A stretch of 64,000 bases of DNA from an uncultured Solirubrobacterales bacterium (GTDB lineage Bacteria > Actinomycetota > Thermoleophilia > Solirubrobacterales > 70-9), in contig CAVUCS010000002.1 of NCBI GenBank assembly GCA_963740065.1, positions 126,858 through 190,857 on the forward strand, given 5' to 3'. The position numbers and the translations under genes were made by a program. This document shows, one piece after another, positions 1 to 64,000 of the stretch (positions are counted from its first letter, which is position 1; each line of letters starts with the position of its first letter). The notes below the pieces were generated by a model, which ran no database searches, had not been told where the DNA came from, and saw nothing but the letters and a program-made list of their open reading frames with translations.

Positions 1-120
1 CTTCAGCCCGCGCATGGTCTCGCGCACCGAGCGCCACGCCCCGCGCACTCCGCCGGGCTCCGGCCCGCGCTCGACCTGGATCACGTCCTCATCTCTCAGG
101 TAAGGGAACTCGCCTGACAT
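1..120 (-). CDS. nuoI: NADH-quinone oxidoreductase subunit I, N-terminal fragment (continues past window start)
   Basis: Own translation from ATG at 120 on the minus strand gives MSGEFPYLRDEDVIQVERGPEPGGVRGAWRSVRETMRGLK, open to the window edge. It sits directly downstream of nuoH in nuoA-N order. The fragment is too short to reach the 4Fe-4S motifs. Confidence 0.45.
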   Translation of the reverse strand, partial: MSGEFPYLRDEDVIQVERGPEPGGVRGAWRSVRETMRGLK

Positions 121-179
121 AACTGGTTCACTCTCACTCAGTCGCGAAGAACCAGACCGTGACGCTCCTTCGTTCGGGC

Positions 180-1178
180 TCACAGGACCACCACCAGTAC
201 CGCCGTGACCAGGACGTTGAGGGTCGCCAGGGGGAGGAGGACTTTCCAGCCGAGGCTCATCAGCTGGTCGTAGCGCAGGCGCGGCAGCGTCGCCCGGACC
301 CAGATGAAGAGGAGGATCAAGACGAGGATCTTGGCCAGCATCCAGATCGGGTCGAGGAAGCTTGGGCCGGGCCCCATCCAGCCGCCGAGGAACATCGCGG
401 CCGCGATCCCGGAGACGACGATCAGCTCCATGTACTCGACCAGGAGGAAGCTGCCGAACCGCATCCCGCCGTACTCGGTCATGAAGCCCTGGACCAGCTC
501 GGCGTCGGCCTCAGGCAGGTCGAACGGCGAGCGGTTGGTCTCGGCGAAGCCGGCCAGCATGAAGATCACGAAGCCGACGATCTGGGGCACGATGAACCAC
601 ATCTCGCCCTGTGACTTGACGATGTCGACCAGGGAGAGCGAGCCGCTCATCATGATCACCCCGAGCAGGGCGAGGCCCATCGCCACCTCGTAGGAGATCA
701 GCTGCGCGGCGGAGCGCATCGCTCCAAGGAAGCTGTACTTCGAGCCGGAGGCCCAGCCGCCGAGAACCATCCCGTAGAACGCGATTGAGCCGACGGCAAA
801 GAAGTAGAGGATGCCGATCGGGACGTCGATCCCGTAGAGGCCGACGCCGTCCTGCACATCGCCCCAGGGGATGATCGCGAGCGCGAGCACGCCGGAGAGG
901 ACCGGCAGCAGCGGGCCGAGGATGAACAGCGTCGGGATCGCGTTCGCCGGGCGGAAGGCTTGCTTGCCGAGGAGCTTGCCGACATCGGCGAGCGGCTGCA
1001 GGATGCCGAAGGGGCCGACGCGGTTGGGGCCGTAGCGGTGCTGGAAGCGGCCGATCAGCTTGCGCTCCAACACGGTCATCAGCGGCAAGATCGCGAAGAT
1101 CACGCCGAAGATCACCAGCGACTTGACGATCATCACCCAGGTCGCCTCGGTGTAGCTGGTGTCGGCGAACGGGATCAC
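180..1178 (-). CDS. nuoH: NADH-quinone oxidoreductase subunit H
   Basis: Polytopic membrane protein with NuoH/ND1-like sequence (LERKLIGRFQHRYGPNRVGPFGILQPLAD, EYGGMRF). I chose the GTG start at 1178 because it overlaps the nuoG stop (GTGA). The longer track ORF (to 1454) is Arg/Pro-rich read-through into nuoG. Confidence 0.9.
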   Translation of the reverse strand: MIPFADTSYTEATWVMIVKSLVIFGVIFAILPLMTVLERKLIGRFQHRYGPNRVGPFGILQPLADVGKLLGKQAFRPANAIPTLFILGPLLPVLSGVLALAIIPWGDVQDGVGLYGIDVPIGILYFFAVGSIAFYGMVLGGWASGSKYSFLGAMRSAAQLISYEVAMGLALLGVIMMSGSLSLVDIVKSQGEMWFIVPQIVGFVIFMLAGFAETNRSPFDLPEADAELVQGFMTEYGGMRFGSFLLVEYMELIVVSGIAAAMFLGGWMGPGPSFLDPIWMLAKILVLILLFIWVRATLPRLRYDQLMSLGWKVLLPLATLNVLVTAVLVVVL

Positions 1179-3703
1179 GCGTCCACCTTCTCGATCTCGA
1201 CCGCGACCGGGCCGCCGTTGAGCAGCGCGTTGGCGTTCCCTTCGGCGGTGCCCTCGGTCAAGAAGCAGACCCCTTCGCTCACGCGTTCTTTGATCGCGAC
1301 CAGGGCGCGCAAGCTTGTTCCATTCTGGGACACGCTTACTTCGTCGCCGCTCCTCAGGTCCAGGCGCTCTGCGTCCGCCAAAGACAGTTCCACTCGTTGC
1401 TGGGGTTCGAGAAAGCGGAGAGGGGGGTTCAGCTCTGTGATCGGGCCGGCCCATAGGTCTCGGTAGGTGCCCAATGCCAGAGGGGCCGGTGTCCCCGAAG
1501 AGGGGTGGGCGTTGGTCCCTGGGGCGGTGGAGGCAGGGGGGGTCGCCTCGGCGAAAGCGCAGTCTTCCGGCGAGTCGACCCCCCCTGCCTTATTCGGCTC
1601 CAGCGGCTTGCTCCCGGCGTCGGGCAGAGAAGATGCTGCCGGGCGGTCCTGCCAACGCACTCCCTTACCTGCTATTTCGGAATCTTCGATCCCGGCGTAG
1701 AAGGGGACTGCTTCCGAGATTGCCGCCAAGGCTGAAGGCTGAGAAGCGATGCCGTGTTCGTCGCCCAGAGCTGCCGAGAGTTCAGCAAGGACGAGCAGGT
1801 TGGAGAGGACTTGGTCGGGACGGGCGGCGCTGGGGCGGACTCGTTGTAGGCGGCCGTCGGGGTGGGTGACGGTGCCGTCTTTTTCGGCGTGAGACTCGAG
1901 CGGGAGGACGACATCCGAGATTGCGGTCGTGGCGTTCTCGAACATCGAGAAGGTCACTACGTGGTCGGCTGCTGTGAGAGCTCGTTTCCAAGCTTCCGTG
2001 TCCGGGAAGTCGCGCAACGGGTCGACGCCGAAGAGGATTAGGGACTTGAGCTCGCCTGATTCGAGGGCGGCTCGGATCTCCTCGGTGCTCTTGCCCGGGG
2101 CGGTTTCCTCGAAGCCGGGGCCGGCGTCCGGGAGGCAGCCGACTTCGCGCAGCCCTCGGGCGTTGGCGCTCTCCGGAATCTCCAGAAGACCCGAGCCGTC
2201 CTTCCCGGCGAGATCGAGAGCGGCGGCGAGGTCGAGCAGGGCGGCACCGGCCTTCTCCCCCTCGCGCCCGATCCGCTCCCCCCAGATGACGACGATCGAA
2301 CCTGCCCCCTTCAGAATTGCCGCGATTTCGGCGGTCTGGCTCGGCGCTGTGGACTTTTGGGTCGCAGTAGCAACCTCAAAGTCGACAGCGCGCCCGAACG
2401 CGGTCTCCAGCTCGGCGAGGAAGCGGGTGGCGCCGCCGGGGGCGTAACGGGCGACCGCGGTCGCGCCGGAGTCGAGGGCGCTGGGGCGGTCGGTCGCCAC
2501 CGCCAGCCTGGCGCCGTTGCGGCGAATCGCCTTGCGGATGCGGAGGTCGAGGATCGGGGAGCCGTGTAGGGGGTCGACGCCGACTACGAGGATCGCGTCG
2601 GCGTCGTCGATGTCGCTGACGCGGGCGGAGATGCTCGGGTCGGCGAGGCGCAGGAGCGTTTCCCGGCTCGGCCCGCGGGAGGCGCGGGAGTCGATGTGCG
2701 GAGAGCCGAGCGCCTCGCGCGTCAGCTTCTGGAGGAGGAAGCCCTCCTCGTTGGAGGCGTCGCCGACGATCGCGGCGCTTGCGGCTTCGGCGGCCTTCAG
2801 TCCCGCCGCCGCCTTCGCGATCGCGTCTTCCCAGTCGGTCTCGCCGCCCTTCAGTCGCGGGCCCATCACTCGCTCTTCGGCGGCGAACATCTCAAAGCCG
2901 TAGCGGCCGCGGTCGCAGAGCCAGCCGTCGTCGACTTCCACGTTGTCGCGCGCCACCACCCGCTTCACCTTCTCGTCGCGGACGGTGAAGCTGACGTTGC
3001 ACTGGCTCGGGCAAAGCGTGCAGACCGAGCCGGCCTGCTCGATGTCCCAGGGCCGGGCGCGGAAGCGGTAGGTGTAGCTGGTCAGCGCGCCAACCGGGCA
3101 GAGGTCGGTGATGTTGCCGTGGAAGGGGGCGATGTAGGGGCGGTCGTCGAAGGTGCCGACGAAGGTGCGGTCGCCGCGCTCCAGAAGCTGTAGCTGCTCG
3201 TCCTCGGCAACCTCCTGACTGAAGCGCACGCAGCGGTAACAGAGGATGCAGCGCTCGCGGTCGATTGCGACCAGCGGGCTCAGCTCGATCGGCTTCTGGA
3301 AGTGCCGCTTTTGGTCCGTCATCCGGCTTTTCCCAGGGCCCCATCCCATCGAAATGTCCTGCAGCGGGCATTCGCCGCCTTTGTCGCAGACGGGGCAGTC
3401 GAGCGGGTGGTTGACGAGGAGGAACTCGACCACGGCGCTCTGCGCGCCTCTGACCTGGTCGGTCTGGGTATTGACGACCATGCCGTCGCGGACGGGCGTC
3501 GAGCAGGAGGTCTGCAGCTTCGGCATTCCCTCGATCTCGACCAGGCACATGCGGCAGGCGCCGACCGGCTCACCCAGCTTCGGCTCGTAACAGAAGACCG
3601 GGATCTCGACGTCGCCGCGCTTGGCCGCGTCGTGGAGCATCTCGCCCTCGATCGCGCTTACCTCGCGCCCATCGATGATCAGGGTCACTGCTCTGGCGCT
3701 CAC
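1175..3703 (-). CDS. nuoG: NADH-quinone oxidoreductase subunit G (75-kDa Fe-S/molybdopterin-like subunit)
   Basis: N-terminal 2Fe-2S and 4Fe-4S cysteine clusters (CYEPKLGEPVGACRMCLVE, HPLDCPVCDKGGECPLQD). The GTG start at 3703 overlaps the nuoF stop (GTGA) and is in frame with track ORF 1175..3940. Confidence 0.9.
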   Translation of the reverse strand: MSARAVTLIIDGREVSAIEGEMLHDAAKRGDVEIPVFCYEPKLGEPVGACRMCLVEIEGMPKLQTSCSTPVRDGMVVNTQTDQVRGAQSAVVEFLLVNHPLDCPVCDKGGECPLQDISMGWGPGKSRMTDQKRHFQKPIELSPLVAIDRERCILCYRCVRFSQEVAEDEQLQLLERGDRTFVGTFDDRPYIAPFHGNITDLCPVGALTSYTYRFRARPWDIEQAGSVCTLCPSQCNVSFTVRDEKVKRVVARDNVEVDDGWLCDRGRYGFEMFAAEERVMGPRLKGGETDWEDAIAKAAAGLKAAEAASAAIVGDASNEEGFLLQKLTREALGSPHIDSRASRGPSRETLLRLADPSISARVSDIDDADAILVVGVDPLHGSPILDLRIRKAIRRNGARLAVATDRPSALDSGATAVARYAPGGATRFLAELETAFGRAVDFEVATATQKSTAPSQTAEIAAILKGAGSIVVIWGERIGREGEKAGAALLDLAAALDLAGKDGSGLLEIPESANARGLREVGCLPDAGPGFEETAPGKSTEEIRAALESGELKSLILFGVDPLRDFPDTEAWKRALTAADHVVTFSMFENATTAISDVVLPLESHAEKDGTVTHPDGRLQRVRPSAARPDQVLSNLLVLAELSAALGDEHGIASQPSALAAISEAVPFYAGIEDSEIAGKGVRWQDRPAASSLPDAGSKPLEPNKAGGVDSPEDCAFAEATPPASTAPGTNAHPSSGTPAPLALGTYRDLWAGPITELNPPLRFLEPQQRVELSLADAERLDLRSGDEVSVSQNGTSLRALVAIKERVSEGVCFLTEGTAEGNANALLNGGPVAVEIEKVDA

Positions 3704-4971
3704 GCCGGCACCGCCTCGCGCCCGGCTTCGACGATTACGTCTTCGAACTCCTGCCGGAACTTGCGGACCATCGCGCCGACCGGCATCGCCATCGAGTCGC
3801 CGAGCACGCAGAGGCAGTGGCCGATGATGTTCTCCTGCACCGAAGCGACTATGTCGAGGTCCATCGGCGTCGCCTCGCCGCGGACGACGCGCTCGAGCAT
3901 CTTCACCGTCCAGTTGGTCCCCTCGCGACAGGGAGTGCACTTGCCGCAGGACTCGTGGTGGTAGAAGCGCGCCGTGCGCAGCGCCATGTGCGGGATCGAC
4001 ACCTCGTCGTCGGCGACGATGATTGAGCCGGAGCCGAGCATCGAGCCCGCCTCGGCCATCGCCTCGAAGCTGTAGGGGAGGTCCAGTTCGGCCGGGGTCA
4101 GGACTGGGGAGGAGGAGCCGCCGGGATAGAAGGCCTTCACATCGCGACCGTCAGCCGGCCCGCCCGCCAGGTCGTAGATCAACTCCCGCGTCGGCACGCC
4201 GAGCTCGACTTCGTAGTTGCCGGGGCGCTGGACGCAGCCGGAGACCGAGACGACCTTGGTGCCCGGCGACTGTTCGGTGCCAAAGCCCTTGAACCAGTCG
4301 GAGCCGTTGGCGACGATCCCCGGCACGTTGGAGAGCGTCTCGACGTTGTTGATCAGTGTCGGCCCGCCGTAGAGGCCCTGCACGGCGGGGAACGGAGGCT
4401 TCAGCCGCGGGTTGCCGCGCTTGCCCTCGAGCGCGTCGAGCAGCGCCGTCTCCTCGCCGCAGATGTAGGCGCCGGCGCCGCGGTGGACGACCAGCTCCAG
4501 ATCGCGGTGGGTGCCGAGAATGTCTCTGCCGAGGTAGCCCGCCTGGTAGGCCTCGGCGACCGCGGCGTCGAGGATGTCGGCCTGCAGGTCGTACTCGCCG
4601 CGGATGAAGATGAAGGCATGGCCGGCGTCGGCGGCAAGGGCGGCGATCGCGATCCCCTCGATCAGCTGGTGTGGGTTCTTCTGCATCAGCTCGCGGTCCT
4701 TGAAGGCGCCGGGCTCGGACTCGTCGGCGTTGCAGCAGAGGTACTTCTGCATCTCCCCGCGGGGCAGGAAGGAGGCCTTTTTGCCCATCGAGAAGCCGGC
4801 GCCGCCGCGGCCGCGCAAGCCGGAGTTCTCCAGCTCGGTCAGCACCTCGTCGGCCTCCATCTCGCGGTAGGCCTTTTTCAGGGTGGCGTAGCCGCCGTAT
4901 CTCTCGTAACCGGCGAGCGTGCGTAGCGCCGGGTCGTCGGCGTGCTTGAGCAGTACCCGCGTCTCAGGCAT
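3700..4971 (-). CDS. nuoF: NADH-quinone oxidoreductase subunit F (NADH/FMN-binding)
   Basis: Carries GLRGRGGAGFSMGKK, the FMN/NADH site sequence CNADESEPGAFKDR, and the C-terminal ESCGKCTPCREG 4Fe-4S motif. Confidence 0.95.
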   Translation of the reverse strand: MPETRVLLKHADDPALRTLAGYERYGGYATLKKAYREMEADEVLTELENSGLRGRGGAGFSMGKKASFLPRGEMQKYLCCNADESEPGAFKDRELMQKNPHQLIEGIAIAALAADAGHAFIFIRGEYDLQADILDAAVAEAYQAGYLGRDILGTHRDLELVVHRGAGAYICGEETALLDALEGKRGNPRLKPPFPAVQGLYGGPTLINNVETLSNVPGIVANGSDWFKGFGTEQSPGTKVVSVSGCVQRPGNYEVELGVPTRELIYDLAGGPADGRDVKAFYPGGSSSPVLTPAELDLPYSFEAMAEAGSMLGSGSIIVADDEVSIPHMALRTARFYHHESCGKCTPCREGTNWTVKMLERVVRGEATPMDLDIVASVQENIIGHCLCVLGDSMAMPVGAMVRKFRQEFEDVIVEAGREAVPA

Positions 4972-5560
4972 CGGGGCCTCCCGCCAACGGCCGCTTGCCC
5001 AGCGCCTTCTCGGGCAGCACCTCGCCGCCCGCCGCCAACTGCTCGATCGCCGTCGCCGCGTCCTCGCCCTCCAGCGGGCCGAAGTAGCGCTCGTTGATCG
5101 AGGCCATCGGGGCGATGTCGCAGGCGCCCAGGCACTCGAACCCGGTGACGAAGACGTCCTGCTGCCCCTCGGCGGCGGCGCGGAAGGCGTCGAGCAGCTC
5201 GTCCCCGCCCCGCATCCAGCAGCTGATGTTGGTGCAGACCGCGACCTTGTGGGTGCCGACCGGCTCGGTGTGGAGCAGGTCGTAGAAGCTGGCGACCGAC
5301 TCCAGGTAGGCGGGAGTCACCCGCATCACCGCGGCTGCCTGGCGGATCCCTTCCGGCGTGCACCACCCGTACAAACGCTGCACGGCCCAAAGAGCGGGGA
5401 TCGAGGCGGATCTGCGGTCGGGATAGCGCCCCATCAGCGTCTCGATGTGCTCGCGCAGCTCGTCGGGGCACGCAACCTCATGAAGCTCGGGAACACCCTC
5501 GGGATTGCGATCCGGAACTCGTCCCTCGGTCAGCGCCTTGTCGATCGGCAGCTCGCTCAC
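4964..5560 (-). CDS. nuoE: NADH-quinone oxidoreductase subunit E (2Fe-2S)
   Basis: Thioredoxin-like 2Fe-2S subunit pattern (VCTNISCWMRGG ... CLGACDIAPM), positioned between nuoD and nuoF. Confidence 0.9.
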   Translation of the reverse strand: MSELPIDKALTEGRVPDRNPEGVPELHEVACPDELREHIETLMGRYPDRRSASIPALWAVQRLYGWCTPEGIRQAAAVMRVTPAYLESVASFYDLLHTEPVGTHKVAVCTNISCWMRGGDELLDAFRAAAEGQQDVFVTGFECLGACDIAPMASINERYFGPLEGEDAATAIEQLAAGGEVLPEKALGKRPLAGGPDA

Positions 5561-6747
5561 CGGTCCACCCCGCCGAGGATCGGGTCCAGCATTCCGAGGC
5601 TGGCGATCATGTCGGCGACGTAACTGCCGACCGCCATCTCTCTGAACGCCTGCAGGTTGACGAAGGAGGGGTCGCGGAAGTGCACACGGGCGGGCTTCGA
5701 GGAGCCGTCGGCGAGGACGAAGCAGCCCAGCTCCCCGCGCGGCGACTCGATCGAGTAGTAGATCTCGCCCGGGCCGACCCGGAAGCCCTCGGTAACCAGC
5801 TTGAAGTGGTGGATCAGTGACTCCATCGAGGTCGACAGCTCCGAGCGCGGCGGCAGCACGTACTTACGGTCGTCAGCGATGTGCGGCCCCTCGGGCAGTC
5901 CGTCGAGCGCCTGCTCGATGATCCGCGTCGACTCGACCATCTCCGCCATCCGCACCCGGTAGCGGTCGTAGCCGTCGCCGACCGTGCCGACCGGGATCTT
6001 GAAGTCGAAATCGGGATAGGCGAGGTAGTCGAAGGCCTTGCGCAGGTCCCAGGGCTCGCCCGCGGCGCGCAGCAGCGGCCCGGTCACGCCCAGCTCCAAG
6101 AGCCGCTCGCGCGGGACGGTGCCGACGCCTTTCGTCCGCTGCAGGAAGATCTCGTTGCGGTCGAGCATCGCCTGGTACTGCTCCACGCGCGTCGGCATGT
6201 CCTCGACGAAGGCGCGCAGTTTGGCCTCGAAGCCGAGCGGAATGTCCTCGACCACCCCGCCGACCTGAAAGTAGCGGGTGTGCATCCGCTGTCCGGCCGC
6301 CATCTCGAACAGGTCGAGGATCTTGTCGCGCTCGCGGAAGCAGTACCAGAGCATCGAGATCGCGCCGAGGTCCAGCGCCGTCGTCCCCAGCCAGACCAGG
6401 TGGGAGTGGATCCGGTTCAGCTCGAGGAAGATCACCCGCAGGTATCTCGCCCGCTCCGGGATCTCCAGCTCGACCAGCCGCTCGACCGCGCCGCAGAAGG
6501 CCTCCATCTGGAAGAAGTAGGAGAGGTAGTCCATCCGCTCGACGAAGGGGATGACCTTCCAGTAGCTCTTGTCCTCGCAGGACTTCTCGATCCCGGTGTG
6601 GACGTAGCCGATCACCGGCTTCAGGTCTCGGACCACCTCACCTTCGAGATCGACGATCAGCCGCAGCACCCCGTGGGTCGCCGGGTGGTGCGGCCCGATG
6701 TTGACCGTCATTACCTCGGTGGTGCGATCCTCGACCAGTTCAGCCAC
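5557..6747 (-). CDS. nuoD: NADH-quinone oxidoreductase subunit D
   Basis: 49-kDa subunit signature (NIGPHHPATHGVLRL, ERMDYLS, HRGELGC-like end), with the expected operon position and size (396 aa). Confidence 0.95.
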   Translation of the reverse strand: MAELVEDRTTEVMTVNIGPHHPATHGVLRLIVDLEGEVVRDLKPVIGYVHTGIEKSCEDKSYWKVIPFVERMDYLSYFFQMEAFCGAVERLVELEIPERARYLRVIFLELNRIHSHLVWLGTTALDLGAISMLWYCFRERDKILDLFEMAAGQRMHTRYFQVGGVVEDIPLGFEAKLRAFVEDMPTRVEQYQAMLDRNEIFLQRTKGVGTVPRERLLELGVTGPLLRAAGEPWDLRKAFDYLAYPDFDFKIPVGTVGDGYDRYRVRMAEMVESTRIIEQALDGLPEGPHIADDRKYVLPPRSELSTSMESLIHHFKLVTEGFRVGPGEIYYSIESPRGELGCFVLADGSSKPARVHFRDPSFVNLQAFREMAVGSYVADMIASLGMLDPILGGVDR

Positions 6748-7258
6748 GATCGCCCTCGTTGTGAGTGAAGGTCACGGGCTCTCCGCCCACCGGGAAGTCC
6801 CGCCGTTGCGGCCAGCCAACGTAATCGTCTGGGAGCAGGATGCGAGTCAAGTCGGGGTGACCTCTGAAGACAATCCCAAAGAAGTCGTAGGCCTCCCGCT
6901 CCTGAAACTCAGCGGTCGGGAACAACTCCACACAGGAGTCGATCTCCGGGAGGGCGTCCTCGCCGGGGTCAGCCAGCATCGCTTTTACGCGGAGCCGTTC
7001 CACTCGATCGCGGTTCAGGAGCTCGTAGTGGACGCCGAAGCGAGGGGAGGCCGGCAGGTAGTCGGCGGCGTGGAGGCTTGAGAGGAAGGCGTAGCCCTGG
7101 CCCGGGGCGTCGCGGAGCCAGCGCAGGACGTCCAGCACCTGCGCCGGGTCGACGACAAGCGTTGCTCCGCCGCGATCGAAGACGGTGTCGAGCACGGCGC
7201 CAGGGTGGTCCTGCTCGATTTCCCCCCGGATCAGCTCGAGACCCGGAGCATCAGGCAC
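6740..7258 (-). CDS. nuoC: NADH-quinone oxidoreductase subunit C
   Basis: 30-kDa subunit-like ([18 protein letters not shown]), located between nuoB and nuoD. Confidence 0.85.
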
Positions 7259-7922
7259 GGATCAACCCCCTGGCCCTCTCGTAAGCCTCTGCCGCTTCGG
7301 GACTTGGCTCGCTCGTCGGCCCGCCGCGCGCCCATTCCTCGGTACCGGCGGCGTTGTAGCGCTGCCGCCAGCCCTGGTCTGGATTGCCCTGGATCTTGCG
7401 CTGCAGCTTGTTGAAGCCGTAGAGGACCGCCTCCGGCCGCGGCGGGCAGCCGGGGACGTGGATGTCGATCGGCATGAACTTGTCGGCGCCCTGCACAACC
7501 GCGTAGTTGGCGAACATGCCGCCACTGGAGGAGCAAGCGCCCATCGACATCGCCCACTTCGGCTCCAGCATCTGGTCGTAGAGGCGGCGGATGACCGGCG
7601 CCATCTTGATCGAGACCCGGCCCGAGAGAATGATCAGGTCCGCCTGGCGCGGTGAGGCGCGTCCGGCCTCCGCGCCGAAGCGGCCAATGTCGTATCGGGC
7701 CGTAACGGCCGCCATCGGTATGCCCTCAATCGCACAGCAGGCAAGGCCAAAAGTGAGCGGGAAGATCGCGTTCGAGCGCGCCAAGTTGAGCATGTCCTCG
7801 AAGCGGGTGGTCACGACCCGTTCCTCGACGTAGCGCTCCAGCTCCTCTCCCTCGAGGTCGCCGCGCAGCATGTCGCGGGCGCGCAGTCCCTTCCCTCTAA
7901 GTGTCTGGCGTTCTATTTCCAA
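7251..7922 (-). CDS. nuoB: NADH-quinone oxidoreductase subunit B (N2 cluster)
   Basis: Carries [19 protein letters not shown] and VPGCPPRPE motifs. The track start at 7922 is a TTG overlapping nuoA; an ATG at 7871 is an alternative start. There is a roughly 40-aa C-terminal extension after KLQRKI. Confidence 0.88.
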
Positions 7923-8323
7923 TCGAGGGCTCCCTTGCGCCAGACGTAGACGAAGGCGACCATCAGCAGGACGACGAAGGTGATCAGCTCGCCGAGGATG
8001 AAGACGCTGTCCGCACCCTTGAGGATCACCCCGACCGGGTAGAGGAAGACGACTTCGATGTCAAAGAGGATGAAAAGCATCGCGACCAGGTAGAAGCTGA
8101 TCCCGAAGCGGAAACCGCGCATCGCCTCGACCGGGATCCCCGACTCGTACGGTTCGTCCTGGCGGCGGCTCGCTGCCGTCGGGCGCTTCGGGCGCTTCGG
8201 CCCGATCACGTGGTTGAGCATCGCGAAGGCGCTCCCGACCGTGAGGCCGAGGAATCCGAAGACGAGTATCGGTAGGTAGCTCTTGAGCACCGCAGGGTGC
8301 GTTATACACCCACCTTGTGACAA
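7913..8323 (-). CDS. nuoA: NADH-quinone oxidoreductase subunit A
   Basis: Small 3-TM protein with a NuoA-like core (YESGIPV...[10 protein letters not shown]) and the first gene of the operon. The start is uncertain: TTG at 8323 or GTG at 8290. Confidence 0.85.
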
Positions 8324-8386
8324 CTTGCTACATAGTGTTATTCCGCATCAGGAAGCCGAATTCCGACCCTTTAAGGCGGATATAGG

Positions 8387-8824
8387 ATGGCCGAAGTCCA
8401 CCTGGTCACCGGCGTCGCGGTTCTGGTATTGAACCTCGCTGCCGGTGCGGTTGGCGGAATCGCTTGGTTTCGCGACCGCGCTTCGGTCCCGTTCTGGTAC
8501 CTGCTCCGTGCCGCCCAGGCCTCGGTCTTCCTCCAGGTGATGTTGGGAGGCCTGCTGGTCTTCACCAACCACGAGGCCCCCGACGACCTCCACTACCTGT
8601 ACGGGATCCTCCCCCTCGTCGTCTCCTTTATTGCCGAGGGCGCCCGTGCCGGCGCCGCCGAGCGGGAGCTTGGCGACGTTGACTTCGAGTCGCTTCCCTC
8701 CGAGACCCAACAGTCCCTCGCCCTCGCCATAGTCCGGCGTGAGATGGGGATCATGGCCGTCAGCTGCGGAGTTATCTTCTTTCTCGCCCTGCGAGCGGCG
8801 GGCACCAGCGGGCACCTCTTTTAG
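8387..8824 (+). CDS. hypothetical integral membrane protein (about 4 TM)
   Basis: ATG-initiated ORF with hydrophobic segments and coding-like composition. I recognise no family. Confidence 0.5.
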   Translation: MAEVHLVTGVAVLVLNLAAGAVGGIAWFRDRASVPFWYLLRAAQASVFLQVMLGGLLVFTNHEAPDDLHYLYGILPLVVSFIAEGARAGAAERELGDVDFESLPSETQQSLALAIVRREMGIMAVSCGVIFFLALRAAGTSGHLF

Positions 8825-8826
8825 CC

Positions 8827-9597
8827 ATGCGCACGTTCGCCGTTCACGAGGATGTCGTCGTCGCGGTTGGGGCGATCTGGCAGACGACCTGCACCGCCGT
8901 CCGCGCCGGCGATGAAGCGTTCCTGATCGACTCGCCGATCCTGCCGGAGGAGCTGGAGGCGCTGCCAAAGATCCTGGAGGGGGCCGGCTTCCCGATCGCG
9001 GGGTTGCTCGTCACCCACGCCGACTGGGACCACCTGCTCGGACGATACGCCTACCCGGAGGCCTCGATCGGCTGCGGTGAGACCACCGCGGCCCGCCTCG
9101 CCGCCGAGCCCGGCGCCGCCCAGCGCGAGCTGCGCGACTTCGACGAGGAGTACTTGATCGAGCGTTCGCCGCTCTCGCTCTCCGGCGTGCAGGCGCTGCC
9201 CGTGCCCGGCCGTTGCGAGCTCGGCGAGCGCGAGTTGGAGCTGCACCCGGCCGACGGGCACACCTCCGACGGCACGGCGATCTGGATCCCCTGGGCGAGC
9301 GTTCTCGTCTGCGGCGACTACCTCTCACCCGCTGCGATCCCGGAGCTGTCGCCGAGCAGCTCCATCGACGGATTCCTCGAAACCCTGCATCGGCTCGAGC
9401 CTTTCGTTGAGAAGTCCGAGTCCGTCGTCCCCGGCCACGGCGAGCCGCTCGATTCCGCCCGCGCCGCGGCGGTCCTGCGCGAGGACATCGCCTACATCGA
9501 GGCGCTCAAGAGCGTCGGCATCGACGCCCCGCTTCCACCCAGCCGCCGAACCGCGGGGCAGAAGAGACTGCACGAGTACAACGTCTCTCTTCTCTAG
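8827..9597 (+). CDS. MBL-fold metallo-hydrolase
   Basis: H-x-D-x-D-H type metal motif (LLVTHADWDHLLG) with later His/Asp ligands (PADGHTSDG, VPGHG). Confidence 0.7.
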   Translation: MRTFAVHEDVVVAVGAIWQTTCTAVRAGDEAFLIDSPILPEELEALPKILEGAGFPIAGLLVTHADWDHLLGRYAYPEASIGCGETTAARLAAEPGAAQRELRDFDEEYLIERSPLSLSGVQALPVPGRCELGERELELHPADGHTSDGTAIWIPWASVLVCGDYLSPAAIPELSPSSSIDGFLETLHRLEPFVEKSESVVPGHGEPLDSARAAAVLREDIAYIEALKSVGIDAPLPPSRRTAGQKRLHEYNVSLL

Positions 9598-9924
9598 TCA
9601 GCGTCGGCGCCGGTCGCGTTGGCCGGACTTCTTTCGCCCGCGGGCTTCGAGCTTGGAGCGGGAGGACTCGGCGGCGGGGACTTTCCGCAAGCCGATCAGC
9701 TGCGGGATGAGGATCTCCTCGGCGCAGCGGCTGTGCCAGTGGTGGTGGTCGGTGCCGCCGAGGCGGCGGACGTACTGGACGATCGTGTGGTCGGCGCCGA
9801 TCTCAACCTCGCCGTGGCAGCCGGGGCAGCGATAGAGCTTCTGGGAGATGCCTCGGATCAGCCAGGCTTCGTCGCCTTCGTCGTTGCGCCCGCTCAAACT
9901 CCAGCGCTTGCTCGGCCCGTCCAT
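9598..9924 (-). CDS. small conserved CxxC/HxxC zinc-ribbon-like protein with a basic tail
   Basis: 108-aa product from the ATG at 9924 (MDGPSKRW...YRCPGCHGEV...HHHWHSRCAEE...RKKSGQRDRRRR). Its ATG overlaps the stop of the upstream flavin reductase (ATGA). The longer track ORF is read-through. Confidence 0.55.
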   Translation of the reverse strand: MDGPSKRWSLSGRNDEGDEAWLIRGISQKLYRCPGCHGEVEIGADHTIVQYVRRLGGTDHHHWHSRCAEEILIPQLIGLRKVPAAESSRSKLEARGRKKSGQRDRRRR

Positions 9925-10406
9925 CAGCCCGGAGGGAGGGGGCGGTAGCGGCCTTCGTGGAAGACCAGTGGCGCGCCTTCGCTGGTTGTCAGGGCGGTCA
10001 CCTCGCCGGTGACGATGACGTGATCGCCGCCGGCGATCACGTCGCGCAGGTCGCAGGCGACCCAGGCGAGGGCGTCGTCGATCGCCGGGATGCCGTCGCG
10101 GTCGCCCCACTCGACCCCCGCCCACTTGTCGGCCGGCGGGGCCTTTGTGGCGAAGGCGCGGGCGATGCTCTCCTGTCCTGCATGAAGGACATTGACGGCG
10201 AATCGGTTGGCCGCCTGCACCGCCAGCAGGGTGCGTGAGCCACGGTCCAGACAGGCCAACATCAGCATCGGGTCCAGGGAAAGTGAGCTGACCGCGTTGG
10301 CGGTTGCGCCGGCTGGACCGGCGGGTCCGTTGGCGGTCACCACGGTGACGCCGGTGGGCAGTGAGCCCATCGCCGCGCGGAAGCGATTGGGGTCGGGGGG
10401 ACTCAT
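9924..10406 (-). CDS. flavin reductase family protein (HpaC/NADH:FMN oxidoreductase-like)
   Basis: 160 aa from the ATG at 10406. The sequence FRAAMGSLPTGVTVVTA...NAVSSLSLDPMLMLACL is typical of the flavin reductase domain. Confidence 0.8.
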   Translation of the reverse strand: MSPPDPNRFRAAMGSLPTGVTVVTANGPAGPAGATANAVSSLSLDPMLMLACLDRGSRTLLAVQAANRFAVNVLHAGQESIARAFATKAPPADKWAGVEWGDRDGIPAIDDALAWVACDLRDVIAGGDHVIVTGEVTALTTSEGAPLVFHEGRYRPLPPG

Positions 10407-10436
10407 CGCTGGTCGGGACAATATGATGCGCGCCGC

Positions 10437-10832
10437 GTGCGCCCAGTTTGGATCACAGCTCTGGCGGTTTCCTCCGCTCTCGGGCTCGCTGCCTGTGGCT
10501 TCGGGGAGGAGGGAATCACCGTTTCCTCCAGCGACCCGAACCACAACGGGGCGGTCCTCTTCGCCACCCACTGCTCCGGTTGCCACACGCTGAGCGCCGC
10601 GGGAACGCAGGGAAGCGGCAATCGCGGCGAGCGGGTGCAGGGGCCGAACCTCAATCAGCGAACCGAGACCTATGAGGATGCCCTCTTCGCGATTCAGAAC
10701 GGTGGTTTCTCCGGAGCGATCATGCCCCAGAACATCGTCGTCGGCCGCGAGGCCGAGGAGCTGGCGCGCTTTGTCGCCAAGTACGCGGGGCAAGACGCCG
10801 AGACTTCACCGCGCCCAGGCGACTCTCCCTAG
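10437..10832 (+). CDS. class I c-type cytochrome, lipoprotein
   Basis: Signal peptide with lipobox (LGLAAC) plus a CSGCH haem-binding motif and a distal Met (GAIMPQ). Confidence 0.75.
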   Translation: MRPVWITALAVSSALGLAACGFGEEGITVSSSDPNHNGAVLFATHCSGCHTLSAAGTQGSGNRGERVQGPNLNQRTETYEDALFAIQNGGFSGAIMPQNIVVGREAEELARFVAKYAGQDAETSPRPGDSP

Positions 10833-10844
10833 TCCGGGGGCACC

Positions 10845-12113
10845 ATGCTTGACCTGAAGCTGATCCGCTCCGAACCTGAGCGGGTCAAGGCGGCCCTGGC
10901 GCGGCGTGGAGCCGCCGACCGCGTCGATGAGCTGCTGGCGCTGGACGCGCGCCGGCGCGAGCTGTTGCCGCAGATCGAGAACGCGCAGGCCGAGCGCAAG
11001 TCCCTCTCAAAGAAGGTCGGCGAGGCGAAGCAGGCAGGCGGCGACGCGCCGGAGCTGATCGAAGAGGTCGCGGCCCTGAAGGAGAAGATCGAGTCCGGCA
11101 GAGCCGAGCTGGAAAAAGTGGACGTAGAGCTTGAGCGGGTCGTCGCATCGCTCCCCAACCTGCCTGATCCCGCCGCCCCCGACGGCGAGGCCGAGGAGGA
11201 TGCGGTCGCCCTGCGCGAGGTGGGGGAGCGTCCGGAGTTCGACTTTGAGCCGCGCGACCATCTGGACATTGGGGCCGCTCTGGGTCTGATCGACATGGAG
11301 GCCGGCGCGAGGCTTTCCGGCTCTCGCTTCGCTTACTTGAAGGGCGACCTGGTGATGTTGGAGCTGGCCCTCGTCCGCTTTGCGATGGACCGTCTTTCGG
11401 CCCAAGGTTTCGAGCCGGTGATCCCGCCGGTGCTGGTTCGCGAAGAGGCGCTCTTCGGCACCGGATTCCTGCCAGACACCGAGCAGCAGATCTACTCCAT
11501 CCCTGAAGATGGTCTCTACCTTGCGGGCACCTCAGAGGTGGCGCTTGCCTCCCTGCACGCGGGCGAGATCCTCGAGCCGGGGGCGCTGCCCCGCCGCTAC
11601 GCCGGCTTCTCATCCTGCTTCCGCCGCGAGGCGGGCGCCGCCGGGCGCGACACGCGCGGCATCTTCCGCGTCCACCAGTTCGACAAGGTGGAGATGTTCT
11701 CTTTCGTCGAGCCGGGCGACTCGGCGGCGGAGCACGAGCGCATCCTCGCGATCGAGGAAGCGTTGCTCAGCGAGCTGGAGATTCCCTATCGCGTGGTCGA
11801 CATCCCGATCGGTGACCTTGGCCCCTCCGCCGCGCGCAAGTTTGACTGCGAGGCGTGGATTCCCAGCCAGGGGCGCTATCGCGAGCTGACCTCCTGCTCC
11901 AACACGACCGATTACCAGGCGCGTCGCCTCGGTTGTCGGTATCGGCCGGCTGACGGAGAGCCCCCCCTCGCGGCGCATACGCTGAACGGCACCGCGGTGG
12001 CCGTGGGCCGGACGATGATCGCCCTGATCGAGAATCGCCAGGAACGGGACGGCGGATTCACGCTACCCAATATTTTGCATTCGTACGGTGCTCCTGAGAG
12101 GATCGCGCCGTGA
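10845..12113 (+). CDS. serS: seryl-tRNA synthetase
   Basis: N-terminal coiled-coil (MLDLKLIR...) and class II core (FRREAG...TRGIFRVHQFDKVE, TLNGTAVA). Confidence 0.95.
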   Translation: MLDLKLIRSEPERVKAALARRGAADRVDELLALDARRRELLPQIENAQAERKSLSKKVGEAKQAGGDAPELIEEVAALKEKIESGRAELEKVDVELERVVASLPNLPDPAAPDGEAEEDAVALREVGERPEFDFEPRDHLDIGAALGLIDMEAGARLSGSRFAYLKGDLVMLELALVRFAMDRLSAQGFEPVIPPVLVREEALFGTGFLPDTEQQIYSIPEDGLYLAGTSEVALASLHAGEILEPGALPRRYAGFSSCFRREAGAAGRDTRGIFRVHQFDKVEMFSFVEPGDSAAEHERILAIEEALLSELEIPYRVVDIPIGDLGPSAARKFDCEAWIPSQGRYRELTSCSNTTDYQARRLGCRYRPADGEPPLAAHTLNGTAVAVGRTMIALIENRQERDGGFTLPNILHSYGAPERIAP

Positions 12114-12760
12114 GCACGGGCGTCCGAGAAGCGAGACGGGTGGTCCTTTGCGACGACCATGAAATCGTCCGCGAAGCGATCAAGGGCCGCATGGCCAACT
12201 CAAGCATCGTTGAGATCGTCGGCGAAGCCGGCGACGGTCGCGATGTCGTCGATGTCGTCAAGGAGCTGGAGCCCGACGTCCTGATCATTGACGTCGAGCT
12301 GCCCAAGCGCGATGGGATCGAGGCGACCAAGGAAGTGCTCAAGGTCCGACCGCGAACCAAAGTGATCATCTTCACCGCCCACGCTCAGCCGGACCTGCTG
12401 GCGCTGGCGCTGCGGGCCGGCGCCTCCGGCTACGTATTGAAGTCGGCGCCCGCGGAGGACATCGCCAAGGCGGTGAAAGCGGTTACGGGAGGGGGAACCT
12501 TCCTCGGCGGCGACTTCGCCGGCGGTAAGCCTTCGGAGGTCGAGAAGCTGCTCGATCTCTCGCCGCGTGAGCGTCAGATTCTCGAGTTGCTGGCCGAGGG
12601 CCTACGAGTGAAAGAGATCGCGGAGCGCCTCTCGCTCAGCCCGGCCACGGTTCACACCCACGTCCGCAACGCGATCGCCAAGCTCGAGGTCGACACCCGG
12701 ACCGAGGCGGTCGCGCTGGCGGTGAAGTTCAGTTACTTGGGCGCCGGTGGCTCGGCCTGA
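12110..12760 (+). CDS. NarL/LuxR-family response regulator
   Basis: Receiver domain (VVLCDDHEIV..., DVLIIDVELPKRDG) plus a C-terminal LuxR HTH (LSPRERQILELLAEGLRVKEIAERLSLSPATVHTHV). The start overlaps the serS stop. Confidence 0.85.
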   Translation: MSTGVREARRVVLCDDHEIVREAIKGRMANSSIVEIVGEAGDGRDVVDVVKELEPDVLIIDVELPKRDGIEATKEVLKVRPRTKVIIFTAHAQPDLLALALRAGASGYVLKSAPAEDIAKAVKAVTGGGTFLGGDFAGGKPSEVEKLLDLSPRERQILELLAEGLRVKEIAERLSLSPATVHTHVRNAIAKLEVDTRTEAVALAVKFSYLGAGGSA

Positions 12761-13152
12761 GAGCCGGGCTTTAGCTCCAAGGCGCAGCCGTTGATGCAGT
12801 AGCGCTGCCCGTTTGGTCCCGGCCCGTCGTCGAAGACGTGCCCCAGGTGGGCGTCGCAGCTCTTGCAGACGACCTCGGTGCGGCGCATGAAAAGGCTGTT
12901 GTCGGGGCGCAGCTCGACCTGCTCCAAGTTGGCCGGCTCGGTGAAGCTGGGCCAGCCGGTACCGGAGTCGAACTTCGTGTCCGAGGAGAACAGCTCGGTA
13001 CCGCAGCAGACGCAGCAATACATGCCGTCGGACTTTTCTTCGACATAGGGGCCGCTGAAGGCACGTTCGGTGCCGGCCTTGCGGGTCACCTCGTATTGCT
13101 CAGGCGTGAGCTGGTCGCGCCATTCCTGATCGGATTTCTCGATTCTGGACAT
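12733..13152 (-). CDS. msrB: peptide-methionine (R)-S-oxide reductase
   Basis: SelR domain with two CxxC pairs (CCVCCGTELF, CKSCDAHLGHVFDDGP) and a catalytic Cys (RYCINGCAL). Confidence 0.9.
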   Translation of the reverse strand: MSRIEKSDQEWRDQLTPEQYEVTRKAGTERAFSGPYVEEKSDGMYCCVCCGTELFSSDTKFDSGTGWPSFTEPANLEQVELRPDNSLFMRRTEVVCKSCDAHLGHVFDDGPGPNGQRYCINGCALELKPGSQAEPPAPK

Positions 13153-13243
13153 ATGTCAAGGGTAGGGCAAGCCCTCACTCATACAAGCGTCCAATACGAG
13201 CAGCAGCCGCAAAGGATGCGGTGGATGTGGCGAGAGAAGAAGC

Positions 13244-13915
13244 GTGGAACGCAAAACTCTCACAGCCATCCTTCTCGCCACCACGGCTCTTCTGCTCGCC
13301 GTGTTCGCGCCCACCGCAGGCGCGGTGGATCTGCAGCAGCTGATGGCTCCCCCGTCGGTGTGCCCCAACCAGGACGAGCTCAACGCTCCCGCGCTGGTCC
13401 AGGAAGAGGCGATGAACTGCATGACCAACTTCGCCCGTCGCAGTGTCGGCCGCGGGACTCTCGGCGACACCACCTCGCTCGATCGATCGGCCTCCGCGAA
13501 GTCGGATGACATCCTTCGTTGCAACAGCTTCAGCCACTCCGCGTGCGGCCGGGACTTCACCTTCTGGATGGACCGGACCGGATACCTCTCGGGGCATTGC
13601 TGGCGGGTCGGCGAGAACCTTGCCTGGGGGACCGGCGACCTCGGAACGGTTCGGGCGATCTTCAAGGCTTGGATGCTGTCCCCCGCCCACCGGGAGAACA
13701 TCCTCGGCTCGTTCACCCAGATCGGGATCGGCCTTCAGGTGGGCAATCTCGCCGATCGCTCCAGCACCCACGTTTGGACGCAGCACTTCGGCTCGCACTG
13801 CGGCAGCACTCGCAGCCGCCCGGTCGCGCGGGGTCGCGCGGGGCTCGCGGGTGCCTCCGTCGTCTCCGCCGAGACTCAGCTCGCGGGCGCTTCCGCCGCC
13901 ACGCCGGCCGGCTGA
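13244..13915 (+). CDS. secreted CAP/SCP (YkwD-like) domain protein
   Basis: Signal peptide and CAP-domain sequences (GENLAWG, WMLSPAHRENIL). GTG start. Confidence 0.7.
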   Translation: MERKTLTAILLATTALLLAVFAPTAGAVDLQQLMAPPSVCPNQDELNAPALVQEEAMNCMTNFARRSVGRGTLGDTTSLDRSASAKSDDILRCNSFSHSACGRDFTFWMDRTGYLSGHCWRVGENLAWGTGDLGTVRAIFKAWMLSPAHRENILGSFTQIGIGLQVGNLADRSSTHVWTQHFGSHCGSTRSRPVARGRAGLAGASVVSAETQLAGASAATPAG

Positions 13916-13952
13916 ACCGCTTGGGGGGTCGGCCGCGGCTTAGGATGCCGCC

Positions 13953-14744
13953 GTGTCCGAGTCTTTCTATGTGTTCGATGACGACCGCTGGGCAGCGACC
14001 GAGCTGACCCGCGGTCCATGGGACCCAGGCGCCCAGCATGCCGGCCCCCCCGCTGCGCTGCTCGGTCGCGAGATTGAGCAGCTGCCTGACGCCGGCGAGT
14101 TCCAGGTCGGCCGCGTTACCTTCGAGATTCTCCGCTCGGTGCCGATCGCGCCGCTGCGGGTGAGTGCCAAGATCCTGCGCCCCGGTCGCCGGGTGCAGCT
14201 GATCGAGGCCTCCCTCAGCGACGACTCCGGCGAAGAGCTGATGCGCGCCACCGCCTGGCGGCTTCGCACGGCGGCGGTCGATCTGCCCGCTGAGGTCGCA
14301 GAGCTGCCTCCACCGCCCCCCGGCCCCGAGCATGGCTCGGGCGTCGGCTTCTTTCCCACCGGTCAAGACGTCGGCTACCACACGGCGATGGAGGTCAGCT
14401 TCATCGAGGGCGGCTTTCTCGAGTCCGGCCCGGCGCTCGCCTGGCTGCGGATGCGCCACCCGCTGGTCCCTGGGGAAAAGCCCTCTCCCTTGCAGCGCAC
14501 CCTGATCGCCGCCGACGTCGGCAACGGGATCAGCGCGGTCCTCGACTATCGCCGCTACCTCTTCATCAATGTCGACTTGACCGTTCACCTCGAGCGCATG
14601 CCCCAGGGGGAGTGGATCTGCGTCGACGCGGTCACCCGGCCTCGTGAGAACGGGATCGGCTCCGCCGAGTCAGAGCTCTCCGATGGTCGAGGTCGGCTTG
14701 GCCGTGCCGTGCAGACGCTGCTGGTCAGCGAGCGCGGCGGCTGA
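13953..14744 (+). CDS. thioesterase-superfamily protein (TesB-like double hotdog)
   Basis: The size and the N-terminal pattern (W..TELTRGPW.....HAGPPAALL) resemble acyl-CoA thioesterase-like proteins. This is a family-level call only. Confidence 0.55.
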   Translation: MSESFYVFDDDRWAATELTRGPWDPGAQHAGPPAALLGREIEQLPDAGEFQVGRVTFEILRSVPIAPLRVSAKILRPGRRVQLIEASLSDDSGEELMRATAWRLRTAAVDLPAEVAELPPPPPGPEHGSGVGFFPTGQDVGYHTAMEVSFIEGGFLESGPALAWLRMRHPLVPGEKPSPLQRTLIAADVGNGISAVLDYRRYLFINVDLTVHLERMPQGEWICVDAVTRPRENGIGSAESELSDGRGRLGRAVQTLLVSERGG

Positions 14745-15897
14745 TCGCCAGCGCGATCGTCGCCGCTGAAACCAGCCCGAAGAGCGAGGCAAAGAGGAAG
14801 GCTCCTTCGTAGCCGACCAGCGCCGCAGCGATACCGGCCAGCGGCGCGCCGAGGCCGACGCCCGCGTCGAAGAAGGCAGTGAAGGTGCCGAGCGCCGCCC
14901 CGCGCCGCGTCTCCGGCACGCGGCCGACGACGATCAGCGACAGCGAGGGGTAGAGGAGGGAGAAAGCGGCACCCATCGCGAGTGCTCCCAGCAGCGCGAC
15001 CGGCAGGCTGTGGGCGAGCGCGATCGTCGCCAGTCCCACCGCCTCGACCAGGGCGGCGACGAACGCGACCCGCTTGGGGCCAATCCGATCCGGGAGGTCA
15101 CCGCCGATCAGGCGGGTCAAGACAACCATCGTCGCGAAGGCTCCGAACACCGTCGCCCCGTGACCGACGTCGCGAGCATCCAAGTGGAGGACGACGAAGG
15201 CGGCGACGGTCGCGTAGCCGATCGAGGCGAGGGCGAGGGCGATGCCGGGGCGCACCGCCTCACGCGCAATCAGCGGGTGGTGCTCGTGCTCGGCGATTGG
15301 CGCCGGGCGAAACGGGTCGGGAAGCCGGAAGGCGAGCAACGCCCCAAGCAGGGGCACCGCGCCGGCGAAGAGCCAAACTGCGGTGTAGCTGCCCGCATGA
15401 AGGATCAGCTCGCCGACCAGGGGGCCGACGCTGAGTCCCGACCAGACCGCCAGGCCGTAGAGGCCGATCACGCGTCCGCGCCGTTCGGGCGGGGCGATGT
15501 CGACGATCCAGGCTGAGCCGGCGGTGAACACCGTTCCCTCACCGGCGCCAAGCACCAGGCGAGAGGCGATCAGTCCCCCGACTCCCAGCGGCAGCAGGTA
15601 CATGAAGCCGGCCACCGCGACCAGGATCGATCCGACCAACACCGCGGGCTTGCGACCTCGTCGGTCGGCAAAGCGGCCGGCGAAGGGCCTCAGCAGCAGG
15701 CCGGTGACGGCGTAGGACCCAACCACGACGCCGACCGCGATGTTGCCTGAGTCGAGCGGCCCGTGCACGTAGCGGGGCAACACCGGCAGGACGGCGCCTA
15801 CCGCGAGCAGGCCGCAGAAGGTGACGGCGAAGATGCCGGCGAAGGCGGCGCCGGGCCTGGCGACGACGGGGGGCGCCGCTTCAGCGGTGGCGCTCAC
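14725..15897 (-). CDS. MFS transporter (12 TM)
   Basis: Highly hydrophobic 390-aa product with an MFS loop motif (GRFADRRGRKP). Confidence 0.8.
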   Translation of the reverse strand: MSATAEAAPPVVARPGAAFAGIFAVTFCGLLAVGAVLPVLPRYVHGPLDSGNIAVGVVVGSYAVTGLLLRPFAGRFADRRGRKPAVLVGSILVAVAGFMYLLPLGVGGLIASRLVLGAGEGTVFTAGSAWIVDIAPPERRGRVIGLYGLAVWSGLSVGPLVGELILHAGSYTAVWLFAGAVPLLGALLAFRLPDPFRPAPIAEHEHHPLIAREAVRPGIALALASIGYATVAAFVVLHLDARDVGHGATVFGAFATMVVLTRLIGGDLPDRIGPKRVAFVAALVEAVGLATIALAHSLPVALLGALAMGAAFSLLYPSLSLIVVGRVPETRRGAALGTFTAFFDAGVGLGAPLAGIAAALVGYEGAFLFASLFGLVSAATIALAISRRAR

Positions 15898-16715
15898 CGA
15901 ACCAGCGCGGCGAGATCGTCGATGACGTGATCGGGGGGCGGGTCGGCGGCCTCCGCGTCCGCCCGCGAGGAGGCGCCGCTGAGAACGAGGATCGTCTCCA
16001 GCCCGGCCCTGCGCCCACCCTCGATGTCGGAGGCGATCCGATCGCCGACCATCGCCACCCTCGCGTTCCGCTGCGACTTACCTCTGTCATGCATAGATAA
16101 GTCGCAGCGGAGCGAGTTGAGGGCGAGGTCGAAGAGGTGGCGTTCGGGCTTGCCCCCGATTGCGGCGCGTTTCCCGGAGGCGGTTTCGACGGCCGCCAGG
16201 GTCGCTCCCGTGCCCGGCAACGCACCCCCCGGCATCGGCAGGGTCGGGTCGCGGCTGGTGGCGAACAGGGCCGCGCCGCCCTGCAGGGCGCGGGTCGCGG
16301 TCGCCAGCTCCGCGTAGTCGAATTCGCGGTGGCCGGAGACGAGCACCGCGTCGGCGCCGTGGGCTTCCTCCCCCTCCAGCAACCTCAGCCCGGTCCCCGC
16401 AATGACCTCCTTGAAACCGGGCGCCCCGATCACGAAGGCCGTGCCGTCGTGCCCGGTTGCCTCCGCGGCGAGTCTGGCGGTCGCGGCCCCCGCCGTCACA
16501 ACCCGATCGTCCGCAATCTCAACTCCCGCATCGCGCAGGCGCGCGGCATAGGCGGAGGGCTTCTTCACCGAGTTGTTGGTGACGAACACAATCTCCGTCC
16601 CCTCCGCAAGCAGCTTCCCCAGGGCCTCGACAGCTCCCGGCACCATCTCGGAGCCTTCCCACACCACACCGTCTAGGTCGACCAGAAACCCGTCGAAGTT
16701 GTCCGCGAGCGCCAT
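15894..16715 (-). CDS. HAD-IIA family hydrolase (NagD-like phosphatase) carrying an in-frame hairpin-repeat insertion
   Basis: Carries the FLVDLDGVVW (DxD), VTNNS, GKP and MVGDRIASDIEGG motifs. The GKP-to-GD spacer contains repeat copy A1 (see findings). Confidence 0.8.
   Translation of the reverse strand: MALADNFDGFLVDLDGVVWEGSEMVPGAVEALGKLLAEGTEIVFVTNNSVKKPSAYAARLRDAGVEIADDRVVTAGAATARLAAEATGHDGTAFVIGAPGFKEVIAGTGLRLLEGEEAHGADAVLVSGHREFDYAELATATRALQGGAALFATSRDPTLPMPGGALPGTGATLAAVETASGKRAAIGGKPERHLFDLALNSLRCDLSMHDRGKSQRNARVAMVGDRIASDIEGGRRAGLETILVLSGASSRADAEAADPPPDHVIDDLAALVR
16064..16114. repeat. family A hairpin repeat, copy A1 (inside the HAD-IIA CDS)
   Basis: CCGCTGCGACTTA (16068-16080) pairs with TAAGTCGCAGCGG (16098-16110), plus outer pairs. 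The apex is CCTCTGTCATGCATAGA. Confidence 0.8.
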
Positions 16716-16731
16716 TCGGCGGCTCAGGCTA

Positions 16732-16847
16732 TTGGGCCTATCCCGGTAGGGGTGGAGCGTCTTGTACTTTTTCGTAGCCGGTCATCGCGGACAGCCGCAA
16801 ACGCGGCTCGAAAAAGTTAAGCGGAACCCCTGCCGGGATAGGCCCAA
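16732..16847 (+). repeat. family B structured intergenic element, copy 1 of 3
   Basis: Direct reading: TTGGGCCT-ATCCCGGTAGGGGTGGAGCGTCTTGTACTTTTTCG...CGAAAAAGTTAAGCGGAACCCCTGCCGGGAT-AGGCCCAA. It lies between the divergent HAD-IIA and ABC ATPase genes. Confidence 0.85.
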
Positions 16848-16873
16848 CGCACCGCTCTCGATACGGTGCGCAA

Positions 16874-17614
16874 ATGAGCGAGACACAGACAGCGACGCAG
16901 GTAGTGACCGCGAGCGAGGTGACCCGCCGCTACGGCGAGGGTGCCGCCGCGGTCGACGCGCTGGCGGGAGTCAGCACCAATTTCCAGCGTGGGCGCTTCA
17001 CCGCGATCATGGGCCCGTCGGGCTCGGGCAAGTCGACTCTGATGCACATCCTCGCTGGGCTCGACAAGCCAACCTCCGGCACCGTCACCCTCGATGGCGT
17101 CGAGGTAACCGCGCTCGACGACGGTGAGTTGACCCAGCTGCGCCGCGACAAGCTCGGCTTCGTCTTCCAGTTCTTCAACTTGCTGCCGGTGTTGACCGCG
17201 GAAGAGAACCTGGTGCTGCCGCTCTCGATCGCCGGTCGCAAGCCCGACGACGCCTGGGTGGATCAGCTGATCGGCACGGTCGGGCTCGAGGACCGGCGCA
17301 CCCACCGTCCCTCTGAGCTGTCCGGAGGCCAGCAGCAGCGGGTCGCGGTCGCCCGCGCCCTCGTCTCCAGACCCGCGGTCGTCTTCGCCGACGAGCCGAC
17401 CGGCAACCTTGACTCGAAGGCGAGCGGCGATGTTCTGAACTTGCTGCGGGGGGCGGTCGATGAGTTCGGCCAGACGGTGGTGATGGTCACCCACGATCCG
17501 GTTGCCGCCGCCCACGCCGACCGGCTGATCACCCTCCGCGACGGGCAGCTCGTCCACGACGAGGCGCCCGGCTCCGCGGACGAGGTGATCGAGCTGATGA
17601 AGCAGATCGATTAA
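16874..17614 (+). CDS. ABC transporter ATP-binding protein (MacB/LolD/FtsE-like)
   Basis: Walker A GPSGSGKST, signature LSGGQQQRVAVARAL and Walker B VVFADEPTGNLD. Confidence 0.9.
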   Translation: MSETQTATQVVTASEVTRRYGEGAAAVDALAGVSTNFQRGRFTAIMGPSGSGKSTLMHILAGLDKPTSGTVTLDGVEVTALDDGELTQLRRDKLGFVFQFFNLLPVLTAEENLVLPLSIAGRKPDDAWVDQLIGTVGLEDRRTHRPSELSGGQQQRVAVARALVSRPAVVFADEPTGNLDSKASGDVLNLLRGAVDEFGQTVVMVTHDPVAAAHADRLITLRDGQLVHDEAPGSADEVIELMKQID

Positions 17615-17618
17615 GCAG

Positions 17619-20168
17619 GTGACCGGCCTCGCGGTCAAGAGCCTCTGGGCGCGCAAGTTCCGCGCCTTCACCACGACCCTGGCGGTCGTGATCGGCGTCG
17701 CCTTCGTCGCCGGCACCTACATCCTCACCGACACCACCTTCGCCGCCTTCGACGAGATCTTCAGCGACTCGCTGAAAGGGACGAGCGTCGTCGTCACGGC
17801 CAGAGATGCGGTGGAGCAGGATACGGGTGAGATTCCAAGTTTCAGCGCCGCCCTGTTGCCGAAGGTAAGAAGAACCCCGGGGGTGAGACTCGCCGCCGGC
17901 GCGATCTTCACTCCGGGCGGGTTCTTTGACGCCAGAGGCGATGCGATCGGCTCGAGATTTTCACCGAAGTTCATCTCTTCGACCATGCCCGGCGAATTGG
18001 AGTCGCTCACATATGTAGAGGGGAGATCGCCACGCTCACCCGACGAGGCCTCGTTGGACCAGTCGGCGGCGGATGAAGCCGGGATCGGGGTCGGTGACAC
18101 GATCAGACTCGCCTCGGTCAGCCGCGTCAAGAGCTATCGCCTGGTCGGCCTAACCAAGCTCGGCGACACTTCCTTTGGCGGCGCCAGCATCGCCCAGGTG
18201 ACCCTGGGGGAGGCGCAGCGGATCACCGGCAAGCGCGGGCGCTTCGACCAGATCTCGGTTGCGGCCCAGTCGGGCGTTTCGGCGGCGACGCTCAAAGAGC
18301 GGATCCAGCGCGTCGTTCCCCCCTCCGTCCGAGTCGAAACCGCAGAGGAGAACGCCAACCGCTCCTCTGACCAGATCCGCGACAACCTCGGCTTCCTCCG
18401 CATCGCCCTGCTGGTCTTTGCCTTCGTGGCCCTTTTCGTCGGCGCCTTCTTGATCTTCAATACCTTCTCGATCACCGTCGCCCAGCGGATCACCGAGTTC
18501 GGGATGCTGCGCACGCTCGGCGCCGGGCGCGGGCAGATCCTCACCACGGTCGTGGTCGAGGCGCTGGCGATTGGCCTGCTTGGCGCCGTGCTCGGACTCG
18601 CCGCCGGCTTCGGCATCGCCAAGGGGCTGAACGCTCTCTTCGTAGCGATCGGCATCGACCTGCCGACGACGGCGCTGGTGCTGAAGGACCGAACCATCGT
18701 CGCCGCCTTCACGATTGGCATTCTCGTCACTCTCGTCTCCTCGTTCGTGCCGGCGCTGCGCGCCACCCGGGTGCCGCCGATCGCGGCGCTGCAAGCGCTG
18801 GAGATTCCGGTCAGTCGCCGCCGCCGGGCCGTCTACGCGGGGCTGGCGGTCCTGCTCGGTGTCGCCGGCATGGCGATGGTCCTGATCGGACTCTTCGGTG
18901 GCGCCGGCGGAGGCGAGGCGGCGGGGTTGATGGGTGCCGGCGCGGTCGCGGTCGTCCTCGGCGTCTCCCTCTTCAGTCCGCGGCTGGTGCGGCCGCTCGC
19001 CTCAATCGCCGGCTGGCCGCTGCAGCGCATGCGCAAGCTGACCGGGCGCCTCGCTCGCGAGAACACCCAGCGCAATCCCGCTCGCACGGCGGTTACCGCG
19101 GCGGCGCTGATGATCGGCCTCGCCGTGGTCGCCTTTGTCACCGTTTTCGCCGCCGGAATCAAGGGCTCGATCGCCAGCGCGATCGACGACAGCTTCCAGG
19201 GGGAGTTGGTGATCCAGAACAGCGACGGCTTCTCGCCGATCTCCCCTGGCGCCGCGGCGACGGCTCGTCATATTCCCGGGGTGGAGACGGTCTCCACCCT
19301 GCGCGCCACCCAGGCGAAGGTGGAGGGCGCTTCGGGCAAGCCGCGGATTTCGGCACTTGGCCGCGACGCCGGCAGAGTGCTGACCATCGACTGGACGGAG
19401 GGAAGCCCGGCGACGCTGCGTCGCCTCACCGACGGAGAGGTGATCCTCGACAAGTCCTTCGCCTCCTCCAACGGCTTCGAGCTGGGGGACCGGGTCCGTT
19501 TCCTCACCCAGATCGGCAAGCGCCCCACTCTCAGAGTGGTGGGCGAGTTCGAGGACAACGCCGACCTGCTCGGCAGCGCCCTCGTCACGCAGCGCTTGAT
19601 GGCGACCGAATTCGACCAGACCGATGATGTCTTCGATTTCGTCAAGCTGGCGCCGGGAGCGGACGCGAACAGAGTGCAGGCGGCGATCACAGCGGCAATG
19701 GATCGCGCTTTCCCGACCGCGGACGTTCTCAACCAAGCGGAGCTGAAGCAGAATCAGGAAGACCAGGTCAACCAGCTGTTGGGGTTGATCTACGCCCTGC
19801 TCGGGTTGGCCGTGATCGTCTCCCTGTTCGGAATCGCCAACACGCTGGCGCTCTCTATCCATGAGCGCACTCGGGAGCTGGGGATGCTGCGCGCGATTGG
19901 AATGTCCCGCCGCCAGGTGCGGACGATGATTCGCTACGAGGCGGTGATCACGGCCCTGATCGGCGCGATCCTCGGCATGGTGCTCGGCGTGATCTTCGCG
20001 GCGTTGATCGCCCAGCCGCTGAAGGACGAGGGCTTCACCCTCTCCTACCCGATCGGGACGCTGATCGGCCTGCTCGTCTTCGCCGCGATAGCCGGCGTGA
20101 TCGCGGCAATTGCCCCGGCTCGTCGCGCCTCGCGCCTAGATGTCCTGGAGGCGCTGCAGTACGAGTAA
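17619..20168 (+). CDS. ABC transporter permease with two FtsX/MacB-type domains
   Basis: 849 aa with two repeats, each a large extracytoplasmic domain followed by FtsX-like TM bundles. Adjacent to the ATPase. Confidence 0.85.
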   Translation: MTGLAVKSLWARKFRAFTTTLAVVIGVAFVAGTYILTDTTFAAFDEIFSDSLKGTSVVVTARDAVEQDTGEIPSFSAALLPKVRRTPGVRLAAGAIFTPGGFFDARGDAIGSRFSPKFISSTMPGELESLTYVEGRSPRSPDEASLDQSAADEAGIGVGDTIRLASVSRVKSYRLVGLTKLGDTSFGGASIAQVTLGEAQRITGKRGRFDQISVAAQSGVSAATLKERIQRVVPPSVRVETAEENANRSSDQIRDNLGFLRIALLVFAFVALFVGAFLIFNTFSITVAQRITEFGMLRTLGAGRGQILTTVVVEALAIGLLGAVLGLAAGFGIAKGLNALFVAIGIDLPTTALVLKDRTIVAAFTIGILVTLVSSFVPALRATRVPPIAALQALEIPVSRRRRAVYAGLAVLLGVAGMAMVLIGLFGGAGGGEAAGLMGAGAVAVVLGVSLFSPRLVRPLASIAGWPLQRMRKLTGRLARENTQRNPARTAVTAAALMIGLAVVAFVTVFAAGIKGSIASAIDDSFQGELVIQNSDGFSPISPGAAATARHIPGVETVSTLRATQAKVEGASGKPRISALGRDAGRVLTIDWTEGSPATLRRLTDGEVILDKSFASSNGFELGDRVRFLTQIGKRPTLRVVGEFEDNADLLGSALVTQRLMATEFDQTDDVFDFVKLAPGADANRVQAAITAAMDRAFPTADVLNQAELKQNQEDQVNQLLGLIYALLGLAVIVSLFGIANTLALSIHERTRELGMLRAIGMSRRQVRTMIRYEAVITALIGAILGMVLGVIFAALIAQPLKDEGFTLSYPIGTLIGLLVFAAIAGVIAAIAPARRASRLDVLEALQYE

Positions 20169-20175
20169 CTCCGCC

Positions 20176-20218
20176 CCGCTGCGACTTATCCCTGTATGTC
20201 AGAGATAAGTCGCAGCGG
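20176..20218. repeat. family A hairpin repeat, copy A2
   Basis: CCGCTGCGACTTATC / GATAAGTCGCAGCGG with inner CTG/CAG and a TATGT loop. It lies between the convergent ABC permease and esterase genes. Confidence 0.85.
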
Positions 20219-20222
20219 AACG

Positions 20223-21284
20223 TTAGGCCAGGCCCATGCGCAGGGCGCCCGCGGCCTCTGACATAGCCGCCCGGGCTGAGCGGCTGACCGCCGTCATGTT
20301 GGCGAAGCCGTGGATCAGGCCCGAGTGGCGCCGTAGCGCGACGTGTGTGCCCGCCTCCCGCATCCGCTTCGCGTAAGCCTCGCCTTCGTCGCGCAGGGGG
20401 TCGAAGCCGGCCGTGGCGACGTAGGCGGGGGCGAGGCCGGAGAGGTTTTCGGCCCGCAGCACCGAGACTCGTGGGTCCGATCCGTCCTCCTCATTGGGCA
20501 GGTAGTTGTGGTCGAACCAGTCCATGTCGCCCGCCGTAAGCAGGAACCCATTGGCGAACAGCCGCCGTGAGTCTCCACCCGTGAAGTCGGCCACGGGGTA
20601 GATCAAGAGCTGCATCGCCGGAGTCGTTCCGCCGTCGTCGCGGGCGAGCAGGCTGGTGACCGCCGCTAGGTTGCCGCCGGCGCTGTCGCCGCCGACGGCG
20701 ACGCGGTTTGGGTCGACTCCCAGGTCCCCGGCGTTCGCGGTTGCCCAGCGGAAGGCAGCCAAGGCGTCGTCCACGGCGGCGGGGAACGGGTGCTCCGGGG
20801 CCAGCCGGTAGTCGACGGAGAGGACTGGGAGCTCCGCGTTGGCGGCGAGGAAGCGGGCGGTGGAATCGTGGGTGTCGAGGTCGCCGATCACCCAGCCTCC
20901 GCCATGGAAGTAGACGAATAGCGGCGAGGGTCCCGCGGCGGAGTTGCTCGGCGTGTACAGCCGGGCGGGGATCGCCCCCGCCGGCCCCGGAATATCCAAG
21001 CGCTCGACTCGATCCATCGGCAGGGGAAGCCCGGCCACTGTTGCCGCTCCGCGCCGGTTTTCCGCCCGCGCCCTCTCTGGACTCCTGCGCCCCTCTCCGG
21101 TTACGGAAGCGTCGCCCGCCGCGGCCGACAATCGTAAGAAGGCATGGATGTCGCTTTCCAACACCTGCCCGTCGATTTCCGGGGGCGCCCCAAACAACAA
21201 TCGTTGGGCCCCGGCCGGCAACCCGCACGCGGCCCGCAGGATCCGATGCTCCGTGCGCACGGAGAGGCGAGGGAGGGCGGCCAC
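20223..21284 (-). CDS. alpha/beta hydrolase, hormone-sensitive-lipase-type esterase
   Basis: HGGGW oxyanion motif, GDSAGG nucleophile elbow and a C-terminal HGF. The exact start is uncertain. Confidence 0.8.
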   Translation of the reverse strand: MAALPRLSVRTEHRILRAACGLPAGAQRLLFGAPPEIDGQVLESDIHAFLRLSAAAGDASVTGEGRRSPERARAENRRGAATVAGLPLPMDRVERLDIPGPAGAIPARLYTPSNSAAGPSPLFVYFHGGGWVIGDLDTHDSTARFLAANAELPVLSVDYRLAPEHPFPAAVDDALAAFRWATANAGDLGVDPNRVAVGGDSAGGNLAAVTSLLARDDGGTTPAMQLLIYPVADFTGGDSRRLFANGFLLTAGDMDWFDHNYLPNEEDGSDPRVSVLRAENLSGLAPAYVATAGFDPLRDEGEAYAKRMREAGTHVALRRHSGLIHGFANMTAVSRSARAAMSEAAGALRMGLA

Positions 21285-21385
21285 GACGGGTGCAGGCTAT
21301 CCGCAAATCACGCGCTTGGGCTGGATCCGCCTACGGGAAACCTTCACACAACGGTGGTCGAGGCCACGGATACCCTGCATGAGGC

Positions 21386-22735
21386 ATGGAGGCGGCAACC
21401 ACCAGCGTCGGACCACGGCCGGTCGTTCGGCCGGCTCGCCGGCAGCTTCCACCCGGGCCACCCCTTCCGCGAGTTGCGCAGACGGCGATCTGGTCTCGCC
21501 AGGCACGGCGGATGCTTTACGCGTGCAACGACCGCTACGGCGACATGTTCACGCTGAAGATCGCCTACGAGGGCAAGTGGGTAATGCTCGCCGACCCCGA
21601 GGCCGTGAGACAGGTCTTCACCGGCGACCCGCGCGTCTTCCACGCGGGGGAGGGGAACCAAATCCTCGCGCCGGTCCTCGGCCGCAACTCGATTCTCGTC
21701 CTCGACGAGAAGCCCCACATGAGCCAGCGCAAACTGCTGTTGCCGCCCTTCCACGGCGCTCGCATGCAGGGCTACGAACGGACGATGAGTGAGATCGCCG
21801 CGGCCGAGATCGCGAGATGGCCAACCGGCGAGCCCTATGAGCTGCGCCCGCGGATGCAGGCGATGACTCTGGAGATCATTCTGCGAACGGTGTTCGGCGT
21901 GGGGGAGGAGGCGCGACTCGCTCCGCTGCGCGAGGCGCTGCGCGACTTCCTCGACTTGACGACCAACCCCAGAATGCTGTTTCCGCTGGTTTTGCTGGGC
22001 CCCAAGCGCATCCGCCGCTTTCCGGCCTTTCGACGCCGCATTGACCGCGTCGACGAACTGATCTATCGCGAGATATCTGAGCGACGTCAGGTCGGCGATC
22101 TCGAGGAGCGCGACGACATCCTTTCGATGCTGGTCGCCGCCCGGCACGAAGACGACAGTCCAATGAGCGATGAGGAGATGCGCGACGAGCTGCTGACGCT
22201 GCTCGTCGCCGGCCACGAGACCACCGCTACCTCCCTTTCCTGGGCGGTCGAGCGCCTCGCTCGCCATCCCGAAAAGCTCGAGCGGCTACGCGAGGAGGCG
22301 GTTGCCGGTGAGGACGACTCCTATCTGACCGCGACGATCCAGGAGACGCTGCGCCTGCGGCCGGTGATCTCGATCGTCATCCGCCGCCTCACCGAGCCGG
22401 TGGAGATCGGCGGTTACGAGCTGCCGGCCGGCGTCTCGGTTACGCCCTCGGTCTACCTCGTCCACCGCAACCCGGAGATCTATCCCGACCCGGAGAGCTT
22501 CAAGCCCGAACGTTTCCTCGACAACCCGCCGGGCACCTACAGCTGGATTCCGTTCGGCGGCGGCGTCCGCCGCTGCCTCGGCGCCTCCTTCGCCCAGTTC
22601 GAGATGGCTGTCGTCCTCAGGGAGCTGGTCAAGCGCCACGGCATCAGGCCGGCCGACCCAAAGCCCGAGCGCGTATTCCGCCGCGCGATCACCGAAACCC
22701 CACGCCACAACGCAAAGGTAATTCTCGGCAGCTGA
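21386..22735 (+). CDS. cytochrome P450
   Basis: LPPGPP near the N-terminus, AGHETT I-helix, ETLR and the FGGGVRRCLG haem-thiolate loop. Confidence 0.9.
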   Translation: MEAATTSVGPRPVVRPARRQLPPGPPLPRVAQTAIWSRQARRMLYACNDRYGDMFTLKIAYEGKWVMLADPEAVRQVFTGDPRVFHAGEGNQILAPVLGRNSILVLDEKPHMSQRKLLLPPFHGARMQGYERTMSEIAAAEIARWPTGEPYELRPRMQAMTLEIILRTVFGVGEEARLAPLREALRDFLDLTTNPRMLFPLVLLGPKRIRRFPAFRRRIDRVDELIYREISERRQVGDLEERDDILSMLVAARHEDDSPMSDEEMRDELLTLLVAGHETTATSLSWAVERLARHPEKLERLREEAVAGEDDSYLTATIQETLRLRPVISIVIRRLTEPVEIGGYELPAGVSVTPSVYLVHRNPEIYPDPESFKPERFLDNPPGTYSWIPFGGGVRRCLGASFAQFEMAVVLRELVKRHGIRPADPKPERVFRRAITETPRHNAKVILGS

Positions 22736-22753
22736 GGCGACGGCGGGGGAGAG

Positions 22754-23017
22754 TTGGATCGGCCGAGGTCTTGTCCTCGGATGCGACTAAAAGCGATGCT
22801 CTCGACTGTCCTGGTCCTCACGACGCTAGTCCTCGGTGTCGTGTCGACGAAATCCACTGCTGCGACGGCGATCTTTGGCGCCGCCAAGGCATTCCCCGGC
22901 TCGCTGCGCATGCATTGCGGCGAGCCTCAGTCCCTCCATTTGACCCGCTACGAAGACGGCTCCGCCCAGCTCAAGTGCGCCGGCCGCGTCCTGGTCCGAG
23001 TGTCCGTACCCGGCTGA
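22754..23017 (+). CDS. hypothetical small secreted protein
   Basis: The ORF has a signal-like hydrophobic segment and two Cys residues. No recognisable family, so it may not be real. Confidence 0.3.
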   Translation: MDRPRSCPRMRLKAMLSTVLVLTTLVLGVVSTKSTAATAIFGAAKAFPGSLRMHCGEPQSLHLTRYEDGSAQLKCAGRVLVRVSVPG

Positions 23018-23019
23018 GC

Positions 23020-25836
23020 TCAGCCGCAGCCGGTGTTGTTGCCGCACGACGAGCACGTGTAACAGGAGCCGGTGCGCTGCATCATGCCGCCGCACTGCTC
23101 GCAGGCGGGGCCGAGGTCTAGGCCGGACATTTTGGCCGGGACCACCGGCGGGGTGTCGGTGAAGGCCGCTGCGGCGGGGACGGCTTCGCCGCCTGTCTTC
23201 TTCGCCTTATCGGCACCGTTGCCGTGCCCATTGCCGCCGTTGGCCGGTCCGGCCGTGTCGGTGGCGATGCCGAGCCCCAGCTGGCTCGTCTCCGCGTCCT
23301 TTTTCGCCCGCACCTCTTGGGTGAGGATGCCGAGTTCTTCCAGCTCGTCGATGTCGTCGATGAAGCGGCTGGCCAGCCAGCGCATGATGTAGTCGGGCAT
23401 CGATTTGGCGAACGGGATCTCCGGGTTGCCGGTAATCCCCTCCGGCTCGAAGCGCATGTAGCTGAACTTGCGCACGAAGACATCGAGCGGGACGCCGTAC
23501 TGGAGGCCGATCGAGATCGCCGTCGCGAAGGCGTTGAGCAGCCCGCGCATAGTCGACCCTTCCTTGCCGATGTCGGTGAGGAAGATCTCCCCGACCGTGC
23601 CGTCCTCGTACTTGCCGGCGGTGATGTAGCCCTCGTGCCCGGCGATCGAGAACTTATGGGTGATCGACTCGCGCTCGCGCGGCATCCGCTTGCGCTCCGG
23701 GGGCGCCGCGACGACCTCCGCCTCGGCCCCCTTCTCCTCCTGGGCGTCGGTGCGCAGCGCCTGCGCCGTCTTCGAGCCGTCGCGGTAGATCGCAAGCGCC
23801 TTCAGACCACCCTTCCATCCGCGCGTGTAGGCGTCGGCGATGTCCTCGATGGTCGCCGTCTGCGGCAGGTTGACCGTCTTGGAAATCGCGCCGCTGATGA
23901 ACGGCTGGGTCGCGGCCATCATGTCGATGTGGCCGGTGTGGGAGATCGCCCGCTCACCGACCGCGACGTCGAAGATCGGCAGGTGCTCGTCCTTGAGGCC
24001 GGGGGCGCCGATGATCGTCGCGTTCTCGGTGATGTGGGCGTCGATCTGCTCGACCTGGGGTTCGGCGTATCCGAGCGTGCGCAGCGCCAGCGGCACCGAT
24101 CTGTTGACGATCGTCATCTGGCCGCCGCCGACCAGCTCCTTGAACTTGACCAGGGAGAAATCGGGCTCGATCCCAGTCGTATCGCAGTCCATCAGGAAGC
24201 TGATCGTCCCGGTCGGCGCCAGCACCGTCGCCTGCGCGTTGCGGTAGCCATGCTCTTCGCCGAGCTCGACCGCCTCATCCCAGGAGCGCTGCGCCGCTTC
24301 CAGCAGCTCGCCCTTGATTCCGGTCGGGTCGATGTCATAGGAGGCGTCGCGATGCATCCGCATCACCCCGTTGTGAGGCTCGCGGTTCTTTTCGTATTCG
24401 TCGTAAGGCCCGGTTGCGCCGGCGGCGATAAGCGCTGACTGGCGGTATGCCCGCCCGGTCATCAGCGCCGTGATCGCGGCGGCGACGTTGCGGCCCTCAT
24501 CGGAGTCGTAGGGGAGACCGTCGGACATCAGCAGCGCGCCGAGGTTGGCGTAGCCGAGCCCGAGCTGGCGGAAAGAGTTGGCGTTGGCGGCAATCTCCTC
24601 GGTCGGGTAGCTGGAGTTGCCGACGACTATCTCCTGGGCGAGGAAGACGACATCGACCGCGTGCTCGAAATCCTCGGTGTCGAAGGAGCCGTCCTTGCGG
24701 CGGAACCTCATCAGGTTGAGCGAGGCCAGGTTGCAGGCCGAGTCATCGACGTGCATGTACTCGCTGCAGGGATTCGAGGCATTGATCCGACCCGACTCCG
24801 GGCAGGTGTGCCAGCGGTTGATGATCGTGTCGTACTGGACGCCGGGATCGGCGCAGCGCCAGGCGGCGTCGGCGATCTGATTCATCAGGTCGCGGGCCGG
24901 CAGCGTCTTCACCGCCTCGCCGGTGGTGCGGGCGGTCAGGCCCCAGTCCTCGCCGGCCTCGACCGCCTCCATGAAGTCATCGGTCACTCGCACCGAGTTG
25001 TTGGCGTTTTGGTACTGGATCGAGGTAAAGCCCTCACCGTCGATCGACATGTCGAAGCCGGCGTCGCGCAGGGCCTCCGCCTTCTTCTCCTCATCGGCCT
25101 TGCACCAGATGAAGTGTTCGATGTCCGGATGGTCGACATCGAGGACGACCATCTTCGCCGCGCGCCGGGTCTTGCCGCCGGACTTGATCGTCCCGGCCCA
25201 GGAGTCGGCGCCGCGCATGAAGCTGACCGGTCCGCTCGCCGTCCCGCCCTTCTTCAGGGGCTCCATCGAGCCGCGGATGTTGGAGAGGTTGATCCCCGAG
25301 CCGGAGCCGCCGCGGAAGATCTTTCCCTCCTTGGTGTTCCAGCCGAGAATCGACTCCATGTTGTCCTCGACGCTGAGGATGAAGCAGGCGGAGCACTGCG
25401 GCCGCTCTTCGAAGCCGACGTTGAACCAGACCGGCGAGTTGAAAGCCGCCTTCTGGTTGAGCAGGATCGAAGTCAGCTCCGCCTCGAAGGCGTCGGCGTC
25501 TTCCTCGGAGGCGAAGTAGCCCCCCTCGCGTCCCCAGTTGGAGATCGTCCCCGCGACCCGTCCGATCATCTGTCTCACCGAGGACTCGCGCTCGGCGCTG
25601 CCGAGCTGTCCGCGGAAGTACTTCTGGGCGACGATGTTGGTTGCGTTTTGCGACCAGGACTTGGGGAACTCGACCCCGCGCTGCTCGAAGGCCGGGCTCT
25701 CCGGATTGCCGATCACCGCATCGCGGATCTCCCACTCGATTTCGTCGAAGGGGTGTATCCCCGGAGAGGAAAAGCGGCGTTCGATGGCGAGGCCCTTAAG
25801 ACCGTTTTTCGGAGCGCTGGTGGCGGTCTGGGACAT
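23020..25836 (-). CDS. nrdJ: adenosylcobalamin-dependent (class II) ribonucleoside-diphosphate reductase
   Basis: Long RNR catalytic core (NPCSEY, AISKTVN-type segments) with the Cys-rich C-terminal tail CEQCGG...CYTCSSCGNNTGCG. Start taken at ATG 25836 (MSQTATSAPK), preceded by GAGGAG. Confidence 0.9.
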   Translation of the reverse strand: MSQTATSAPKNGLKGLAIERRFSSPGIHPFDEIEWEIRDAVIGNPESPAFEQRGVEFPKSWSQNATNIVAQKYFRGQLGSAERESSVRQMIGRVAGTISNWGREGGYFASEEDADAFEAELTSILLNQKAAFNSPVWFNVGFEERPQCSACFILSVEDNMESILGWNTKEGKIFRGGSGSGINLSNIRGSMEPLKKGGTASGPVSFMRGADSWAGTIKSGGKTRRAAKMVVLDVDHPDIEHFIWCKADEEKKAEALRDAGFDMSIDGEGFTSIQYQNANNSVRVTDDFMEAVEAGEDWGLTARTTGEAVKTLPARDLMNQIADAAWRCADPGVQYDTIINRWHTCPESGRINASNPCSEYMHVDDSACNLASLNLMRFRRKDGSFDTEDFEHAVDVVFLAQEIVVGNSSYPTEEIAANANSFRQLGLGYANLGALLMSDGLPYDSDEGRNVAAAITALMTGRAYRQSALIAAGATGPYDEYEKNREPHNGVMRMHRDASYDIDPTGIKGELLEAAQRSWDEAVELGEEHGYRNAQATVLAPTGTISFLMDCDTTGIEPDFSLVKFKELVGGGQMTIVNRSVPLALRTLGYAEPQVEQIDAHITENATIIGAPGLKDEHLPIFDVAVGERAISHTGHIDMMAATQPFISGAISKTVNLPQTATIEDIADAYTRGWKGGLKALAIYRDGSKTAQALRTDAQEEKGAEAEVVAAPPERKRMPRERESITHKFSIAGHEGYITAGKYEDGTVGEIFLTDIGKEGSTMRGLLNAFATAISIGLQYGVPLDVFVRKFSYMRFEPEGITGNPEIPFAKSMPDYIMRWLASRFIDDIDELEELGILTQEVRAKKDAETSQLGLGIATDTAGPANGGNGHGNGADKAKKTGGEAVPAAAAFTDTPPVVPAKMSGLDLGPACEQCGGMMQRTGSCYTCSSCGNNTGCG

Positions 25837-25966
25837 CAAACTTCTCCTCTCGAAGGCTTTAAAGGGGGAGCTGTTCAGGATCGTCAACCAGTCGGACAGA
25901 CTTTGCGATGGCAGTTTCCGCAAACGCCGCGAATTTCTCGCCCTCATCCCCTATGGTGACAAGACG

Positions 25967-26671
25967 ATGATGCGGGCGAGGGCCGCCGCAAAGGCGGAAT
26001 CTGCAAAAGAAGTTGCAGGCGATGCGATCGCCGCGGTCAAGCCGAAGCTGCGCGGCGTCTCCCATGAGTGGGCCTTCTTCGTCTCACTCTTCCTTGGCGG
26101 CGGGCTGATTGTCGCTGCCGACAGCCCAACGGCGACCGTCGCGGTCGCCATCTACGCCGCCAGCCTCTCCGCCCTGCTCGGCACCAGCGCCCTCTACCAC
26201 CGGGTCAACTGGAGACGCCCCAGCGTGCGCCTTTGGATGCGCCGCCTCGATCACTCGATGATCTTTTTCCTGATCGCCGGGACCTATACGCCTTTCGCTC
26301 TACTCGTCTTGAACGGCCCGCTCGCCGACGCCGTCCTCGCGGTCGTCTGGATCGGCGCGATCGCCGGCGCGATCGTCGAGATGGTTTGGATAGAGCACCC
26401 GAAATGGGTTGCGGCGCTCATATATGTGTCTTTGGGATGGGTGGCGATCATCGCCTTCCCCGGACTGTGGGATGAGATGGGGATGACGGGAACCATGCTG
26501 GTCGCCGCCGGAGGCCTTCTCTACACCGCCGGCGCGATCGTCTACGCGACCCAGCGCCCCAATCCCTTCCCGCGCGTCTTCGGCTATCACGAGGTATTCC
26601 ACGCCCTCGTCATCCTCGCCGCCGCCGCCCAGTTCGCCGCCATCGCCTTCTACGCCCTCCCCGCTGAATAG
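25967..26671 (+). CDS. hemolysin III / PAQR-family membrane protein
   Basis: 7-TM protein with YHR..W....R.LDHS and HxxxH-type (HEVFHALV) motifs. Start at ATG 25967; the upstream part of the track ORF is antisense to nrdJ. Confidence 0.8.
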   Translation: MMRARAAAKAESAKEVAGDAIAAVKPKLRGVSHEWAFFVSLFLGGGLIVAADSPTATVAVAIYAASLSALLGTSALYHRVNWRRPSVRLWMRRLDHSMIFFLIAGTYTPFALLVLNGPLADAVLAVVWIGAIAGAIVEMVWIEHPKWVAALIYVSLGWVAIIAFPGLWDEMGMTGTMLVAAGGLLYTAGAIVYATQRPNPFPRVFGYHEVFHALVILAAAAQFAAIAFYALPAE

Positions 26672-26786
26672 AGCCCCATCCCGGTAGGGGTGGAGCGTCT
26701 TGTGCTTTTTCGGCGCAGCGGCTCGCGGTAAGCCGGAAACGCTCCTCGAAAAAGTTAAGCGGAACCCCTACCGGGATGGGGCTCTA
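26669..26786 (+). repeat. family B structured intergenic element, copy 2 of 3
   Basis: TAGAGCCCC-ATCCCGGTAGGGGTGGAGCGTCTTGTGCTTTTTCG...CGAAAAAGTTAAGCGGAACCCCTACCGGGAT-GGGGCTCTA. It fills the whole gap between two convergent genes. Confidence 0.85.
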
Positions 26787-27530
26787 CGCCAACGCGGCAG
26801 CGGCGCGCTCTTTGGCCGCTTCGATCAACGCCAGGACCTGTGTCTCCTTGCCCTCGCGCAGGAGGACGACCGGGTCGGGGTCGCCGTTGACGATCCCCTC
26901 GAAGAACTCCTTGCGGTCCTGGTAGGTCGGCAGTGTCCCCTTCGCCCAGCCGCGGGCATCGTTGAGGACGATCGCCAGGCGCGCGTACTCCTCGCCGAAC
27001 AGCTCGGAAACCTCGCGCTTCATCCGCTTTGCCAGGGCGGGGGAGGCGCCGGCGGTCGAGATCGCGATCGCCAGCGGCCCGGTGCGGACGATCGCCGGCA
27101 GGATGAAGTTGCATAGCGGCGGCACGTCGACGACGTTGACCAGCATCGCCCGCTTCTCGGCGTCGTCGTAGACGCCGATGTTGACCTCGCTGTCGTCGGT
27201 CGCGGCGATTGCCATGAAGATGCCCTCGAGGTCGGGCGCTCCGGCATAGGGGCGCTTCTCCCACTCGATCGATCCCTCCTTGGCAAGGTCCTCCAGCTCT
27301 GGGTGGGCGACCGGCGCGATCAGCGTCACGTCGGCGTCGCAGGCGAGCAGTCCCTCGACCTTCTCCAGGCCGATGTCGCCGCCGCCGATCACGACGCAGC
27401 GCCGCCCTCTCAGCTTCAGGCAGGCGATGTAGAAGGGGGTCTCCAACATGTCCCGCACGCAGGACTGGTCGCAGATCCCTTTGCGGAGCTGACAGACGCA
27501 CTCCTTGCCGGCATAGGCCTGGGCTGGCAC
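26784..27530 (-). CDS. precorrin-2 dehydrogenase / sirohydrochlorin ferrochelatase (siroheme synthase N-terminal type)
   Basis: Rossmann motif [16 protein letters not shown] and CysG-N/Met8-like length. The start may be the internal Met (MLETPFY). Confidence 0.72.
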
Positions 27531-27540
27531 GGTCAGAAGG

Positions 27541-28473
27541 TTAGAGGGACTGCAAGGTCAGGCGGAGCCCGTCCTCCAGCTCCACCTGCGCCCGCCAACC
27601 CAGCTCGCTCTCAGCGCGGGACGGATCGACCGCGATTCGCTGCACCTCGCCGGTGCGCGCGGGGGCCAGCTCCGGCTCGAATCCGGCGGCTTCACCGAGC
27701 TCCCCGAGCAGTCGCGCCAGCTCCAGCACGTCGGTCTCCTGTCCTGTGCCGACGTTGATCGGCCCGGTCGCGTCGGACTCCGCCGCGGCCAGCGCCGCCG
27801 CGACCACGTCTCCCACATATATGTAGTCACGGGTCTGCTTGCCGTCGCCGTAGACGGTTGGCCGCTCGCCTTCGCGCAGTCGCCCGCAGAAAATCGCGAT
27901 CACACCCGCCTCGCCCAGCGGGTCCTGCCGTGGCCCGTAGACGTTGCCGAGGCGCAGGCTCACCCCGGATAGCCCGTAGAGGCGCTCGTATAGGGCCAGA
28001 TAGCCCTCGGCGGCGAACTTGCTCTGCCCATAGGGAGAGAGCGGCGCGATCGGCGCGCCTTCCGGTAGGGGCAGCTCTTGACCGGCTCCCTCGCCGTAGA
28101 TGGCCCCGCCGGTGGAGACGAAGACGAAGCGACTCGTGCCCGCCAGTCGCGCCGCTTCCAGCACGTTGGAGGTCCCTCCGACATTGATCGCGGCGTCGAA
28201 GGCTGGATCGACGATCGACTTGCGGACATCGATCTGGGCGGCCAGGTGGAAGATCGTCTCCGGCTTCGAGTCGCGGGCCAGCGCCGCTACGGCGTCGGCA
28301 TCGCGGATGTCCAGCTCGACCAGTTCAGCCCCCGCCGCGAGCGCCCCGTCGAGGTTTTCCCGTCGCCCGGTCGAGAGGTCATCGAGCACGGTCACCTCAT
28401 CCCCTCGGGCCAACAACGAGTCGACCAGGTTGGAGCCGATGAACCCCGCGCCGCCTGTCACCAAAGTCCTCAT
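27541..28473 (-). CDS. NAD-dependent epimerase/dehydratase (UDP-glucose 4-epimerase-like)
   Basis: [16 protein letters not shown] Rossmann motif with the SDR catalytic YGQSK. ATG at 28473. The remaining N-terminal part of the 720-aa track ORF is antisense to topA. Confidence 0.85.
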
Positions 28474-28551
28474 TCGGTCGCCGATCCTAGGGGGATCGGC
28501 GCGCGCGAGGCCGTCGGGCCAGCCGAACGCCCCTGCTACCCTCGCCGACCC

Positions 28552-30822
28552 ATGAGGCTGATAGTCACCGAGAAGAACAACTCCGCCAAGAAGATTGCCG
28601 AGATCCTCGGTCGCGGCGACGTTTCCTCGGACAGAACCTTCAGAGTCCCGTTCTACACCTGGAGCGACGCCGACGGCGACCATATGACGATCGGCCTCAA
28701 GGGCCACGTGCTCGGTCCCGCCTTCCCCGAGGGCTACTCGAACTGGCAGAGAACCGATCTGCACGACCTGATCGACGCCGAGCTGATCAAGGAGCCGACC
28801 GACAAAAACGTCGTCAGAGCGATCAAAAAAGTGGCCAGAGGCGCCGACGAGCTGGTGATCGCAACCGACTTCGACCGCGAGGGTGAGCTGATCGGCCTCG
28901 AGGCGCTGGAGGAAATGCTTGACGCCAACCCGGAGCTGGGCTCGCGCGAGGGCACCGCCGACGGGACGTTGAGAATCCAGCGCGCCCGCTACTCGGCCCT
29001 GACCAAAGAGGAGATCGAGCGCGCCTTCGGCGAGCTTGACGAGCTCTCCTACCCGCTTGCCAACGCCGGCGCCGCGCGCCAGGACATCGACCTGCTTTGG
29101 GGGGCGACGCTGACCCGCGCGGTCTCCCTCGCCAGCCGCCGCTTCGGCTCCAACTTCCTCTCGGTCGGCCGCGTGCAGAGCCCCACCCTGGGCCTGATCG
29201 TCGAGCGTGAGATGGAGCGCCGCGCTCACGTCGCCAGACCGTTCTGGGAACTGTTCGCCAAGTTTGAGCACGCCGACGGAAGCTTCGAGACTCATCACAG
29301 CGTCGACAAATTCTGGGATAAGGCGGAGGTCGACGCGGCGCTGGCGGGCACCGCCGGCCCCGGCACCGTCAAGTCGGTCACCGCGCGCAAGAACACGCGC
29401 CGCCCGCCGACTCCTTACAACACGACGGCCTTCAGCACCGACGCCTCCAGTCGACTTGGCATCACCCCCGCCAGCGCGATGCGGATCGCCGAAGACCTCT
29501 ACATGGACGGCTTCATTTCCTACCCGCGCACCGACAACACGGTCTACCCGTCCTCGTTGCCGGTCCGCGAGCTGGTCGCCTCGTTGGTGCGGGTCAGAGA
29601 GTTTTCCGCGGCCTCCGGCTTGCTCGATGGCGAGTTGACGCCGACGCGCGGCAGAAAAGAGACGACCGACCACCCGCCGATCTACCCGACGCAGGCAATT
29701 CACCCCGGCGCCCTCGAAGGCCCTAAGCGCCGCGTCTACGAACTGGTCGTGCGCCGCTTCCTCGCCACCTTCAGCCCGCCGATGATCACCGAGTCGACCC
29801 GGGCTGACATCGAGGCCGGCTCGGAGACTTACTTCGTCCGCGGCTCGGTCGTCGTCGATCCCGGCTACGCCGGCATCTACACCTACGCTCGCTCCGCCGA
29901 CGAGGAGATCCCGGCGCTACAGGAGGGCCAGCAGCTCGACCTCGCCGGAGAGCCCTGGATCGTCGACAAGGAGACTCAGCCGCCGTCGCGCATCTCCCAG
30001 GCGAAACTGATCGAGATGATGGAGGAGCGCGGCCTCGGCACAAAAGCGACCCGGGCCGACATCATCCAGAAGCTCTTCGACCGCGGTTACGTCTACGGCA
30101 ACCCGCCGGTCCCTTCGGAGACCGGGATCGCCCTCTATGAGGCCTTCAAGAACTTCGTGCCGGCGATGGCGACGCCGGAGATGACCGCCCAGTTGGAGGC
30201 GGAGATGGACCGGATCGCCGCCGGCGAGATGACCAAGGGCTCCGTCGTCGGCGAGAGTCGCGACTTGCTGCACAGAACCTGGACCGAGATCGACGCCAGT
30301 AGAGAAGACCTGGCCAAAGTGATCTGGAAAGGGATGGACGAGGACCGCATTCTCGGCCCGTGCAAGGCCTGCGAGGAGGCCGGCCGTAAGAAGGAAGACG
30401 GCTCGCCGCACATGCTGCGGATCATCCGCGCGAAAAAATCGGGCAAACGATTCGTCGGCTGCACCGGTTGGACGCTCGACGATCCCGAGTCATGCGATCA
30501 GACTTTCCCGCTGCCGCAGCGTGGCGACGTCTTCCGCCTTGAGGAGCGCTGCAGCATCTGTGAGCGGACCCCGCGCCTCAAAGTCGTCCCCTTCCGCGGC
30601 CGTCCCTGGAACCTCTGCCTCAACGACGACTGCGAGTCGATGCAGGAGATGAAGAAACGCCGCGCCGAGCGCGAGGCGGCCAAAGCCGCGAAAGCGGCGA
30701 TGGCGAGAAAGCCGCCGGCCAGAGGCGATGAGGATGCGGCGCCGGCAAGGGGCAGAAGAGCCTCCAAAGCGGACACAGCCACGCGGGGCCGCAAACGCGC
30801 TAAAGCCGCGTCCAAAGGCTGA
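28552..30822 (+). CDS. topA: type IA DNA topoisomerase (housekeeping topoisomerase I by synteny)
   Basis: TOPRIM (MRLIVTEKNNSAKKIA, VIATDFDREGELIG), catalytic Tyr region (GFISYPRTD), C-terminal Cys4 zinc ribbons and a Lys/Arg-rich tail. Followed by tmk-holB. Confidence 0.85.
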   Translation: MRLIVTEKNNSAKKIAEILGRGDVSSDRTFRVPFYTWSDADGDHMTIGLKGHVLGPAFPEGYSNWQRTDLHDLIDAELIKEPTDKNVVRAIKKVARGADELVIATDFDREGELIGLEALEEMLDANPELGSREGTADGTLRIQRARYSALTKEEIERAFGELDELSYPLANAGAARQDIDLLWGATLTRAVSLASRRFGSNFLSVGRVQSPTLGLIVEREMERRAHVARPFWELFAKFEHADGSFETHHSVDKFWDKAEVDAALAGTAGPGTVKSVTARKNTRRPPTPYNTTAFSTDASSRLGITPASAMRIAEDLYMDGFISYPRTDNTVYPSSLPVRELVASLVRVREFSAASGLLDGELTPTRGRKETTDHPPIYPTQAIHPGALEGPKRRVYELVVRRFLATFSPPMITESTRADIEAGSETYFVRGSVVVDPGYAGIYTYARSADEEIPALQEGQQLDLAGEPWIVDKETQPPSRISQAKLIEMMEERGLGTKATRADIIQKLFDRGYVYGNPPVPSETGIALYEAFKNFVPAMATPEMTAQLEAEMDRIAAGEMTKGSVVGESRDLLHRTWTEIDASREDLAKVIWKGMDEDRILGPCKACEEAGRKKEDGSPHMLRIIRAKKSGKRFVGCTGWTLDDPESCDQTFPLPQRGDVFRLEERCSICERTPRLKVVPFRGRPWNLCLNDDCESMQEMKKRRAEREAAKAAKAAMARKPPARGDEDAAPARGRRASKADTATRGRKRAKAASKG

Positions 30823-30834
30823 GGCCCGCGGGCC

Positions 30835-31422
30835 TTGTTCGTCTCGCTTGAAGGCATAGACGGGTCAGGCAAGAGCACGCAGGCGAAGCTTCTTGCCAAA
30901 GCGCTTGGCCCCGAGACGCTCCTGATCCGCGAGCCCGGCGGCACCGCCGCCGCCGAGCGCATCCGCGAGCTGCTCGCCGACCCCGATCTGGAGTTGGACC
31001 CATACGCCGAGCTGCTGCTCTTCCTCGCCGCCCGCGCCGACCTCACCGCCCGGGTCATCCGCCCGGCGCTGGAGGCGGGGCTCGACGTCGTCTCCGACCG
31101 CTTCGCGGACTCGACCGTCGCCTACCAGGGGGCCGCGCGAGGCCTCGGGGTGGGGGAGACGATTTCCCTCACCGATTCCGCCAGCGACGGTCTCTGGCCC
31201 GACCTGACGATCCTGCTGCGGCTTGACCCCGAGGTAGGGCACGAGCGCGCCGAAGGCAAGGACCGCTTCGAGTCCGAGGGTCTGGAGCTGCAGAGGGCGG
31301 TGGCTGAGGCCTACGAGGAGATCGCCCAGATCGCTTCGGACCGGGTGGTGGTGGTCGACGCCGGCGGCAACGTCGAACAGGTCCATCAGCAGGTAATGGA
31401 GGCGGTCGAGTCTCGTCGTTAG
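30835..31422 (+). CDS. tmk: thymidylate kinase
   Basis: P-loop FVSLEGIDGSGKST, the DRF motif and the LID region. Confidence 0.9.
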   Translation: MFVSLEGIDGSGKSTQAKLLAKALGPETLLIREPGGTAAAERIRELLADPDLELDPYAELLLFLAARADLTARVIRPALEAGLDVVSDRFADSTVAYQGAARGLGVGETISLTDSASDGLWPDLTILLRLDPEVGHERAEGKDRFESEGLELQRAVAEAYEEIAQIASDRVVVVDAGGNVEQVHQQVMEAVESRR

Positions 31423-31437
31423 GGACGCTGCGCCCCG

Positions 31438-31518
31438 GCCCGCGGGTCCTGTCATGGGGGGAGGGGGCGCTGCGGGCGGGGTCGTCCTCGACCCCCCTCC
31501 CCCCATGCCACCCGCGGG
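31438..31518. other. G-run/C-run long imperfect hairpin between tmk and holB
   Basis: CATGGGGGGAGGGGG (31453-31467) pairs with CCCCCTCCCCCCATG (31493-31507). It is flanked by two CCCGCGGG boxes (31438-31445, 31511-31518). Confidence 0.7.
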
Positions 31519-31539
31519 AGAGGCGAATAGGCTCAGAGC

Positions 31540-32598
31540 GTGAGTCTCGCCGGCCTCGAAAAGTGCACCGAGCATCAGCCGCGGGTGCGGGTGGCGTTGA
31601 GCGCGGCACTACAAGCCGGCCCCACACACGCCTACCTGTTCCGCGGGCCACGCGGCTCGGGGAAGAGGGCCGCGGCCCGCGCCTTCGCCGCTGAGATTCT
31701 CGCCGGCTCCTCCGAAGACGCCGACGATGCCCGCCGCCGCGCCCTGCTCGACCCTTCGCCTCACCCGGACCTCGTCTGGATCGCCCCGCGCGGCGCCCAG
31801 CATCTGGTCGAGGAGGTGCGAGAGGGGGTGATCCGCGCCGCCGCCTACCGCCCCTTCGAAGGGGGCAAGCGCGTCTTCGTGATCGAGGCCGCCGAGGCGA
31901 TGAGAGACGAGAGCCAGAACGCGTTGCTCAAGACCTTGGAGGAGCCCCCCGATTACGCCCACCTGATCTTGCTCAGCGCCGAGCCGGAGCTCCTCCTCGA
32001 AACGGTCGCATCCCGCTGCCAGACGGTCGACTTCGCTCCGCTTCCGGTCACGGCGGTCGAGACGGCGCTCGAAGGGGTCGCTGACCCGCATGAGGTCGCC
32101 GCCGCCGCTCGCCTGTCGGCCGGCGACCTCGAACGCGCCCGCTTCTTGCTCACTGCACCAGGAAGGAAGCTGCGCGCCGCGGCTGAGCGCTCGGCTTGGA
32201 AGCAGCTGCTCAAATCCGCGGAAGAGGTGGGCGAGGATGCCGAGGCGGCGACTCGTGAGGCGTTGGAGGAGGAGAGAGCGGCCGGGGTGAAGCGTTCCGC
32301 CAGAGACGTCAACGACGAGGCGCGGCGCGCGGCGCGGCGCCGCCGCACGGAGGTCCTCGACCTCGGGTTGGAGTTGGCCGCCGCCTGGTTCCGCGACTTG
32401 GCCGTCATCGCTTCCGATGCTCCCGAGGTCGCCTACAACCAGGACCGCCTCGACCAGCTTCAGGCCCGGGCGGAGGAGATCGACCTGGCGGAAGCCCGCC
32501 GCGCCGCCGAGCTGATCCAGGACACCCGTCGCCGCCTCGACCTCAACGTCTCCGAGGAGCTGGCCTTAGAGGCGCTATCGGTTCGCCTTATGGGGTGA
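31540..32598 (+). CDS. holB: DNA polymerase III subunit delta prime
   Basis: AAA+-like HAYLFRGPRGSGKR, the NALLKTLEEPP box, and position downstream of tmk. Confidence 0.8.
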   Translation: MSLAGLEKCTEHQPRVRVALSAALQAGPTHAYLFRGPRGSGKRAAARAFAAEILAGSSEDADDARRRALLDPSPHPDLVWIAPRGAQHLVEEVREGVIRAAAYRPFEGGKRVFVIEAAEAMRDESQNALLKTLEEPPDYAHLILLSAEPELLLETVASRCQTVDFAPLPVTAVETALEGVADPHEVAAAARLSAGDLERARFLLTAPGRKLRAAAERSAWKQLLKSAEEVGEDAEAATREALEEERAAGVKRSARDVNDEARRAARRRRTEVLDLGLELAAAWFRDLAVIASDAPEVAYNQDRLDQLQARAEEIDLAEARRAAELIQDTRRRLDLNVSEELALEALSVRLMG

Positions 32599-32640
32599 GT
32601 GAGGTTGACCACCCATAGCGGGGGTCAACCTCACTCACCC
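32593..32640. repeat. hairpin H1 (18-bp perfect stem) between convergent holB and the DUF2304 gene
   Basis: GGGTGAGTGAGGTTGACC-ACCCATAGCGGG-GGTCAACCTCACTCACCC. Both stop codons lie in the arms, so it is a plausible bidirectional terminator. Confidence 0.8.
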
Positions 32641-33038
32641 TCCGGGCCCTTCGCCTGCTCGCGGGCCTTCTCCAGCGCCCGCTCTTGCGCCAGCCTGGTG
32701 ATCTGGGCCGCCTGGCGGGACATGATCACGCTGAAGTTGAGCGCCAGTCCGAGCAGCAGGAGCAGGACGATGGAGAAGAGGGCGACGTTGGTGTCGCGGA
32801 CGCCCATCAGATCGGCGACGGCGCCCAACAGGCCTGGGAACGCGGCACCGGCCAGCATCCCGAGGCCGGCCACGAACCAGACCACGCTGTAGCGCTCCTG
32901 CAGGCGATCGCGACGGATCAGCTCGAGGATCATCACCATGAAGGCGATCGCGATGATCGCCGCCAAGATTCGCGTTTGCGAGGTCAGGTGGACCTTCGGC
33001 CCCTCGGCGGCCGCGCGGATGAGCGCCGTCGCGATCAC
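32631..33038 (-). CDS. DUF2304-like small membrane protein
   Basis: 4-TM protein with a charged C-terminal helix, overlapping the upstream GT2 gene (a typical pairing). Confidence 0.6.
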   Translation of the reverse strand: MIATALIRAAAEGPKVHLTSQTRILAAIIAIAFMVMILELIRRDRLQERYSVVWFVAGLGMLAGAAFPGLLGAVADLMGVRDTNVALFSIVLLLLLGLALNFSVIMSRQAAQITRLAQERALEKAREQAKGPEGE

Positions 33039-33766
33039 CGCTCGACCTCCGCCCGACGCGGCCGGAACTGCCCCACCATCAGCACGATCAGTCCCTTGAA
33101 GATGAAGAACGCTGAGCGCAGCGGGGTCAGGAAAGAGCTTCCGCCGGCCCGCTCGAGCATCCGCACCGGCACCTCCTCCACCCGTAGGCCCTGTCGCACC
33201 GCCAGCTGCAGGGACTCGATCTCGGCGAAGTCGGGCGAGTAGTTCTCGCTGAACAGAGCCATCACCCTTCGGTTGGCCGCGCGCATTCCGCTCGTCGTGT
33301 CGGTGAAGCGCTGCCGCGTCGCCAGGGTGAGGAAGAAGCGGAACACGCCCGAGCCGATTCGCCGGGAGATGGTCGGCTTGTAGTCGTCGCTCCCCGCGTC
33401 GGCCGCTTCCGGATCCCGGTAGCGCGAGCCGATCACGAGGTCCGCCCTCCCGGCGACCACTTCGTCGAGCAGGCGCGACACCTCGCCGGCCGGGTGCTGC
33501 CCGTCGGCATCCAGGTGGGCGCAGAAGTCGTAGCCCTCGCGCAGCGCGAAGAGGTACCCCGTCTGTAGCGCTGCGCCGAGGCCCTGGTTGAAGGGCAGGG
33601 ACGCCACGGTCGCACCCGCTGCGCGGGCCCGCGCCACTGTCCCGTCGGTCGATCCGTCGTCGACAACCAGCACGTCAGCCGTAGGCAGGTGCTCTCGAAC
33701 GTCGCGGATCACCTCCGCGATGGCGTCCTCCTCGTTCCATGCTGGGATGAAGACAAGCGTGCGCAC
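33035..33766 (-). CDS. family 2 glycosyltransferase (polyprenol-phosphate sugar transferase-like)
   Basis: VFIPAWNEE...VVDDGSTDGT...LDADGQH motifs. GTG start at 33766 preceded by GGGAGAA. The rest of the 690-aa track ORF is antisense to the kinase gene. Confidence 0.85.
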   Translation of the reverse strand: MRTLVFIPAWNEEDAIAEVIRDVREHLPTADVLVVDDGSTDGTVARARAAGATVASLPFNQGLGAALQTGYLFALREGYDFCAHLDADGQHPAGEVSRLLDEVVAGRADLVIGSRYRDPEAADAGSDDYKPTISRRIGSGVFRFFLTLATRQRFTDTTSGMRAANRRVMALFSENYSPDFAEIESLQLAVRQGLRVEEVPVRMLERAGGSSFLTPLRSAFFIFKGLIVLMVGQFRPRRAEVER

Positions 33767-33817
33767 GCGGCGATTCTCCCATGCTCGCCCGGCGCCGCTT
33801 TGTGTTACTAAGCCACG

Positions 33818-35127
33818 ATGAGACAAATCGATGTGCGCGTGGGCATGCGCCTCTGGCTGACGGGAGCCTTCGCCGCGGTCAGCTTGATCACCGCGGTCGC
33901 GGTCGATCTCTTCGGCGACGATCGCCGCGCGCTGCTGGTCGCGGTCGCGATCGGCTTCCTCGCCGGCTTCCTGATCGCCGTCGCCATCGCCCATCGGGTC
34001 ACTCGTCTCGCCGAATCCGCCGGTCGCATGGCCTCCGGTTCTTTCGATGCCCCCCTTGGCGTTTATGGCCCCGATGAGATCGGCGATCTCGCTCGTGCCT
34101 TGGAGTCGATGCGCGCCTCGCTGAAAGAGAGCTTCGGCGTGCTCACCGCCGACCGCAACAAGCTCGCGGCCATTTTCGACGGACTGGGCGAAGCGGTGAT
34201 GGTCGTCGACGACGGCGGCGACGTCCGCTTCTCCAACAGCGCCGCCGCTGAGTTGCTCGACACCTCCGGCCTTCCCGCAGATGTCCTTCGACCCCACCTC
34301 CACCGGGCTGCCGAAGTCGGCTTCGCCGCCCACCCGGCGCTGCGGATCGGCGACCGGGCCTACTCGATGCAGGCGCGGGCGTTGCCCGACGAGCGCGCCG
34401 TGCTCGCCGTCGTCCGCGACCGCACTGACGAGATGCGCCGGGAATTCGCCGAGGCGGACTTCGTCTCCAACGCCGCCCACGAGTTGCGCAACCCGTTGGC
34501 CGGCATCTCCAGCGCGATCGAGGTTCTCCAGGACGGGGCCAAGGACGATCCCGAGGCCCGCGACCACTTCCTCGACCGCCTCGCCGGCGATGCCGAGCGG
34601 ATGAACCGGCTGACCCAGGCGCTGCTCACCCTCGCCCGAGTCGATTCGATCGGCGTCGGGGAGACGGAGGTCGTCGATGTCCCGATTGCAGTGCGCGACA
34701 TTGTTGCCGCGGTAGAGCGCCCAAGACACATCGAACTTCACGTCGAAGTCGAGTCCGACCTGGCGGCAAATGGAGACCCGATGCTGCTGCGCCAGGTGAT
34801 GATCGGCCTGCTCACCAACGCCTTCAAGAACACGCCACCCCCCGGTGCCGTTACCGTTCGCGGCCGCCGCGACGGCAAAGAAGGGGTTGTCTTGGAAGTG
34901 ATCGACACAGGAACGGGGATACCGGCAGCTGAAGTGGAGCGCGTCTTCGAGCGCTTCTACCGACGCAGCGAGACCCGCAAACAGGAGGGGTTTGGCCTTG
35001 GCCTGGCCATCGCTCGGCGTATGGTCGACGTAATGGGCGGGGAGATCGGCGCTACTTCCGTCGAGGGGGAAGGCAGCACCTTCTGGGTCCGCCTCCCGCT
35101 CGCCCAACCCAATCCCACGCTGGTCGC

Positions 35128-35131
<4 letters not shown>
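33818..35131 (+). CDS. sensor histidine kinase (HAMP-PAS-HisKA-HATPase)
   Basis: Two TM segments, H-box FVSNAAHELRNPL, N-box LLTNAFKNT and G-boxes DTGTGIP / GFGLGLAI. Confidence 0.85.
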
Positions 35132-35829
<698 letters not shown>

Positions 35830-35832
35830 GGC

Positions 35833-36429
35833 CTACGCCTCGAGCCAGGTGCCGACCGGCCCGAGGTTGTGCACCGGCGTCTCCCCGACCCGGCTCTCGC
35901 AGCCCCAGGACTCGTGGATGTGACCGCAGACCGCGAGGCGGGGTGCCTTCTCCTCGATCGCTCGCAACAGCGCCTCGCTGCCGAAGTGCATTCCATCGCC
36001 GGCCGCGTCGCAGTGCCCCTTCGGCGGTGAGTGAAGGACGAGAATGGCGCCCTCGGGACAGGGGGCGAGCATCGCGGCGGCGGCCTCGTCGTCGAGGTCG
36101 AAGCTCCACTCCCAAGGGGTGACCGGAATTCCGGCGCCGAGGCCGAAGAACTCAACGCCCGCGATCGTTGTGCCGCCACCGTGCAGGACGGTCGCCGCCC
36201 TCCAGTCGGCGGACGCCGCTCGCAGCGCAGCCTCGGTCTCGTTGTTGCCCGGGACGAGAACGGTGGGGGTCTCGATTTCAGAGAGGGCTTCGATCGTCTC
36301 CTCAAGCCCCTCATGCACGGCGGCGAAGTCGCCCGCGCCAATCACGACATCGGCATCGGCAGACATCTCGACCAGATCCGCCGCCCGCGGCAGGTCCCGG
36401 TGCAGGTCGCTGAAAGCGAGAACTCTCAC
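35833..36429 (-). CDS. metallophosphoesterase family protein
   Basis: MRVLAFSDLHRD, GAGDF, PGNNE and GHIH motifs of the calcineurin-like fold. Confidence 0.7.
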   Translation of the reverse strand: MRVLAFSDLHRDLPRAADLVEMSADADVVIGAGDFAAVHEGLEETIEALSEIETPTVLVPGNNETEAALRAASADWRAATVLHGGGTTIAGVEFFGLGAGIPVTPWEWSFDLDDEAAAAMLAPCPEGAILVLHSPPKGHCDAAGDGMHFGSEALLRAIEEKAPRLAVCGHIHESWGCESRVGETPVHNLGPVGTWLEA

Positions 36430-36492
36430 GCTCCAAACTTAACCGAGGAGGAACCTCGTCGACGGGTGGTTTCGGTAGGCTCCCCGCCGCTT

Positions 36493-36666
36493 ATGCCTCC
36501 TGTCTTCTGGCTCGGTTTCGGCATCGCCGTCTTCTGCCTCCTCGTGGGGCTGATAGCCGGTGCCAAATCTCGCACTACCGGCGCTCGCACCGGCCTCGCG
36601 ATCGGCGCCTACCTCGGCTTGATGGCGGGCTTCCCGCTGCTCGCTATCGGCCTGGCGACCAGCTAG
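36493..36666 (+). CDS. hypothetical 57-aa two-TM peptide
   Basis: An ATG at 36493 within track ORF 36031..36666 gives MPPVFWLGFGIAVFCLLVGLIAG.... Only hydrophobicity supports it. Confidence 0.3.
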   Translation: MPPVFWLGFGIAVFCLLVGLIAGAKSRTTGARTGLAIGAYLGLMAGFPLLAIGLATS

Positions 36667-38234
36667 ACGGGCTTTGCCGCCGCTTCGTCGGTGGCGCGGT
36701 ACTCGGCCAGCAGCGCCTGCTCCTGCTCCTTCTTCGGGAAGCGGAAGAAGACGAGGGTGGCTCCAAGGACAATCGCGATGATGCCCGCCGCGTAGGCCCA
36801 TCTGTCGCCCTGCAGGAACGACGACTTGGCGGCGGCGATGATTTGGTCTGAATATCTCGGGTACTGCTCGGCGAGATTGGCGGCGCTGCCGAAGGACTTG
36901 GTCAGCTCGCTCTGGACGTTCTCGGAGACCTTGTCGGCGTTAGGTGAGGCGGCGATTTGCGACGAGGCCGCCGCCGCGTAGCCCGCCGTCAGCAGGGCAC
37001 CGAGGATCGACTGCATGATCGCTCCGCCGAGGTCACGTTGCAGGTCGGCCGTGCCCGATGCCATGCCGGCCCGTTTGACCGGCACCGAGCCGGTCAGCGA
37101 GTGCGAGGCGGGTGTCCCGGCGAAGCCGACGCCGATGCCGACGAAGGCGTAGCCGAGGCCGACCTTCCAGTAGGCCGCCCCGTCCGTCCACAGCAGCAGC
37201 ATGGTGAGGAAGCCGAGTACGCAGAAGACGTAGCCGATCAACAGGGTGAAGCGCGCGCCACGGCTCTCGACCAGCTTCGCCGAGCGAGGGGCGACGAGGA
37301 CCATCAGCACCGCCGCCGGCATGATCGCCAGGCCGGAGTCCAGAGTCGAGTAATCGAGCACGTTTTGCAGGTACTGCTGGCCGATGAACATCGCTCCCAT
37401 CAGCGAGCCGAAAACGATGATCCCGGCGCAGGCGGCGACCCAGAAGATCCGGCGCGAGGCGACCTCGAGGTCGTAGAGGGGGGAGCGGGCGCGCCGTTCC
37501 CGCAGGACGAAGCCAATGATCGCTGCCAGCGCCACCAGGCCGAGGCCGAGCGCCAGCATTCCCTTGCCCGGGACCGGCGCCATGTTGATTGCCAATACCA
37601 GCGACGCCACCAGCAGGATCGAGATGATGCCGCCGAGGTTGTCGACCGGGTTGGTCGTTTCATTGACGTGAGCGGGAACGTAGCGCCAGGCGAGGTAGAG
37701 GGCGATCGCCGCCAGTGGCAAGGTGACGAGGAAGACCGAGCCCCAGTCGAAGTGCTCCAGCAGCGCCCCGGACAGCAGTGGGCCGAGCGCGGCGATCGCG
37801 CCTCCGATCGCCGACCAGAGCGCGATCGATCTCGTGCGCGCCGGCCCGTCCCAGAGTGCGGTGATCAATGCCAAGGTGGTGGGAAAGGCCATTCCGGCGG
37901 CGACGCCGCCGAGCACCCGGGCGACGAAGAGGACGCCGATCGAAGGCGCAAGGCCGGCCAGCAACGAGGCCGGGATCGACAGTGACATGCCGAGTACCAG
38001 CATCCCCTTGCGCCCGTAGCGGTCGCCGAGGGCTCCCAGGTAGAGGACCGAGGCCGCTAATCCCAGCGAGTAGCCGACGGCGACTAGGTTGAGCGTCGTT
38101 TGGCCCGCATCGAAGTCTTTGCCGATGTCCGGTAGGGCGACATTGGCCACCGCAAGGTTGAGGTTGGCGACCGCCGCGACCAGGATCAGTGCGGCGAGGA
38201 CAAGCGGCGCGCGCTGCGGAGCGGCGGATCTCAT
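36663..38234 (-). CDS. MFS transporter, DHA2/EmrB-like (14 TM)
   Basis: Carries the GALGDRYGRKG motif with a 14-TM length. Start set at Met 38234 (MRSAAPQRAPLV); the track start at 38300 would run into hairpin H2. Confidence 0.8.
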   Translation of the reverse strand: MRSAAPQRAPLVLAALILVAAVANLNLAVANVALPDIGKDFDAGQTTLNLVAVGYSLGLAASVLYLGALGDRYGRKGMLVLGMSLSIPASLLAGLAPSIGVLFVARVLGGVAAGMAFPTTLALITALWDGPARTRSIALWSAIGGAIAALGPLLSGALLEHFDWGSVFLVTLPLAAIALYLAWRYVPAHVNETTNPVDNLGGIISILLVASLVLAINMAPVPGKGMLALGLGLVALAAIIGFVLRERRARSPLYDLEVASRRIFWVAACAGIIVFGSLMGAMFIGQQYLQNVLDYSTLDSGLAIMPAAVLMVLVAPRSAKLVESRGARFTLLIGYVFCVLGFLTMLLLWTDGAAYWKVGLGYAFVGIGVGFAGTPASHSLTGSVPVKRAGMASGTADLQRDLGGAIMQSILGALLTAGYAAAASSQIAASPNADKVSENVQSELTKSFGSAANLAEQYPRYSDQIIAAAKSSFLQGDRWAYAAGIIAIVLGATLVFFRFPKKEQEQALLAEYRATDEAAAKPV

Positions 38235-38301
38235 GCGCAACCCTCGGCCTTCATGCCCCCAACCTACCCGAGCCGCGGGCATCGTTTTCACGTCTCGCAA
38301 C

Positions 38302-38350
38302 GGTGAGTTCGTCTTTGTTCCCGGTATGCGGGAACAAAGACGAACTCACC
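38302..38350. repeat. hairpin H2 (21-bp perfect stem, GGTATGC loop) in a divergent promoter region
   Basis: GGTGAGTTCGTCTTTGTTCCC-GGTATGC-GGGAACAAAGACGAACTCACC, between the MFS (minus) and MBL hydrolase (plus) genes. Confidence 0.85.
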
Positions 38351-38385
38351 GGGCGGCGGGCGGCGGGGATTGAGAGGATGGGTGG

Positions 38386-39381
38386 GTGAGTGGGGATCGC
38401 AAGGCAGAGGTGCGTGGGGAGCGGACGCTGCCCGGTGTGTGGCGACTGCGCATGCCCCTGCCCTGGCCTGGGGTGCCGCATGGCAACGCGTGGGCGGTCG
38501 CCGCCGGCGACGGCATCGTCCTCTTCGACACCGGGATCGGTGGGAAGGACCGTCTGCGCCAGCTCGATCTCGCCCTCGCGCAGACGGGGCACAGCGTCGC
38601 TGACGTGCGCCTGCTGGTCTGCACTCACTCCCACATCGACCATTACGGGCTCGCTGCGCCGATCGTCGAGGCGGCCGGCTGCGAGTTGTGGATGCACCCG
38701 GCCTGGGGGCACGTTCGCATCCTCGCCGACGACCCTGCCGCGGCCTTGGAGCAGCGGCTCGAAGTCGCCCGCCAGAGTGGCGTCCCGCCCGCCGCCCTGG
38801 AGCGCTATCGCGAGTCACGGGAAGACGACGATCCCGGGATCAACGCGATCGTCGAGCCCGACCGCGACCTGCTCCCCGGGGTCGAGGTGGAGACCGACCT
38901 CGGCGCCTGGCAGGTGTATGAGACCCCCGGTCACGCGCCCTCCCACGTTGTTTTGCACCAGCCCGAGCGCAAACTGATGATCTCCGGCGACCATCTGCTC
39001 GGCCGCACCGTCCTCTTCTTCGACCACGGGCACACGGCCGATCCGATCGGCGAGTTCCTGCGCAGCCTCGACGAAGTGGAGCCGCTGGAAGTGGACCTCG
39101 TCCTCCCCGGCCATGGACGGCCTTTCCGCGATCCGGAGGCGAAGATCGCCGAGAGCCGCCGCCAAGTCGACGAGCTGCTCGGCAAGGTCCGCGACTCGCT
39201 TGTGGGGGGGAAGAAGACTGCTTTTGAGATCGTCGGCGACATCGTCGGTGCCGAGAACCTCAACACCCCGGTCAGCGCCTGGATTTTGCAGATCGTCCTC
39301 TCTTGCCTCGATCACCTGGCGATCTTGGGTGAGGTTGCGGTGGTCGAGGAAACCGATCCGCAGCAGTGGGCTAGCCTCTAG
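38386..39381 (+). CDS. MBL-fold metallo-hydrolase
   Basis: HSHIDHYG motif, later TPGHAPSH and LPGHG. GTG start. Confidence 0.75.
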   Translation: MSGDRKAEVRGERTLPGVWRLRMPLPWPGVPHGNAWAVAAGDGIVLFDTGIGGKDRLRQLDLALAQTGHSVADVRLLVCTHSHIDHYGLAAPIVEAAGCELWMHPAWGHVRILADDPAAALEQRLEVARQSGVPPAALERYRESREDDDPGINAIVEPDRDLLPGVEVETDLGAWQVYETPGHAPSHVVLHQPERKLMISGDHLLGRTVLFFDHGHTADPIGEFLRSLDEVEPLEVDLVLPGHGRPFRDPEAKIAESRRQVDELLGKVRDSLVGGKKTAFEIVGDIVGAENLNTPVSAWILQIVLSCLDHLAILGEVAVVEETDPQQWASL

Positions 39382-39386
39382 CGTCA

Positions 39387-39833
39387 ATGGCCAGCTTCAC
39401 TTTTGTACGCGAGGTTGCGGCGCCCCCCGAGGTGGTGTTCGATGTCCTCACCGACCACCGCGGCTATGCCGACATCACGCCGATGCGCAAATCCGAGCTG
39501 GAGCGAGAGGGGGAGCCGGCCCCTAACGGAGTAGGGGCAATCCGAGCCCTGCACTCGGTCGGGCCGCCGCTGCGCGAGGAGGTCGTCTCCTACCAGCGCC
39601 CCAGCCGCTTCTCCTACAAAGTCATCTCCGGGATCCCGGTGCGCGATCACCTCGGCACAGTCGTGCTCACTTCGGAAGGATCGGGCACGAGAGTGACCTA
39701 CGCGGTCAAGACCACGCCGACGCTGCCACTCGTTGGCGGCGCTGTCGTCGCCGTTACCAAGCTGGCGATCAGACAGCTGCTGAGCGGCATCTCAACCGAG
39801 TCGGAACGGCGGGCCGCCGCGGAGAATGGTTGA
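39387..39833 (+). CDS. SRPBCC (START/polyketide-cyclase-like) family protein
   Basis: 148-aa protein with typical SRPBCC N-terminal wording (FTFVREVAAPPEVVFDVLTDH). Family-level call. Confidence 0.6.
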   Translation: MASFTFVREVAAPPEVVFDVLTDHRGYADITPMRKSELEREGEPAPNGVGAIRALHSVGPPLREEVVSYQRPSRFSYKVISGIPVRDHLGTVVLTSEGSGTRVTYAVKTTPTLPLVGGAVVAVTKLAIRQLLSGISTESERRAAAENG

Positions 39834-41343
39834 GAGCGGGCCCAAGGCCCGCTGGTGGAAGCACCCAGAGCGCCTCCTGCGGGATCGCAAGCGGTTGGCG
39901 ATCGTCCTAAGCATCACCACCGCCGTGCTCGTCCTCGGCGGCGCACTTGCCTACAGCCTGTTGAAGCGCCCCGCCGACGTCCACAACGCCGACGTCCCGT
40001 TCAAGGCGCAGAAGCCGCCGAAGGCAAAGGCGAAGACGGTCAACTGGCCGATCTTCGGTCTCAACCCCGCCCGCACCCGCTACCTGCCGGCGAAAGGCGT
40101 GAAGCCTCCCTTCCGCAGACTTTGGCGCTACACCGGCCGGCCGCTGTTGGAGTTCCCACCGATCTTCGTCGGCGGCAAGCTCTACTTCGTCAACAACAGC
40201 GGCAGAGCGATCGCCCTCGATGCTGACACGGGAAGAGTTCTCTGGCAGCGACGGATCGGCCTCCTCAACGCTTCCTCTCCGGCCTACTATCGCCACCGCC
40301 TCTACATCGTCAACCTCGTCCCTGGCCACATCGTCAAGCTCGACGCGAGAACGGGCAAGACGATCTGGAAGCGATCGTTGCCGGGGCGCGCCGAATCCTC
40401 GCCGGTGGTGATTGACCGCACCGTCTATTTCGGTTGCGAGAACGGCGAGCTGTTCGCACTGAGCACGGTCAGCGGCAACGTGCGCTGGTCGACCAGTCTC
40501 GGCGGCCCGATCAAGTCGGCACCCGCCTACTACGGCGGGACCCTCTTCGTCGGCGATTACGGCGGATACATGAACGCGGTCGACGCGAAAAGCGGCGCCG
40601 TGAAGTGGCAGAGCGGCTCGCTCGGGCCCGGGTTCGGCGGTTCCGGCGCCTTCTACTCGACCCCCGCCGTCGCCTTCGGGCGCGTCTACGCCGGCAACAA
40701 CGACGCCCGCGTCTACAGCTTCGACATCCACAGCGGGGAGTTGGCTTGGAGCTACTCGACCGGCGGCTACGCCTACTCCGGCCCCACCGTCTCGACTACT
40801 CGGCACGCGCCGCCGACCGTATATATCGGCTCCTTCGACGGCAACGTCTACGCGCTCGACGCCAAGGACGGCGACGTGCGCTGGAGTCGCTACACCGGCG
40901 GCCAGGTGATCGGTTCCCTATCCGCGGTCGGCGACATCGTCTACGCCGCCGAGTTCACCAACGAGACGACGACCGGCTTCATGATGCGCAGTGGTCGGCG
41001 GGTCTTTCACTACCCGCGCGGCACCTACTCGGCGGTGATCTCCGACGGACGCCGGATCTACCTGACCGGCTACTCGAGCATCACCGCTTTGCAGCCCTTC
41101 CGCTACAGAACGGCGATCGCGCCTAACGTGCCTGCGCCGCGACCCCGCCCGGGGGCGGGGGCAGCGCTTTCGGCGGGGAAGGGGCGAAAGGCGGGAAGCG
41201 CGGCGAGTGCAGCCAACTCCGCACCACGGAGAGGCTCGCGGGGTTGTTCTGCAGCCGGTAAGAACTCGTCGCGCCAAAGTCCTGGTAATAGACGAGCATC
41301 TTGCAGCGAGGGTGGCGGTCGACCCAAGTCAGCAGGCGGCTGA
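39826..41343 (+). CDS. membrane-anchored PQQ-like beta-propeller repeat protein (BamB-like fold)
   Basis: N-terminal TM followed by repeated G..Y....G.L.ALD..TG...W motifs. The last ~70 aa are low-complexity and overlap the convergent gene. Confidence 0.7.
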   Translation: MVESGPKARWWKHPERLLRDRKRLAIVLSITTAVLVLGGALAYSLLKRPADVHNADVPFKAQKPPKAKAKTVNWPIFGLNPARTRYLPAKGVKPPFRRLWRYTGRPLLEFPPIFVGGKLYFVNNSGRAIALDADTGRVLWQRRIGLLNASSPAYYRHRLYIVNLVPGHIVKLDARTGKTIWKRSLPGRAESSPVVIDRTVYFGCENGELFALSTVSGNVRWSTSLGGPIKSAPAYYGGTLFVGDYGGYMNAVDAKSGAVKWQSGSLGPGFGGSGAFYSTPAVAFGRVYAGNNDARVYSFDIHSGELAWSYSTGGYAYSGPTVSTTRHAPPTVYIGSFDGNVYALDAKDGDVRWSRYTGGQVIGSLSAVGDIVYAAEFTNETTTGFMMRSGRRVFHYPRGTYSAVISDGRRIYLTGYSSITALQPFRYRTAIAPNVPAPRPRPGAGAALSAGKGRKAGSAASAANSAPRRGSRGCSAAGKNSSRQSPGNRRASCSEGGGRPKSAGG

Positions 41344-42202
41344 CGAAGGTCGGGTCGTCGCCGTCGGCGACGCCCCACTCAGGCAGCGCGAAGGGCTTAT
41401 TGGAGAAGCGCCGATAGATGCCGGTCAGCGCTTTCCAGTCCTGGTTGTCGGAGTAGTAGTCGGTGCCGACCCAGTCGACGTAGTCGTCCCCGGGATAGAA
41501 AAAGCGTGGACGGTTGCGGGGGGCGGTGGGGGAGCCGGCGGGGAGGGTGCTCCACACCAACGCGACCGGAGCGCGCGGCAGGCCGCCGAGGTCGCTGCGC
41601 AGCCGTGGCACGCCCGCCTTGGCCAGACGCGCGTTGATCGCCCTGCGCTTGCCGCCCCCGTGCACGATCACGTAGATGCGCCTGAAGGCGCGCCTGTACC
41701 AGCGCATGGCGTGGTCGCCTCCGCGGGGCTTGCCCGCGCAGTCGTTGGCGGCGTAGACGTTGAGGCAGCGGTTGGGCTCACCCAGCGGCCGGATGTAAGC
41801 GCGCATTCTCTTCGTCCAAAACAGTCTGTTGAGGCGGACCAGATAGTCGTCGCCATAGCCCTGGGCAATCGCGCGTGGCGTGATCAGCTCGTGCCCATCG
41901 CCGGGGTCGGCGGTGGTGATGTGGAGCATCGGCCGCGCTCGCGCCGCCTGCCAGCGCTCGATCGACTCCGGGAAGTCCGATCCCCAGGAGCGGAAGCTCT
42001 GGATCAACGCCGGGTGCTTTCGCATGATTCTGCTGAGCTCGCCGAAGTCGGCCGGGTCGCCGGTATCGGATACGCCGAAGAAGACCTTTCTCCCCCGCGG
42101 CTGCAACGTCCCGGCGCTCGCGCTCGCCGTGCCCGCCAGACAGGCGAGAACCGCGGCAAGCAGGCAGGCGACGAAGGCTTTCTCGCGGTAGGCGTAGATC
42201 AC
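41123..42202 (-). CDS. secreted glycoside-hydrolase-like protein (GH26-like TIM barrel)
   Basis: Signal peptide, then PLGEPN, DYVDWVGTDYY and ALPEWG segments reminiscent of GH26. Weak family call. Confidence 0.5.
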   Translation of the reverse strand: MIYAYREKAFVACLLAAVLACLAGTASASAGTLQPRGRKVFFGVSDTGDPADFGELSRIMRKHPALIQSFRSWGSDFPESIERWQAARARPMLHITTADPGDGHELITPRAIAQGYGDDYLVRLNRLFWTKRMRAYIRPLGEPNRCLNVYAANDCAGKPRGGDHAMRWYRRAFRRIYVIVHGGGKRRAINARLAKAGVPRLRSDLGGLPRAPVALVWSTLPAGSPTAPRNRPRFFYPGDDYVDWVGTDYYSDNQDWKALTGIYRRFSNKPFALPEWGVADGDDPTFVSRLLTWVDRHPRCKMLVYYQDFGATSSYRLQNNPASLSVVRSWLHSPRFPPFAPSPPKALPPPPGGVAAQAR

Positions 42203-42217
42203 TCGGGGTCCTTCGAC

Positions 42218-42240
42218 CGGAAGGTGTCGAACACCTTCCG
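42218..42240 (-). terminator. short hairpin downstream of recQ (possible tail-less terminator)
   Basis: CGGAAGGTGT-CGA-ACACCTTCCG, a 10-bp stem located 10 nt after the recQ stop. There is no U-tract on the recQ strand. Confidence 0.3.
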
Positions 42241-42249
42241 AAAACAGGC

Positions 42250-43809
42250 TCAGGCAGCGATTGTTGCCGTGCCGCCGCCGCCGCTGACGATCCCGAGCAC
42301 GGAATCGGCGTGTTTGGCGATGAAGCTCGGACCTATCCCTCTTATCTCCAGTAGGCGCTCGGGGGTCGACGGCCTCGTCGCGGCAATCGCCCGCAAGGTG
42401 CTGTCGTGGGCGATCGTGAAAGCCGGTTTACCGGCGGCCACCTCTTTGCGCCACGCGCGCAGCGCCTCAAACAGCGGCTCGTCTTCTGGAGAGATGTCGA
42501 CGGGCGCGGTGGCCTTCGCGCCGCTTCGCTTCGGGCGGATCTGGATCGTTTCGGGATCCGGCAGCCAGCCTCCGGGGTCGCATACATCGCAGCAGCGACC
42601 CTCCGGCCTGGGCGGCGTGGAGTCGCCGAAGTGGCTGAGCAGGCGCCGTCGCCGGCAGGACTCCGAGTAGACGAACGATTTGACCACCCGGAAGGCGCGC
42701 CAACCGCGCTCGTGGGCGACGGCAAGCTCGGGATCTCCGCTGCGCTGCTCGTTGAAGCGGACCAGGCGGCCGAGGTCGGAGCGCATCGCCAGCAGCGCCG
42801 CTCGCGCCGGAAGTCCGTCGCGTCCGGCGCGCCCCGCCTCTTGGTAGTAGGCCTCGACGCTGGTCGGGATCGTCAGGTGCCAGACCGAGCGGACATCCGC
42901 CTTGTCCACTCCCATTCCGAAGGCGTTGGTGGCGACGACGACGTCCTCCTCTCCGGCCATGAAGCGTCGCTGGGCATCGGTCCGAGCCTCCGGCGACATG
43001 CCGGCGTGGTAGGGAACGGCGGCGAGCCCCCCGGCGCGTAGCGTTTCCGCCACCTCGTCGGTGTCTCTGCGAGTGCCGCAGTAGACGATCGCCGGCCGGT
43101 TCTCAGCCTCCGCCAGCCCGTGCTCCAACAGCGCCATCTTGCGGGCCTTTGCGCCGCGACCTTCGAGCGCGACCACATCGAAGGAGAGGTTAGGTCGGTC
43201 GAAGCCGGAGCGGATCATCAGCGGGTCGCGCAGCCCCAGCCGCTCCACCACTTCGCGCGCCACTTCGGTCGTCGCCGTCGCGGTGCAGGCCATCACCGTC
43301 GGGCGCCCCAGCCGCTCCACCACCTCGGGCAGTCGCAGGTAGTCGGGACGGAAGTCGTGTCCCCACTCCGAGAGGCAATGGGCCTCGTCGATCGCCATCA
43401 GGTCGACCCGCCGCTGCGCCACCGCCGCTTGAAACGAAGGCGCCCCGAAGCGCTCCGGGGAGCAGTAGACGATCCGCGCCGCGCCGCCGCGCACGTCGTC
43501 CAACGCGTCCCGCGCGGCCTCGTCGCTCATCCCCGAGGAGATCATCGCCACCGGATGCCCCCCGGCTCTGAGTCGGCGCCACTGGTCCGTCATCAGCGCG
43601 ATCAGCGGCGTGACCACGATCGTCAGGTCTTCGGTTGCCAGGCCGGGAAGCTGGTAGCAGAGGCTCTTGCCACCGCCGGTGGGCATCACGATCAACGAGT
43701 CGCGCCCCGCCAGCCCCGCCTCAACCGCCTCCTTCTGCCCCGGCCGCCAGTGCTCGAATCCGAGCTTCCCAAGCAGTGCATCGGCACGATCTTCGGCGAC
43801 GGAAGTCAT
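42250..43809 (-). CDS. recQ: ATP-dependent DNA helicase RecQ
   Basis: PTGGGKSLCYQLP, DEAHCLSEWGHDFRP, the zinc-binding CRRR...C..CD region and a C-terminal HRDC. Confidence 0.9.
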   Translation of the reverse strand: MTSVAEDRADALLGKLGFEHWRPGQKEAVEAGLAGRDSLIVMPTGGGKSLCYQLPGLATEDLTIVVTPLIALMTDQWRRLRAGGHPVAMISSGMSDEAARDALDDVRGGAARIVYCSPERFGAPSFQAAVAQRRVDLMAIDEAHCLSEWGHDFRPDYLRLPEVVERLGRPTVMACTATATTEVAREVVERLGLRDPLMIRSGFDRPNLSFDVVALEGRGAKARKMALLEHGLAEAENRPAIVYCGTRRDTDEVAETLRAGGLAAVPYHAGMSPEARTDAQRRFMAGEEDVVVATNAFGMGVDKADVRSVWHLTIPTSVEAYYQEAGRAGRDGLPARAALLAMRSDLGRLVRFNEQRSGDPELAVAHERGWRAFRVVKSFVYSESCRRRRLLSHFGDSTPPRPEGRCCDVCDPGGWLPDPETIQIRPKRSGAKATAPVDISPEDEPLFEALRAWRKEVAAGKPAFTIAHDSTLRAIAATRPSTPERLLEIRGIGPSFIAKHADSVLGIVSGGGGTATIAA

Positions 43810-43851
43810 CCAAGCACCCTAAGCCCGCGCGCGGATGAGCCTCTCCCCCCA

Positions 43852-43902
43852 CGTTCCGCTGCGAGTTATGACTGCTATGCAGAGATAACTCGCAGCGGAA
43901 CG
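43852..43902. repeat. family A hairpin repeat, copy A3
   Basis: CGTTCCGCTGCGAGTTAT / ATAACTCGCAGCGGAACG (18 bp), inner CTGC-TAT-GCAG. It begins 2 nt after the efeB stop, upstream of recQ. Confidence 0.85.
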
Positions 43903-43903
43903 G

Positions 43904-45130
43904 TTAGGAGAGGAGGGACTCGCCGACGTAGCTGCTGCGCCGCGCTCCCGGGGGAACCGCGAAGACGGCGCTTCCCACGTGCTTGATGTACTCGTTGAGG
44001 GCGTCGGAGGAGCCGAGCCGCCGCTGGATCGCGATGAACTGCCGCGGATCTCGCTGGAAGGCGATGAAGAAGAGCCCGGCCTCCAGTTCGCCGAGGCTCT
44101 CGTCGACTCCGTCGGTGAACGAGTAGCCGCGGCGCAGAATGCGCTCGCCGCGGTTCGCCGAGGCCGAGGCAAGCCGAACGTGGGCGTCGACCGGGATCGT
44201 CGGCTTCCCGCCGCTCGTCTCCTCCAGCGGCAGTGGCTCGAACTCGTCCTCGCCGCCCAGCGGCGCGCCGCTGTACTTGCGGCGGCCGATCGTTCCCTCC
44301 TGGTCGGCGAGGGGAGAGCGATCCCAGACCTCCAGCAGCATGCGGATGCGGCGGGTGACCAGGTAGCTGCCGCCCCGCAGCCAGGCCGGCCCTTCGCCTC
44401 CGACCCAGACGAAGCGGCGCATCGCCTCGCTGTCCTCGGCGCGGATGTTGGCGGTGCCGTCCTTGAAGCCCATCAGGTTGCGCGGTGTGTCCTGGGAGCG
44501 GCTGGTGGAGGAGGTGCGGCCGAAGCCGAGCTGGGACCAGCGCATGACCACCGTGCCGCGGCCGATCCGCGCCAGGTTGCGGACCGCGTGGAAGGCGACC
44601 TGGGGATCGTCGGCGCAGGCCTGGACGCAGAGGTCTCCGCCGCTCTGAGCCGGGTCCAGTTCATCGGCGGGCAGCGGCGGAATCTCCCGCAGCGGCGCCG
44701 GCCGGCGCCGTCTCAAGCCCATTCCGCGCTGCTCGAAGAGGCTCGGGCCGAAGCCGAAAGTGACGGTGAGGCGAGAAGGGAGGAGGCCGACCGTCTCGCC
44801 GGTGTCGTCGGGGGGCGCCGGCGGGACGCCGTTCGCGTCGCCGACCAACTCCCCGGCGGTCATCTCCGCCGCCGCCGCCGACCACTCCCGCATCAGCCCG
44901 CGCAGGTCGCTTCTCCTCGCCCCGTCGACCAGGTCGAAGGCGGCGAAGTGGAGGCGATCCTGGGCCGCGGTCCCGATCCCCGCCTGGTGGGGGCCGTGGA
45001 ACGGAACCGAGCCGGTGCCGGCGGCATCCGCCTCAGCGGTCTCCCGCCCGACCAGGAAGCCGCCGGCGCTGAGCCCGACGCCGGCGACGCCCGCGGTCGT
45101 CAGGAGTCGGCGTCGGGTCAGCGGGGTCAC
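43904..45130 (-). CDS. efeB: Dyp-type peroxidase, Tat-exported (EfeB-like)
   Basis: Twin-arginine signal (TRRRLLTTAGVAG), a GFKDGT-type motif (MGFKDGTANI) and RRGYSF. Overlaps the efeO stop. Confidence 0.85.
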   Translation of the reverse strand: MTPLTRRRLLTTAGVAGVGLSAGGFLVGRETAEADAAGTGSVPFHGPHQAGIGTAAQDRLHFAAFDLVDGARRSDLRGLMREWSAAAAEMTAGELVGDANGVPPAPPDDTGETVGLLPSRLTVTFGFGPSLFEQRGMGLRRRRPAPLREIPPLPADELDPAQSGGDLCVQACADDPQVAFHAVRNLARIGRGTVVMRWSQLGFGRTSSTSRSQDTPRNLMGFKDGTANIRAEDSEAMRRFVWVGGEGPAWLRGGSYLVTRRIRMLLEVWDRSPLADQEGTIGRRKYSGAPLGGEDEFEPLPLEETSGGKPTIPVDAHVRLASASANRGERILRRGYSFTDGVDESLGELEAGLFFIAFQRDPRQFIAIQRRLGSSDALNEYIKHVGSAVFAVPPGARRSSYVGESLLS

Positions 45131-46254
45131 TGGACTATCTGGGCCGGGACCTGGGAGAGCGGCTCGGCGAGGGCGTCGATCGCGCGCGCCAGCGCCCGCG
45201 TGTCGGCGTTGCTCAGCTCCGTGTAGGGGACGAAGCCGTCGCCGCGTCGGTAGGGGGCGAGCGCCGCGTAGACCTCGTCGAAGCGACTCTCGATCTCGTC
45301 GGCCAGCTCCGGATCCTCCCCCCGCAGCAGAGGTTCCACCGCTTCGAACGCCGCTTGGGAGCCCTCGACGTTGGCCTCGAAGTCGACCAGGTCGATGTGG
45401 GAGTAGCGCTCCTCCTCGCCGGTGATCTTCGAGGCGGAGACTTCGCCGAGCAGCTCGTTGGCGCCGTTGGCGATCGCCGCTGCCTGCAGCGTGACTGTCC
45501 GCGCCTTGACCCGCAGCTCCTTCACGTCAGCCAGCAGGCGGCGGGCGACGGGGGCCATCCCCGCGGTTGTGTCCTTGACCCACAGCGCCTGTTCGATTTT
45601 GTGAAAGCCCGCGAACTCCTCCGCCGGCACGTCGTTGGCGCGGGCGTCGATCCGGGGGTCCAGCTCACCGAAGGCCTCGGCCACCGGCTCGACCCGCTCG
45701 TAGGGGATGCGCGCCGCCGGGTACAGCGCCTTGGCGCGGGCGACGTCGCCCGCGATCACGGCGGCGACGAAGGGCTCGGTCGCCGCGACCAGCTCATCGG
45801 TGTTGCGCTCGACGTATGCGCGGTAGCGGGCGACCGCCGCGTCCAACTTCGGGTTGGACTGCGCCGCCCCCGCGCCGGTGACCGTGAGAATGCCCCGCTC
45901 TCGCTCGCCGCCGGGGCAGAAGAGAACGTACTTGCCGGCCTTCAGGTTGAGGGAGAAGCTGCCGGTTTCGCCGTCGTCGAGGTCCTCCGCCTCGGCGAGG
46001 ATCTGGTCCACGCCCAGCACCTCCAGCTCGCGGACCTTTGCGGCGCCGGCGTTGGTGACCTCGAAGTTGACGGGGCCGGCGACGACCGTTGCTTCGGCCG
46101 GCGAGCAGCCGGCGTCGGTCAACTTGAAGGAGAGGGTGCGGGTATCGCTTCCCCCACCGGCGGCGGGGGACTCGTCATCGGAAGAGCCGCAGCCCGAGGC
46201 GAGAAGGCCGACCGCGACGAGGGCCGGCAGGGACGAGAACAGGAGCTTCTTCAC
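45127..46254 (-). CDS. efeO: iron-uptake lipoprotein EfeO-like (cupredoxin-like N-domain plus imelysin/M75 domain)
   Basis: Lipobox LLASGCG, an N-terminal beta domain and a C-terminal imelysin-like region (GFHKIEQALW). GTG start at 46254 with GGAGGA upstream. Confidence 0.8.
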   Translation of the reverse strand: MKKLLFSSLPALVAVGLLASGCGSSDDESPAAGGGSDTRTLSFKLTDAGCSPAEATVVAGPVNFEVTNAGAAKVRELEVLGVDQILAEAEDLDDGETGSFSLNLKAGKYVLFCPGGERERGILTVTGAGAAQSNPKLDAAVARYRAYVERNTDELVAATEPFVAAVIAGDVARAKALYPAARIPYERVEPVAEAFGELDPRIDARANDVPAEEFAGFHKIEQALWVKDTTAGMAPVARRLLADVKELRVKARTVTLQAAAIANGANELLGEVSASKITGEEERYSHIDLVDFEANVEGSQAAFEAVEPLLRGEDPELADEIESRFDEVYAALAPYRRGDGFVPYTELSNADTRALARAIDALAEPLSQVPAQIVQ

Positions 46255-46270
46255 TTATTCCTCCAGGTTG

Positions 46271-46294
46271 AATTAGGGCGCCCTAATTAGGGCG
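46271..46294. promoter_or_regulatory. overlapping palindromes (three alternating TTAGGGCG / CGCCCTAA half-sites) upstream of efeO; candidate operator
   Basis: AATTAGGGCGCCCTAATT (46271-46288, perfect 18-bp palindrome) overlaps CGCCCTAATTAGGGCG (46279-46294, perfect 16-bp palindrome). It lies 17-40 nt upstream of the efeO GTG. Confidence 0.4.
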
Positions 46295-46320
46295 GCCGAA
46301 AACCTAGCAGGATGGTCGGG

Positions 46321-47715
46321 TTACGAGTGTCTTGGCAGCCAGGGCTCGTACCACTGGCAGATCCCGCGGGTGAGGTCGTTGGCCTGCTTCGGGCCCCAGG
46401 TGCCGGGTTCGTAGGGGTGAACCGGGCCGGGCTCGTCGAGCAGGGGCTGCACTATGCGCCAGGTTTCCTCGACCGCGTCTTCGCGGGTGAAGAGCTGGTC
46501 GCGGCCGGCGAGCGCGTCGCTGAGCAGCCGCTCGTAGGGCTCGGGGTCCTCACCGGGGACTTTCTCGAAGAGGACCTCGAGGTCGGCAGGTTCGAACGCC
46601 TCCTCTCCCGCCTGCTTGGCGAATAGGCGCAGCCGCGCGCCGGGTTCGGGCTCGATCCGGATTGTCAGCTGGTTCTGCTCCGGCAATTTGCCCGGCCCCA
46701 CGCCCAATCGCGGCGGCCGCTTGAAGACGACGCTCACCTCGGAGGCCTTGACCGGCAGGCACTTGCCCGCCCGGACGAAGAACGGGACCCCGCTCCAGCG
46801 CCAGTTGTCGACCTCAAGCTCGATCGCGGCGTAGGTCTCGGTGGTCGAGTCGGCGGCCACATCTCTGACCTCGAGGAAGCCGTCGTACTGGCCGCGGACG
46901 TAGCGCGCCGGGTCGGCCGTGCGGATTGCCTTGAACAGCTCCAGCTTCTTGTCCCGCACCGAGTCGGGGTGGTTGCCGGCCGGCGGCTCCATCGCGATCA
47001 GCGAGAGCACCTGGAGGGCGTGGTTCTGGATCACGTCGCGCATCGCCCCGACCGCGTCGTAAAAGCGCCCGCGGTCATCGACGCCGAAGTTCTCGGCGAT
47101 CGTCATCTGCACGTGGGAGACGTGCTCGCGGTTCCAGACCGGCTCCAGCATCGAGTTGGCGAAGCGCAGGTAGGCGATGTCCATCACCGGTTCCTTGCCG
47201 AGGTAATGGTCGATCCGCAGGATCTGCTCTTCGGTCAGCACCTCATGCAGGTCGGCGTTGAGGGATCGCGCCGACTCCAGGTCGTGGCCGAAGGGCTTCT
47301 CGATCACCACCCTGGTGTCCTCGGCCAGGCCCGCCGCGCCGAGGCCGTGCACGACGGTGGCGAAGAGGGACGGCGGAACCTCCAGGTAGAAGACCGGCCG
47401 CTTGGCGTCGCCGACGGCGTCGGCGACGCGCTCGAAGGTGGCGGCATCGGCGTAGTCCCCCTGGACGTAGGAGATGCGGGCCGCGAGGCGGGAAAAGACG
47501 TCCTCGTCGGGGTCCTCGATCGTCGCCGCGATCGCCTCGCGGGCGTGCCCGCGCAGTCGCTCGATGTCCCAGTCGTCGATCGCGACGCCGACGATCGGGC
47601 AGTTGAGCATGCCCCGCGCCTCAAGCCGGTACAGCGCCCGGAAGGTCATTTTCTTCGCCAGGTCCCCGGTGATGCCGAAGATGACGAGCACGTCCGCTGT
47701 GGCATCGTCACTCAT
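46321..47715 (-). CDS. zwf: glucose-6-phosphate dehydrogenase
   Basis: FGITGDLAKK NADP site and the RIDHYLGKE active-site motif. ATG at 47715; the upstream part of the track ORF is not G6PD-like. Confidence 0.9.
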   Translation of the reverse strand: MSDDATADVLVIFGITGDLAKKMTFRALYRLEARGMLNCPIVGVAIDDWDIERLRGHAREAIAATIEDPDEDVFSRLAARISYVQGDYADAATFERVADAVGDAKRPVFYLEVPPSLFATVVHGLGAAGLAEDTRVVIEKPFGHDLESARSLNADLHEVLTEEQILRIDHYLGKEPVMDIAYLRFANSMLEPVWNREHVSHVQMTIAENFGVDDRGRFYDAVGAMRDVIQNHALQVLSLIAMEPPAGNHPDSVRDKKLELFKAIRTADPARYVRGQYDGFLEVRDVAADSTTETYAAIELEVDNWRWSGVPFFVRAGKCLPVKASEVSVVFKRPPRLGVGPGKLPEQNQLTIRIEPEPGARLRLFAKQAGEEAFEPADLEVLFEKVPGEDPEPYERLLSDALAGRDQLFTREDAVEETWRIVQPLLDEPGPVHPYEPGTWGPKQANDLTRGICQWYEPWLPRHS

Positions 47716-47757
47716 CGCGCTGCAGGCTATCGACCCCTGCCGCCCCGCCCGCCGAGA

Positions 47758-47810
47758 CCCAGGTGAAACGCATACGCCGGCTATTTCACCGCGTATGCGT
47801 TTCACCTGGG
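47758..47810. repeat. hairpin H3 (20-bp perfect stem) between divergent zwf and gnd
   Basis: CCCAGGTGAAACGCATACGC-CGGCTATTTCACC-GCGTATGCGTTTCACCTGGG. Confidence 0.85.
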
Positions 47811-47832
47811 TGGTGGCCAGTAGGGTTGGGGC

Positions 47833-48849
47833 ATGGAGCTTGGGATCGTCGGGCTGGGCCGCATGGGCGCGAACATCGCTCGCCGCTTGATGCGCGATGG
47901 CCACCGCTGCGTCGTCTACGACGTCAACCCGGCTGTGGTGAAGGAGCTCGAGGGGGAGGGGGCCGACGGCGCCGCCTCACTTGAGGAGCTGGCTTCGAAG
48001 ATGAGCGCTCCGCGCGCCGTCTGGGTGATGGTCCCGGCCGGGGAGATCACCGAGAAGACGGTCGCCGCGGTTGCCGAGGTCCTCGATGCCGGCGACGCGA
48101 TCATCGACGGCGGCAACTCCTACTACCGCGACGACATGCGCCGCGCCGCCGAAGTCGGCGAGAAGGGGATCGACTACATCGACTGCGGCACCAGCGGCGG
48201 AGTCTTCGGCCTCGAGCGCGGCTACTGCCTGATGATCGGCGGGCCGGATGGGGCGGTGCGGCGGCTGGACCCGATCTTTGGGGCGCTCGCCCCGGGCGTC
48301 GAGTCGGCCGAGCGCACGCCCGGACGCGGTGGTGACCCGACTCCGGCCGAGAACGGCTACCTGCACTGCGGTCCAAGCGGCGCTGGGCACTTCGTGAAGA
48401 TGGTCCACAACGGAATCGAGTACGGGGTGATGGCCGCCTACGCCGAGGGTCTGAACATCCTCAAGAACGCCAACGCGGGCAAGGTGCAGCGCGAGGCCGA
48501 CGCCGAGACGGCGCCGCTCGAGAACCCCGAGAACTACCAGTTCGACATCGACATTCCCGAAGTCGCTGAGGTATGGCGGCGAGGCAGCGTGATCGGCTCC
48601 TGGCTACTCGATCTGACCGCCGCGTCGCTGCAGGAGTCATCGGACCTCTCGGACTTCTCCGGTCGCGTCTCCGACTCCGGCGAGGGTCGTTGGACCTCGA
48701 TCGCCGCGATTGAGGAGGGCGTGCCCGCGCCCGTGCTCACCTCCGCTCTCTATGAGCGGTTCTCCTCACGCGGCCTCGACGACTTCGCCGACAGAGTGCT
48801 CTCGGCGATGCGCAAGCAGTTCGGTGGGCACGACGAGAAGAGCTCGTGA
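47833..48849 (+). CDS. gnd: 6-phosphogluconate dehydrogenase, decarboxylating (short Gnd/YqeC type)
   Basis: IVGLGRMGANIARRL Rossmann motif, GHFVKMVHNGIEYG, ~340-aa short form. Confidence 0.85.
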   Translation: MELGIVGLGRMGANIARRLMRDGHRCVVYDVNPAVVKELEGEGADGAASLEELASKMSAPRAVWVMVPAGEITEKTVAAVAEVLDAGDAIIDGGNSYYRDDMRRAAEVGEKGIDYIDCGTSGGVFGLERGYCLMIGGPDGAVRRLDPIFGALAPGVESAERTPGRGGDPTPAENGYLHCGPSGAGHFVKMVHNGIEYGVMAAYAEGLNILKNANAGKVQREADAETAPLENPENYQFDIDIPEVAEVWRRGSVIGSWLLDLTAASLQESSDLSDFSGRVSDSGEGRWTSIAAIEEGVPAPVLTSALYERFSSRGLDDFADRVLSAMRKQFGGHDEKSS

Positions 48850-48868
48850 AGCGCAAATCGGTGCTCTA

Positions 48869-49540
48869 GTGGGCATCGACCTCGAGGTGGTCGCCGACGA
48901 TCGCGCGGCCGCTCACCGGGCCGCTGAGTTGATCGCGGAGGCGGGGCAGGCGGCCGTACGCGAGCGTGGTTTCTTCGCTTTGGCGATGAGCGGTGGGCGG
49001 ACGCCGTGGGCGATGCTGGCGATCCTCGGCGACAACGAGGAGATGCCGTGGGGGGAGACCGAGTTGTTCCAGGTCGACGAGCGGATCGCTTCGCCCGGCA
49101 GTCAGGAGCGCAACCTCACTCACATGGTCTTGGGGCTGTCGATGGACCATCAGGCTTCTCTGCGCCCGATGCCGGTCACTCAGCGCGACCTCGAGGCGGC
49201 GGCGAGCGAGTACGAGTCTCAGCTGCCCGACCCACTCGATCTGGTTCACCTCGGTCTCGGCGCCGACGGCCACACCGCCTCCCTGGTCCCTGGCGACCCG
49301 GTTCTGAAGGTGGACGACCGCCGCGTCGCCTTGACCGAGACTGCCTATCAGGACCATCGCCGTATGACCCTCACCTATCCGGCGATCGACGCTGCCCGCC
49401 AGATCGTCTGGATGGTCACTGGCGAGGAGAAGCGCGACGCGTTGAGCCGGTTGCTGGACGCCGATGCTTCGATCCCCGCGGGTCGGGTCCGCAACGAGTC
49501 GATGACCGTGGTCGCCGACGAAGCCGCCGCGGGCTCCTGA
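48869..49540 (+). CDS. pgl: 6-phosphogluconolactonase
   Basis: ALSGG-type motif (LAMSGGRTP), FQVDER and LGLGADGHTASL. GTG at 48869, 20 nt after the gnd stop; the start is approximate. Confidence 0.75.
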   Translation: MGIDLEVVADDRAAAHRAAELIAEAGQAAVRERGFFALAMSGGRTPWAMLAILGDNEEMPWGETELFQVDERIASPGSQERNLTHMVLGLSMDHQASLRPMPVTQRDLEAAASEYESQLPDPLDLVHLGLGADGHTASLVPGDPVLKVDDRRVALTETAYQDHRRMTLTYPAIDAARQIVWMVTGEEKRDALSRLLDADASIPAGRVRNESMTVVADEAAAGS

Positions 49541-49559
49541 TTAGAAGGAAACTTCGCTG

Positions 49560-50252
49560 CTAGGCGGCGATTGAGCAGAGGGTCTTCTGCTCGGCGCCGG
49601 CGGCCTTCAGCTTTGCCTTCGCGACTTTGACCGCGTGGCGTGCCTTGGACTTGCGTCGGTGGGAGCCACTCTTCAATGCCCGTTTCAGCTGCCGCTTGGC
49701 CTTGCTGAGCGCAGCTTGGGCCTTAGAAGTGTCGGCCGTCGCCGTCCGGCATTGCGCCTGAATCGCGGCGGGGGAACTGAACGAGCCTGCCCCGGAGCCC
49801 GAGGTTCTTATCGCGTAAGTCTCGTCGAACTGGTCGAACTCTTCGGTCTCGAGCGAGAGGTAGTACACGCCGGGGTCGAGGGTTTCGTCGAGGGTGTCAA
49901 AGCCGTCGTCGAGGAAGCCGTCGGCGGGGAAGACATCGATGCTGTCGACCTCTGTACCTTCGGAGTCGTCCAGCTCGGCGTAGAGACCACCGCCATCGAC
50001 GGTCGGGTCGCTGATCGTGAGCTCGACCCGGGAAGCCGGTTTTGTCACGTAGAAGAAGTAGGTGTCGACGTCGGCGTCGTTCTCGAGGACGCCGCTGTAA
50101 GTGGCGCCGGAGGCCAGCGGCCCGTTTGCCGTCTCGAAGCTGTCGTTTGGCTCCGACTCGGCTTGGGCGATGGAGGCGAAGCAGAGCGCCAGGGTGAGGA
50201 CGGCGCCGGCGGCGATGGATGCAAGCTTTGAGAGCGTCGAAGTCATGGCCAC
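49560..50252 (-). CDS. secreted protein with pre-peptidase C-terminal (PPC) domain and a basic coiled tail
   Basis: Signal peptide, an EPNDSFETAN..DVDTYFF PPC signature and a Lys/Ala-rich C-terminus. Confidence 0.55.
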   Translation of the reverse strand: MAMTSTLSKLASIAAGAVLTLALCFASIAQAESEPNDSFETANGPLASGATYSGVLENDADVDTYFFYVTKPASRVELTISDPTVDGGGLYAELDDSEGTEVDSIDVFPADGFLDDGFDTLDETLDPGVYYLSLETEEFDQFDETYAIRTSGSGAGSFSSPAAIQAQCRTATADTSKAQAALSKAKRQLKRALKSGSHRRKSKARHAVKVAKAKLKAAGAEQKTLCSIAA

Positions 50253-50290
50253 TGTGATCGGCCAAACTCGCGGAAAGTTGAGCCCGACGA

Positions 50291-50959
50291 TCAGGACAAC
50301 GTCAAATGTTCCACGGCGCTCCCACGTCCAACCAGGACTTCACTGACCATAGCCGCTGGGAAGAGGCCGTGTGCGGCTATGCCGGGATCCGCTTCCAGCC
50401 GCGCGGCGAGCGCGGTGGGGTCGCCGACTTCGCCGTTGAAGTCGGCGATCACGCCGGCGTCTGGGCTACGCGGAGCGTCGCGCAGGGCAACCGCGTCGCC
50501 GAGGCGGGCCAGGGTGGAGCGCAAGCCGAAGGCGAACAGCTCCAGCGGGACGGGTGAAACCAGCGCGTCGACCGGCTTGCTGGAATCGGCGATCACGACG
50601 AAGCGGTCGGCCGCCGCGGCGACGATCTTCTCGCGCAGGTGGGCGCCGCCGCCGCCCTTGATCAGCCAGCCGTCCGGAGTCACCTGGTCGGTGCCGTCGA
50701 TCGCGATGTCGAGCCGCTCCAACGTTCCGAACTCCTCGACTGGGATGCCGAGCTCCTTCGCCTGCTCCTCGGTGGCGATCGAGGTGGCGACGCAGCGGAT
50801 GCCGTTCAGCCCTCGGGCGGCGATCGCCGGCAGCAGCAATTCAACGGTTGAGCCGGTCCCCAGCCCGACGGCCATCCCGTCTTCGACCAGCTCCGCCGCG
50901 GCCTCCGCCGCGATTTGCTTCTCTTCGATCGCCGCGCACTCACCGGTGAAACGCGTCAC
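50291..50959 (-). CDS. rpiA: ribose-5-phosphate isomerase A
   Basis: VGLGTGST, IDGTDQV and KGGGGAHLREK motifs. Confidence 0.85.
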   Translation of the reverse strand: MTRFTGECAAIEEKQIAAEAAAELVEDGMAVGLGTGSTVELLLPAIAARGLNGIRCVATSIATEEQAKELGIPVEEFGTLERLDIAIDGTDQVTPDGWLIKGGGGAHLREKIVAAAADRFVVIADSSKPVDALVSPVPLELFAFGLRSTLARLGDAVALRDAPRSPDAGVIADFNGEVGDPTALAARLEADPGIAAHGLFPAAMVSEVLVGRGSAVEHLTLS

Positions 50960-50991
50960 ATAGGACGCTTTGCGTCTATGCTCGCGAGACG

Positions 50992-51570
50992 ATGGATGCG
51001 CGGGTTTGGCTGACGGGAAGCGATGGGGCGCCGATCTCGGTGGCGCTCGCTGAGCGGACGGTGGTCGGCCGCGATCCCGAGGCGGACATCTCCCTCGATG
51101 ACGAAGCGGTTTCCTGGCACCACCTCGAGATTGAGGATCGCGGCGGTGTCTTGATGGCGACCGATCTCGACAGCCGCAACGGCACTGTGTTGAACGGCGA
51201 GCCGCTCGACCGGCCGCGGCGGCTGCGCGACGGTGACGTCCTCACCCTTGGCGAGCACCGCCTGGAGGTCTCGGACAAGCTGCCCGGGCGGGCCGGCGCC
51301 ACCGTGCCCGTCGCCGAGCCTTCCGTTCCGCTCAGCGAGGAGGAGCGGGCAACGGCCACGGCGCTGGTCGCCCCCTACCGCAGTGAGGGCGCCTTCGCCG
51401 GTCGCCCCGCCACCCGAGCCGAGATCGCCGAAGCGCTGCACGTCAGCGAGCGGACCGCCCAGCGCCGCCTCGACGCCCTCGCCGCAAAGCTCGACATTCC
51501 CGGCGACTCCGGTCGCGAGCGCCCCCGCCTGATTGCCGCCCGCGTGATCGAGCTCGGCCTGGACCGCTGA
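50992..51570 (+). CDS. FHA-domain protein with a C-terminal HTH
   Basis: FHA core (VGRDPEADISLDDEAVSWHHLEI...SRNGTVLNG) and a C-terminal HTH-like segment (RAEIAEALHVSERTAQRRLDAL). Confidence 0.75.
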   Translation: MDARVWLTGSDGAPISVALAERTVVGRDPEADISLDDEAVSWHHLEIEDRGGVLMATDLDSRNGTVLNGEPLDRPRRLRDGDVLTLGEHRLEVSDKLPGRAGATVPVAEPSVPLSEEERATATALVAPYRSEGAFAGRPATRAEIAEALHVSERTAQRRLDALAAKLDIPGDSGRERPRLIAARVIELGLDR

Positions 51571-51616
51571 GTTTGTCGTTTGGGGTCATATTGCCCTCCA
51601 AACGACAAACTCAGCG
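51565..51616. repeat. hairpin H4 (19-bp stem) overlapping the FHA-gene stop codon
   Basis: CGCTGAGTTTGTCGTTTGG-GGTCATATTGCCCT-CCAAACGACAAACTCAGCG. The TGA of the FHA gene is at 51568-51570, in the left arm. Confidence 0.85.
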
Positions 51617-51737
51617 TGGGGTAGTGGCTCGGAGCGGGCCAAACGTGGCCCGATGGGCGTCGCCGTTGTCGTTGGCGCGCCCGCCTTGGGCCAGCAGCAT
51701 CGGTTGAGCAACCGCAACCGACCCGAAAGGGACCTCA

Positions 51738-52817
51738 ATGCTCAACCGAACGCTTCTCATCTCGCTTCTTGCCCTCTGCGCGCTGGCGATTCCCGCCGGC
51801 GCCTCGGCGGCGTCCGCCGATTCCGGCGCGGTCGTCTTCTCTCGCGCGGTCGTCGATGCCGACGGCGTCGAGGGTGGTCTCTATGCCGCTCGCAACCACC
51901 ATCTCAACCAGCTCACCGAAGACCCGACCGACAGCCAGCCCAATTTCTCCGCCGATGGCCGCACGATCGCCTTCGTTCGCGGTGGCGACATCTGGGCGAT
52001 GCGGGCCGACGGCTCCGGGCAGCATGTCCTGACCTCCGGCGCCGACCTCGACGGGCGGCCGCTGGTTTCGCCAAATGGTCGCTACGTCGTCTTCGAGCGC
52101 CGCTCGGCCGCGGACGCGCCGCGCGACCTCTACACGGTGCGGATCGGTGGCGGCGAAGCTCGCTCGCTCGCTTCCTCGCCGGTCGACGAGCGCGAGGCGA
52201 CATTCGCCCCCGACGGCTCCGCGATCGCCTTCGTCCGCGCCGTCGCAGCCGCCGACGGCAGCGCACGGGACGATGTCTTCTCGGTTCGCCCGACGGGATC
52301 TCGTTTGCGGCGGCTTACGCGCACCGCCGGGATCGACGAGTTCGCGCCGCGCTGGTTCGCCCGCGGCAGAGGCATCGTCTTCAGCCGCGGCAAGTCCGGC
52401 GACGGGCCCGGCGCCTACGCCGACGTCTACATCATGCGCAGCAACGGTCGCAAGGTCCGCCCGCTGGTTCGTGGCGCCGGCTCGGCTTTCGTCGAGGACG
52501 TCGGCAACAACGGCAGGGGGATGCTCCTCTTCCGCCGCGACCAGGGTCTCTGGGTTAAGCGGATCGGATATGGGCGCGCCCGCAAACTGACCGAGGTCGC
52601 CGACGGCTCCGCCACCAACGCCGTCTTCTCCTCGGACGGCCGCAGGGTCGCCGCTTTCGTCGCCACAGATGAGGACGAGTCGCTCTCCTCGCTCGACGTC
52701 CGCACCGGTCGCGCCACCAACCTCGCCTACGGCTTCCACCTGGCCGACGGCGAGGTCGCGTCGACGGTCGGCCCGGTGATCGCCTGGCAGCCGGTTCGCC
52801 AGGCTCGCCGCCACTAA
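51738..52817 (+). CDS. secreted TolB-like PD40 beta-propeller protein
   Basis: Signal peptide and repeated P.FS.DG..IAF / SP.G..VVF PD40 motifs. The equal-length antisense ORF has no motifs. Confidence 0.7.
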   Translation: MLNRTLLISLLALCALAIPAGASAASADSGAVVFSRAVVDADGVEGGLYAARNHHLNQLTEDPTDSQPNFSADGRTIAFVRGGDIWAMRADGSGQHVLTSGADLDGRPLVSPNGRYVVFERRSAADAPRDLYTVRIGGGEARSLASSPVDEREATFAPDGSAIAFVRAVAAADGSARDDVFSVRPTGSRLRRLTRTAGIDEFAPRWFARGRGIVFSRGKSGDGPGAYADVYIMRSNGRKVRPLVRGAGSAFVEDVGNNGRGMLLFRRDQGLWVKRIGYGRARKLTEVADGSATNAVFSSDGRRVAAFVATDEDESLSSLDVRTGRATNLAYGFHLADGEVASTVGPVIAWQPVRQARRH

Positions 52818-52900
52818 GCGCGGATATGCCGGGAGCCGGGCGCGGCGACGCGCCCGGCTCCCGCGCTTCGCGTGCGCGGCCTATAGCCTGCGCTCGCCCA

Positions 52901-53644
52901 ATGCCGTCCCAGCCGAAGATCGTTCTCCACGCCGTCCCCTTCTCGCACCCGGTCCTTGCGGTGAGCGGCGCCCTCGACTATCTCGACCTTGAGTACGAGA
53001 CGGTGCAGCTGGTCCTCGGCAAGCAGGCCGAGGAGGTTGAGCGCATCTATGGCGAGGGGCGCAAGACCGTGCCCGGGCTGTTGGTGGACGACGAGCCGGC
53101 GCACGGTACGGCTGCGGTTTTCTCGCGCATCGACGAGTTGCGGCCGGACGGCGGTCTCTATCCGGCCGCGGTCGCGGATGCCGTGCGCGAGGCGGAGGCC
53201 GGCCTCGCGCAGGAGATTCAGCAGACCGCGCGGGTGCTCTCCTTCGGGGCGCTGTATTTCCGCCCGGAGTCGATGGGCACGTTCTCGGGAATTGACCAGC
53301 TCGACCCGCGCGGGGTCGACTTCGCGATCAAGTCGGTGCGCGCCGCCTGGCGCTACCTCGGAATCACCGCCGAGCTGGTCCACGCCACCCTGCAGGAGCT
53401 TCCGAAGCAGCTCGACGCGGTGGACGCCCTCGCCGACATTGGAGCGATCGGCGGCGAAGTCCCCACCGCGGCCGACTTCCAGCTCGGCTCCACGCTGCAC
53501 CTGCTCGATCAGATCGCCGATCTGCGCCCGCTGCTCGCCGACCGCCCCGCGGGCGCGCTCGCTCCCGCCTGGTTCGAGAAAGGCGCGGGCGACATCACGG
53601 CCGGCGCTTTCCCGCCCGGCTGGGTCCCGGCGCCCGGTCGATAG
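52901..53644 (+). CDS. glutathione S-transferase-like (thioredoxin-fold N-domain) protein
   Basis: From Met 52901: IVLHAVPFSHPV...LEYETVQL...KTVPGLLVDD matches the GST N-domain pattern. Weak call. Confidence 0.5.
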   Translation: MPSQPKIVLHAVPFSHPVLAVSGALDYLDLEYETVQLVLGKQAEEVERIYGEGRKTVPGLLVDDEPAHGTAAVFSRIDELRPDGGLYPAAVADAVREAEAGLAQEIQQTARVLSFGALYFRPESMGTFSGIDQLDPRGVDFAIKSVRAAWRYLGITAELVHATLQELPKQLDAVDALADIGAIGGEVPTAADFQLGSTLHLLDQIADLRPLLADRPAGALAPAWFEKGAGDITAGAFPPGWVPAPGR

Positions 53645-53678
53645 CCGCTCCAGCCCCGGGCGAAGGTATAACCGCCTC

Positions 53679-55493
53679 GTGGCGGAACCCGCAATCGGCT
53701 CGGCGCTCGGCGGCTATCGCATCGATGCGCTGATCGCGCGCGGCGGGATGGGGGTCGTCTACCGGGCTACGCACCTGGCGCTGGACCGGCCGGTGGCGCT
53801 GAAGGTGATCGCCGCACATCTCGCCGCCGACGACGGGTTTCGCAGTCGCTTTCTGCGCGAGTCGCGCCTCGCCGCGCGCCTCGACCACCCCAACGTGGTG
53901 CCGGTTTTCGACGCTCGCGAAGAGGACGGCGAGCTGATCGTCGCGATGCGCCTGGTCGAGGGCGGCGACCTGAAGAGAGCGATCGACCGTGAGGGACCGC
54001 TGGCGCCCGATCGCGCGATCGAACTTCTGGGGCAGATCGCCGCCGCGTTGGACGCCGCTCACGCCGCCGGGATCGTCCATCGTGACGTCAAGCCGCACAA
54101 CATCCTCGTCGATGGCGACCGCGCCTACCTCTCCGACTTTGGCCTCGCCAAGGCCGCCGGCGACTCCGGCCTGCTCAGCGAGGCCTCGGTGGTCGGCACC
54201 GCCCAGTACATGTCGCCCGAGCAGTGGCGGGGTGAGCAGATCGGCCCCGCCGCCGACGTCTACTCGCTCGGTTGCGTCCTCTATGAGGCACTGACGGGGG
54301 TCGTTCCCTACGCGCGTCGCGAGGGCGATGCTGAGCCGCGCATGCCGAGAGGGTTGGACCAGGTGATCGAGCGGGCGGTCTCACCCGACGCCGATGCTCG
54401 CTACCAGAGCGCGGGGGAGTTGATCGAAGCCGCCCGCGAGCATCAAGGGGCTACGCCGGCCCCGACGCTCGTCCTTTCCGAGACTCCCGGCAGGAAGACC
54501 GCGGTGCTCTCTGAGGAGAGCGGTCGGCGCGGCTTTCGCGAGTGGCTTGGCGCGAAGGCGAAGAGCGCGGCGATCACCGTCGGCGGCATCCTCGTCGTGA
54601 TCCTCGTGGCCTTCGTTGCCCAGAAGCTCTTCGGAGGCGGCGATGTCTCCGTTTCCGACCCGATTCCGATCGGCAAGGGCCCACTGAGGGTCGCGGTCGG
54701 CGCCCGCTCTGTCTGGGTGACCAGCGCCGGCGACGGAACTCTTTCCCGGATCGATCTTGCGACCGAGGGAGTCGCGGGAAGACCGCTGCACCTCGGACGG
54801 GGAATCGCCGGTGTTGCCGTCGGCGAAGGCTCGGTCTGGGTCACCAGTTCCCGCACCGGCGAAGTCCTGCGGGTCGACGGGGATGCCGGCGCCGTTGAGG
54901 ACCGGATCGATGTAGGCGGGCGCCCGGGCGCGATTGCCTTTGGCGGCGGCAGGGTTTGGGTCGCCGACCAAGCCGGCGGGGGAATAGTCGCGATCAACGC
55001 AGTCGGCGGGCGAGTGTTCAAGCGCGGCATCGCTCCCCACGTCGCGCCCCTGCGGCTCGCCGTCGGCGCGGGCGGCCTCTGGGTCAGCAGCGCCGAGACC
55101 GGCAACGTGCGCCGGGTCGACCTTGGCGACGCCCTCGCCGCCGACCCGATCGCCGTCGGGCGCGGCCCCTCGGGAGTCACCGTCGGCGGCGGCGTGGTCT
55201 GGGTCGCCAACAGCCGCGGCGACAGCGTCACCCGCGTCGATCCGGCGACGAGGACGCTGCTCGGAGAACCGATCGCCGTCGGCGATCGCCCGGGGGGCAT
55301 CGACGCCGGCACCACCGCGGTCTGGGTCGCCAACTCCGCCGACGGCACCGTTACCCGGATCGATATCGAAAACGGAGAAACCGAGGGCGACCCGATCTCC
55401 GTCGGCGCCGATCCTGGCGCAATCGCTGTCGGCTCGGAAGCGGTCTGGGTAGCCAACAATGGCGACGGCACCGTTACCCGGATCGAACCGTAG
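53679..55493 (+). CDS. Ser/Thr protein kinase with a TM segment and an extracellular beta-propeller (NHL/YVTN-like repeats)
   Basis: GGMGVVYRA, ALKV, HRDVKPHNIL, DFGLAKA and SPEQ motifs, then a TM segment and ~6 repeats of G..P.GVAVG.G.VWV. GTG at 53679; the upstream part of the track ORF overlaps the GST-like gene. Confidence 0.85.
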   Translation: MAEPAIGSALGGYRIDALIARGGMGVVYRATHLALDRPVALKVIAAHLAADDGFRSRFLRESRLAARLDHPNVVPVFDAREEDGELIVAMRLVEGGDLKRAIDREGPLAPDRAIELLGQIAAALDAAHAAGIVHRDVKPHNILVDGDRAYLSDFGLAKAAGDSGLLSEASVVGTAQYMSPEQWRGEQIGPAADVYSLGCVLYEALTGVVPYARREGDAEPRMPRGLDQVIERAVSPDADARYQSAGELIEAAREHQGATPAPTLVLSETPGRKTAVLSEESGRRGFREWLGAKAKSAAITVGGILVVILVAFVAQKLFGGGDVSVSDPIPIGKGPLRVAVGARSVWVTSAGDGTLSRIDLATEGVAGRPLHLGRGIAGVAVGEGSVWVTSSRTGEVLRVDGDAGAVEDRIDVGGRPGAIAFGGGRVWVADQAGGGIVAINAVGGRVFKRGIAPHVAPLRLAVGAGGLWVSSAETGNVRRVDLGDALAADPIAVGRGPSGVTVGGGVVWVANSRGDSVTRVDPATRTLLGEPIAVGDRPGGIDAGTTAVWVANSADGTVTRIDIENGETEGDPISVGADPGAIAVGSEAVWVANNGDGTVTRIEP

Positions 55494-55606
55494 GGGACCA
55501 TCCCGGTAGGGGTGGAACGTCTTGTACTTTTTCGCGACAGCCGCTCGCGGTAAGCCGCAAACGTTCCTCGAAAAAGTTAAGTGGAACCCCTACCGGGATG
55601 GTCCCC
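55493..55606 (+). repeat. family B structured intergenic element, copy 3 of 3
   Basis: GGGGACC-ATCCCGGTAGGGGTGGAACGTCTTGTACTTTTTCG...CGAAAAAGTTAAGTGGAACCCCTACCGGGAT-GGTCCCC. It lies between the kinase stop and tkt. Confidence 0.85.
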
Positions 55607-55644
55607 CCGAGCGACGCTTGAATCGCTAGGGTCGGAACTCGGTC

Positions 55645-57684
55645 ATGGCCCGCGACACCGACCAACTCTGCATCAACACGATCCGCACGCTGTCGATCGA
55701 CGCGATCCAGAAGGCGAACTCCGGCCACCCGGGCACTCCGATGGCGTTGGCGCCGACCGCCTACACGCTCTGGCAGCGCTTCCTCCGCTTCGACCCGGCA
55801 GATCCGATCTGGCCCAACCGCGACCGCTTCGTCCTCTCCGCCGGGCACGCCTCGATGCTGCTCTACGCGCTGCTGCACCTGGCGGGGGTGAGAGCCGTCG
55901 ACCCCGATTACGAGGTGGTGGGCGAGCCGGCGGTCTCCCTCAAGGACATCGAGAGCTTCCGCCAGCTCGACTCGCGCGCACCGGGCCATCCCGAGTACCG
56001 CTGGACCTCGGGGGTGGAGACGACGACCGGCCCGCTGGGCCAGGGGATCGCGACTTCGGTCGGGATGGCGATCGCCTCAAAGTGGCAGGGCGCCCGCTAC
56101 GGCGCCGACCTCTTTGACTTCGACGTCTACGCGGTCGCCGGCGACGGCTGCTTCATGGAAGGGGTCTCGAACGAGGCTGCCTCCATCGCCGGTCACCTCA
56201 AGCTGGACAACCTCTGCTGGATCTACGACAACAACCACATCACGATCGACGGCAGAACCCACCTCGCCTACGACGACGACGTCTCCGCTCGCTTCATGGG
56301 CTACGGCTGGAACGTGACCCGGGTTGGCGACGCCAACGACACCGAGTTGATCGCTCGCGCCTTCGAGGAGTTCAAGGCCGAGGAGGGTCGCCCGACGCTG
56401 ATCGTCGTCGACAGCCACATCGGCTGGGGGTCTCCGCACAAGCAGGACACCGCCGCCGCGCACGGAGAGCCGCTCGGCGAGGAGGAGGTGCGGGAGACCA
56501 AGCGCGCCTATGGCTGGCCCGAGGACGCGCAGTTCCTCGTCCCCGACGGCGTCAAGGAGCACTTTGCCGCCGGGATCGGGGCGCGCGGCGGCGAGCTGAA
56601 CGCCGAGTGGGAGTCGAAGCTGGCCTCATACGCGGGGGACAACGCCGACCTCGCCGCCGAGATCGAGGCGATGGGGAAGCGTGAGCTGCCCGACGGCTGG
56701 GACGCCGCGATCCCCTCCTTCGAGCCCGACGAGAAGGGGCTCGCGACCCGCAAGGCCTCCCAGAAGGTGGAGAACGCGATCGCCGAGCGACTGCCCTGGC
56801 TACTCGCGGGCTCCGCCGACCTCACCGACTCGACCTCGGTCCGACTCGACTTCGACGGCGCCGCCGACTTTGAGCCCGGCGCGTTCGCCGGTCGCCAGCT
56901 CCACTATGGGATCCGCGAGCACGAGTCGGCGGCGATCTCCAACGGCCTCTCGCTCTCCAAGCTGCGGCCGCTCTGGTCCACCTACCTCACCTTCTCCGAC
57001 TACGCCCGCCCCGCGATTCGCCTCTCGGCGCTGATGGAGCTGCCGGTGATCCATCTCTTCACCCATGACTCGATCGGTCTCGGCGAGGATGGGCCGACCC
57101 ACCAACCGGTTGAGCAGCTCGCCTCGCTGCGGGCGATCCCCGGCCTCGACGTGATCCGCCCCGCCGACGCCAACGAGGTCGCCGAGGCTTGGCGGGTGGC
57201 GATCGACCGCAGCCGGCAGCCGGTCGCCCTCGTCCTCACTCGTCAGAACGTGCCGGTGCTGGACCGCTCGCGCTATGCCTCCGCCGAGGGCACCCGCCGC
57301 GGCGGCTACGTGCTCGCCGACGCTGAGGGCGGCGATCCGGAGGTAATCCTGATTGCCACCGGCAGCGAGGTCGCGCTGGCGATCGCAGCACACGAGGAGC
57401 TGAGCGCCGACGGCGTTCGCTCCCGCGTGGTGAGTCTCCCCTGCTGGGAGCTGTTCGACCGCCAAGATGCCGCCTACCGCGACGAGGTCCTGCCGCCGAG
57501 CGTTACGGCACGGGTCTCCGTCGAGGAAGCGTCGACCCTCGGCTGGGATCGCTACGTTGGCCTTGAGGGAACGAAGATCGGGATGCACACTTTCGGCACT
57601 TCGGCCCCGCTGAAGGACGTCCAAACCAAGTTCGGCTTCACCCCCGACCGGGTGGCCGAAGCCGCAAAGGAGCTGCTGACATGA
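55645..57684 (+). CDS. tkt: transketolase
   Basis: SGHPGTPM, GPLGQGI, GDGCFMEG and GEDGPTHQP motifs. Confidence 0.95.
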   Translation: MARDTDQLCINTIRTLSIDAIQKANSGHPGTPMALAPTAYTLWQRFLRFDPADPIWPNRDRFVLSAGHASMLLYALLHLAGVRAVDPDYEVVGEPAVSLKDIESFRQLDSRAPGHPEYRWTSGVETTTGPLGQGIATSVGMAIASKWQGARYGADLFDFDVYAVAGDGCFMEGVSNEAASIAGHLKLDNLCWIYDNNHITIDGRTHLAYDDDVSARFMGYGWNVTRVGDANDTELIARAFEEFKAEEGRPTLIVVDSHIGWGSPHKQDTAAAHGEPLGEEEVRETKRAYGWPEDAQFLVPDGVKEHFAAGIGARGGELNAEWESKLASYAGDNADLAAEIEAMGKRELPDGWDAAIPSFEPDEKGLATRKASQKVENAIAERLPWLLAGSADLTDSTSVRLDFDGAADFEPGAFAGRQLHYGIREHESAAISNGLSLSKLRPLWSTYLTFSDYARPAIRLSALMELPVIHLFTHDSIGLGEDGPTHQPVEQLASLRAIPGLDVIRPADANEVAEAWRVAIDRSRQPVALVLTRQNVPVLDRSRYASAEGTRRGGYVLADAEGGDPEVILIATGSEVALAIAAHEELSADGVRSRVVSLPCWELFDRQDAAYRDEVLPPSVTARVSVEEASTLGWDRYVGLEGTKIGMHTFGTSAPLKDVQTKFGFTPDRVAEAAKELLT

Positions 57685-58760
57685 AGCCGACCGAGCAACT
57701 GCATGAGATCGGACAGAGCCTCTGGCTCGACAACATCACCCGCGCGATGCTCGCCGACGGGACGCTCGCTCGTTACATCGACGAGCTCTCGGTCACCGGC
57801 CTCACCTCCAACCCGACGATCTTCGACAAGGCGCTCGCCGGCGGCGATTCCTACGACGAGCAGATTGCCGCCGACGGCCCGGCCGCCGCTTCCCCCGAGG
57901 AGCTCTTTTTCGAGCTGGCGATCGCCGACCTGCGCGGCGCGGCCGACCTCTTCGCGCCGGTCCACGCCCGCACCGACGGCGTCGACGGCTTCGTATCCCT
58001 CGAGGTGTCGCCGCTGCTTGCCGACGACACCGCGGGGACGATCGAGCAGGCGGCGCAACTCCACGCCAAGGCCGATCGCGACAACCTCTTCATCAAGATC
58101 CCCGGCACCGAGGCCGGTCACGCCGCGATCGAGGACTCGATCTTCGCCGGCATCCCCGTCAACGTCACCCTGCTCTTCTCGACTGAGCATTACATCGGCG
58201 CCGCCGAGGCTTACATGCGGGGAGTGGAGCGCCGGATCGAGGCCGGGCTCGACCCCAACGTCGCCTCAGTCGCCTCGCTCTTCGTCAGCCGCTGGGATGT
58301 CGCCGTGGCCGACGAGGCCCCCGGGGAGCTGCGCAACCGGCTCGGCATCGCTGTCGGCGGTCACTGTTTCCGCGCCTACCACCAGCTGCTCGACTCCGAA
58401 CGCTGGCAGCGCCTGCTCAATGAAGGCGCCCGTCCGCAACGGTTGCTCTGGGCCAGCACCGGGACCAAGGACCCCGACGCATCGGACACCCTCTACATCG
58501 AGGGGCTCGCCTCACCGCTGACCGTCAACACGATGCCGGAGCCGACCCTGCTCGCCTTCGCCGACCACGGCAGCCTCGGCGATTTGGTCCCGCCCGATGG
58601 CGGCGACGCCGACGATCTCCTCGCCCAGTTCGAGGCGGCGGGCATCGGCATCGACGCCCTCGCCGCGCGCCTCCAGGAAGAGGGCAAGGAGAGCTTCGTC
58701 AAGTCCTGGCGGGATCTGCTCTCGACGATCGAGTCGAAGACGGGGGCGCCGAGCGCATGA
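57681..58760 (+). CDS. tal: transaldolase (actinobacterial long type)
   Basis: GQSLWLDNI, TSNPTIF and IKIPGT (Schiff-base Lys). Overlaps the tkt stop by 4 nt. Confidence 0.9.
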   Translation: MKPTEQLHEIGQSLWLDNITRAMLADGTLARYIDELSVTGLTSNPTIFDKALAGGDSYDEQIAADGPAAASPEELFFELAIADLRGAADLFAPVHARTDGVDGFVSLEVSPLLADDTAGTIEQAAQLHAKADRDNLFIKIPGTEAGHAAIEDSIFAGIPVNVTLLFSTEHYIGAAEAYMRGVERRIEAGLDPNVASVASLFVSRWDVAVADEAPGELRNRLGIAVGGHCFRAYHQLLDSERWQRLLNEGARPQRLLWASTGTKDPDASDTLYIEGLASPLTVNTMPEPTLLAFADHGSLGDLVPPDGGDADDLLAQFEAAGIGIDALAARLQEEGKESFVKSWRDLLSTIESKTGAPSA

Positions 58761-58771
58761 CCCAACCGACG

Positions 58772-58818
58772 TTCCGCTGCGACTTATCCCTGTATGTCAG
58801 GGATAAGTCGCAGCGGAA
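58772..58818. repeat. family A hairpin repeat, copy A4
   Basis: TTCCGCTGCGACTTATCCCTG-TATGT-CAGGGATAAGTCGCAGCGGAA, a 21-bp perfect stem between tal and pgi. Confidence 0.9.
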
Positions 58819-58824
58819 GGCTTC

Positions 58825-60453
58825 ATGACGTTGCGGGAAGGCGCCGCCTGGCGGGCCCTGGAGGCCCACCACGGAGAGCTGAAGGACCGCCGGCTGCGCG
58901 ATCTCTTCGACGCCGACCCCCAGCGCGGCGAGCGCCTCGTCGCCGACGGCGCCGGCCTCCACCTCGACTTCTCCAAGAACCGGATCACCGACGAGACGGT
59001 GATGCTGCTCGGTGAGCTGGCGCGGGAGCGCGGGGTCGAGGCGCGACGCGACGCGATGTTCGCGGGGGAGCACATCAACGTCTCCGAGGATCGCGCCGTC
59101 CTTCACGTGGCGCTGCGGATGCCGCGTGAGCGCTCGCTCGTCGTCGATGGGGTGGACGTGGTGAGAGAGGTGCACGAAGTGCTCGACCGGATGGGCCACT
59201 TCGCCGAAGCGGTGCGCTCGGGCGAGTGGACCGGCCACACCGGCCGGCCGATCCGCAACGTTGTCAACATCGGCATCGGCGGTTCCGACCTCGGCCCGGT
59301 GATGGCCTACGAGGCGCTGCGTCACTACAGCCGCCGCGAGATGACCTTCCGCTTCGTCTCCAACGTCGACGGCACCGATTTCGCCGAGTGCACCCGCGAC
59401 CTCGACCCCGAGGAGACCCTCTTCGTCGTCGCTTCGAAGACCTTCACCACCCTGGAGACGATGACCAACGCGCGCACCGCGCGGGAGTGGTCGCTCGCCG
59501 GCCTCGGCGGGGATGAGTCCGCCGTCGCCAAACACTTTGTCGCCGTCTCCACCAATGCCGAGGAGGTCTCCAAGTTCGGCATCGACACCGACAACATGTT
59601 CGGCTTCTGGGAGTGGGTGGGGGGCCGTTACTCGATGGACTCCGCGATCGGCCTCTCGACCATGCTGGCAATCGGCCCCGCTCGCTTCGCCGAGATGCTC
59701 GCCGGCTTTCACGCCATGGATGAGCACTTCCGCACCGCGGCGCCGGCCACCAACCTGCCGATGCTGATGGGCTTGCTCAGCGTTTGGTACGCCGACTTCT
59801 TCGGCGCCCAGACCTGCGGCGTCTTCCCTTACGACCAGTACCTGCACCGCTTTCCCGCCTACCTCCAGCAGCTGACGATGGAGTCGAACGGCAAGCATGT
59901 GACGCTGGACGGCGCCCGCGTCGACTACGACACCGGCGCGATCTTCTGGGGTGAGCCGGGAACCAACGGACAGCACTCCTTCTACCAGTTGATTCACCAG
60001 GGGACGCGACTTATCCCTTGCGATTTCATCGGCTTCATGCATACGCTGAATCCGATCGGCGACCACCATGACCTGTTGATGTCAAACGTTTTCGCCCAGT
60101 CCGAGGCACTCGCTTTCGGCAAAACCCCGGAGCAGGTGCGGGCCGAGGGCACCCCAGACGATGTCGTCCCGCACCGGGTGATGGAGGGCAACCGGCCCTC
60201 CAACACGATCCTCGCCGATCGCCTCACCCCGGCGACCCTGGGGTCGCTCGTCGCTCTCTATGAGCACAGCGTCTTCACCCAAGGGGCGATTTGGGGAATC
60301 GACTCCTTCGACCAGTGGGGGGTCGAGCTGGGTAAGGCCCTGGCCGTCGCGATCATCCCCGAGCTGCAGGCGGGCCGGGAGCCGAAGCTGCGCCACGACA
60401 GCTCCACCAACGCGCTGATCCGCCGCTACCGCCAGGCGAGGCGCGAGGAGTAA
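58825..60453 (+). CDS. pgi: glucose-6-phosphate isomerase
   Basis: [18 protein letters not shown] and ESNGK motifs; 542 aa. Confidence 0.95.
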
Positions 60454-60455
60454 GC

Positions 60456-61838
60456 GTGCCCTTCGACGCCCTACCGCTGGCGGCGTCGGAGTCCAACCTG
60501 CTCGCCGCGCGCGAGCTGATGGCGTTCACCCTCGCCTTCCACATCATCCTCTCCTGCATCGGCGTTGCCTTCCCGGCGATGGTCCTCACCGCAAACTGGA
60601 TCGGGCTGAAACGCGGCGACGCGGACGCGATTCGCCTGGCGAAACGCTGGTCCAAAGCTCTCGCCGTCACCTTCGCCGTCGGCGCCGTCACCGGCACCGT
60701 GCTCAGCTTCGAGTTCGGCTTGCTCTGGCCGCGCTTCATGGAGCGCTTTGGCGACGCCTTCGGGATCGCTTTCGCGATTGAGGGCCTCTTCTTCTTCACT
60801 GAGGCGATCTTCCTCGCGATCTACATCTACGGCTGGAAGCGGCTTAGCGGCTGGGCGCACTTCTGGGCGGGCGTGCCGATGTTGGTCACCGGCATCGGCG
60901 GCGCCTTCTCCGTCGTCACCGCCAACGCGTGGATGAACCAGCCGCAGGGCTTCACGCTCGACGCCGCCGGCAAGGTGATCGATACCGAGCCGCTCAAGGT
61001 TCTCTTCAACTCCGCCTGGAGCTACGAGGTCCCCCACATGATCCTCGCCGCCTACATGGTCGTCGGCTTCCTCGTTGCCTCGATCTACGCGGTCGGGATG
61101 CTGCGCGGGCGGCGCGACCGCCTGCACCGGCTCGGGCTGTTGATCCCGTTGACAATCGCCTCAATAGTCACTCCGGTCCAGCTTTTCGTCGGCGACACCG
61201 CGGCGCGCGCCGTCGCCGACCACCAGCCGGCCAAGTTCGCCGGGATGGAGTGCATCGAGAAGACCGGCACGGACCAGACTGAGTACATCGGCGGCATCTG
61301 CACCAGCGACGGTGTGAAGGGGGCGATCCCGATCCCCGGGCTCGACTCTTTCCTGGTCGGCTTCAGCACCGACACGGAGGTCACTGGGCTAAACGACATC
61401 CCCGCCGACGAGCGCCCCCCGGCGAACACCCTGCTGCACCTTTCCTTCGATGCGATGGTCGGGATCGGCACAGCGCTGATGGGTCTCGCTCTCTGGCTGG
61501 CGTACGTCTGGTGGCGCCGCCGCGACATCCCGAGAACGCCCTGGTTCCTGCGCGCGGTGGCGATCTCCGGCGTCGGCGCGATCGTCGCCCTCTGGGCCGG
61601 TTGGATCGTCACCGAAGTCGGTCGCCAGCCCTGGATCGTGCAGGGCTATATGAGGACATCGGAAGCGGTCACCGAGGCGAAGGGGATCTGGTTCGTTTTC
61701 GCCGCCGTCTTGATTCTCTACGCGGCGATCGGCACCGGAGCCGTCCTCGTCCTGCGCGCGATGTCGCGGCGCTGGCGCGAGGAAGGCGATGGAGAGGCCG
61801 ACGTCCCCTACGGCCCCCCCGCGGAGGCATCCCGATGA
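60456..61838 (+). CDS. cydA: cytochrome bd ubiquinol oxidase subunit I
   Basis: Carries FH..L....V.FP, GWKRL and the Q-loop, with a WIV.E.GRQPW motif (WIVTEVGRQPWIVQG). GTG start 2 nt after the pgi stop. Confidence 0.9.
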   Translation: MPFDALPLAASESNLLAARELMAFTLAFHIILSCIGVAFPAMVLTANWIGLKRGDADAIRLAKRWSKALAVTFAVGAVTGTVLSFEFGLLWPRFMERFGDAFGIAFAIEGLFFFTEAIFLAIYIYGWKRLSGWAHFWAGVPMLVTGIGGAFSVVTANAWMNQPQGFTLDAAGKVIDTEPLKVLFNSAWSYEVPHMILAAYMVVGFLVASIYAVGMLRGRRDRLHRLGLLIPLTIASIVTPVQLFVGDTAARAVADHQPAKFAGMECIEKTGTDQTEYIGGICTSDGVKGAIPIPGLDSFLVGFSTDTEVTGLNDIPADERPPANTLLHLSFDAMVGIGTALMGLALWLAYVWWRRRDIPRTPWFLRAVAISGVGAIVALWAGWIVTEVGRQPWIVQGYMRTSEAVTEAKGIWFVFAAVLILYAAIGTGAVLVLRAMSRRWREEGDGEADVPYGPPAEASR

Positions 61839-61842
61839 CCGG

Positions 61843-61885
61843 CTGTGTCGCCTTTGTATCGGTATGCGAAACAAAGGCGACACAG
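61843..61885. repeat. hairpin H5 (15-bp stem, GGTATGC apex) between cydA and cydB
   Basis: CTGTGTCGCCTTTGT-ATCGGTATGCGAA-ACAAAGGCGACACAG. Homologous to H2 (shared CGYCTTTGT..GGTATGC..ACAAAGRCG). Confidence 0.85.
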
Positions 61886-61896
61886 AGGTGGGCGCG

Positions 61897-62901
61897 ATGA
61901 GCCTCGCCGACGTCTCCGCAGTCATCCTCTGGGCCGGGGCCACCCTCTACGCGCTCTTCGGCGGCGCCGACTTCGGCGCCGGCCTCTGGGATCTGATCGC
62001 CGGGGACGATCAGCGTGGAGAGCGACCCCGCGCCTTGATCCAGCGCTCCCTCACTCCCGTTTGGGAGGCGAACCACGTTTGGCTGATCTTCATCCTGGTT
62101 GTCCTCTGGACCGCCTTCCCCGAGGCCTTCAGCGCGGTGATGACGACGCTGTACGTGCCGCTGACGCTGGCCGCGTTCGGGATCGTCTTGCGCGGCGCGG
62201 GCTTCGCCTTCCGCAAGTCGATCCACTCCTTCCAGGCGCGGCGGGCGATGGGGGCAACCTTCGCCCTTTCCTCGGTGCTGACCCCGTTCTTCATGGGGTG
62301 CGTCGTGGGGGCAATCGCATCCGGCAACGTCCCCGCCGCCGGTGACGGCGACGCCTTCGCAAGTTGGATTGAGCCGCTGCCGTTGCTGACCGGGGCGCTG
62401 TTCGTCGCCAGCGGCGCCTATCTGTCGGCGATCTTCCTGATCGGCGACGCTCGCCGGGCCGGCGCAAGCGACCTCGAGGATTACTTCACTCGCCGCGCCC
62501 TCGCCGCTTCGCTGGTCGCGGGCGCCTTTGCCGTCGCCGGCATCTTCGCCCTGCGCGCCGACGCCCGCTACATATACGACGGCCTCACCAGCGAGGGCCT
62601 GCCGCTGGTGATCCTCTCGGCCCTCTGCGGCCTGGCGGTCGTGGTTCAACTGCTGCGCCGCGATCGCCGCGGGCTGCGCCCGCTCGCCGCCGGCGCGGTC
62701 GTCGCCGTGATCTGGGGCTGGGGCGTCGCCCAGTTCCCCTACCTGCTTCCGACTTCGCTGAAGATCTCCCAGTCGGCGGCTCCCTACGACACCCTGCTGA
62801 TCGTGCTGATCGTCTTCTGCATCGCCGCGGTGATCGTGCTGCCATCGCTCGGGCTCCTCTACTGGCTCACCCAGCGTGATTTGCTCGAGGCCGAGCACTA
62901 G
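61897..62901 (+). CDS. cydB: cytochrome bd ubiquinol oxidase subunit II
   Basis: Typical CydB N-terminus (LYALFGGADFGAGLWDL) and 8 TM. ATG at 61897 after a GAGGTG SD; the upstream part of the track ORF spans hairpin H5. Confidence 0.85.
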   Translation: MSLADVSAVILWAGATLYALFGGADFGAGLWDLIAGDDQRGERPRALIQRSLTPVWEANHVWLIFILVVLWTAFPEAFSAVMTTLYVPLTLAAFGIVLRGAGFAFRKSIHSFQARRAMGATFALSSVLTPFFMGCVVGAIASGNVPAAGDGDAFASWIEPLPLLTGALFVASGAYLSAIFLIGDARRAGASDLEDYFTRRALAASLVAGAFAVAGIFALRADARYIYDGLTSEGLPLVILSALCGLAVVVQLLRRDRRGLRPLAAGAVVAVIWGWGVAQFPYLLPTSLKISQSAAPYDTLLIVLIVFCIAAVIVLPSLGLLYWLTQRDLLEAEH

Positions 62902-62902
62902 C

Positions 62903-62953
62903 CGTTCCGCTTGGCCTTTTCCCGGACATACAGGGAAAAGGCAAAGCGGAACG
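62903..62953. repeat. family A-related hairpin repeat, copy A5 (same outer stem, different inner stem)
   Basis: CGTTCCGCTTGGCCTTTTCCC-GGACATACA-GGGAAAAGGCAAAGCGGAACG, 20 of 21 positions paired, directly after the cydB stop. Confidence 0.8.
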
Positions 62954-62975
62954 AGGATCGCTATACGCTCGGCGC

Positions 62976-63641
62976 ATGATCGAGGCTGTTCTCTTTGACA
63001 TAGACGGGACCCTGATTACGACCGGCGGCGCCGGCGCGGTCGCCTGGCGGCGCGCCTTCGAGGAGCTGCACGGGACGCCGCTGGACATCCGCGAGGTGAC
63101 CGAGTCGGGGATGACCGATCCCGAGGTCGGCCGCGTCGCCTTGCGCAACATCCTCGGCCGCGATCCCGACGGCCGTGAGCTGGCGACGGCGATGGCCCAC
63201 TATCTGCGCCACTTGCACGCCGCGATCGACGCATCCGACGGCTACGAGGTGATGACCGGCGTCGAGGACCTGCTTGAGCGCCTCGTCGACGACGGCCACC
63301 TGCTCGGCCTCACCACCGGCAACATCGAGGCGGCCGCCCACATCAAGCTCGCTCGCGGGGGCCTCAACCGCTTCTTCAGCTTCGGCGGCTATGGCTCCGA
63401 CTCGAACGAGCGCACCGAGTTGACTCGCCGCGCCCTGGAGCGGGCCGGCTTCGTCTCCGGCGGCACCTTGATCGAGTCCGCCTGCATCTCCGTCGGCGAC
63501 ACCCCCCGCGACGTCGCCGCCGGCCACGGCGCCGGCATCCAGGTCGTCGGCGTCGCCACCGGCAACTTCAGCGTCGACCAGCTCAGAGAGGCCGGCGCCG
63601 ACTACGCGATTTCCACCGTCGAGGCCGGCTTCCCGGTTTAG
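62976..63641 (+). CDS. HAD-IA family hydrolase (phosphoglycolate-phosphatase-like)
   Basis: VLFDIDGTL, LTTGN and VGDTPRDVAAG motifs. Confidence 0.75.
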   Translation: MIEAVLFDIDGTLITTGGAGAVAWRRAFEELHGTPLDIREVTESGMTDPEVGRVALRNILGRDPDGRELATAMAHYLRHLHAAIDASDGYEVMTGVEDLLERLVDDGHLLGLTTGNIEAAAHIKLARGGLNRFFSFGGYGSDSNERTELTRRALERAGFVSGGTLIESACISVGDTPRDVAAGHGAGIQVVGVATGNFSVDQLREAGADYAISTVEAGFPV

Positions 63642-64000
63642 CTAAGTCTGCCGGAGTTCCGCCAGCTCCCCGAGACGATGGACTCGGGGGTCGGATTCGC
63701 CGACCATACGGACCAGCCACTCTCTTATCTCATCGAGTTTCAAGTAGTCGGCGCAGACGAAGATCTGCTCAATGTCGAGCCAGTCCTTGGGACGGTCGAA
63801 CATCGCCTTGCAGACAACCAGATGCTCGGGGCTGAGAACGGGCAACTTTCCATCTCCGAAGGGGACCTGCCTTGCCTCTTGGCGCATCGCCTCGTGGATC
63901 TCGTCATAGGCGAAGAAGAGGTCTAACGGAGTTCGGCCCCAGCGCAGGCGGCACTGGCCATCTCGGTTCAGAGCAGTACGGTCGACATCGTCCGCCACGC
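63642..64000 (-). CDS. hypothetical protein, C-terminal part only (possibly nucleotidyltransferase-fold); runs off the window
   Basis: The ORF is open to the window end. The C-terminal wording (LPVLSPEHLVVCKAMFDRPKDWLDIEQI) is reminiscent of small nucleotidyltransferase-like proteins. This is a recollection, not a motif proof. Confidence 0.3.
   Translation of the reverse strand, partial: VADDVDRTALNRDGQCRLRWGRTPLDLFFAYDEIHEAMRQEARQVPFGDGKLPVLSPEHLVVCKAMFDRPKDWLDIEQIFVCADYLKLDEIREWLVRMVGESDPRVHRLGELAELRQT

Follow-up and report, generated by a model that had tools for sequence, protein, structure and literature searches.

A 51-nt palindrome, CGTTCCGCTGCGACTTACCTCTGTCATGCATAGATAAGTCGCAGCGGAGCG, occupies positions 16064-16114 of the window (the whole stretch of 64,000 nt analysed here, from an uncultured Solirubrobacterales bacterium) and lies within a minus-strand gene for an HAD-IIA phosphatase. 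It is one member of a dispersed hairpin repeat family with four to five copies in the window. Very probably, the enzyme encoded by the HAD gene is functional and carries this copy as a translated passenger in a loop that tolerates it; as judged from the sequence, the HAD protein is presumably made and active. The original prediction compared this situation with that of Rickettsia palindromic elements (RPEs), and the comparison holds with respect to the dispersed family, the in-frame copies in several genes and the fold-compatible insert. No Rickettsia-like coding palindrome was found published for this bacterial group in the literature searched, and the present case documents, outside Rickettsia and Proteobacteria, the translation of selfish or structural palindromes within working genes.

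The palindrome and its host gene

The features of the HAD locus are as follows.

16064-16114, read on the minus strand: palindromic repeat copy of family A, TGCGAC subfamily, translated in frame as S-LRCDLSMHDRGKSQRN-A
16068-16080, plus strand: left arm CCGCTGCGACTTA, 13 nt, perfect complement of the right arm
16098-16110, plus strand: right arm TAAGTCGCAGCGG
16052-16126: extended imperfect palindrome with 35-nt arms, the outer stem CCCTC/GAGGG lying around the core
15894-16715, minus strand: HAD-IIA (NagD/glycerol-phosphate-phosphatase-like) gene, 273 aa, intact as judged by Pfam, motifs and structure
14725-15897, minus strand: MFS transporter gene, its GTG start overlapping the HAD stop by 4 nt, syntenic in relatives
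16874-20168, plus strand: divergent genes for an ABC ATPase and a MacB-type permease, conserved neighbours

The palindrome is wholly contained in the ORF at 15894-16715, which runs across it as ...LALNS LRCDLSMHDRGKSQRN ARVAMVGD... and meets no stop. Sequence, arms and translation all agreed with the in-frame location proposed at the outset, and the translation LALNS-LRCDLSMHDRGKSQRN-ARVAMVGD was recovered as given, with the frame preserved and stop-free. The folding energy of the 75-nt segment 16052-16126 was -43.5 kcal/mol, and the outer stem CCCTC/GAGGG recurred in L020, L021 and L024, the insert-bearing orthologues nearest to this one. The spacer between the GKP and GD motifs was 33 residues, as predicted; among the 120 closest homologues, 109 had a spacer of 21, where about 20 had been expected. 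Measured from K to G, the distance was 36 residues in the window protein versus 24 in 109/120 homologues, i.e. 12 residues longer. The extra residues were also absent from solved NagD/PDXP-type structures, and the sequences of PDB homologues gap this segment. The net gain at the HAD site of the window genome was 36 nt and not a clean 51 nt, indicating that about five native codons were lost or replaced.

Pfam matches of the HAD ORF were to Hydrolase_6 (6e-27) and Hydrolase_like (4e-22), and its closest named relatives were 'HAD-IIA family hydrolase [Solirubrobacterales bacterium]'. The motifs DLDG 13-16 (D13, D15), T46, K189, G224-D225 and D230 were all invariant. An AlphaFold2 (AF2) model built from 60 homologues gave a mean pLDDT of 88.8 and a pTM of 0.87. 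The top Foldseek match of this model was the glycerol-phosphate phosphatase Rv1692 (4i9f, TM 0.84), and the top matches were all of the NagD family. Assignment to the HAD-IIA class, for which the C2 cap architecture is part of the criterion, follows from motifs I-IV (DxDG, T/S, K, GDxxxD), the Pfam pair and the NagD-family structural matches. The HAD and MFS genes are probably co-transcribed because of the overlap between the GTG start and the HAD stop.

In the AF2 model, the insert was flanked by helix 192-203, which follows the motif-III lysine, and strand 220-224, which carries motif IV, and is predicted to form the loop joining the two; residues 206-210 have pLDDT values under 50. As strand 220-224 ends in the motif-IV aspartates, the insert would be placed at the far end of this strand, in the core Rossmannoid domain and not in the cap; the fold topology points to a surface location. 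A cap or loop region had been named beforehand; the model supported the loop, and the topology of the HAD fold speaks against the cap. The modelled loop, its low pLDDT and the gap in PDB homologues are consistent with the proposal that the palindrome is tolerated as a fold-compatible loop insertion. The copy would add a net 12 residues to a loop of the HAD core domain, the peptide being a passenger.

The same gene had alternatively been suggested to be a recently disrupted, still-open pseudogene, for which the removal or replacement of native codons by the insert and its low AF2 confidence could be taken as signs. Comparison with three syntenic insert-bearing orthologues (dS 0.4-1.0), however, gave dN/dS ratios of 0.14-0.25 upstream and 0.08-0.14 downstream of the insert, indicative of purifying selection on both sides, and the pseudogene reading was rejected on this ground, together with the conserved motifs, as most improbable. 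All motifs are intact in the window protein, about 26 of the 27 assemblies with an insert have an undamaged allele in spite of this level of dS, and a search of the genome for a second HAD-IIA gene gave none, 15894-16715 being the sole copy. An assembly artefact is unlikely, since the insert was present in at least 27 independent assemblies.

The repeat family and its reading frames

The arm of the HAD palindrome was found eight times (four palindromes) in the window at no more than two mismatches, versus 2.1 expected. The window belongs to a small soil actinobacterial genome (G000; 2.26 Mb, 10 contigs, 67% G+C, 95.6% complete), in which 36 exact-arm palindromes were detected against none with the reversed control pattern; under looser criteria the number rose to about 62-65 copies, versus 3 in the reversed genome. 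The profile of 62 copies bounded the unit as CG plus 47 nt plus CG, 51 nt in total, with the consensus termini CGTTCCGC...GCGGAACG, i.e. CG(T/C)TCCGC...GCGGA(A/G)CG. Subfamilies were set apart by paired changes in the middle of the stem, and comprised TGCGAC (43 copies), TGCGAG (10 copies), TGTTCC (5 copies) and TTTGCC/TTGGCC (4 copies). The following copies of the window are intergenic, and no strand is assigned to them.

20172-20222: copy between two convergent stop codons; empty site in G001
43852-43902: copy of the TGCGAG subfamily, with a compensated C/G swap
58770-58820: copy with a perfect 21-bp stem
62903-62953: copy of the TTGGCC/TTTGCC subfamily, with the same termini and loop and another middle stem

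Most copies are located just after stop codons, the intragenic share being about 10-15%. Of 61 copies, 27 were situated within 15 nt of the point where a long ORF of high GC3 ends, versus 3% of random positions (15-fold enrichment). Neither a shared target motif nor a consistent target-site duplication was detected across the flanks of the 62 copies, which were weakly C-rich on the left and weakly G-rich on the right. The right flanks are not T-rich and so lack the T-run of an intrinsic terminator; the copies may serve as an actinobacterial terminator of the type without U-tract. Rfam gave no family at gathering score in the window, the matches below it being generic eukaryotic miRNA-precursor hairpins, and the literature searched contained no report of palindromic repeats in Solirubrobacterales. 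Perfect or near-perfect hairpins of 19-23 bp with unrelated stems were also observed in the window, at 38301-38351, 47757-47811, 51565-51616, 61843-61885 and 32593-32640; these are probably other hairpin repeat families or terminators.

The family is patchy among relatives, with 61 copies in G000 and 52 in G002 and none in the congener G001. G042, G072, G242, G181 and G365 are also rich in the repeat, and G251, G293 and G167 are free of it. At the place in G001 orthologous to copy 20172, exactly about 58 nt are absent between the convergent stops. This comparison of an occupied with an empty site was compatible with a TA duplication; there was no consistent TA in the 62 flanks. At window 20166-20228, the plus-strand gene of G001 ends at a single TAG; the insertion in the window genome is flanked by TAA and TTA-G, so that each gene retains its own stop, and the junction is a TA..TA ambiguity.

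The unit of 17 codons is open in frame 1 (17 residues) and frame 3 (16 residues), and frame 2 meets TAA. As the unit is palindromic, the same two of three frames are open on the other strand. Translation could therefore continue through any copy that insertion or conversion has placed in a tolerant region of a gene, and this design of the element, 17 codons with two of three frames open, would explain its tolerance. At least five other genes also contained an in-frame copy, and in each of them Pfam domains extended across the copy or lay beside it.

Residues 289-305 of hydantoinase B: in-frame copy, a single Pfam match over 56-567 running across the insert
PMT_2/TMEM260-like membrane protein: in-frame copy, Pfam domains spanning or flanking
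3-hydroxyacyl-CoA dehydrogenase: in-frame copy, Pfam domains spanning or flanking
GalT: in-frame copy, Pfam domains spanning or flanking
Isochorismate-synthase-like protein: in-frame copy, Pfam domains spanning or flanking

Four more in-gene candidates appeared coding by eye, without domain support. For annotation, odd loops of 12-17 residues in Solirubrobacterales proteins, of the LRCD..KSQRN or RSAAT..ISRSGT type, would be repeat-derived and not functional motifs. At G000:C1:94032-94077, the ORF for the TypA/BipA GTPase runs across a family copy and extends about 80 codons past BipA_C, which could be a C-terminal extension or the result of a lost stop codon.

Occupation of the same gene sites in relatives

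An insert at the same HAD site was found in 8 of the 120 closest homologues, and the DNA was a hairpin in every case; the insert was not found in the orthologue of the congener G001, where the loop reads RKLIGEAE, nor in most orthologues. An HAD orthologue was carried by 95 of the 401 genomes from the same GTDB family, and 92 of these orthologues were extracted and tabulated. The insert was present in 20 of these 92, namely G000 (genus g1), G042 (g35), G175 (g46), G072 (g65) and 16 species of g63, and, apart from g65, represented by a single genome, all of these genera also had insert-less members. In all, about 27 HAD orthologues from five genera are occupied at the identical codon position, the orthology of the compared loci being indicated by the conserved ABC ATPase and MacB neighbours. 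The extra residues are thus not unique to this genome, a point that had been raised as a question. All orthologues bearing the peptide have the palindrome, and no case was observed of the same peptide encoded without it.

When the 27 in-gene inserts were aligned, 84% of cells paired, versus 35-48% in slid controls, and 15 of 20 stem pairs had changes on both sides. The changes in the arms were nonsynonymous but compensatory (D to S, S to E, C to G), altering the peptide yet keeping the pairs, which argues that pairing of the DNA or RNA hairpin, and not the amino acid sequence, is conserved. The net length of the insert varies by lineage from +12 to +18 aa. Stability of the hairpin followed no obvious trend, by eye, with the copy number of the family in insert-bearing genomes.

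The stem of the insert often corresponds to the repeats resident in the same genome. Along the 45 nt matched, the HAD insert of G042 does not differ from another copy in that genome, and the HAD insert of G072 carries the inner stem GCCCC...GGGGC typical of G072. Within g63, the CCTGTTCC...GGAACAGG type is limited to G242, G352, G401, G365, G324, G395 and G377, and all of these seven except G242 have an HAD insert with the TGTTCC-type stem, perfect CCTGTTCC...GGAACAGG being present in G352 and G365; the insert of G242 has another stem (GGTGGGAC). Copies of the GTGGTTCC...GGAACCAC type are numerous in G221, G181, G309, G285 and G277, whose HAD inserts are of the same type, but this association is weaker, the type being found also in other genomes including the insert-less G232 and G260. 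Insert-less genomes of g63 have mostly 0-2 family copies, with the exception of G070, G232 and G260.

HAD trees were constructed by FastTree and treekit with the insert masked. A single clade for the nine insert-bearing HAD alleles was rejected by the AU test (p=1.6e-4); a clade of P0001-P0003 alone was not rejected (p=0.39). In the 92-genome tree, at least seven changes were forced by well-supported branches alone. Since the insert-bearing HAD alleles are non-monophyletic, a single insertion followed by simple vertical inheritance fails. Insert-less alleles nested among the insert-bearing ones retain the ancestral loop, for example GGAERV in G407.

One ancient insertion inherited by descent, followed by several losses, is improbable. 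In such a case the hairpin would be kept because it serves the HAD-MFS operon locally; it might be an attenuator within the operon, for example, or act as a signal for RNA processing or stabilization, or bind a protein. Occupation of the same codon position in all five genera, the maintenance of the hairpin with abundant compensatory changes and its retention where family copies are few (7 in G317 and 5 in G130) agree with a common origin and a function in place, as do the location of the family at gene ends like terminators or REPs and the overlap of the downstream MFS gene with the HAD stop. Each loss, however, must restore the roughly five ancestral codons that are missing from insert-bearing alleles, and the stem switches to the resident subfamily instead of drifting freely. 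Moreover, most orthologous operons are without the hairpin, and it is degenerate in G150, where the gene has an in-frame stop, and in P0109. The degenerate hairpin of the G150 orthologue (locus L108) is accompanied by an in-frame TGA. In the hydantoinase B gene of G089 (locus L127), a left-arm remnant, PFRCSLP, is all that is left of the insert, and the match contains two TGA codons. Both loci look like decaying copies in broken genes.

Hydantoinase B provided a second shared site. The insert was present at the same place in G000, G002, G042 and G072, in addition to the remnant in G089, and was absent from hydantoinase B of G001, G015, G175, G335, G356, G048 and G091. The insert of G042 is a clean addition of 17 codons, and the congeners G000 and G002 hold different subfamilies at this site. 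A single clade of insert-bearing hydantoinase B alleles was rejected by the AU test (p=0.002).

Recurrent site-specific insertion is a possible, if rather doubtful, explanation of these patterns. The HAD and hydantoinase B sites would then be integration hot spots, at which each lineage received a copy from its own repeats, and the native site might be recognised as a small palindrome with a base resembling the termini of the element. Rejection of one clade for both genes, the number of changes forced by the HAD tree, the ancestral loop of nested insert-less alleles, the varying net insert lengths and the match of inserts to resident variants are all as expected from repeated insertion. The native sites also contain mini-palindromes, TCGGC-NNN-GCCGA or CGCTCGGC-GGC-GCCGAGCG, which may be compared with TCCGC...GCGGA of the element. 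The 62 genomic copies without common flanking motif are, however, hard to square with specificity at the codon level; the likeness of the mini-palindromes comes from two sites and from GC-rich Gly/Ala codons and may be due to chance, and the gene trees are short and resolved only in part.

For the preferred reading, that of a translated passenger belonging to a dispersed REP/MITE-like hairpin family of the Solirubrobacterales lineage, the HAD site would be an old or preferred 'slot', of which the occupant is repeatedly exchanged. Ectopic gene conversion between copies or re-insertion could carry out this exchange and would leave the hairpin intact and similar to the current resident variant. 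We infer that exchange between copies, and not selection on the peptide, accounts for the persistence of the hairpin and for its resemblance to the resident variant.

Exchange of occupants and comparison with known systems

Turnover of the family was compared between G002 and G000 using 34 G002 copies with both flanks mappable in G000. The site in G000 was occupied in 17 of the 34 cases and empty in the other 17, two of the 'empty' sites containing a different hairpin family. At occupied shared sites, the identity of the central 23 nt was bimodal: nine pairs were at or above 0.83, five or six did not exceed the non-orthologous baseline of 0.685, and one was flipped. This bimodality suggests that the sites persist and that their occupants are sometimes replaced or inverted.

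At G000:C6:113232-113390 and G000:C3:22442-22518, a hairpin GGTGCAACGCAAACGA...TTTGCGTTGCACC is located where G002 has a family-A palindrome, indicating that one intergenic slot holds different hairpin families depending on the species. G000:C6:97382-97443 and the G002 locus L134 have the same sequence with the asymmetric centre flipped (GTATGT versus ACATAC, with the inner arms). Such a flipped centre is what would be expected if the two arms of a hairpin or cruciform recombined.

A more general model, in which heritable slots, some of them codon-precise within genes, have occupants that are actively exchanged, flipped or overwritten without a RAYT or a classical transposase, is put forward as a speculation with a low chance of being correct. 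Candidate routes of exchange are conversion templated by a hairpin or cruciform and template switching between stems that share base pairs. If the model is true, slot exchange is a mode of propagation undescribed for REPs, RPEs and MITEs, and explains perfect stems without selection on each copy. The comparative data, i.e. two shared gene sites in non-monophyletic lineages, matching to residents, 50% turnover between congeners and bimodal occupants, make the movement of the repeats and the perfection of their stems a testable question.

RPE-1 to RPE-10 are described, in the account of Ogata et al. 2000 given in PMC10969869, as palindromic repeats of about 100-150 bp located in frame in Rickettsia genes. 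By this account, the two systems are alike in that dispersed palindromes lie in frame in unrelated housekeeping genes and are translated at fold-compatible positions, with no transposase evident in either. The repeat described here is of 51 nt instead of about 100-150 bp, and its hosts are free-living high-GC Solirubrobacterales (Actinomycetota), whereas Rickettsia is an obligate intracellular alphaproteobacterium. The family also differs from RPEs in that its copies are mostly intergenic at gene 3' ends, with about 10-15% in genes, and in that compensatory changes keep the hairpin intact across species, its form following that of the resident variant. Given the 51-nt unit and the Solirubrobacterales host, and with the RPEs compared by description, the element can be said to work like an RPE but not to be a member of the RPEs.

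GTAG- and CGTC-tagged intragenic REPs (Di Nocera et al. 2013, PMC3733652) are likewise short hairpin repeats found mostly after genes and in part within coding regions. The CGTC class also has no dedicated transposase, and both those REPs and the present family have species-specific variants of stem and loop (PMC3733652). In contrast, neither the GTAG nor the CGTC tag is present on the termini CGTTCCGC...GCGGAACG, and the single stem of 21-23 bp differs from the 8-13-bp stem or dimer of those REPs (PMC3733652). Actinobacteria are mentioned nowhere in the text of this survey (PMC3733652).

REPs are similar to the family in their mostly extragenic location at gene 3' ends (here 27/61 within 15 nt versus 3% at random). 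As for the REPIN/RAYT systems of Pseudomonas and E. coli, a 'master' variant exists within a genome, orthologous positions persist, and relatives differ; the element here is not composed of two inverted REPs. The RAYT gene (Y1 HUH transposase, PF01797) gave no match in the window's own genome and 14 relatives, 15 genomes of which 11 have the repeat family and several are single-contig, and control genomes were positive. MITEs with a TA duplication (Correia/IS630-type) are small, fully inverted-repeat elements, as is the present unit, for which the one empty site was compatible with a TA duplication. The family differs from MITEs in the absence of a consistent TA in the 62 flanks and of a parent IS or a multi-copy transposase gene in the genome; self-comparison of the genome gave neither a multi-copy IS-like repeat nor a parent IS with matching termini. 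Taken together, the lack of RAYT and of a multi-copy IS indicates that this is not a REP-RAYT system and that no MITE parent is evident. With neither a consistent target-site duplication across copies nor a transposase candidate found in the searches for Y1/RAYT genes and multi-copy repeats, mobility of the family is deduced solely from the presence and absence of copies.

Within G000, contigs C7 and C9 duplicate C1:4959-10405 and C4:159022-173260 at 96% identity, which suggests strain heterogeneity or assembly redundancy. C6:62670-85982 contains three tandem copies of about 6.5-6.9 kb with about 99% identity.

Follow-up and report, generated by a model that had tools for sequence, protein, structure and literature searches.

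The perfect hairpins of the 64-kb window (the whole stretch of Solirubrobacterales DNA analysed here, 64,000 nt) are probably copies of several related, lineage-specific, small non-autonomous palindromic repeat families of a REP/MITE/RPE-like kind, present in one Solirubrobacterales clade. All eleven hairpins that a sequence-only reading had described (A1-A5, H1-H5 and one at 31438-31518) were found where it had placed them. Perfect stems number 12 in the window at a minimum length of 11 bp and 9 at a minimum of 15 bp; the corresponding values from 30 dinucleotide shuffles are 0.9 and 0.0. Long perfect stems are thus far more numerous than chance allows. That reading had called the stems essentially perfect and considered them locus-specific; they are rather family-specific, as arm sequences recur at many loci. 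A1-A5 belong to one family, and at least H1, H3 and H5 have relatives in related Solirubrobacterales genomes, looser ones in the case of H1 and H5. For the hairpins at 38301 and 51565 and for A5, only looser relatives and no close copy were detected in the approximately 470 kb of relatives sampled. The inclusion of native stop codons in the stems, reported as frequent, holds just for the hairpins at 32593 and 51565; at the others, 0-27 nt separate the stop from the stem.

Repeat families and their locations

A1-A5 represent one repeat family, family A, with the pattern TCCGCTGCGACTTAT-N15-ATAAGTCGCAGCGGA, of which 54 unique copies were collected. Its density in the window is five copies per 64 kb. 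Searching with the two-arm pattern and a free centre revealed 39 copies, distributed over 37 metagenome contigs; one sample, the DNA of which is 82-90% identical to the window, supplied 35 of them. The host lineage is a free-living soil actinobacterium of the Solirubrobacterales with 67% GC. Each family-A element is a palindrome of 45-51 nt, composed of an invariant 15-bp arm (TCCGCTGCGACTTAT), a 5-bp inner stem, often with one mismatch, and a 5-nt loop; the consensus reads CGTTCCGCTGCGACTTATCCCTG-TATGT-.... Two of the three reading frames of the element are open on each strand. The copies are singletons and do not form doublets, and the only flank conservation is [CG][GC][TC]TCC (106 half-sites), within flanks that are G-rich or C-rich.

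No strand is assigned to the A and H elements or to the hairpin at 31438..31518. A1 (16052..16126) has its core (16066-16112, TCCGCTGCGACTTA...TAAGTCGCAGCGGA) in frame within a HAD-IIA hydrolase gene (15894-16715, minus strand). A2 (20172..20222) is located between the convergent stops of genes for an ABC permease (17619-20168, plus strand) and a lipase (20223-21284, minus strand). A3 (43852..43902), an AGTTAT variant, lies 1 nt past the efeB stop (43904, minus strand) and upstream of recQ (minus strand). A4 (58770..58820) fills the space between tal, which ends at 58760, and the ATG of pgi at 58825; it has CATGAC on both sides, and its right arm provides a GGAAGG ribosome-binding-like site. 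A5 (62903..62953), a diverged family-A variant (CGTTCCGCTTGGCCTTTTCCC...) with a flipped apex, follows directly on the cydB stop (62901). Similar variants with concerted arm changes are present at L119:1656, L128:703, L068:6572, L147:2218 and L126:3727 of the relatives. Of 43 family-A copies, eight are flanked by convergent gene ends and a further 14 follow a single gene end; about half are not beside a confidently called gene end by strict criteria.

The arms of H1 (32593..32640) hold the stops of the convergent genes holB (TGA 32596-32598) and a DUF2304 gene (32631-33038, minus strand). Its inner module TTGACC...GGTCAA fits the 'GACATTGACC' family, and in the orthologue of the relative L118 the outer stem is identical and the inner stem different yet paired. 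H2 (38301..38351), a 23-bp perfect palindrome with the loop GTATG, occupies a divergent region between an MFS efflux gene (minus strand) and an MBL-fold gene (plus strand); L118 lacks it and has a different hairpin there, with the loop CTATAG. H3 (47757..47811), between the divergent genes zwf (minus strand) and gnd-like (plus strand), belongs to the CATACG subfamily of the 'GGTG[AC]AACG' family, with paralogues at L147:3433-3477 (91% over 45 nt, loop included), L147:4934, L149:113 and L119:4855. H4 (51565..51616), a 19-bp perfect palindrome whose first bases take in the TGA stop of an FHA-domain gene (50992-51570, plus strand), lies within a 1.9-kb segment missing from the relative L132. H5 (61840..61888), with the loop GTATG, is an intra-operon hairpin between cydA (ends at 61838) and cydB (ATG at about 61897); CGATGA stands on both sides, and a related copy is found at L145:1001. 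The eleventh hairpin (31438..31518) is a G-run/C-run palindrome without TATG between tmk and holB. It is absent from L118, where the tmk-holB spacer measures about 76 nt compared to 141 nt in the window.

A repeat of 111-115 nt, forming a long hairpin, is probably what had been described as family B. Its copies in the window, all on the plus strand, are located upstream of an ABC ATPase gene (16729..16850), between convergent hemolysin-III-like and siroheme synthase genes (26667..26788), where the stop of the minus-strand gene is part of the outermost TAG...CTA, and directly past the stop of a kinase gene (55493), upstream of tkt (55489..55610). The outer 9-12 bp of the arms differ between copies and pair perfectly within each copy. 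The stem contains GGTAGGGG, which reads GGCAGGGG with a compensated partner in three of eight copies. A G.U pair is invariant, and the element consistently shares the sense of the genes beside it.

Conservation of arms and tips

In agreement with the view that the hairpins fall into related families whose two arms stay paired through sequence change, 90% of cells were paired among seven orthologous A1 copies in the HAD gene, with compensatory double changes in 9 of 20 pairs. None of 500 shuffles reached the observed pairing, and slid controls gave 34-49%. A multi-base block, CGA to TTC, changed in both arms between orthologous A1 copies. Family B was said to behave in the same way on a larger scale and does so, with 10 of 40 pairs compensated; the orthologues of 16729..16850 in L152, L155 and L156 carry compensated changes in the outer stem. 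Sequence constraint acts on the arms and not on the tip, and changes in one arm are matched by changes in the other. Template switching within the hairpin is a possible, though rather doubtful, way in which the arms are maintained, as distinct from how they originated.

Conservation in family A amounts to about 2 bits per position at distances 8-22 from the axis, which is the 15-bp arm, and to 0-1.2 bits in the loop. Orthologous copies of A2 and A4 show no arm differences over 28-30 positions and 3-4 differences over the 15 positions of the centre. The 54 copies have 48 distinct centres, TATG or CATA occurs in only 22 copies, and 20 copies have a G.A mismatch or bulge near the tip, at distance 4. 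The ancestral loop is YATR-N (TATGT or CATGY).

The apex strings are as earlier described, with TATGT in A2 and A4, CTATGC in A1 and A3, ACATA (the reverse complement of TATGT) in A5, GGTATGC at 38301 and 61843, CCATAGC at 32593 and TCATAT at 51565; in H3 at 47757 the string GCGTATGCG is located in the stem, again as described. An enrichment of TATG/CATA at the apex is present even relative to shuffled tips, but the ten cases that had been counted are not independent, as five of them are one family sharing the loop by descent. With tip-sequence shuffles as reference, the motif was found at the tip of five of eight non-A hairpins in the window (0.30 expected), of 11 of 36 non-A hairpins with at least 15 pairs from the window and relatives together (1.56 expected), and of 6 of 29 in that set outside the window (1.26 expected, P ~0.001). 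Three of these last six are family-A variants. Compared to a crude positional expectation of about 12% per hairpin, which is our own estimate, the 11 of 36 correspond to an approximately 2.5-fold excess, and this excess could reflect some shared loop constraint. ATA/TAT is a more general tip feature (21 of 36 non-A hairpins), and ATAG/CTAT tips (13 of 36) are as common as CATA/TATG tips.

A shared apical core in one position was not observed: TATG occupies loop positions 1-4 of TATGT in family A and positions 2-5 of GTATG at 38301 and 61843. Nor is a role of the apex as a conserved site for recognition or nicking supported, as the family-A tip is the least constrained part of the element and the arms carry the conservation. 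The TATG/CATA tip of family A is an inherited, fast-drifting loop and no conserved recognition core, and in the sister families the motif belongs to a broader tendency of the loops to contain ATA/TAT.

Gain, loss and coding insertions

Copies are inserted and lost at single sites within the divergence of close relatives. In the more distant relatives L111 and L112 the tal and pgi genes overlap (GTGA) without a hairpin; A4 fills this junction in the window, and its counterpart in the close relative L132 has the same arms around another centre. Likewise, cydA and cydB overlap (ATGA) without a hairpin in L111, and L112 carries a different hairpin insert there. The junction at which A5 stands in the window is an overlap of cydB and a HAD gene, again without a hairpin, in L111 and L112. 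The A2 site is occupied in three close genomes (L120/L151, L150) and empty in the more distant L152, L153 and L157, while L156 shows a unique 13-nt footprint, TTCCGCAGCGGAA. Conversely, L118 (at topA/tmk) and L124 (near window position 9600) carry family-A copies at sites that have none in the window, and L118 has a family-B copy at a site lacking one in the window. Because no mobilising enzyme was identified, the case for mobility is built on these presence/absence patterns.

At least three copies lie in frame in protein-coding genes, namely A1 and two family-A copies within a hydantoinase A/B ORF of L113. The A1 core is translated in the HAD-IIA hydrolase as LRCDLSMHDRGKSQRN and adds 12 residues; most HAD-IIA homologues have 261 aa and lack 12 aa at exactly this position. 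The HAD proteins that carry the insert do not form a clade in a tree of this single short gene (0 of 200 bootstraps). Furthermore, the inserts of L150, L151 and L154 show at most three differences over the 45-nt core, though the HAD genes are 75-81% identical. Simple vertical inheritance fails to explain the HAD tree or the near-identical inserts, and recurrent site-specific insertion, allele exchange or strong sequence constraint is needed. The in-gene A1 copy is of the TGCGACTT type in the clade of the window and of the TGTTCC type in L152, which also holds an intergenic TGTTC-type copy.

Comparison with known systems and rival explanations

The hairpins are probably a new lineage-specific REP/MITE/RPE-like repeat system. 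They resemble the REP/REPIN-RAYT systems of Pseudomonas, Enterobacteria and Stenotrophomonas (PMC3116915, PMC3686654, PMC5581495) as short GC-rich palindromes of high copy number, mostly extragenic and often at gene 3′ ends or between convergent genes, which form lineage-specific families and subfamilies and show no obvious target duplication. REPs are doublets of 20-25-nt imperfect units, in contrast to the elements described here, each a single long palindrome with a 20-23-bp stem, some of which are carried in frame by genes. No RAYT was found in the sequence searched. Our literature search yielded no paper joining Solirubrobacterales to REP/RAYT terms. Rickettsia palindromic elements (RPEs) were reportedly first described by Ogata et al. 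in 2000. Like the hairpins, they are palindromes found both between genes and in frame in coding sequence that is translated and retained (PMC1458961), but RPEs are about 100-150 bp long, AT-rich and restricted to Rickettsia, whereas the present elements measure 45-55 nt, or about 115 nt in family B, and belong to a host with 67% GC. The resemblance to RPEs, in-frame insertion and retention, is thus one of behaviour and not of sequence or size, and does not imply membership.

Bacterial MITEs (Correia, ERIC, RUP; PMC10969869) are likewise small and non-autonomous, with terminal inverted repeats folding into long hairpins, presence/absence polymorphism, insertion into operons and a supply of regulatory signals. 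Family B, with about 115 nt and terminal inverted repeats of 17-22 bp, is the most MITE-like; family A differs in being entirely one palindrome, with no known parent IS and no family-wide target-site duplication. Direct repeats flanking the 54 family-A copies were at the level of the cross-copy control (five 6-mers vs. 2.5 expected, one 7-mer vs. 0.7), and 6-bp duplications occur only at A4 (CATGAC) and H5 (CGATGA). Both the A4 and the H5 site were ancestrally ATGA/GTGA gene overlaps, at which a stop as well as a start codon is required by selection. Elements of the IS200/IS605 type insert 3′ of a fixed tetra- or pentanucleotide and carry asymmetric subterminal hairpins, and their Y1 transposition leaves no target duplication. 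Unlike derivatives of such elements, the hairpins are single symmetric palindromes without a fixed tetra- or pentanucleotide at the insertion flank.

A HUH (Y1) system, in which a RAYT or IS200/IS605-type enzyme would bind the hairpins as REP-like substrates and nick them at or near the apical TATG, is an unlikely explanation. It would fit palindromic, high-copy and mostly extragenic elements as well as the absence of family-wide target duplication, and the near-tip irregularity of family A recalls the irregular hairpins typical of Y1 substrates. CATG-type centres are known from some Stenotrophomonas REPs as well (Table 2 of PMC3686654). However, the hallmark of REPs, a conserved 5′-terminal GT[AG]G tetranucleotide beside the palindrome (PMC3686654), is missing, neither GTAG nor GTGG being found at the foot of the family-A consensus nor GT[AG]G in the H hairpins; moreover, the elements are singletons, the apex is their least conserved part and the TATG register differs between families. 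No HUH or transposase gene came to light in the window or in about 470 kb of relatives. Pfam or NCBIfam scans of about 50 window ORFs detected no Y1 transposase family, and the ORFs between closely spaced copies encode hydantoinase, F420H2-dependent quinone reductase, SnoaL-like and PDDEXK_5 proteins, with no Y1_Tnp. A tblastn search of about 470 kb of relatives gave no match, a weak negative with approximate queries (IS608 TnpA, E. coli RAYT). The other proposed origin, a core folding back so that the local flank is copied into unique perfect arms with gene ends, is highly improbable. Template switching (quasi-palindrome correction) has been shown to generate and mend perfect stems in one step (PMC8794818). 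It would account for perfect stems and multi-base compensatory changes like those of orthologous A1 and family B, and the perfectly paired outer arms of family B fit it too; the arms at 32593 do hold both convergent stop codons. Nevertheless, template switching is a mutational mechanism and no element class, and it leaves the same arms at dozens of unrelated loci unaccounted for. The tal/pgi and cydA/cydB inserts are unlike the flanks of the empty sites in relatives, and beyond 25 nt from the axis the two sides of one copy are no more complementary than sides taken from different copies (6.57 vs. 6.45 of 15, P = 0.26), which leaves no excess over the family palindrome. The seemingly co-varying blocks coincide with subfamilies found elsewhere in the same genomes, which conversion from other copies or re-insertion fits at least as well.

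That the hairpins are host RNA structures, terminators without a U-tract or stabilisers of mRNA 3′ ends, which evolved in place and are not mobile DNA, is very unlikely as well. Many copies start 0-27 nt past a stop, pairing is conserved by compensatory changes, and family B combines its invariant G.U pair with the sense of its neighbours; the asymmetric family-A apex is oriented 9 to 3 relative to the incoming gene, which is not significant. But no T-run follows any of the eleven hairpins, a terminator scan called none of them and made its calls elsewhere at shuffle level, and several copies are divergent, intra-operon or in coding sequence, at odds with intrinsic (rho-independent) terminators. 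Rfam 15 gave no match at gathering score; the only match at a hairpin, a microRNA precursor model at 32589-32642 (32 bits vs. a 74-bit cutoff, E up to 1), was rejected as a chance match. The 15-bp arms are identical across loci and orthologues while neutral sites diverged, and copies occur in divergent promoter regions (38301, 47757), in operons with ancestrally overlapping genes (A4, H5) and at three coding positions. Presence and absence between close relatives, together with the footprint, also speak against evolution in place.

For the palindromic repeat families that we favour, a trans-acting enzyme encoded elsewhere may recognise the stem and spread the element, or ectopic gene conversion may do so. 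Arm complementarity would be kept by selection for the hairpin and by homogenisation, through conversion from other copies or template switching within the palindrome. Copies persist where harm is small, that is past stops, between convergent genes, at operon junctions and in in-frame protein surface loops, and some of them may incidentally serve as 3′ hairpins of mRNAs.

Palindromic repeats in the window and in its relatives

The window has a GC content of 67%, and its genes, called on the basis of GC3 and Pfam, include housekeeping genes (nuo operon, serS, ribonucleotide reductase, topA-tmk-holB, zwf, gnd, pgl, rpiA, tkt-tal-pgi, cydAB). The top-scoring NCBIfam model for holB was PRK07940, which we take to be of the actinobacterial type, and CydA is 82–88% identical to NCBI proteins named for Solirubrobacterales bacteria. 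GC skew does not switch within the window and thus gives no cue to the direction of replication.

All eleven hairpins described in the sequence-only reading were recovered together with their apex strings. These are the palindromic elements of family A (A1, 16052–16126; A2, 20172–20222; A3, 43852–43902; A4, 58770–58820; A5, 62903–62953), the hairpins H1 (32593–32640), H2 (38301–38351), H3 (47757–47811), H4 (51565–51616) and H5 (61840–61888), and the hairpin between tmk and holB (31438–31518). Perfect stems of at least 15 bp occur nine times in the window and were absent from 30 dinucleotide shuffles. A T-run follows none of the eleven hairpins, and no Rfam family corresponds to them. The sole Rfam match at a hairpin, the mir-6794 microRNA precursor model at 32589–32642 (32 bits vs. 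a cutoff of 74 bits), is a chance similarity to a long hairpin.

The elements A1–A5 have TCCGCTGCGACTTAT-N15-ATAAGTCGCAGCGGA in common. Scanning metagenomes with the two 12-nt arms fixed and the centre left free yielded 39 copies on 37 contigs, with an arm spacing of exactly 15 nt every time. Thirty-five of these contigs stem from one sample, whose organism is syntenic with the window at 82–90% DNA identity. Family A was also found in metagenome-assembled genomes (MAGs) titled Solirubrobacterales, Conexibacteraceae and Thermoleophilia, and addition of MAG loci raised the number of unique copies to 54. A5 is one of several variants of family A (TGTTCCTT, TGTGCCTT, ACTTTTCC) whose two arms both depart from it in a concerted manner. 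No copy of TGCGACTT was detected in the 15–21 kb covered of each of the relatives' loci L152, L153, L156 and L157.

A census of 471 kb gave 105 hairpins, and such elements number about a dozen per 64 kb in this clade. Relatives were recognised elsewhere in the census for H1, H3 and H5 at least: H1 (32593) shares an inner module with the ...GACATTGACC family, H3 (47757) is a member of the GGTG[AC]AACG family with paralogues that are 91% identical including the loop, and H5 (61843) resembles a hairpin at L145:1001. An inner TTTGT..CC module recurs in many families, which makes 'superfamily' a fair word, but in families A and G the outer and middle stem is conserved and the centre varies, the reverse of the proposed shared core with variable stems. 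In some regions almost every intergenic spacer contains a palindromic element (six in the 9.5 kb of L123, five in the 13.9 kb of L119, five in the 6.2 kb of L147); at L123:7589–8407 a gene for a PD-(D/E)XK endonuclease (PDDEXK_5) lies between element copies. Long palindromes with G-runs and C-runs (window 1531–1590 and 31438–31518; L131:1068–1137; e.g. AGGCAGGGGGGGTCGCC...) may form a further family. Five tandem-like repeats of ~101–123 nt each at 54654–55486 lie within a Ser/Thr kinase gene (52989–55493), in the part encoding the Vgb_lyase or beta-propeller-like C-terminus, and are probably repeated protein blades.

A repeat of 111–115 nt, probably the 'Family B' of the sequence-only reading, was located at 16729–16850, 26667–26788 and 55489–55610 of the window and in five loci of relatives (L111:15338–15461, L118:1135–1258, L152:9867–9989, L155:126–248, L156:9865–9986). 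It folds into a long hairpin with a covarying outer helix of 22 bp; the asymmetric internal loop is conserved, one G.U pair is invariant, and the central hairpin varies. The repeat is always oriented like the genes next to it. Family B has no Rfam match. A mobile structured RNA element is one possible reading of it.

Conserved arms and variable tips

The enrichment of TATG or CATA at hairpin tips was confirmed by shuffling the tip sequences only. Among hairpins outside family A the motif was present in 5 of 8 within the window (0.30 expected), in 6 of 29 outside it (1.26 expected) and in 11 of 36 overall (1.56 expected). The shared-tip pattern is thus real, but the ten cases are not independent of each other and the stems are not specific to their loci. 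In the 36 non-A hairpins, ATAG/CTAT is as frequent in the tips as CATA/TATG, and loops containing ATA or TAT (21 of 36) are a common feature across families. Such AT-rich alternating loops may simply be unconstrained or extrusion-friendly centres of a GC-rich genome. Beyond this there is a modest residual excess of TATG/CATA at the tips.

Within family A the information is concentrated in the arms. At distances of 8–22 from the axis the 54 copies carry ~2 bits per position (distances 20–22 were not imposed by the search pattern), vs. 0–1.2 bits in the loop. Forty-eight distinct 15-nt centres were counted among the 54 copies; 22 include TATG or CATA, and 37 have a YATR loop (TATG 15, CATG 9, TATA 8, CATA 5). 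Comparison of orthologous sites gave the same distribution of changes: for A2 in three genomes the arms showed 0/28 differences vs. 3–4/15 in the centre, for A4 0/30 vs. 4/15, and seven orthologous A1 copies have the loops GCATG, AATAC, GTATA, AAATA and GCAAA. In addition, the TATG register differs between family A and the H hairpins. Because the centres drift beside unchanged arms and both loops and registers differ, the tip is, on these alignments, an inherited, drifting loop. The main value of this result for the idea of a nicking or recognition site at the apex is corrective, since the motif shared by the apices is no recognition core.

Three further signals were looked for in the sequences. 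The orientation of asymmetric apices relative to transcription (9 to 3) was not significant. An excess of G.T over C.A mismatches as a sign of selection at the RNA level was not found in family A (12 vs. 11 at distance 23, 6 vs. 4 at distance 6). The idea that the conserved element is longer and has outer arms rich in C and in G was rejected: farther than ~25 nt from the axis, the 106 aligned half-sites have no conserved sequence and show just compositional skew and frequent stop codons.

Copies inside genes and co-evolution of the arms

A1 lies in frame within a gene for a HAD-IIA hydrolase (15894–16715, minus strand) and is translated into LRCDLSMHDRGKSQRN. Homologues of this hydrolase mostly have 261 amino acids and lack exactly the 12 residues derived from A1. 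Inserts of the A1 type are present in seven species and resemble one another in their cores far more closely than the surrounding gene sequences do; three of them (L150, L151, L154) are near-identical (≤3 differences in the 45-nt core) in genes of 75–81% identity. In a tree of this one short gene the insert-bearing proteins are not monophyletic, and a single ancient insertion followed by vertical descent finds no support there. A second case is a reading frame of 1195 amino acids for hydantoinase A and B (L113:1116–4703, plus strand), which runs in frame through two family-A copies (3098–3144 and 3855–3905). The first spans the junction of A and B (SAATYPRISGISRSG) and the second lies within the Hydantoinase_B domain (SAATYPGHAGISRSG), so that what looks like a gene fusion may have been made by the element. 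On either strand, two of the three reading frames through family A are open, as its sequence shows. Together with sites at divergent promoters and within operons, these in-frame copies do not fit hairpins that exist for termination.

That the arms of a stem change together was borne out by the seven orthologous in-gene copies: 90% of the cells are paired, and 9 of 20 pairs have changed on both sides, including a block of three bases. None of 500 shuffles was as extreme, and slid registers gave 34–49%. An orthologue of H1 has kept the outer stem, and its inner stem is different yet paired. In family B, 10 of 40 pairs are compensated, and the outer arm ends vary between copies and pair perfectly within each.

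An origin of the arms by foldback copying of local flanking DNA, as proposed before, is not supported, the arms being family sequences common to unrelated loci. A1 and A3 hinted that the palindrome might reach into the flanks in a locus-specific way, but this was rejected, as complementarity >25 nt from the axis is no higher within the same copy than across copies. Variant arm blocks coincide with subfamilies found elsewhere in the same genomes, and this, together with the near-identical inserts in diverged genes and the lack of monophyly of the insert-bearing proteins, suggests that other copies homogenise the arms, through gene conversion or re-insertion, or that the sequence is under strong constraint. 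Template switching within the palindrome is a documented alternative for the maintenance of the arms (PMC8794818).

It is also conceivable, at a probability that we rate as low, that the families are substrates of an undescribed hairpin-based process of propagation or homogenisation in Thermoleophilia which proceeds via a folded single-strand intermediate. Elements copied or repaired as a folded single strand would have both arms regenerated from one template, and this would produce perfect stems drifting in concert as well as whole blocks of compensated changes between orthologous copies, those in a coding gene included. Near-identical inserts at the same codon of diverged, non-monophyletic genes would then reflect recurrent site-specific integration or replacement, and near-precise excision would leave just a stem base of 6 bp. 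If such a hairpin-based process is true, the preference for YATR or ATA loops would mark the point of fold-back or nicking.

Gain and loss of elements and their relation to known repeats

Comparison with relatives revealed differences in element content. The gene pairs tal/pgi, cydA/cydB and cydB/HAD of L111 (cydA 86% identical) overlap by GTGA or ATGA and are free of hairpins; L112 (cydA also 86% identical) has the same overlaps at tal/pgi and cydB/HAD and a different hairpin of another family at the cydA-cydB junction. A close relative carries one copy of family A at topA/tmk and another close to window position 9600, both missing from the window, and a family-B copy at a site that is empty in the window; neither H2 nor the tmk-holB palindrome (31438–31518, absent from L118) is present in this relative. 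A2 is present in the window, in L120/L151 and in L150 and absent from L152, L153 and L157. In L156 (6535–6547) a 13-nt mini-palindrome, TTCCGCAGCGGAA, stands exactly in the place of A2; each arm is reduced to its outermost six bases, and the interior is gone. It is unique to L156 among 157 loci and looks like a footprint of excision or deletion that keeps the stem base alone.

Accessory DNA also differs next to hairpins. CsoR-like and DUF4396 genes (Pfam labels of syntenic loci) occupy L120:3016–3946 opposite window 20219–20223, two short ORFs occupy L124:7192–7963 opposite window 8814–8825 and look, from their translations read by eye, like a toxin-antitoxin pair, and a 1.9-kb FHA/PD40 segment is confined to the window (50945–52871 vs. 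L132:1034–1052). Hairpin sites may coincide with recombination breakpoints. A transposase was found neither in the L120 nor in the L124 segment, and the ~50 scanned ORFs of the 64-kb window contain no transposase, integrase or Y1/HUH family, which is a weak negative for HUH.

In size, copy number and position the elements resemble REPs, in presence/absence and operon insertion MITEs, and in their in-frame coding copies the Rickettsia RPEs. Unlike REPs as defined (PMC3686654), they lack GT[AG]G and are singletons, and no RAYT was found in the 64-kb window, itself a weak negative. They also lack the target duplication that is the hallmark of MITEs. Duplications of 6 bp flank A4 (CATGAC) and H5 (CGATGA) only and are not a family-wide property; both sites are ancestral start/stop overlaps, and since the duplications keep the upstream stop and the downstream start, selection can explain them. 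We place the elements in the broad class of small palindromic repeats, as a new member that is specific to this lineage. A description of repeat content in Solirubrobacterales was not found in the literature searched.

Solirubrobacterales are abundant, little-studied soil actinobacteria, and the clade is dense in palindromic families. The orthologous in-gene copies provide a clean natural test case for the upkeep of perfect hairpins by selection, gene conversion or template switching. The elements affect annotation, because an ORF caller runs straight through a copy, the hydantoinase 'fusion' of L113 being an example, and they bear on the assembly of MAGs. They split ancestrally overlapping gene pairs, supply stop codons and sequences that resemble ribosome-binding sites, and give enzymes additional stretches of peptide, and they also bear on models of operon expression.

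Follow-up and report, generated by a model that had tools for sequence, protein, structure and literature searches.

The window analysed here, i.e., the whole stretch of 64,000 nt of DNA, contains three copies of an element of about 115 nt (family B), in which a conserved core is enclosed by outer flanks that pair perfectly within each copy and vary from copy to copy. The question is what such an element is, where its arms come from and what keeps them complementary. Two readings were offered by the first-pass annotation: a structured single strand whose closing helix covaries, or a mobile element that inserts at the centre of pre-existing palindromes. As judged by sequence comparison, the three copies belong to an old, previously undescribed family of hairpin repeats (~115 nt) of Solirubrobacterales/Thermoleophilia.

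Three copies in the window and the anatomy of the hairpin

The copies lie at 16732-16847, 26669-26786 and 55493-55606, each on the + strand, and there are exactly three in the window. The 17-mer ATCCCGGTAGGGGTGGA has three exact occurrences (0.19 expected by chance), CTTGTACTTTTT with at most two mismatches also occurs three times (0.23 expected), and an nhmmer profile built on 100+ copies finds no further copy in the window; the number, positions and common orientation given at first therefore hold in exact, two-mismatch and profile searches alike. Direct reading of all three copies confirms that the locus-specific outer flanks are perfect inverted repeats of 7-9 bp (TTGGGCCT/AGGCCCAA, TAGAGCCCC/GGGGCTCTA and GGGGACC/GGTCCCC). 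The core had also correctly been described as AT-richer than its surroundings: GC content is 50-58% in the inner parts and 59-61% in the elements, compared with 67.8% in the window. A long hairpin, far stabler than shuffled sequence, is predicted from either strand, as RNA (-68 to -82 kcal/mol, z -7 to -10 for the window copies) or as DNA (-40 to -46 kcal/mol, z about -8).

Copy 1 (16732-16847, + strand) lies between divergent genes for a HAD hydrolase (- strand) and an ABC ATPase (+ strand). Its copy-specific left outer arm, TTGGGCCTA (16732-16740), pairs with the right outer arm, TAGGCCCAA (16839-16847), and is followed by the subfamily-specific proximal stem TCCCGGTAGGGG (16741-16752), which includes GTAG and has CCCCTGCCGGGA (16827-16838) as its right side; T16747 of this stem forms a T.G wobble with G16832. 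The invariant inner modules, TGGAGCGTCTTGTACTTTTT on the left (16753-16772) and AAAAAGTTAAGCGGAA on the right (16811-16826), share an R:Y pair in the G-C state (G16757 with C16822) and enclose a variable centre (16773-16810), whose apex hairpin GCGG-ACAG-CCGC carries the conserved C-A-G-C motif; all these parts are given on the + strand. Copy 2 (26669-26786, + strand) is placed between convergent genes, an HlyIII-family gene (+) and a sirohaem-synthase-like gene (-), and comprises a left stem (26679-26690), two inner modules (26691-26710 and 26749-26764) and a right stem (26765-26776). Its outermost paired arm triplets are the TAG stop of the + gene (26669-26671) and the stop of the - gene (CTA, 26784-26786). 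Copy 3 (55493-55606, + strand) is found between tandem genes for a Ser/Thr kinase (+) and a transketolase (+), with stems at 55501-55512 and 55587-55598 and inner modules at 55513-55532 and 55571-55586. Its R:Y pair is in the A-T state (A55517/T55582), and the TAG stop of the kinase gene (55491-55493) abuts and overlaps the left arm. The divergent, convergent and tandem contexts noted at first are thus real for the window copies, and the surroundings consist of housekeeping genes. The C-terminal part of the kinase gene (52989-55493) contains diverged tandem repeats of ~123 nt (54654-55486, 60-75% identity), which match Vgb_lyase/beta-propeller-like repeats, end just short of copy 3 and look like coding domain repeats.

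Within the family, each copy is a single continuous irregular hairpin with a core of 98-101 nt in nearly all copies, and conservation declines from the inside outwards. The inner helix is near-invariant, asymmetric and bulged (CTTGTAC-TTTTT pairs with AAAAA-GTTAAG), and the inner modules, TGGA-R-CGTCTTGTACTTTTT and AAAAAGTTAAG-Y-GGAA, are near-invariant as well. The centre falls into several types, variable in sequence and length, in which an apex motif is kept (e.g., CGG-AC-AGC-C or GGCG-YC-AGC, with conserved CAGC). The closing helix comprises 20-30 bp, of which the proximal 12 bp are subfamily-specific and the distal 7-10 bp copy-specific. The proximal stem TCCCGGTAGGGG/CCCCTRCCGGGA is common to the main subfamily and covaries when the left arm is sampled without bias; other subfamilies retain only CTTGTACTTTTT...AAAAAGTTRAG and have quite different closing stems of 20-25 bp.

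The outer arms do not differ completely between copies, as had been supposed; beside TCCCGG they follow a loose consensus, TNARRGCCNR. At arm positions 1-7, more than 90% of the pairs are Watson-Crick, with three or four pair types at each position, whereas at positions 8-10 the figures are 68%, 42% and 52%, against about 25-30% expected, i.e., the decay past position 7 is gradual. Among 112 further copies, flanks are inverted over 7-8 bp as a rule and over 13 bp at most, whereas a left flank combined with the right flank of another copy usually matches it over 0-1 bp only. The flanks are indeed inverted and not direct, since at flank position 9 complementary partners outnumber identical bases. 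The paired arm sometimes takes in the stop codon of the neighbouring gene itself. Structurally, the copy-specific outer stems form the end of a single long closing helix, the part of it that evolves fast and is least constrained.

Truncated and nested copies occur among the sampled loci (labelled here with L and a number, e.g., L110). Mini-versions in L104 (1084-1151), L105 and L037 keep both ends and have lost the T5-centre-A5 part or more. A solitary right-end fragment, starting from at or near (AA)GTTAAG, adjoins a full copy in L004/L168, L139, L107 and L096 and stands alone in L128; the breakpoints of these fragments are clustered within about 10 nt around GTTAAG. The L004 fragment has the other R:Y state and an arm that resembles that of the orthologous copies, and the sequences suggest that one copy may here have partly replaced an older one.

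Extent, age and genomic position of the family

Solirubrobacterales are abundant soil bacteria that are known almost wholly from metagenome-assembled genomes (MAGs). A scan with the left-end 19-mer, using one genome per species, detected at least 119 genome loci; among the matches listed, 80 genome loci carry organism titles, all of them Solirubrobacterales, Thermoleophilia or unclassified actinobacterial MAGs. A scan with the right inner module detected at least 120 metagenome loci. Together with extra copies inside the matched loci, the search of related genomes proposed in the first-pass annotation thus yielded at least about 250 further copies in 1.7 Mb. Extrapolation from three copies in 64 kb gives an estimate of about a hundred copies per genome. 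The initial view that the element is neither a riboswitch or 5' leader nor a named RNA family proved sound, since Rfam 15 has no match in the window at the gathering score and a permissive search returns chance-level matches only (E above 1). A literature search on repeats and palindromes of Solirubrobacterales found nothing relevant. A phage origin was rejected, as IMG/VR gives a single match, on a 1.8-Mb contig.

The family is old. Centre identity is 0.68 within genomes and 0.635 between genomes, with a maximum of 0.89; copies within a genome are thus barely more alike than copies from different genomes, which argues against recent bursts or homogenisation within genomes. Near-identical copies are absent within genomes, so that nothing points to recent mobility. 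Even so, the core hardly differs among all these old, diverged copies, which implies either purifying selection at each locus or a homogenising process of some kind that is restricted to the core.

Both neighbouring genes were called for 171 copies, of which 76 (44%) are in convergent, 52 in (-,-), 33 in (+,+) and 10 in divergent contexts; at 94% of the copies, at least one of the two neighbours thus has its 3' end next to the element. For 63 genes that read into the left end, the stop codon is at arm positions 8-10 in 25 cases and at the TAG of TCCCGGTAG in 21, and the right end is similar. The arms and the internal TAG thus supply stop codons to flanking genes. Overlapping stops (CTAG, TTAG, CTAA) or gaps of a few bases are very frequent between convergent genes in the window and in the sampled loci; with genes so tightly abutted, intergenic space is minimal wherever a hairpin repeat is absent.

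An intrinsic (Rho-independent) terminator requires, on the transcribed strand, a U-tract directly after a GC-rich hairpin. In family B, the T5 run comes before the inner hairpin whichever strand is read and no U-tract follows any stem, and a scan at copies 1 and 2 called no terminator-like or promoter-like site; an intrinsic terminator was rejected on these grounds.

Comparison of orthologous sites reveals how the arms change. They differ between genomes with both sides altered together, and arm identity tracks centre identity and R:Y state, as expected for descent at the site. For example, the upstream stop TAA in L110 has become TGA in L158, and in the opposite arm T has become the matching C. 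Complementarity of the arms was thus maintained during the evolution of each copy at its site. Two sites also show signs of independent gain: L002 and L014 have different centre types at different offsets from the stop codon, and the elements of L094 and L086 are in opposite orientations. At the site of L001, the relatives L089 and L013 bear family-A-like palindromes in place of family B.

Two other hairpin families were encountered. Family A, with five copies in the window (16058-16114, 20166-20222, 43846-43902, 58764-58820 and 62897-62953), is a palindrome of ~50 nt, CGTTCCGCTGCGACTTATC...GATAAGTCGCAGCGGAACG, with conserved ends (GTTCCGC/GCGGAAC) and inner stems that are variable yet paired; its 7-mer GCGGAAC is also present in the right module of family B. 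Family C, a hairpin of 150-190 nt, was seen in L007, L021, L022, L024, L053, L069, L100, L104, L105, L189 and L225 and has no copy in the window. It has a conserved interior, ...ACCAAGCGGGGCAAGGACGCAGGGAGGCCGAATGGCAGCGCCATTCGGCCGACTGAGGACGC..., and copy-specific, nearly perfectly paired outer stems of 17-27 bp; this design, conserved inside and with a variable closing helix, is that of family B. An Rfam scan of seven loci at the gathering score, five of them with family C, gave no family C match.

Covariation, strand and the maintenance of the fold

Pairing was evaluated in an alignment of 148 sequences with an author-specified structure of 37 pairs. Paired cells make up 95.2% of this alignment, compared with 85.3% in column shuffles; 22 of the 37 pairs have changes on both sides; and the covariation score is 0.308, compared with 0.114 in shuffles (0 of 500 reach 0.308) and 0.03-0.06 in controls with slid partners. 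These values support the first of the two original readings, a structured single strand with a covarying closing helix. The R:Y pair (TGGA-R-CG with AAG-Y-GG) is in the A-T state in 123 copies and in the G-C state in 109, with 5 discordant copies. Its state is the same in 27 of 52 moderately diverged orthologous comparisons, which is no more than chance, and is mostly common where the arms remain alike (20 of 25).

Mismatches indicate which strand matters. At one pair of the proximal stem, with the left arm sampled without bias, T-A is found 67 times, T.G 22 times, C-G 19 times and C.A never. The series T-A/T.G/C-G without C.A is the classical wobble path, which marks the + strand; a cruciform would not tell the two routes apart. 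In the core stem, G.T mismatches outnumber A.C mismatches in every gene context (14 v 3, 12 v 0 and 17 v 1). As this excess persists even in (-,-) contexts (12 G.T v 0 A.C), in which read-through transcription would yield the opposite strand, it argues against a passive 3'-UTR effect and favours recognition of single-stranded DNA or a transcript of the element's own. The T.G state is somewhat commoner in (+,+) than in (-,-) contexts (8/19 and 5/33, respectively). The outer arms have G.T and A.C mismatches in equal measure, with no wobble bias dependent on the direction of transcription. For the element as a whole, the + strand gives the better fold (162 v 64 copies), whereas for the central 40 nt it is the - strand (162 v 47). 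Orientation has at most a weak link with GC skew (56 v 67, t = -2.1), and a polar chromosome motif was rejected for this reason.

Within this context, we give an even chance to the view that the elements form an old, order-wide, REP/REPIN-like family of hairpin repeats that would act as a folded + strand read by a putative trans-acting protein. The element would be non-autonomous, rarely gained or lost, mostly inherited vertically and tolerated at gene 3' ends. The selected form would be the folded + strand, with the conserved bulged helix as the part probably recognised by the putative protein. By analogy with REPs read by RAYT, it would most likely act as single-stranded DNA, as suggested by a strand-specific wobble signature that is independent of the transcription direction of neighbouring genes; effects on mRNA, e.g., of a 3' hairpin near a stop codon, would likely be a side consequence. 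However, several observations sit uneasily with this REP/REPIN-like reading. A tblastn search of 1.7 Mb of element-centred DNA with an approximate query, an IS200-type Y1 TnpA, gave only a spurious match antisense in atpB and thus no partner protein. Near-identical copies are absent within genomes, a core that hardly varies among old copies is no less expected of a host function than of a selfish element, the better fold of the centre is that of the - strand, and orientation has no clear link with GC skew. Moreover, since G.T and A.C are equally common in the outer arms, pairing there could come from templated correction and not from selection on one strand.

Such correction, i.e., template switching or quasipalindrome correction in an extruded hairpin that sometimes extends into the flank, might be the mutational mechanism by which the arms are kept perfect. 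We regard this as a real possibility but not a probable one; it would be compatible with any functional reading. It would account for the balance of outer-arm mismatches whatever the transcription direction, for an R:Y state that switches often with intermediates under 2.5%, and for pairing that fades gradually past position 7, at times over the neighbour's stop codon. The unrelated families A and C also have copy-specific, perfectly paired stems, up to 17-27 bp. However, the strand-specific wobble path of the core stem implies selection, and ordinary compensatory evolution over large divergences could look alike.

It is also conceivable, though we consider it rather unlikely, that the element is a host-selected, order-wide structure, folded RNA or single-stranded DNA, which would mark gene ends together with a dedicated putative protein that recognises the invariant bulged helix; its arms, as in families A and C, may be kept perfect by templated correction. 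A further reading, which appears unlikely, would have the element as a host-selected, cis-acting RNA in 3' UTRs that protects the mRNA end, stops convergent read-through or tunes translation termination, with the bulged helix as a putative site for an RNA-binding protein or nuclease. The position of 94% of copies at a gene 3' end (44% convergent) and the stop codons inside the helix suit such an RNA, as do the strong covariation and G.U-type wobble and the higher share of T.G in contexts with read-through of the + strand only. That old, diverged copies have kept their core almost unchanged implies purifying selection locus by locus and points the same way. The orthologous site occupied by a different hairpin family is likewise in its favour. 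However, the asymmetric module occurs in both orientations, 52 (-,-) compared with 33 (+,+), the wobble preference of the core stays on the + strand in (-,-) contexts, no U-tract follows the stems, the scan of copies 1 and 2 called neither a terminator nor a promoter, and Rfam contains no match.

Empty sites, candidate parents and known repeats

Flanking genes were matched between loci by protein and nucleotide similarity, which gave about 30 orthologous pairs of filled and empty sites, 27 of them by flanking proteins; many sites are filled in several genomes. A typical empty site consists of convergent genes on overlapping stops (CTAG, TTAG, CTAA) or a few bases apart. In the clearest case, L205 is empty (GGTC TAA GCCGAC) and L110, L158 and L097 are filled; the arms GGCCTG/CAGGCC are missing altogether from the empty site, together with the core. 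As the arms are absent from empty sites, they came with the element or formed at insertion. An origin as an inverted duplication of the target was rejected, as the adjacent flanks contain no excess of direct copies of the arms.

An ordinary MITE, in which the TCCCGGTAGGGG ends are the terminal inverted repeats of an autonomous, unsampled IS and the hairpin is incidental, is improbable. Terminal inverted repeats, many copies, differences in presence between related genomes, subfamilies with different termini, and truncated and nested copies would all be expected of it, and the junction of L205 compared with L110/L097/L158 can be read as a TA or AA duplication (or none). However, a longer element with the same termini and a transposase, the hallmark proposed at the outset, was not found among the about 250 element-centred loci listed. 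The long interruptions in L020, L006 and L028 are unrelated; a consistent direct target duplication is absent, with inverted partners exceeding identical bases at position 9; and the arms are not repeated in adjacent DNA. Covariation of variable arm positions is not predicted by a transposase that binds two ends, the conservation peak is internal and not terminal, and young copies are absent.

Every copy whose left end had no following right end was inspected for a parent IS, and each candidate was rejected. L020 has a 2.75-kb IS (1644-4397; two ORFs of about 415 aa) in the A5 tract of a copy, with an 8-bp duplication, CCAAAAAG. In L006, an IS1595-like IS (about 1540-2590) with unrelated ends, GGAGCTAAGCGGGTACGCA, lies between two copies; its transposase, of 309 aa, has a Cys-rich (CxxC) motif at the N-terminus. 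The copies of L028 and L112 are truncated, beside an AT-rich island and the atp operon, respectively, and L104/L114, considered as IS at GTTAAG (IS110-like targeting), are actually TAAG-microhomology deletions to a neighbouring family C unit. The genes that lie between inverted pairs of copies are housekeeping genes.

Where insertion targets palindromes, as with IS1397 in REP loops, empty targets already carry the palindrome. The second of the original readings, a mobile core that inserts at the centre of pre-existing short palindromes, was rejected as very improbable despite the existence of nested hairpins (a family A element inside a family B centre in L114), since none of the orthologous empty sites read (small-gap and nucleotide-level cases) carries an arm palindrome, arm-type palindromes without a core number just 2 in 968 kb, and the arms obey a family-wide consensus.

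Among known systems, REPINs are the closest in design. These hairpins of ~100 nt have conserved, inverted ends on the two sides of a spacer that varies; compensatory changes are frequent in them, their fold is predicted in single-stranded DNA or mRNA, and they persist vertically for long periods (PMC3116915). RAYT binds single-stranded REP and not the inverse strand, and a REP unit is a palindrome of 20-50 nt after a conserved tetranucleotide, usually GTAG (PMC8266576). REP/RAYT systems have been described in Proteobacteria and Nostoc (PMC3116915, PMC8266576), whereas the present host belongs to an actinobacterial order. Family B is likewise a dispersed extragenic hairpin of ~100 nt with inverted conserved ends, a variable middle and compensatory changes; it has GTAG in each arm, the data suggest that one particular single strand matters, and it is long-lived at orthologous sites and mostly vertical. 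However, GTAG is here buried in a long stem, the following GGGTGGAGCGTCTTGTAC... is not self-complementary and pairs only with the other arm, and the strongest conservation is in an internal, asymmetric, bulged helix. As neither half is a palindrome preceded by GTAG, the element is not a classical REP doublet. Genomes with REP/RAYT carry a cognate single-copy gene for RAYT, a Y1/HUH transposase, often flanked by the repeats; in the 1.7 Mb of element-centred loci, no RAYT gene was seen.

In E. coli, REP/BIME elements have a stabilising effect on the mRNA upstream, and a REP no more than about 15 nt from a stop codon lowers translation, as ribosomes stall. Family B resembles them in its position at gene 3' ends or between convergent genes, with a hairpin that starts at or inside the stop; it differs in that it is longer and often supplies stop codons itself. 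The Correia elements of Neisseria and the ERIC elements are MITEs, ~100-150 nt long and bounded by terminal inverted repeats, which fold into a hairpin in transcripts and vary in presence. Size, terminal inverted repeats, hairpin fold and presence that varies between relatives are shared with family B, in which, by contrast, a consistent target duplication is absent, none of the about 250 loci listed shows a parent IS, variable arm positions covary and conservation is highest internally.

Integron attC sites have R''/R' boxes (RYYYAAC/GTTRRRY) at the site ends and occur in cassette arrays with an integrase nearby. As with attC, the substrate in family B would be a folded single strand, in which a bulged helix is conserved and the terminal structure varies; the element likewise lies just after stop codons, and its GTTAAGY fits the R' consensus GTTRRRY. 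However, GTTAAGY lies inside the element, and another GC-rich helix, of 20-30 bp, encloses it. An attC identity was rejected, as the copies are solitary among housekeeping genes, and no cassette arrays or integrase context were seen. Family B is thus a previously undescribed hairpin-repeat family of the REP/REPIN/MITE kind that fits neither a REP doublet, an ordinary MITE, a terminator, an attC site nor an Rfam family.

With over 20 covarying pairs, a strand-specific wobble path and a near-invariant core, the element is among the better-supported unnamed structured elements for libraries of RNA/DNA motifs. It also matters for annotation, as many genes here end on stops within the repeat, and assemblies and gene callers cope poorly with such repeats. 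If the arms are kept by correction within the hairpin, quasipalindrome conversion would have left a natural record in these genomes. The existence of a partner protein would extend REP/RAYT-like biology to Actinomycetota; without one, the conserved core would need another explanation. If the host-selected reading is true, an actinobacterial order that is largely uncultured would possess a new nucleic-acid/protein system by which the ends of genes are marked.

Follow-up and report, generated by a model that had tools for sequence, protein, structure and literature searches.

A dispersed hairpin repeat of Solirubrobacterales with a covarying nested base pair and a probable role at gene ends

REP and REPIN repeats, with their RAYT transposases, are described from Pseudomonas and E. 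coli (PMC3116915, PMC3337134). The repeat family described here, family B, resembles them in consisting of extragenic palindromes, dispersed and about 100 nt long, which form long hairpins and lie mainly between gene ends, in being vertically inherited at fixed sites over long times, and in keeping its stems through paired changes; both of its arms also contain GGTAGGGG, with the GTAG tetranucleotide typical of REPs. It differs from REPINs in that the most conserved part is a strand-asymmetric internal core rather than two identical inverted REP units, and from REPs and REPINs alike in that its outer ends are least conserved and its host belongs to the Actinomycetota.

ERIC/IRU elements and related small palindromic repeats of enterobacteria are about 120 nt long and imperfectly palindromic; a genome has many copies, oriented either way in intergenic regions that are transcribed. 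Their size, imperfect palindromy, freedom of orientation and copy abundance are common to family B; the host is unrelated, and there is no apparent sequence relation, the two being compared by description only. We know of no ERIC element with an order-wide invariant, lopsided core or a seat directly on stop codons. The TRIT of Mycobacterium is reportedly a conserved, repeated terminator hairpin motif, and it shares with family B the character of a repeated, sequence-conserved gene-end hairpin in a high-GC actinobacterium; compared by description only, family B differs in lacking a U-tail, in being about twice as long, and in having conserved non-Watson-Crick internal loops. By analogy, family B may work like REP, REPIN or ERIC repeats, and as a kind of repeat it is already known.

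Family B is probably a dispersed family of repeats of about 115 nt in soil actinobacteria of the order Solirubrobacterales, folding as one hairpin in which a nested base pair is real, with no conformational switch and with a role at gene ends. Three copies are present in the window, the whole 64-kb stretch of DNA analyzed here:

16732–16846, + strand: family B copy 1 (G-C state, without the crossing 6-mer; 6-mers GGAGCG, CGCGGC and AAGCGG)
26670–26785, + strand: family B copy 2 (G-C state; 6-mers GGAGCG, CGCTCC and AAGCGG)
55493–55606, + strand: family B hairpin repeat, copy 3 (score 125 bits with covariance model R1)

Copy 1 separates an HAD hydrolase gene from a divergent ABC ATPase gene, and copy 2 runs from stop to stop between convergent HlyIII-family and siroheme-synthase-like genes. 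Copy 3 (114 bases) is located upstream of the transketolase gene (tkt, product identified by a Pfam match), between it and a Ser/Thr kinase gene whose TAG (55491–55493) shares its last base with the first base of the copy; the tkt ATG is at 55645, 38 nt past the end of the copy, as a first-pass annotation of this DNA had it. The 6-mers of copy 3 are GGAACG (55514–55519), CGTTCC (55562–55567) and AAGTGG (55579–55584), with A55517, T55564 and T55582 in place of the G, C and C of copy 2. These three substitutions were placed correctly in the annotation, which also noted, in agreement with the sequence, that copy 1 has the nested AAGCGG and CGCGGC instead of the crossing partner; it went on to propose that the G to A change is compensated at two sites and that the element adopts two conformations, one of them possibly a pseudoknot.

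The family B element is a single long irregular hairpin. As a single strand, copy 3 would fold, going inward, into a 21-bp helix, a GGA/GGA loop, a 2-bp helix, a 7-nt/3-nt loop, a 9-bp A/T-rich helix and a variable tip (−67.5 kcal/mol as RNA, z = −8.1), with the following parts:

55493–55513, + strand: 5' arm of outer helix P1 (21 bp), partner 55586–55606
55514–55516, + strand: GGA, 5' side of a 3x3 purine-purine internal loop, facing GGA 55583–55585
55517–55518, + strand: AC, 5' side of 2-bp helix P1b (A55517-T55582, a covarying R-Y pair; C55518-G55581, invariant)
55519–55525, + strand: GTCTTGT, 7-nt 5' side of a lopsided internal loop, facing TAA 55578–55580
55526–55534, + strand: ACTTTTTCG, 5' arm of A/T-rich inner helix P2 (9 bp), partner CGAAAAAGT
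55535–55568, + strand: variable apical segment, containing CGTTCC (55562–55567) one base before the P2 3' arm
55569–55577, + strand: CGAAAAAGT, 3' arm of P2 (from pair counts in both copy sets)
55578–55580, + strand: TAA, 3-nt 3' side of the lopsided internal loop (from alignment conservation and divergent copies)
55581–55582, + strand: GT, 3' side of P1b and the nested partner of the first-pass annotation (from covariation)
55583–55585, + strand: GGA, 3' side of the purine loop (from alignment conservation)
55586–55606, + strand: 3' arm of P1 (from pair counts in both copy sets)

We gathered 150 distinct copies from Solirubrobacterales genomes and soil metagenomes, also counted pairs in 44 genome-derived copies, and used metagenome copies aligned with covariance model R1 (102 counted) as an independent test set. 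Across the whole hairpin 97.3–97.5% of cells are paired, and none of 500 shuffles reaches the observed values. In the independent set P1 has two-sided changes at all 21 pairs, with 96.6% of cells paired, and P2 is paired in 99% of cells, with covariation at its two innermost pairs. The loops between the helices are held in sequence: the GGA at 55514–55516 is nearly invariant, with an A tolerated in place of the middle G in either half of the purine loop, and in divergent copies in both halves, and GTCTTGT is almost invariant family-wide. The nested pairing does sit amid purine-purine oppositions, as previously described. To our knowledge, none of the K-turn, sarcin-ricin or 11-nt receptor motifs fits these internal loops.

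The conserved core, GGARCGTCTTGTACTTTTT ... AAAAAGTTAAGYGGAAC, lies inside the long covarying outer helix, and its best-conserved part is asymmetric, with GGARCGTCTTGTA (13 nt) facing TTAAGYGGA (9 nt) and symmetry confined to the outer helix. Among same-site copies the core is 83–98% identical, compared with 70–86% for the flanking coding DNA and 31–77% for the apical part, which documents, for uncultured soil bacteria across the order, a core more strongly conserved than the neighboring genes. Divergent copies retain the core, GTCTTGT included, with unrelated outer stems, and conservation within the element is lowest at its termini. Copies 2 and 3 have 3 differences in the roughly 61 positions of the core, two of them the nested pair, and 6 in the 35 of the apical part, one of them the 'crossing' site. 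Apical segments are unlike between copies at the same site, yet their types are common to different sites.

The pair 55517/55582 is G-C in copies 1 and 2 and A-T in copy 3, and this is a genuine compensated double substitution that has recurred across the family. Among the 150 copies the two positions are GC in 75, AT in 71, AC in 2 and GT in 2, such that 146 are Watson-Crick and 4 mismatched; the 44 genome-derived copies have 23 GC, 21 AU and none unpaired, and the independent set 55 GC, 44 AU, 2 GU and 1 other. The mutual information with 55517 is 0.82 bits at 55582 and less than 0.1 at every other column, and no shuffle (0/500) reaches the observed covariation. Both states occur in each of six apical lineages and within at least nine groups of copies with common flanking genes, and two further same-flank groups include single-step intermediates. 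The element tree requires about 32 state changes among 150 tips; on its well-supported branches there are five independent pairs, of which about four change in the same way, none in opposite ways, and about one shows no difference (means over random pairings). A pairing constraint on the G/A site at 55517 is thus supported. The mixing of apical types among sites makes copy replacement or gene conversion plausible, and truly independent double substitutions are fewer than the raw counts suggest.

The covariation could also be a matter of inheritance, with no selection on pairing, if G...C and A...T were old haplotypes spread by copying, or had their arms kept alike by arm-to-arm gene conversion in a DNA palindrome. 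Such an origin would account for the partial clustering of the states on the tree, where the changes reduce to five independent contrasts on well-supported branches, for a weak linkage of the state with a few other columns, and for apical types that vary within a site and recur between sites. We nonetheless consider it unlikely, as the states are near 50% each with few mismatches although the two positions lie 65 nt apart and flank the most recombining segment, and both states recur in the six apical lineages and in at least nine same-site groups. The single-step intermediates are rare, as expected under selection against them, and a general homogenization of the arms is impossible, given that both loops adjoining this pair, the 7/3 loop and the purine loop with its mismatches, are stably kept.

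Folding programs prefer a different register, in which Y55582 pairs with the invariant G55519 (G-C or G.U) and C55518 with G55583; the continuous helix becomes longer, and R55517 is left unpaired. This is both the minimum-free-energy and the RNAalifold solution, about 3 kcal/mol better in all three copies in the window, and every one of its pairs is compatible with the alignment and accommodates the C/T variation. It leaves the 55517–55582 link unexplained, however, and its remaining pairs are all invariant and so lend it no positive support; the energy models probably also give too little credit to sheared G.A-type pairs, which would be expected in the GGA/GGA loop. We regard the shifted register as quite improbable; a weaker variant has the internal loop truly alternating between the two registers. 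With the nested pair, a core that is otherwise non-Watson-Crick contains one real base pair that fixes the register of the fold, at odds with the register from the energy models.

The second partner proposed for GGAACG is CGTTCC, which is placed between the arms of the CTTTTTCG (55527–55534) / CGAAAAAG (55569–55576) helix, such that the pairing would cross that helix, as the first-pass annotation recognized. A switch between this and the nested AAGTGG pairing ahead of tkt is suggested by the matching differences at all three sites between copies 2 and 3, and by a copy 3 fold in which GGAACG/CGUUCC stacks on the outer helix, nearly matching the best fold in stability (−66.8 kcal/mol, against −67.5). 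In this competition of a 6-bp alternative helix with the inner helix copy 3, and copy 3 only, is reminiscent of an H-type pseudoknot or riboswitch-like switch; the alternative fold is worse by 6.5 kcal/mol in copy 2 and by 24 kcal/mol in copy 1. About 25 of the 150 copies have the apical end TCCAC, complementary to the left-strand GTGGA, and complements of at least 7 nt number 12 against 2.7 in shuffles, with the same excess in a control segment (6 against 0.9).

The larger collection of copies, in which the nested sites covary, shows no covariation of the crossing helix. In the 44 genome-derived copies it is 65.4% paired, with a shuffle mean of 65.5%, and in 28 of them the bases of the key crossing pair do not match; only 8 of the 150 copies carry the complementary 6-mer, with the complement of the 'wrong' allele in 4, and the mutual information of the crossing site with 55517 is below 0.1. 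Twelve copies have CG[CT]TCC at this place (A+T 3, A+C 2, G+T 1, G+C 6), and the link of its C/T to the G/A is not significant. Copy L234, from the corresponding kinase/tkt site of a related organism, has the G-C state and is without the crossing 6-mer. With T55568 as the only base available to span a 6-bp helix, a true pseudoknot is implausible in view of the minimum loop lengths known for the H type. Family B further differs from such a switch in that the second helix is neither conserved nor covarying, the linker is 1 nt, and the element lies beside unrelated genes in both orientations.

The crossing match is not beyond chance: copies 2 and 3 differ at any given apical site with a probability of about 0.17, and we estimate the chance of a matching base at the crossing site at about 0.06, before allowing for several noticeable sites. 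The C to T change at 55564 belongs to the fast-evolving tip and is unrelated to the nested pair, the 6-mer complementarity being kept by coincidence; reading it as the mark of a pseudoknot, a switch or a second, conserved helix is not supported. Of the doubly compensated substitution of the first-pass annotation, then, the nested half stands and the crossing half comes down to coincidence in the segment that varies most. At the level of the family the switch is largely refuted, two alternative folds remain highly improbable, and a false lead ahead of tkt is removed.

Copies persist at the same genomic sites, as documented by copy pairs with common flanking genes, of which 128 have the same orientation and 6 are flipped. 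Flanking genes are convergent at 39 loci, in the same direction with the element in sense at 21 and in antisense at 20, and divergent at 2. Which way the element points does not depend on gene direction, and throughout the family stop codons are found no more than a few nucleotides from its ends. One outer-helix pair documents a constraint on one strand, whatever the gene direction: it is T.G in 33 copies and C.A in none, and in a pattern-unbiased set UG in 22 with 1 other. The '+'-strand T.G wobble is found at 5 of 20 antisense and 5 of 21 sense loci, and since it is equally common at loci expected to be transcribed from the opposite strand alone, single-stranded DNA fits better than read-through RNA as the constrained molecule; read-through RNA was rejected on this frequency and on the even sense and antisense placements.

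As for an IS-derived MITE, the least conserved parts of family B are its termini, and the only nearby IS has unrelated ends; this IS1595-family transposase element (L017), which lies between two inverted copies, was considered as a possible mobilizer and rejected on account of its 24-nt terminal inverted repeats, which are its own and unrelated to family B. A search of plasmids gave no family B match, and two pattern matches in viral contigs were chance matches in AT-rich DNA without the element. Rfam 15 gave no matches in the whole window at gathering thresholds, and only chance-level ones around the element (E-values 1.6 and 4.5), and we found no description of the repeat in the literature on Solirubrobacterales or Conexibacter. 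No sequencing run covers the window's own locus well (shares of at most 0.10). A terminator and promoter scan around the element found nothing terminator- or promoter-like, and the sequence past the hairpin, CCGAGCGACG, has no U-tract, so the hairpin is not a canonical intrinsic terminator.

The seat of the element directly on stop codons, in either orientation, points to an effect as a gene-end hairpin, likely as a REP-like barrier or insulator at transcript 3' ends and not as a regulator specific to tkt. The conserved core, persistent sites and one-strand constraint together make a protein-recognized folded element the leading idea: the invariant, strand-asymmetric core would most likely be the recognition surface for a putative protein reading the folded '+' strand, as RNA or single-stranded DNA, and the outer helix would serve as a generic clamp. 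A bolder and doubtful extension is that the core (GGA/GGA loop, R-Y and C-G pairs, GUCUUGU/UAA loop and A/U helix) is a new structured nucleic-acid motif read on one strand by a putative dedicated protein, which would make family B an actinobacterial counterpart of REPIN-RAYT with a different recognition logic. A domesticated transposase or a Thermoleophilia-specific RNA 3'-end factor would be examples of such a reader. As evidence of transcription, family copies are present in soil metatranscriptome contigs of relatives, which are undirected and may include DNA. We also note a T5 run, which on either strand is internal to the hairpin and 5' of its tip.

Family B, a dispersed repeat of about 115 nt, is a single long hairpin with a conserved and partly non-Watson-Crick core. 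Copy 3 is a near-perfect palindrome of 114 nt, with a predicted folding energy as RNA of -67.5 kcal/mol (z = -8.1 relative to shuffles). The copies in the window and the neighbors of copy 3 are as follows.

16732–16846: family B copy 1
26670–26785: family B copy 2
55491–55493: TAG stop codon of the gene for an 834-aa Ser/Thr kinase that has a propeller tail, bordering copy 3 on one side
55493–55606: family B copy 3
55645: ATG of the transketolase gene (tkt), bordering copy 3 on the other side

The first-pass annotation described a G to A substitution in copy 3 as compensated twice, at a nested partner and at a downstream partner, GGAACG (55514–55519) and CGTTCC (55562–55567) forming a proposed crossing helix. 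The second of these 6-mers lies in the variable apical segment (55535–55568). The substitutions are exactly as reported: the A55517, T55564 and T55582 of copy 3 correspond to G, C and C in copy 2; in copy 1 the first site is G, the third is C, and CGCGGC replaces the crossing 6-mer.

Further copies were collected by a left-arm pattern scan of genome contigs (120 loci) and an nhmmer screen, which yielded 41 loci copies, all from Solirubrobacterales/Thermoleophilia metagenome-assembled genomes; with the three window copies these form a 44-copy alignment. A second pattern, taken from the right side and with the variable base set to N, gave 120 further loci from soil metagenomes, and the two pattern scans combined gave 150 distinct full-length copies; each pattern leaves at least one member of the nested pair free. 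For an independent set, a covariance model was trained on the 44 copies and applied to metagenome loci outside its training data.

The nested pair 55517–55582 is real, and is one pair of the hairpin. It is G-C in 23 and A-U in 21 of the 44 aligned copies with no exceptions, G-C in 75, A-T in 71, A-C in two and G-T in two of the 150 copies, and G-C in 55, A-U in 44, G-U in two and other in one of the independent set. The two columns share 0.82 bits of mutual information, and for each of them the next best partner is below 0.1. Across the whole hairpin 97.3–97.5% of cells are paired, values reached by none of 500 shuffles, and in the independent set the outer helix has two-sided changes at 21 of 21 pairs.

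Because sequences are not events, the relatedness of the copies was examined. By tblastx of the flanks, many copies from different organisms have the same neighboring genes, with 128 same-flank pairs in equal orientation and six flipped. Both nested-pair states occur inside at least nine same-site groups: at the kinase/tkt site copy 3 is A-T and L234 (L-numbers denote loci from other genomes or metagenomes) is G-C, at the copy 1 site copy 1 is G-C and L133 is A-T, and two more groups include single-step intermediates, G-T or A-C. An element tree built without the two nested-pair columns has about 32 state changes; well-supported branches alone leave five independent contrasts, in which the partner changes the same way in about four, the opposite way in none and not at all in about one (means over random pairings). 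Both states are present in each of six different apical lineages. Apical segments are strongly unlike between same-site copies, with types common to different sites, and copy replacement or gene conversion probably occurs among family B copies, so that truly independent double substitutions are fewer than the raw counts. The recurring apical types are few (e.g. ...TGTCTTCAG, ...CTCCACCG and ...GCGGCTCG) and common to unrelated sites; that they cross sites yet differ within a site suggests exchange between copies and not simple drift. At a few same-flank sites the elements are flipped (L145 relative to L109 and L193; window 26670–26785 relative to L084:1902–2017), which could reflect in-place inversion through arm-arm recombination or copies that reached the same gene end independently.

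The register of the core has two candidate solutions. Both RNAfold and RNAalifold favor a shifted register in which 55582 pairs with the invariant G55519, and this accounts for the tolerance of both C and T at 55582, but leaves its link to G or A at 55517 unexplained. For this reason the register is set by the covariation, as R55517-Y55582 followed by C55518-G55581, a 2-bp helix with GGA opposite GGA on one flank and a 7-nt/3-nt loop on the other.

The crossing helix finds no support. In the 44-copy alignment GGARCG and the six CGYTCC columns are 65.4% paired, compared to a shuffle mean of 65.5%, and 28 copies leave the key pair unformed. The collected copies uphold the nested half of the proposed double compensation and not the apical half, 55564 having no significant tie to the G/A state. 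Twelve copies have CG[CT]TCC at the crossing site, distributed as A with T in three (two of which are one and the same site), A with C in two, G with T in one and G with C in six, which is not significant. A copy's own complementary 6-mer occurs anywhere in its apical segment in 8 of 150 copies and the other allele's complement in four, and the 6-mer is missing from L234, the counterpart of copy 3 at the kinase/tkt site. The shuffle-level pairing, the rarity of the 6-mer, its absence from L234 and the lack of a significant allele link rule out this helix as a conserved feature of the family. Of 35 apical positions, copies 2 and 3 have different bases at six, which puts the chance of a matching change at a single pre-named apical position at about 6%, before allowing for other sites that might have caught notice. 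Left-strand stretches complementary to the apical segment over at least 7 nt are found in 12 copies versus 2.7 in shuffles, but a control segment has an excess too (6 versus 0.9), and the excess tracks lineages.

Predicted energies of an exclusive fold that stacks the crossing helix onto the outer one, and of the best fold
Copy 3: crossing fold -66.8 kcal/mol, best fold -67.5 kcal/mol
Copy 2: crossing fold -70.6 kcal/mol, best fold -77.1 kcal/mol
Copy 1: crossing fold -54.5 kcal/mol, best fold -78.5 kcal/mol

The exclusive fold is energetically competitive in copy 3 only. H-type pseudoknot geometry disfavors a single-base bridge over a 6-bp helix, and a true pseudoknot, with T55568 alone spanning the crossing helix, appears implausible.

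Among same-site copies, identity is 83–98% in the 66-nt core and 70–86% in flanking coding DNA, but 31–77% in the apical part and 12–81% in the outer tips, and divergent copies keep the core with unrelated outer helices; constraint therefore falls on the core, with the outer helix probably acting as a generic clamp. The outer pair equivalent to 55510–55589 is T-A in 94 copies, T.G in 33, C-G in 21 and C.A in none (UG 22 versus 'other' 1 in the pattern-unbiased set), so that every change at this pair goes by way of the wobble that the '+' strand tolerates. T.G has the same frequency at sense and antisense loci, the latter being those where only the '-' strand is expected to be transcribed. The constraint is strand-specific, even though element orientation is independent of gene direction: family B abuts stop codons, and 82 classified copies include 39 convergent, 21 co-directional sense, 20 co-directional antisense and two divergent contexts. 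In divergent copies (L010:5125–5248, L124:5625–5738, L210:21–148, L148:3133–3258 and L204:924–1047) the 'unpaired' core has two further coupled changes: CGTCTTG undergoes T to G together with A to G in GTTAAG (three copies), and A.A replaces the middle G.G of the GGA/GGA loop; these may be shape-preserving swaps of non-canonical pairs or mere subfamily markers.

With moderate to low confidence, we propose that a protein reads the folded '+' strand, and that toward its neighbor genes family B would act much as REP elements do, as a hairpin at gene ends, and probably not as a tkt-specific switch. It would work like REP/REPIN, ERIC and TRIT repeats, although a REPIN requires two symmetric REP units, which family B lacks. 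Rfam has no match, no description of the repeat was found in the literature, and the specific test of both proposed pairings is new here. No family B element was found in the viral contigs and plasmids searched, and a promoter/terminator scan around the element found no canonical site. Full copies with flanks are present in soil metatranscriptome contigs, which are undirected and may include DNA.

Two inverted family B copies flank an IS1595-family (ISXO2-like DDE) transposase gene at L017:1222–2748. The IS itself (about 1576–2577) ends in 24-nt terminal inverted repeats (CTAGTGCGTACCCGCTTAGCTCCA) that are unrelated to family B, with extra solo copies of this repeat at 1382–1418 and 1548–1571; its transposase was rejected as a possible mobilizing enzyme of family B on account of these ends, and the IS appears to be an unrelated one inserted into a spacer rich in repeats. 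Among some 850–920 flanking genes at all loci, 415 are on the element '+' strand versus 501, and '+'-strand genes have a coding-strand GC skew of -0.020 versus -0.007 (p = 0.003; GC3 skew difference not significant, p = 0.12), weak hints that orientation tracks replication direction, from figures that are not robust as loci of shared ancestry are uncollapsed.

A TANNNT-type -10-like hexamer, TAGGGT (55627–55632), lies 12 nt 5' of the tkt ATG and 20 nt past copy 3; if used, it would give tkt a leader of a few bases, with the promoter region 5' of the hexamer overlapping the right arm of the hairpin. Copy 1 has one of the rare divergent contexts (2 of 82) and occupies most of the 158-nt spacer (16715–16874) between HAD hydrolase and ABC ATPase genes, with identical placement in L133, so both promoters must be within or right beside the element.
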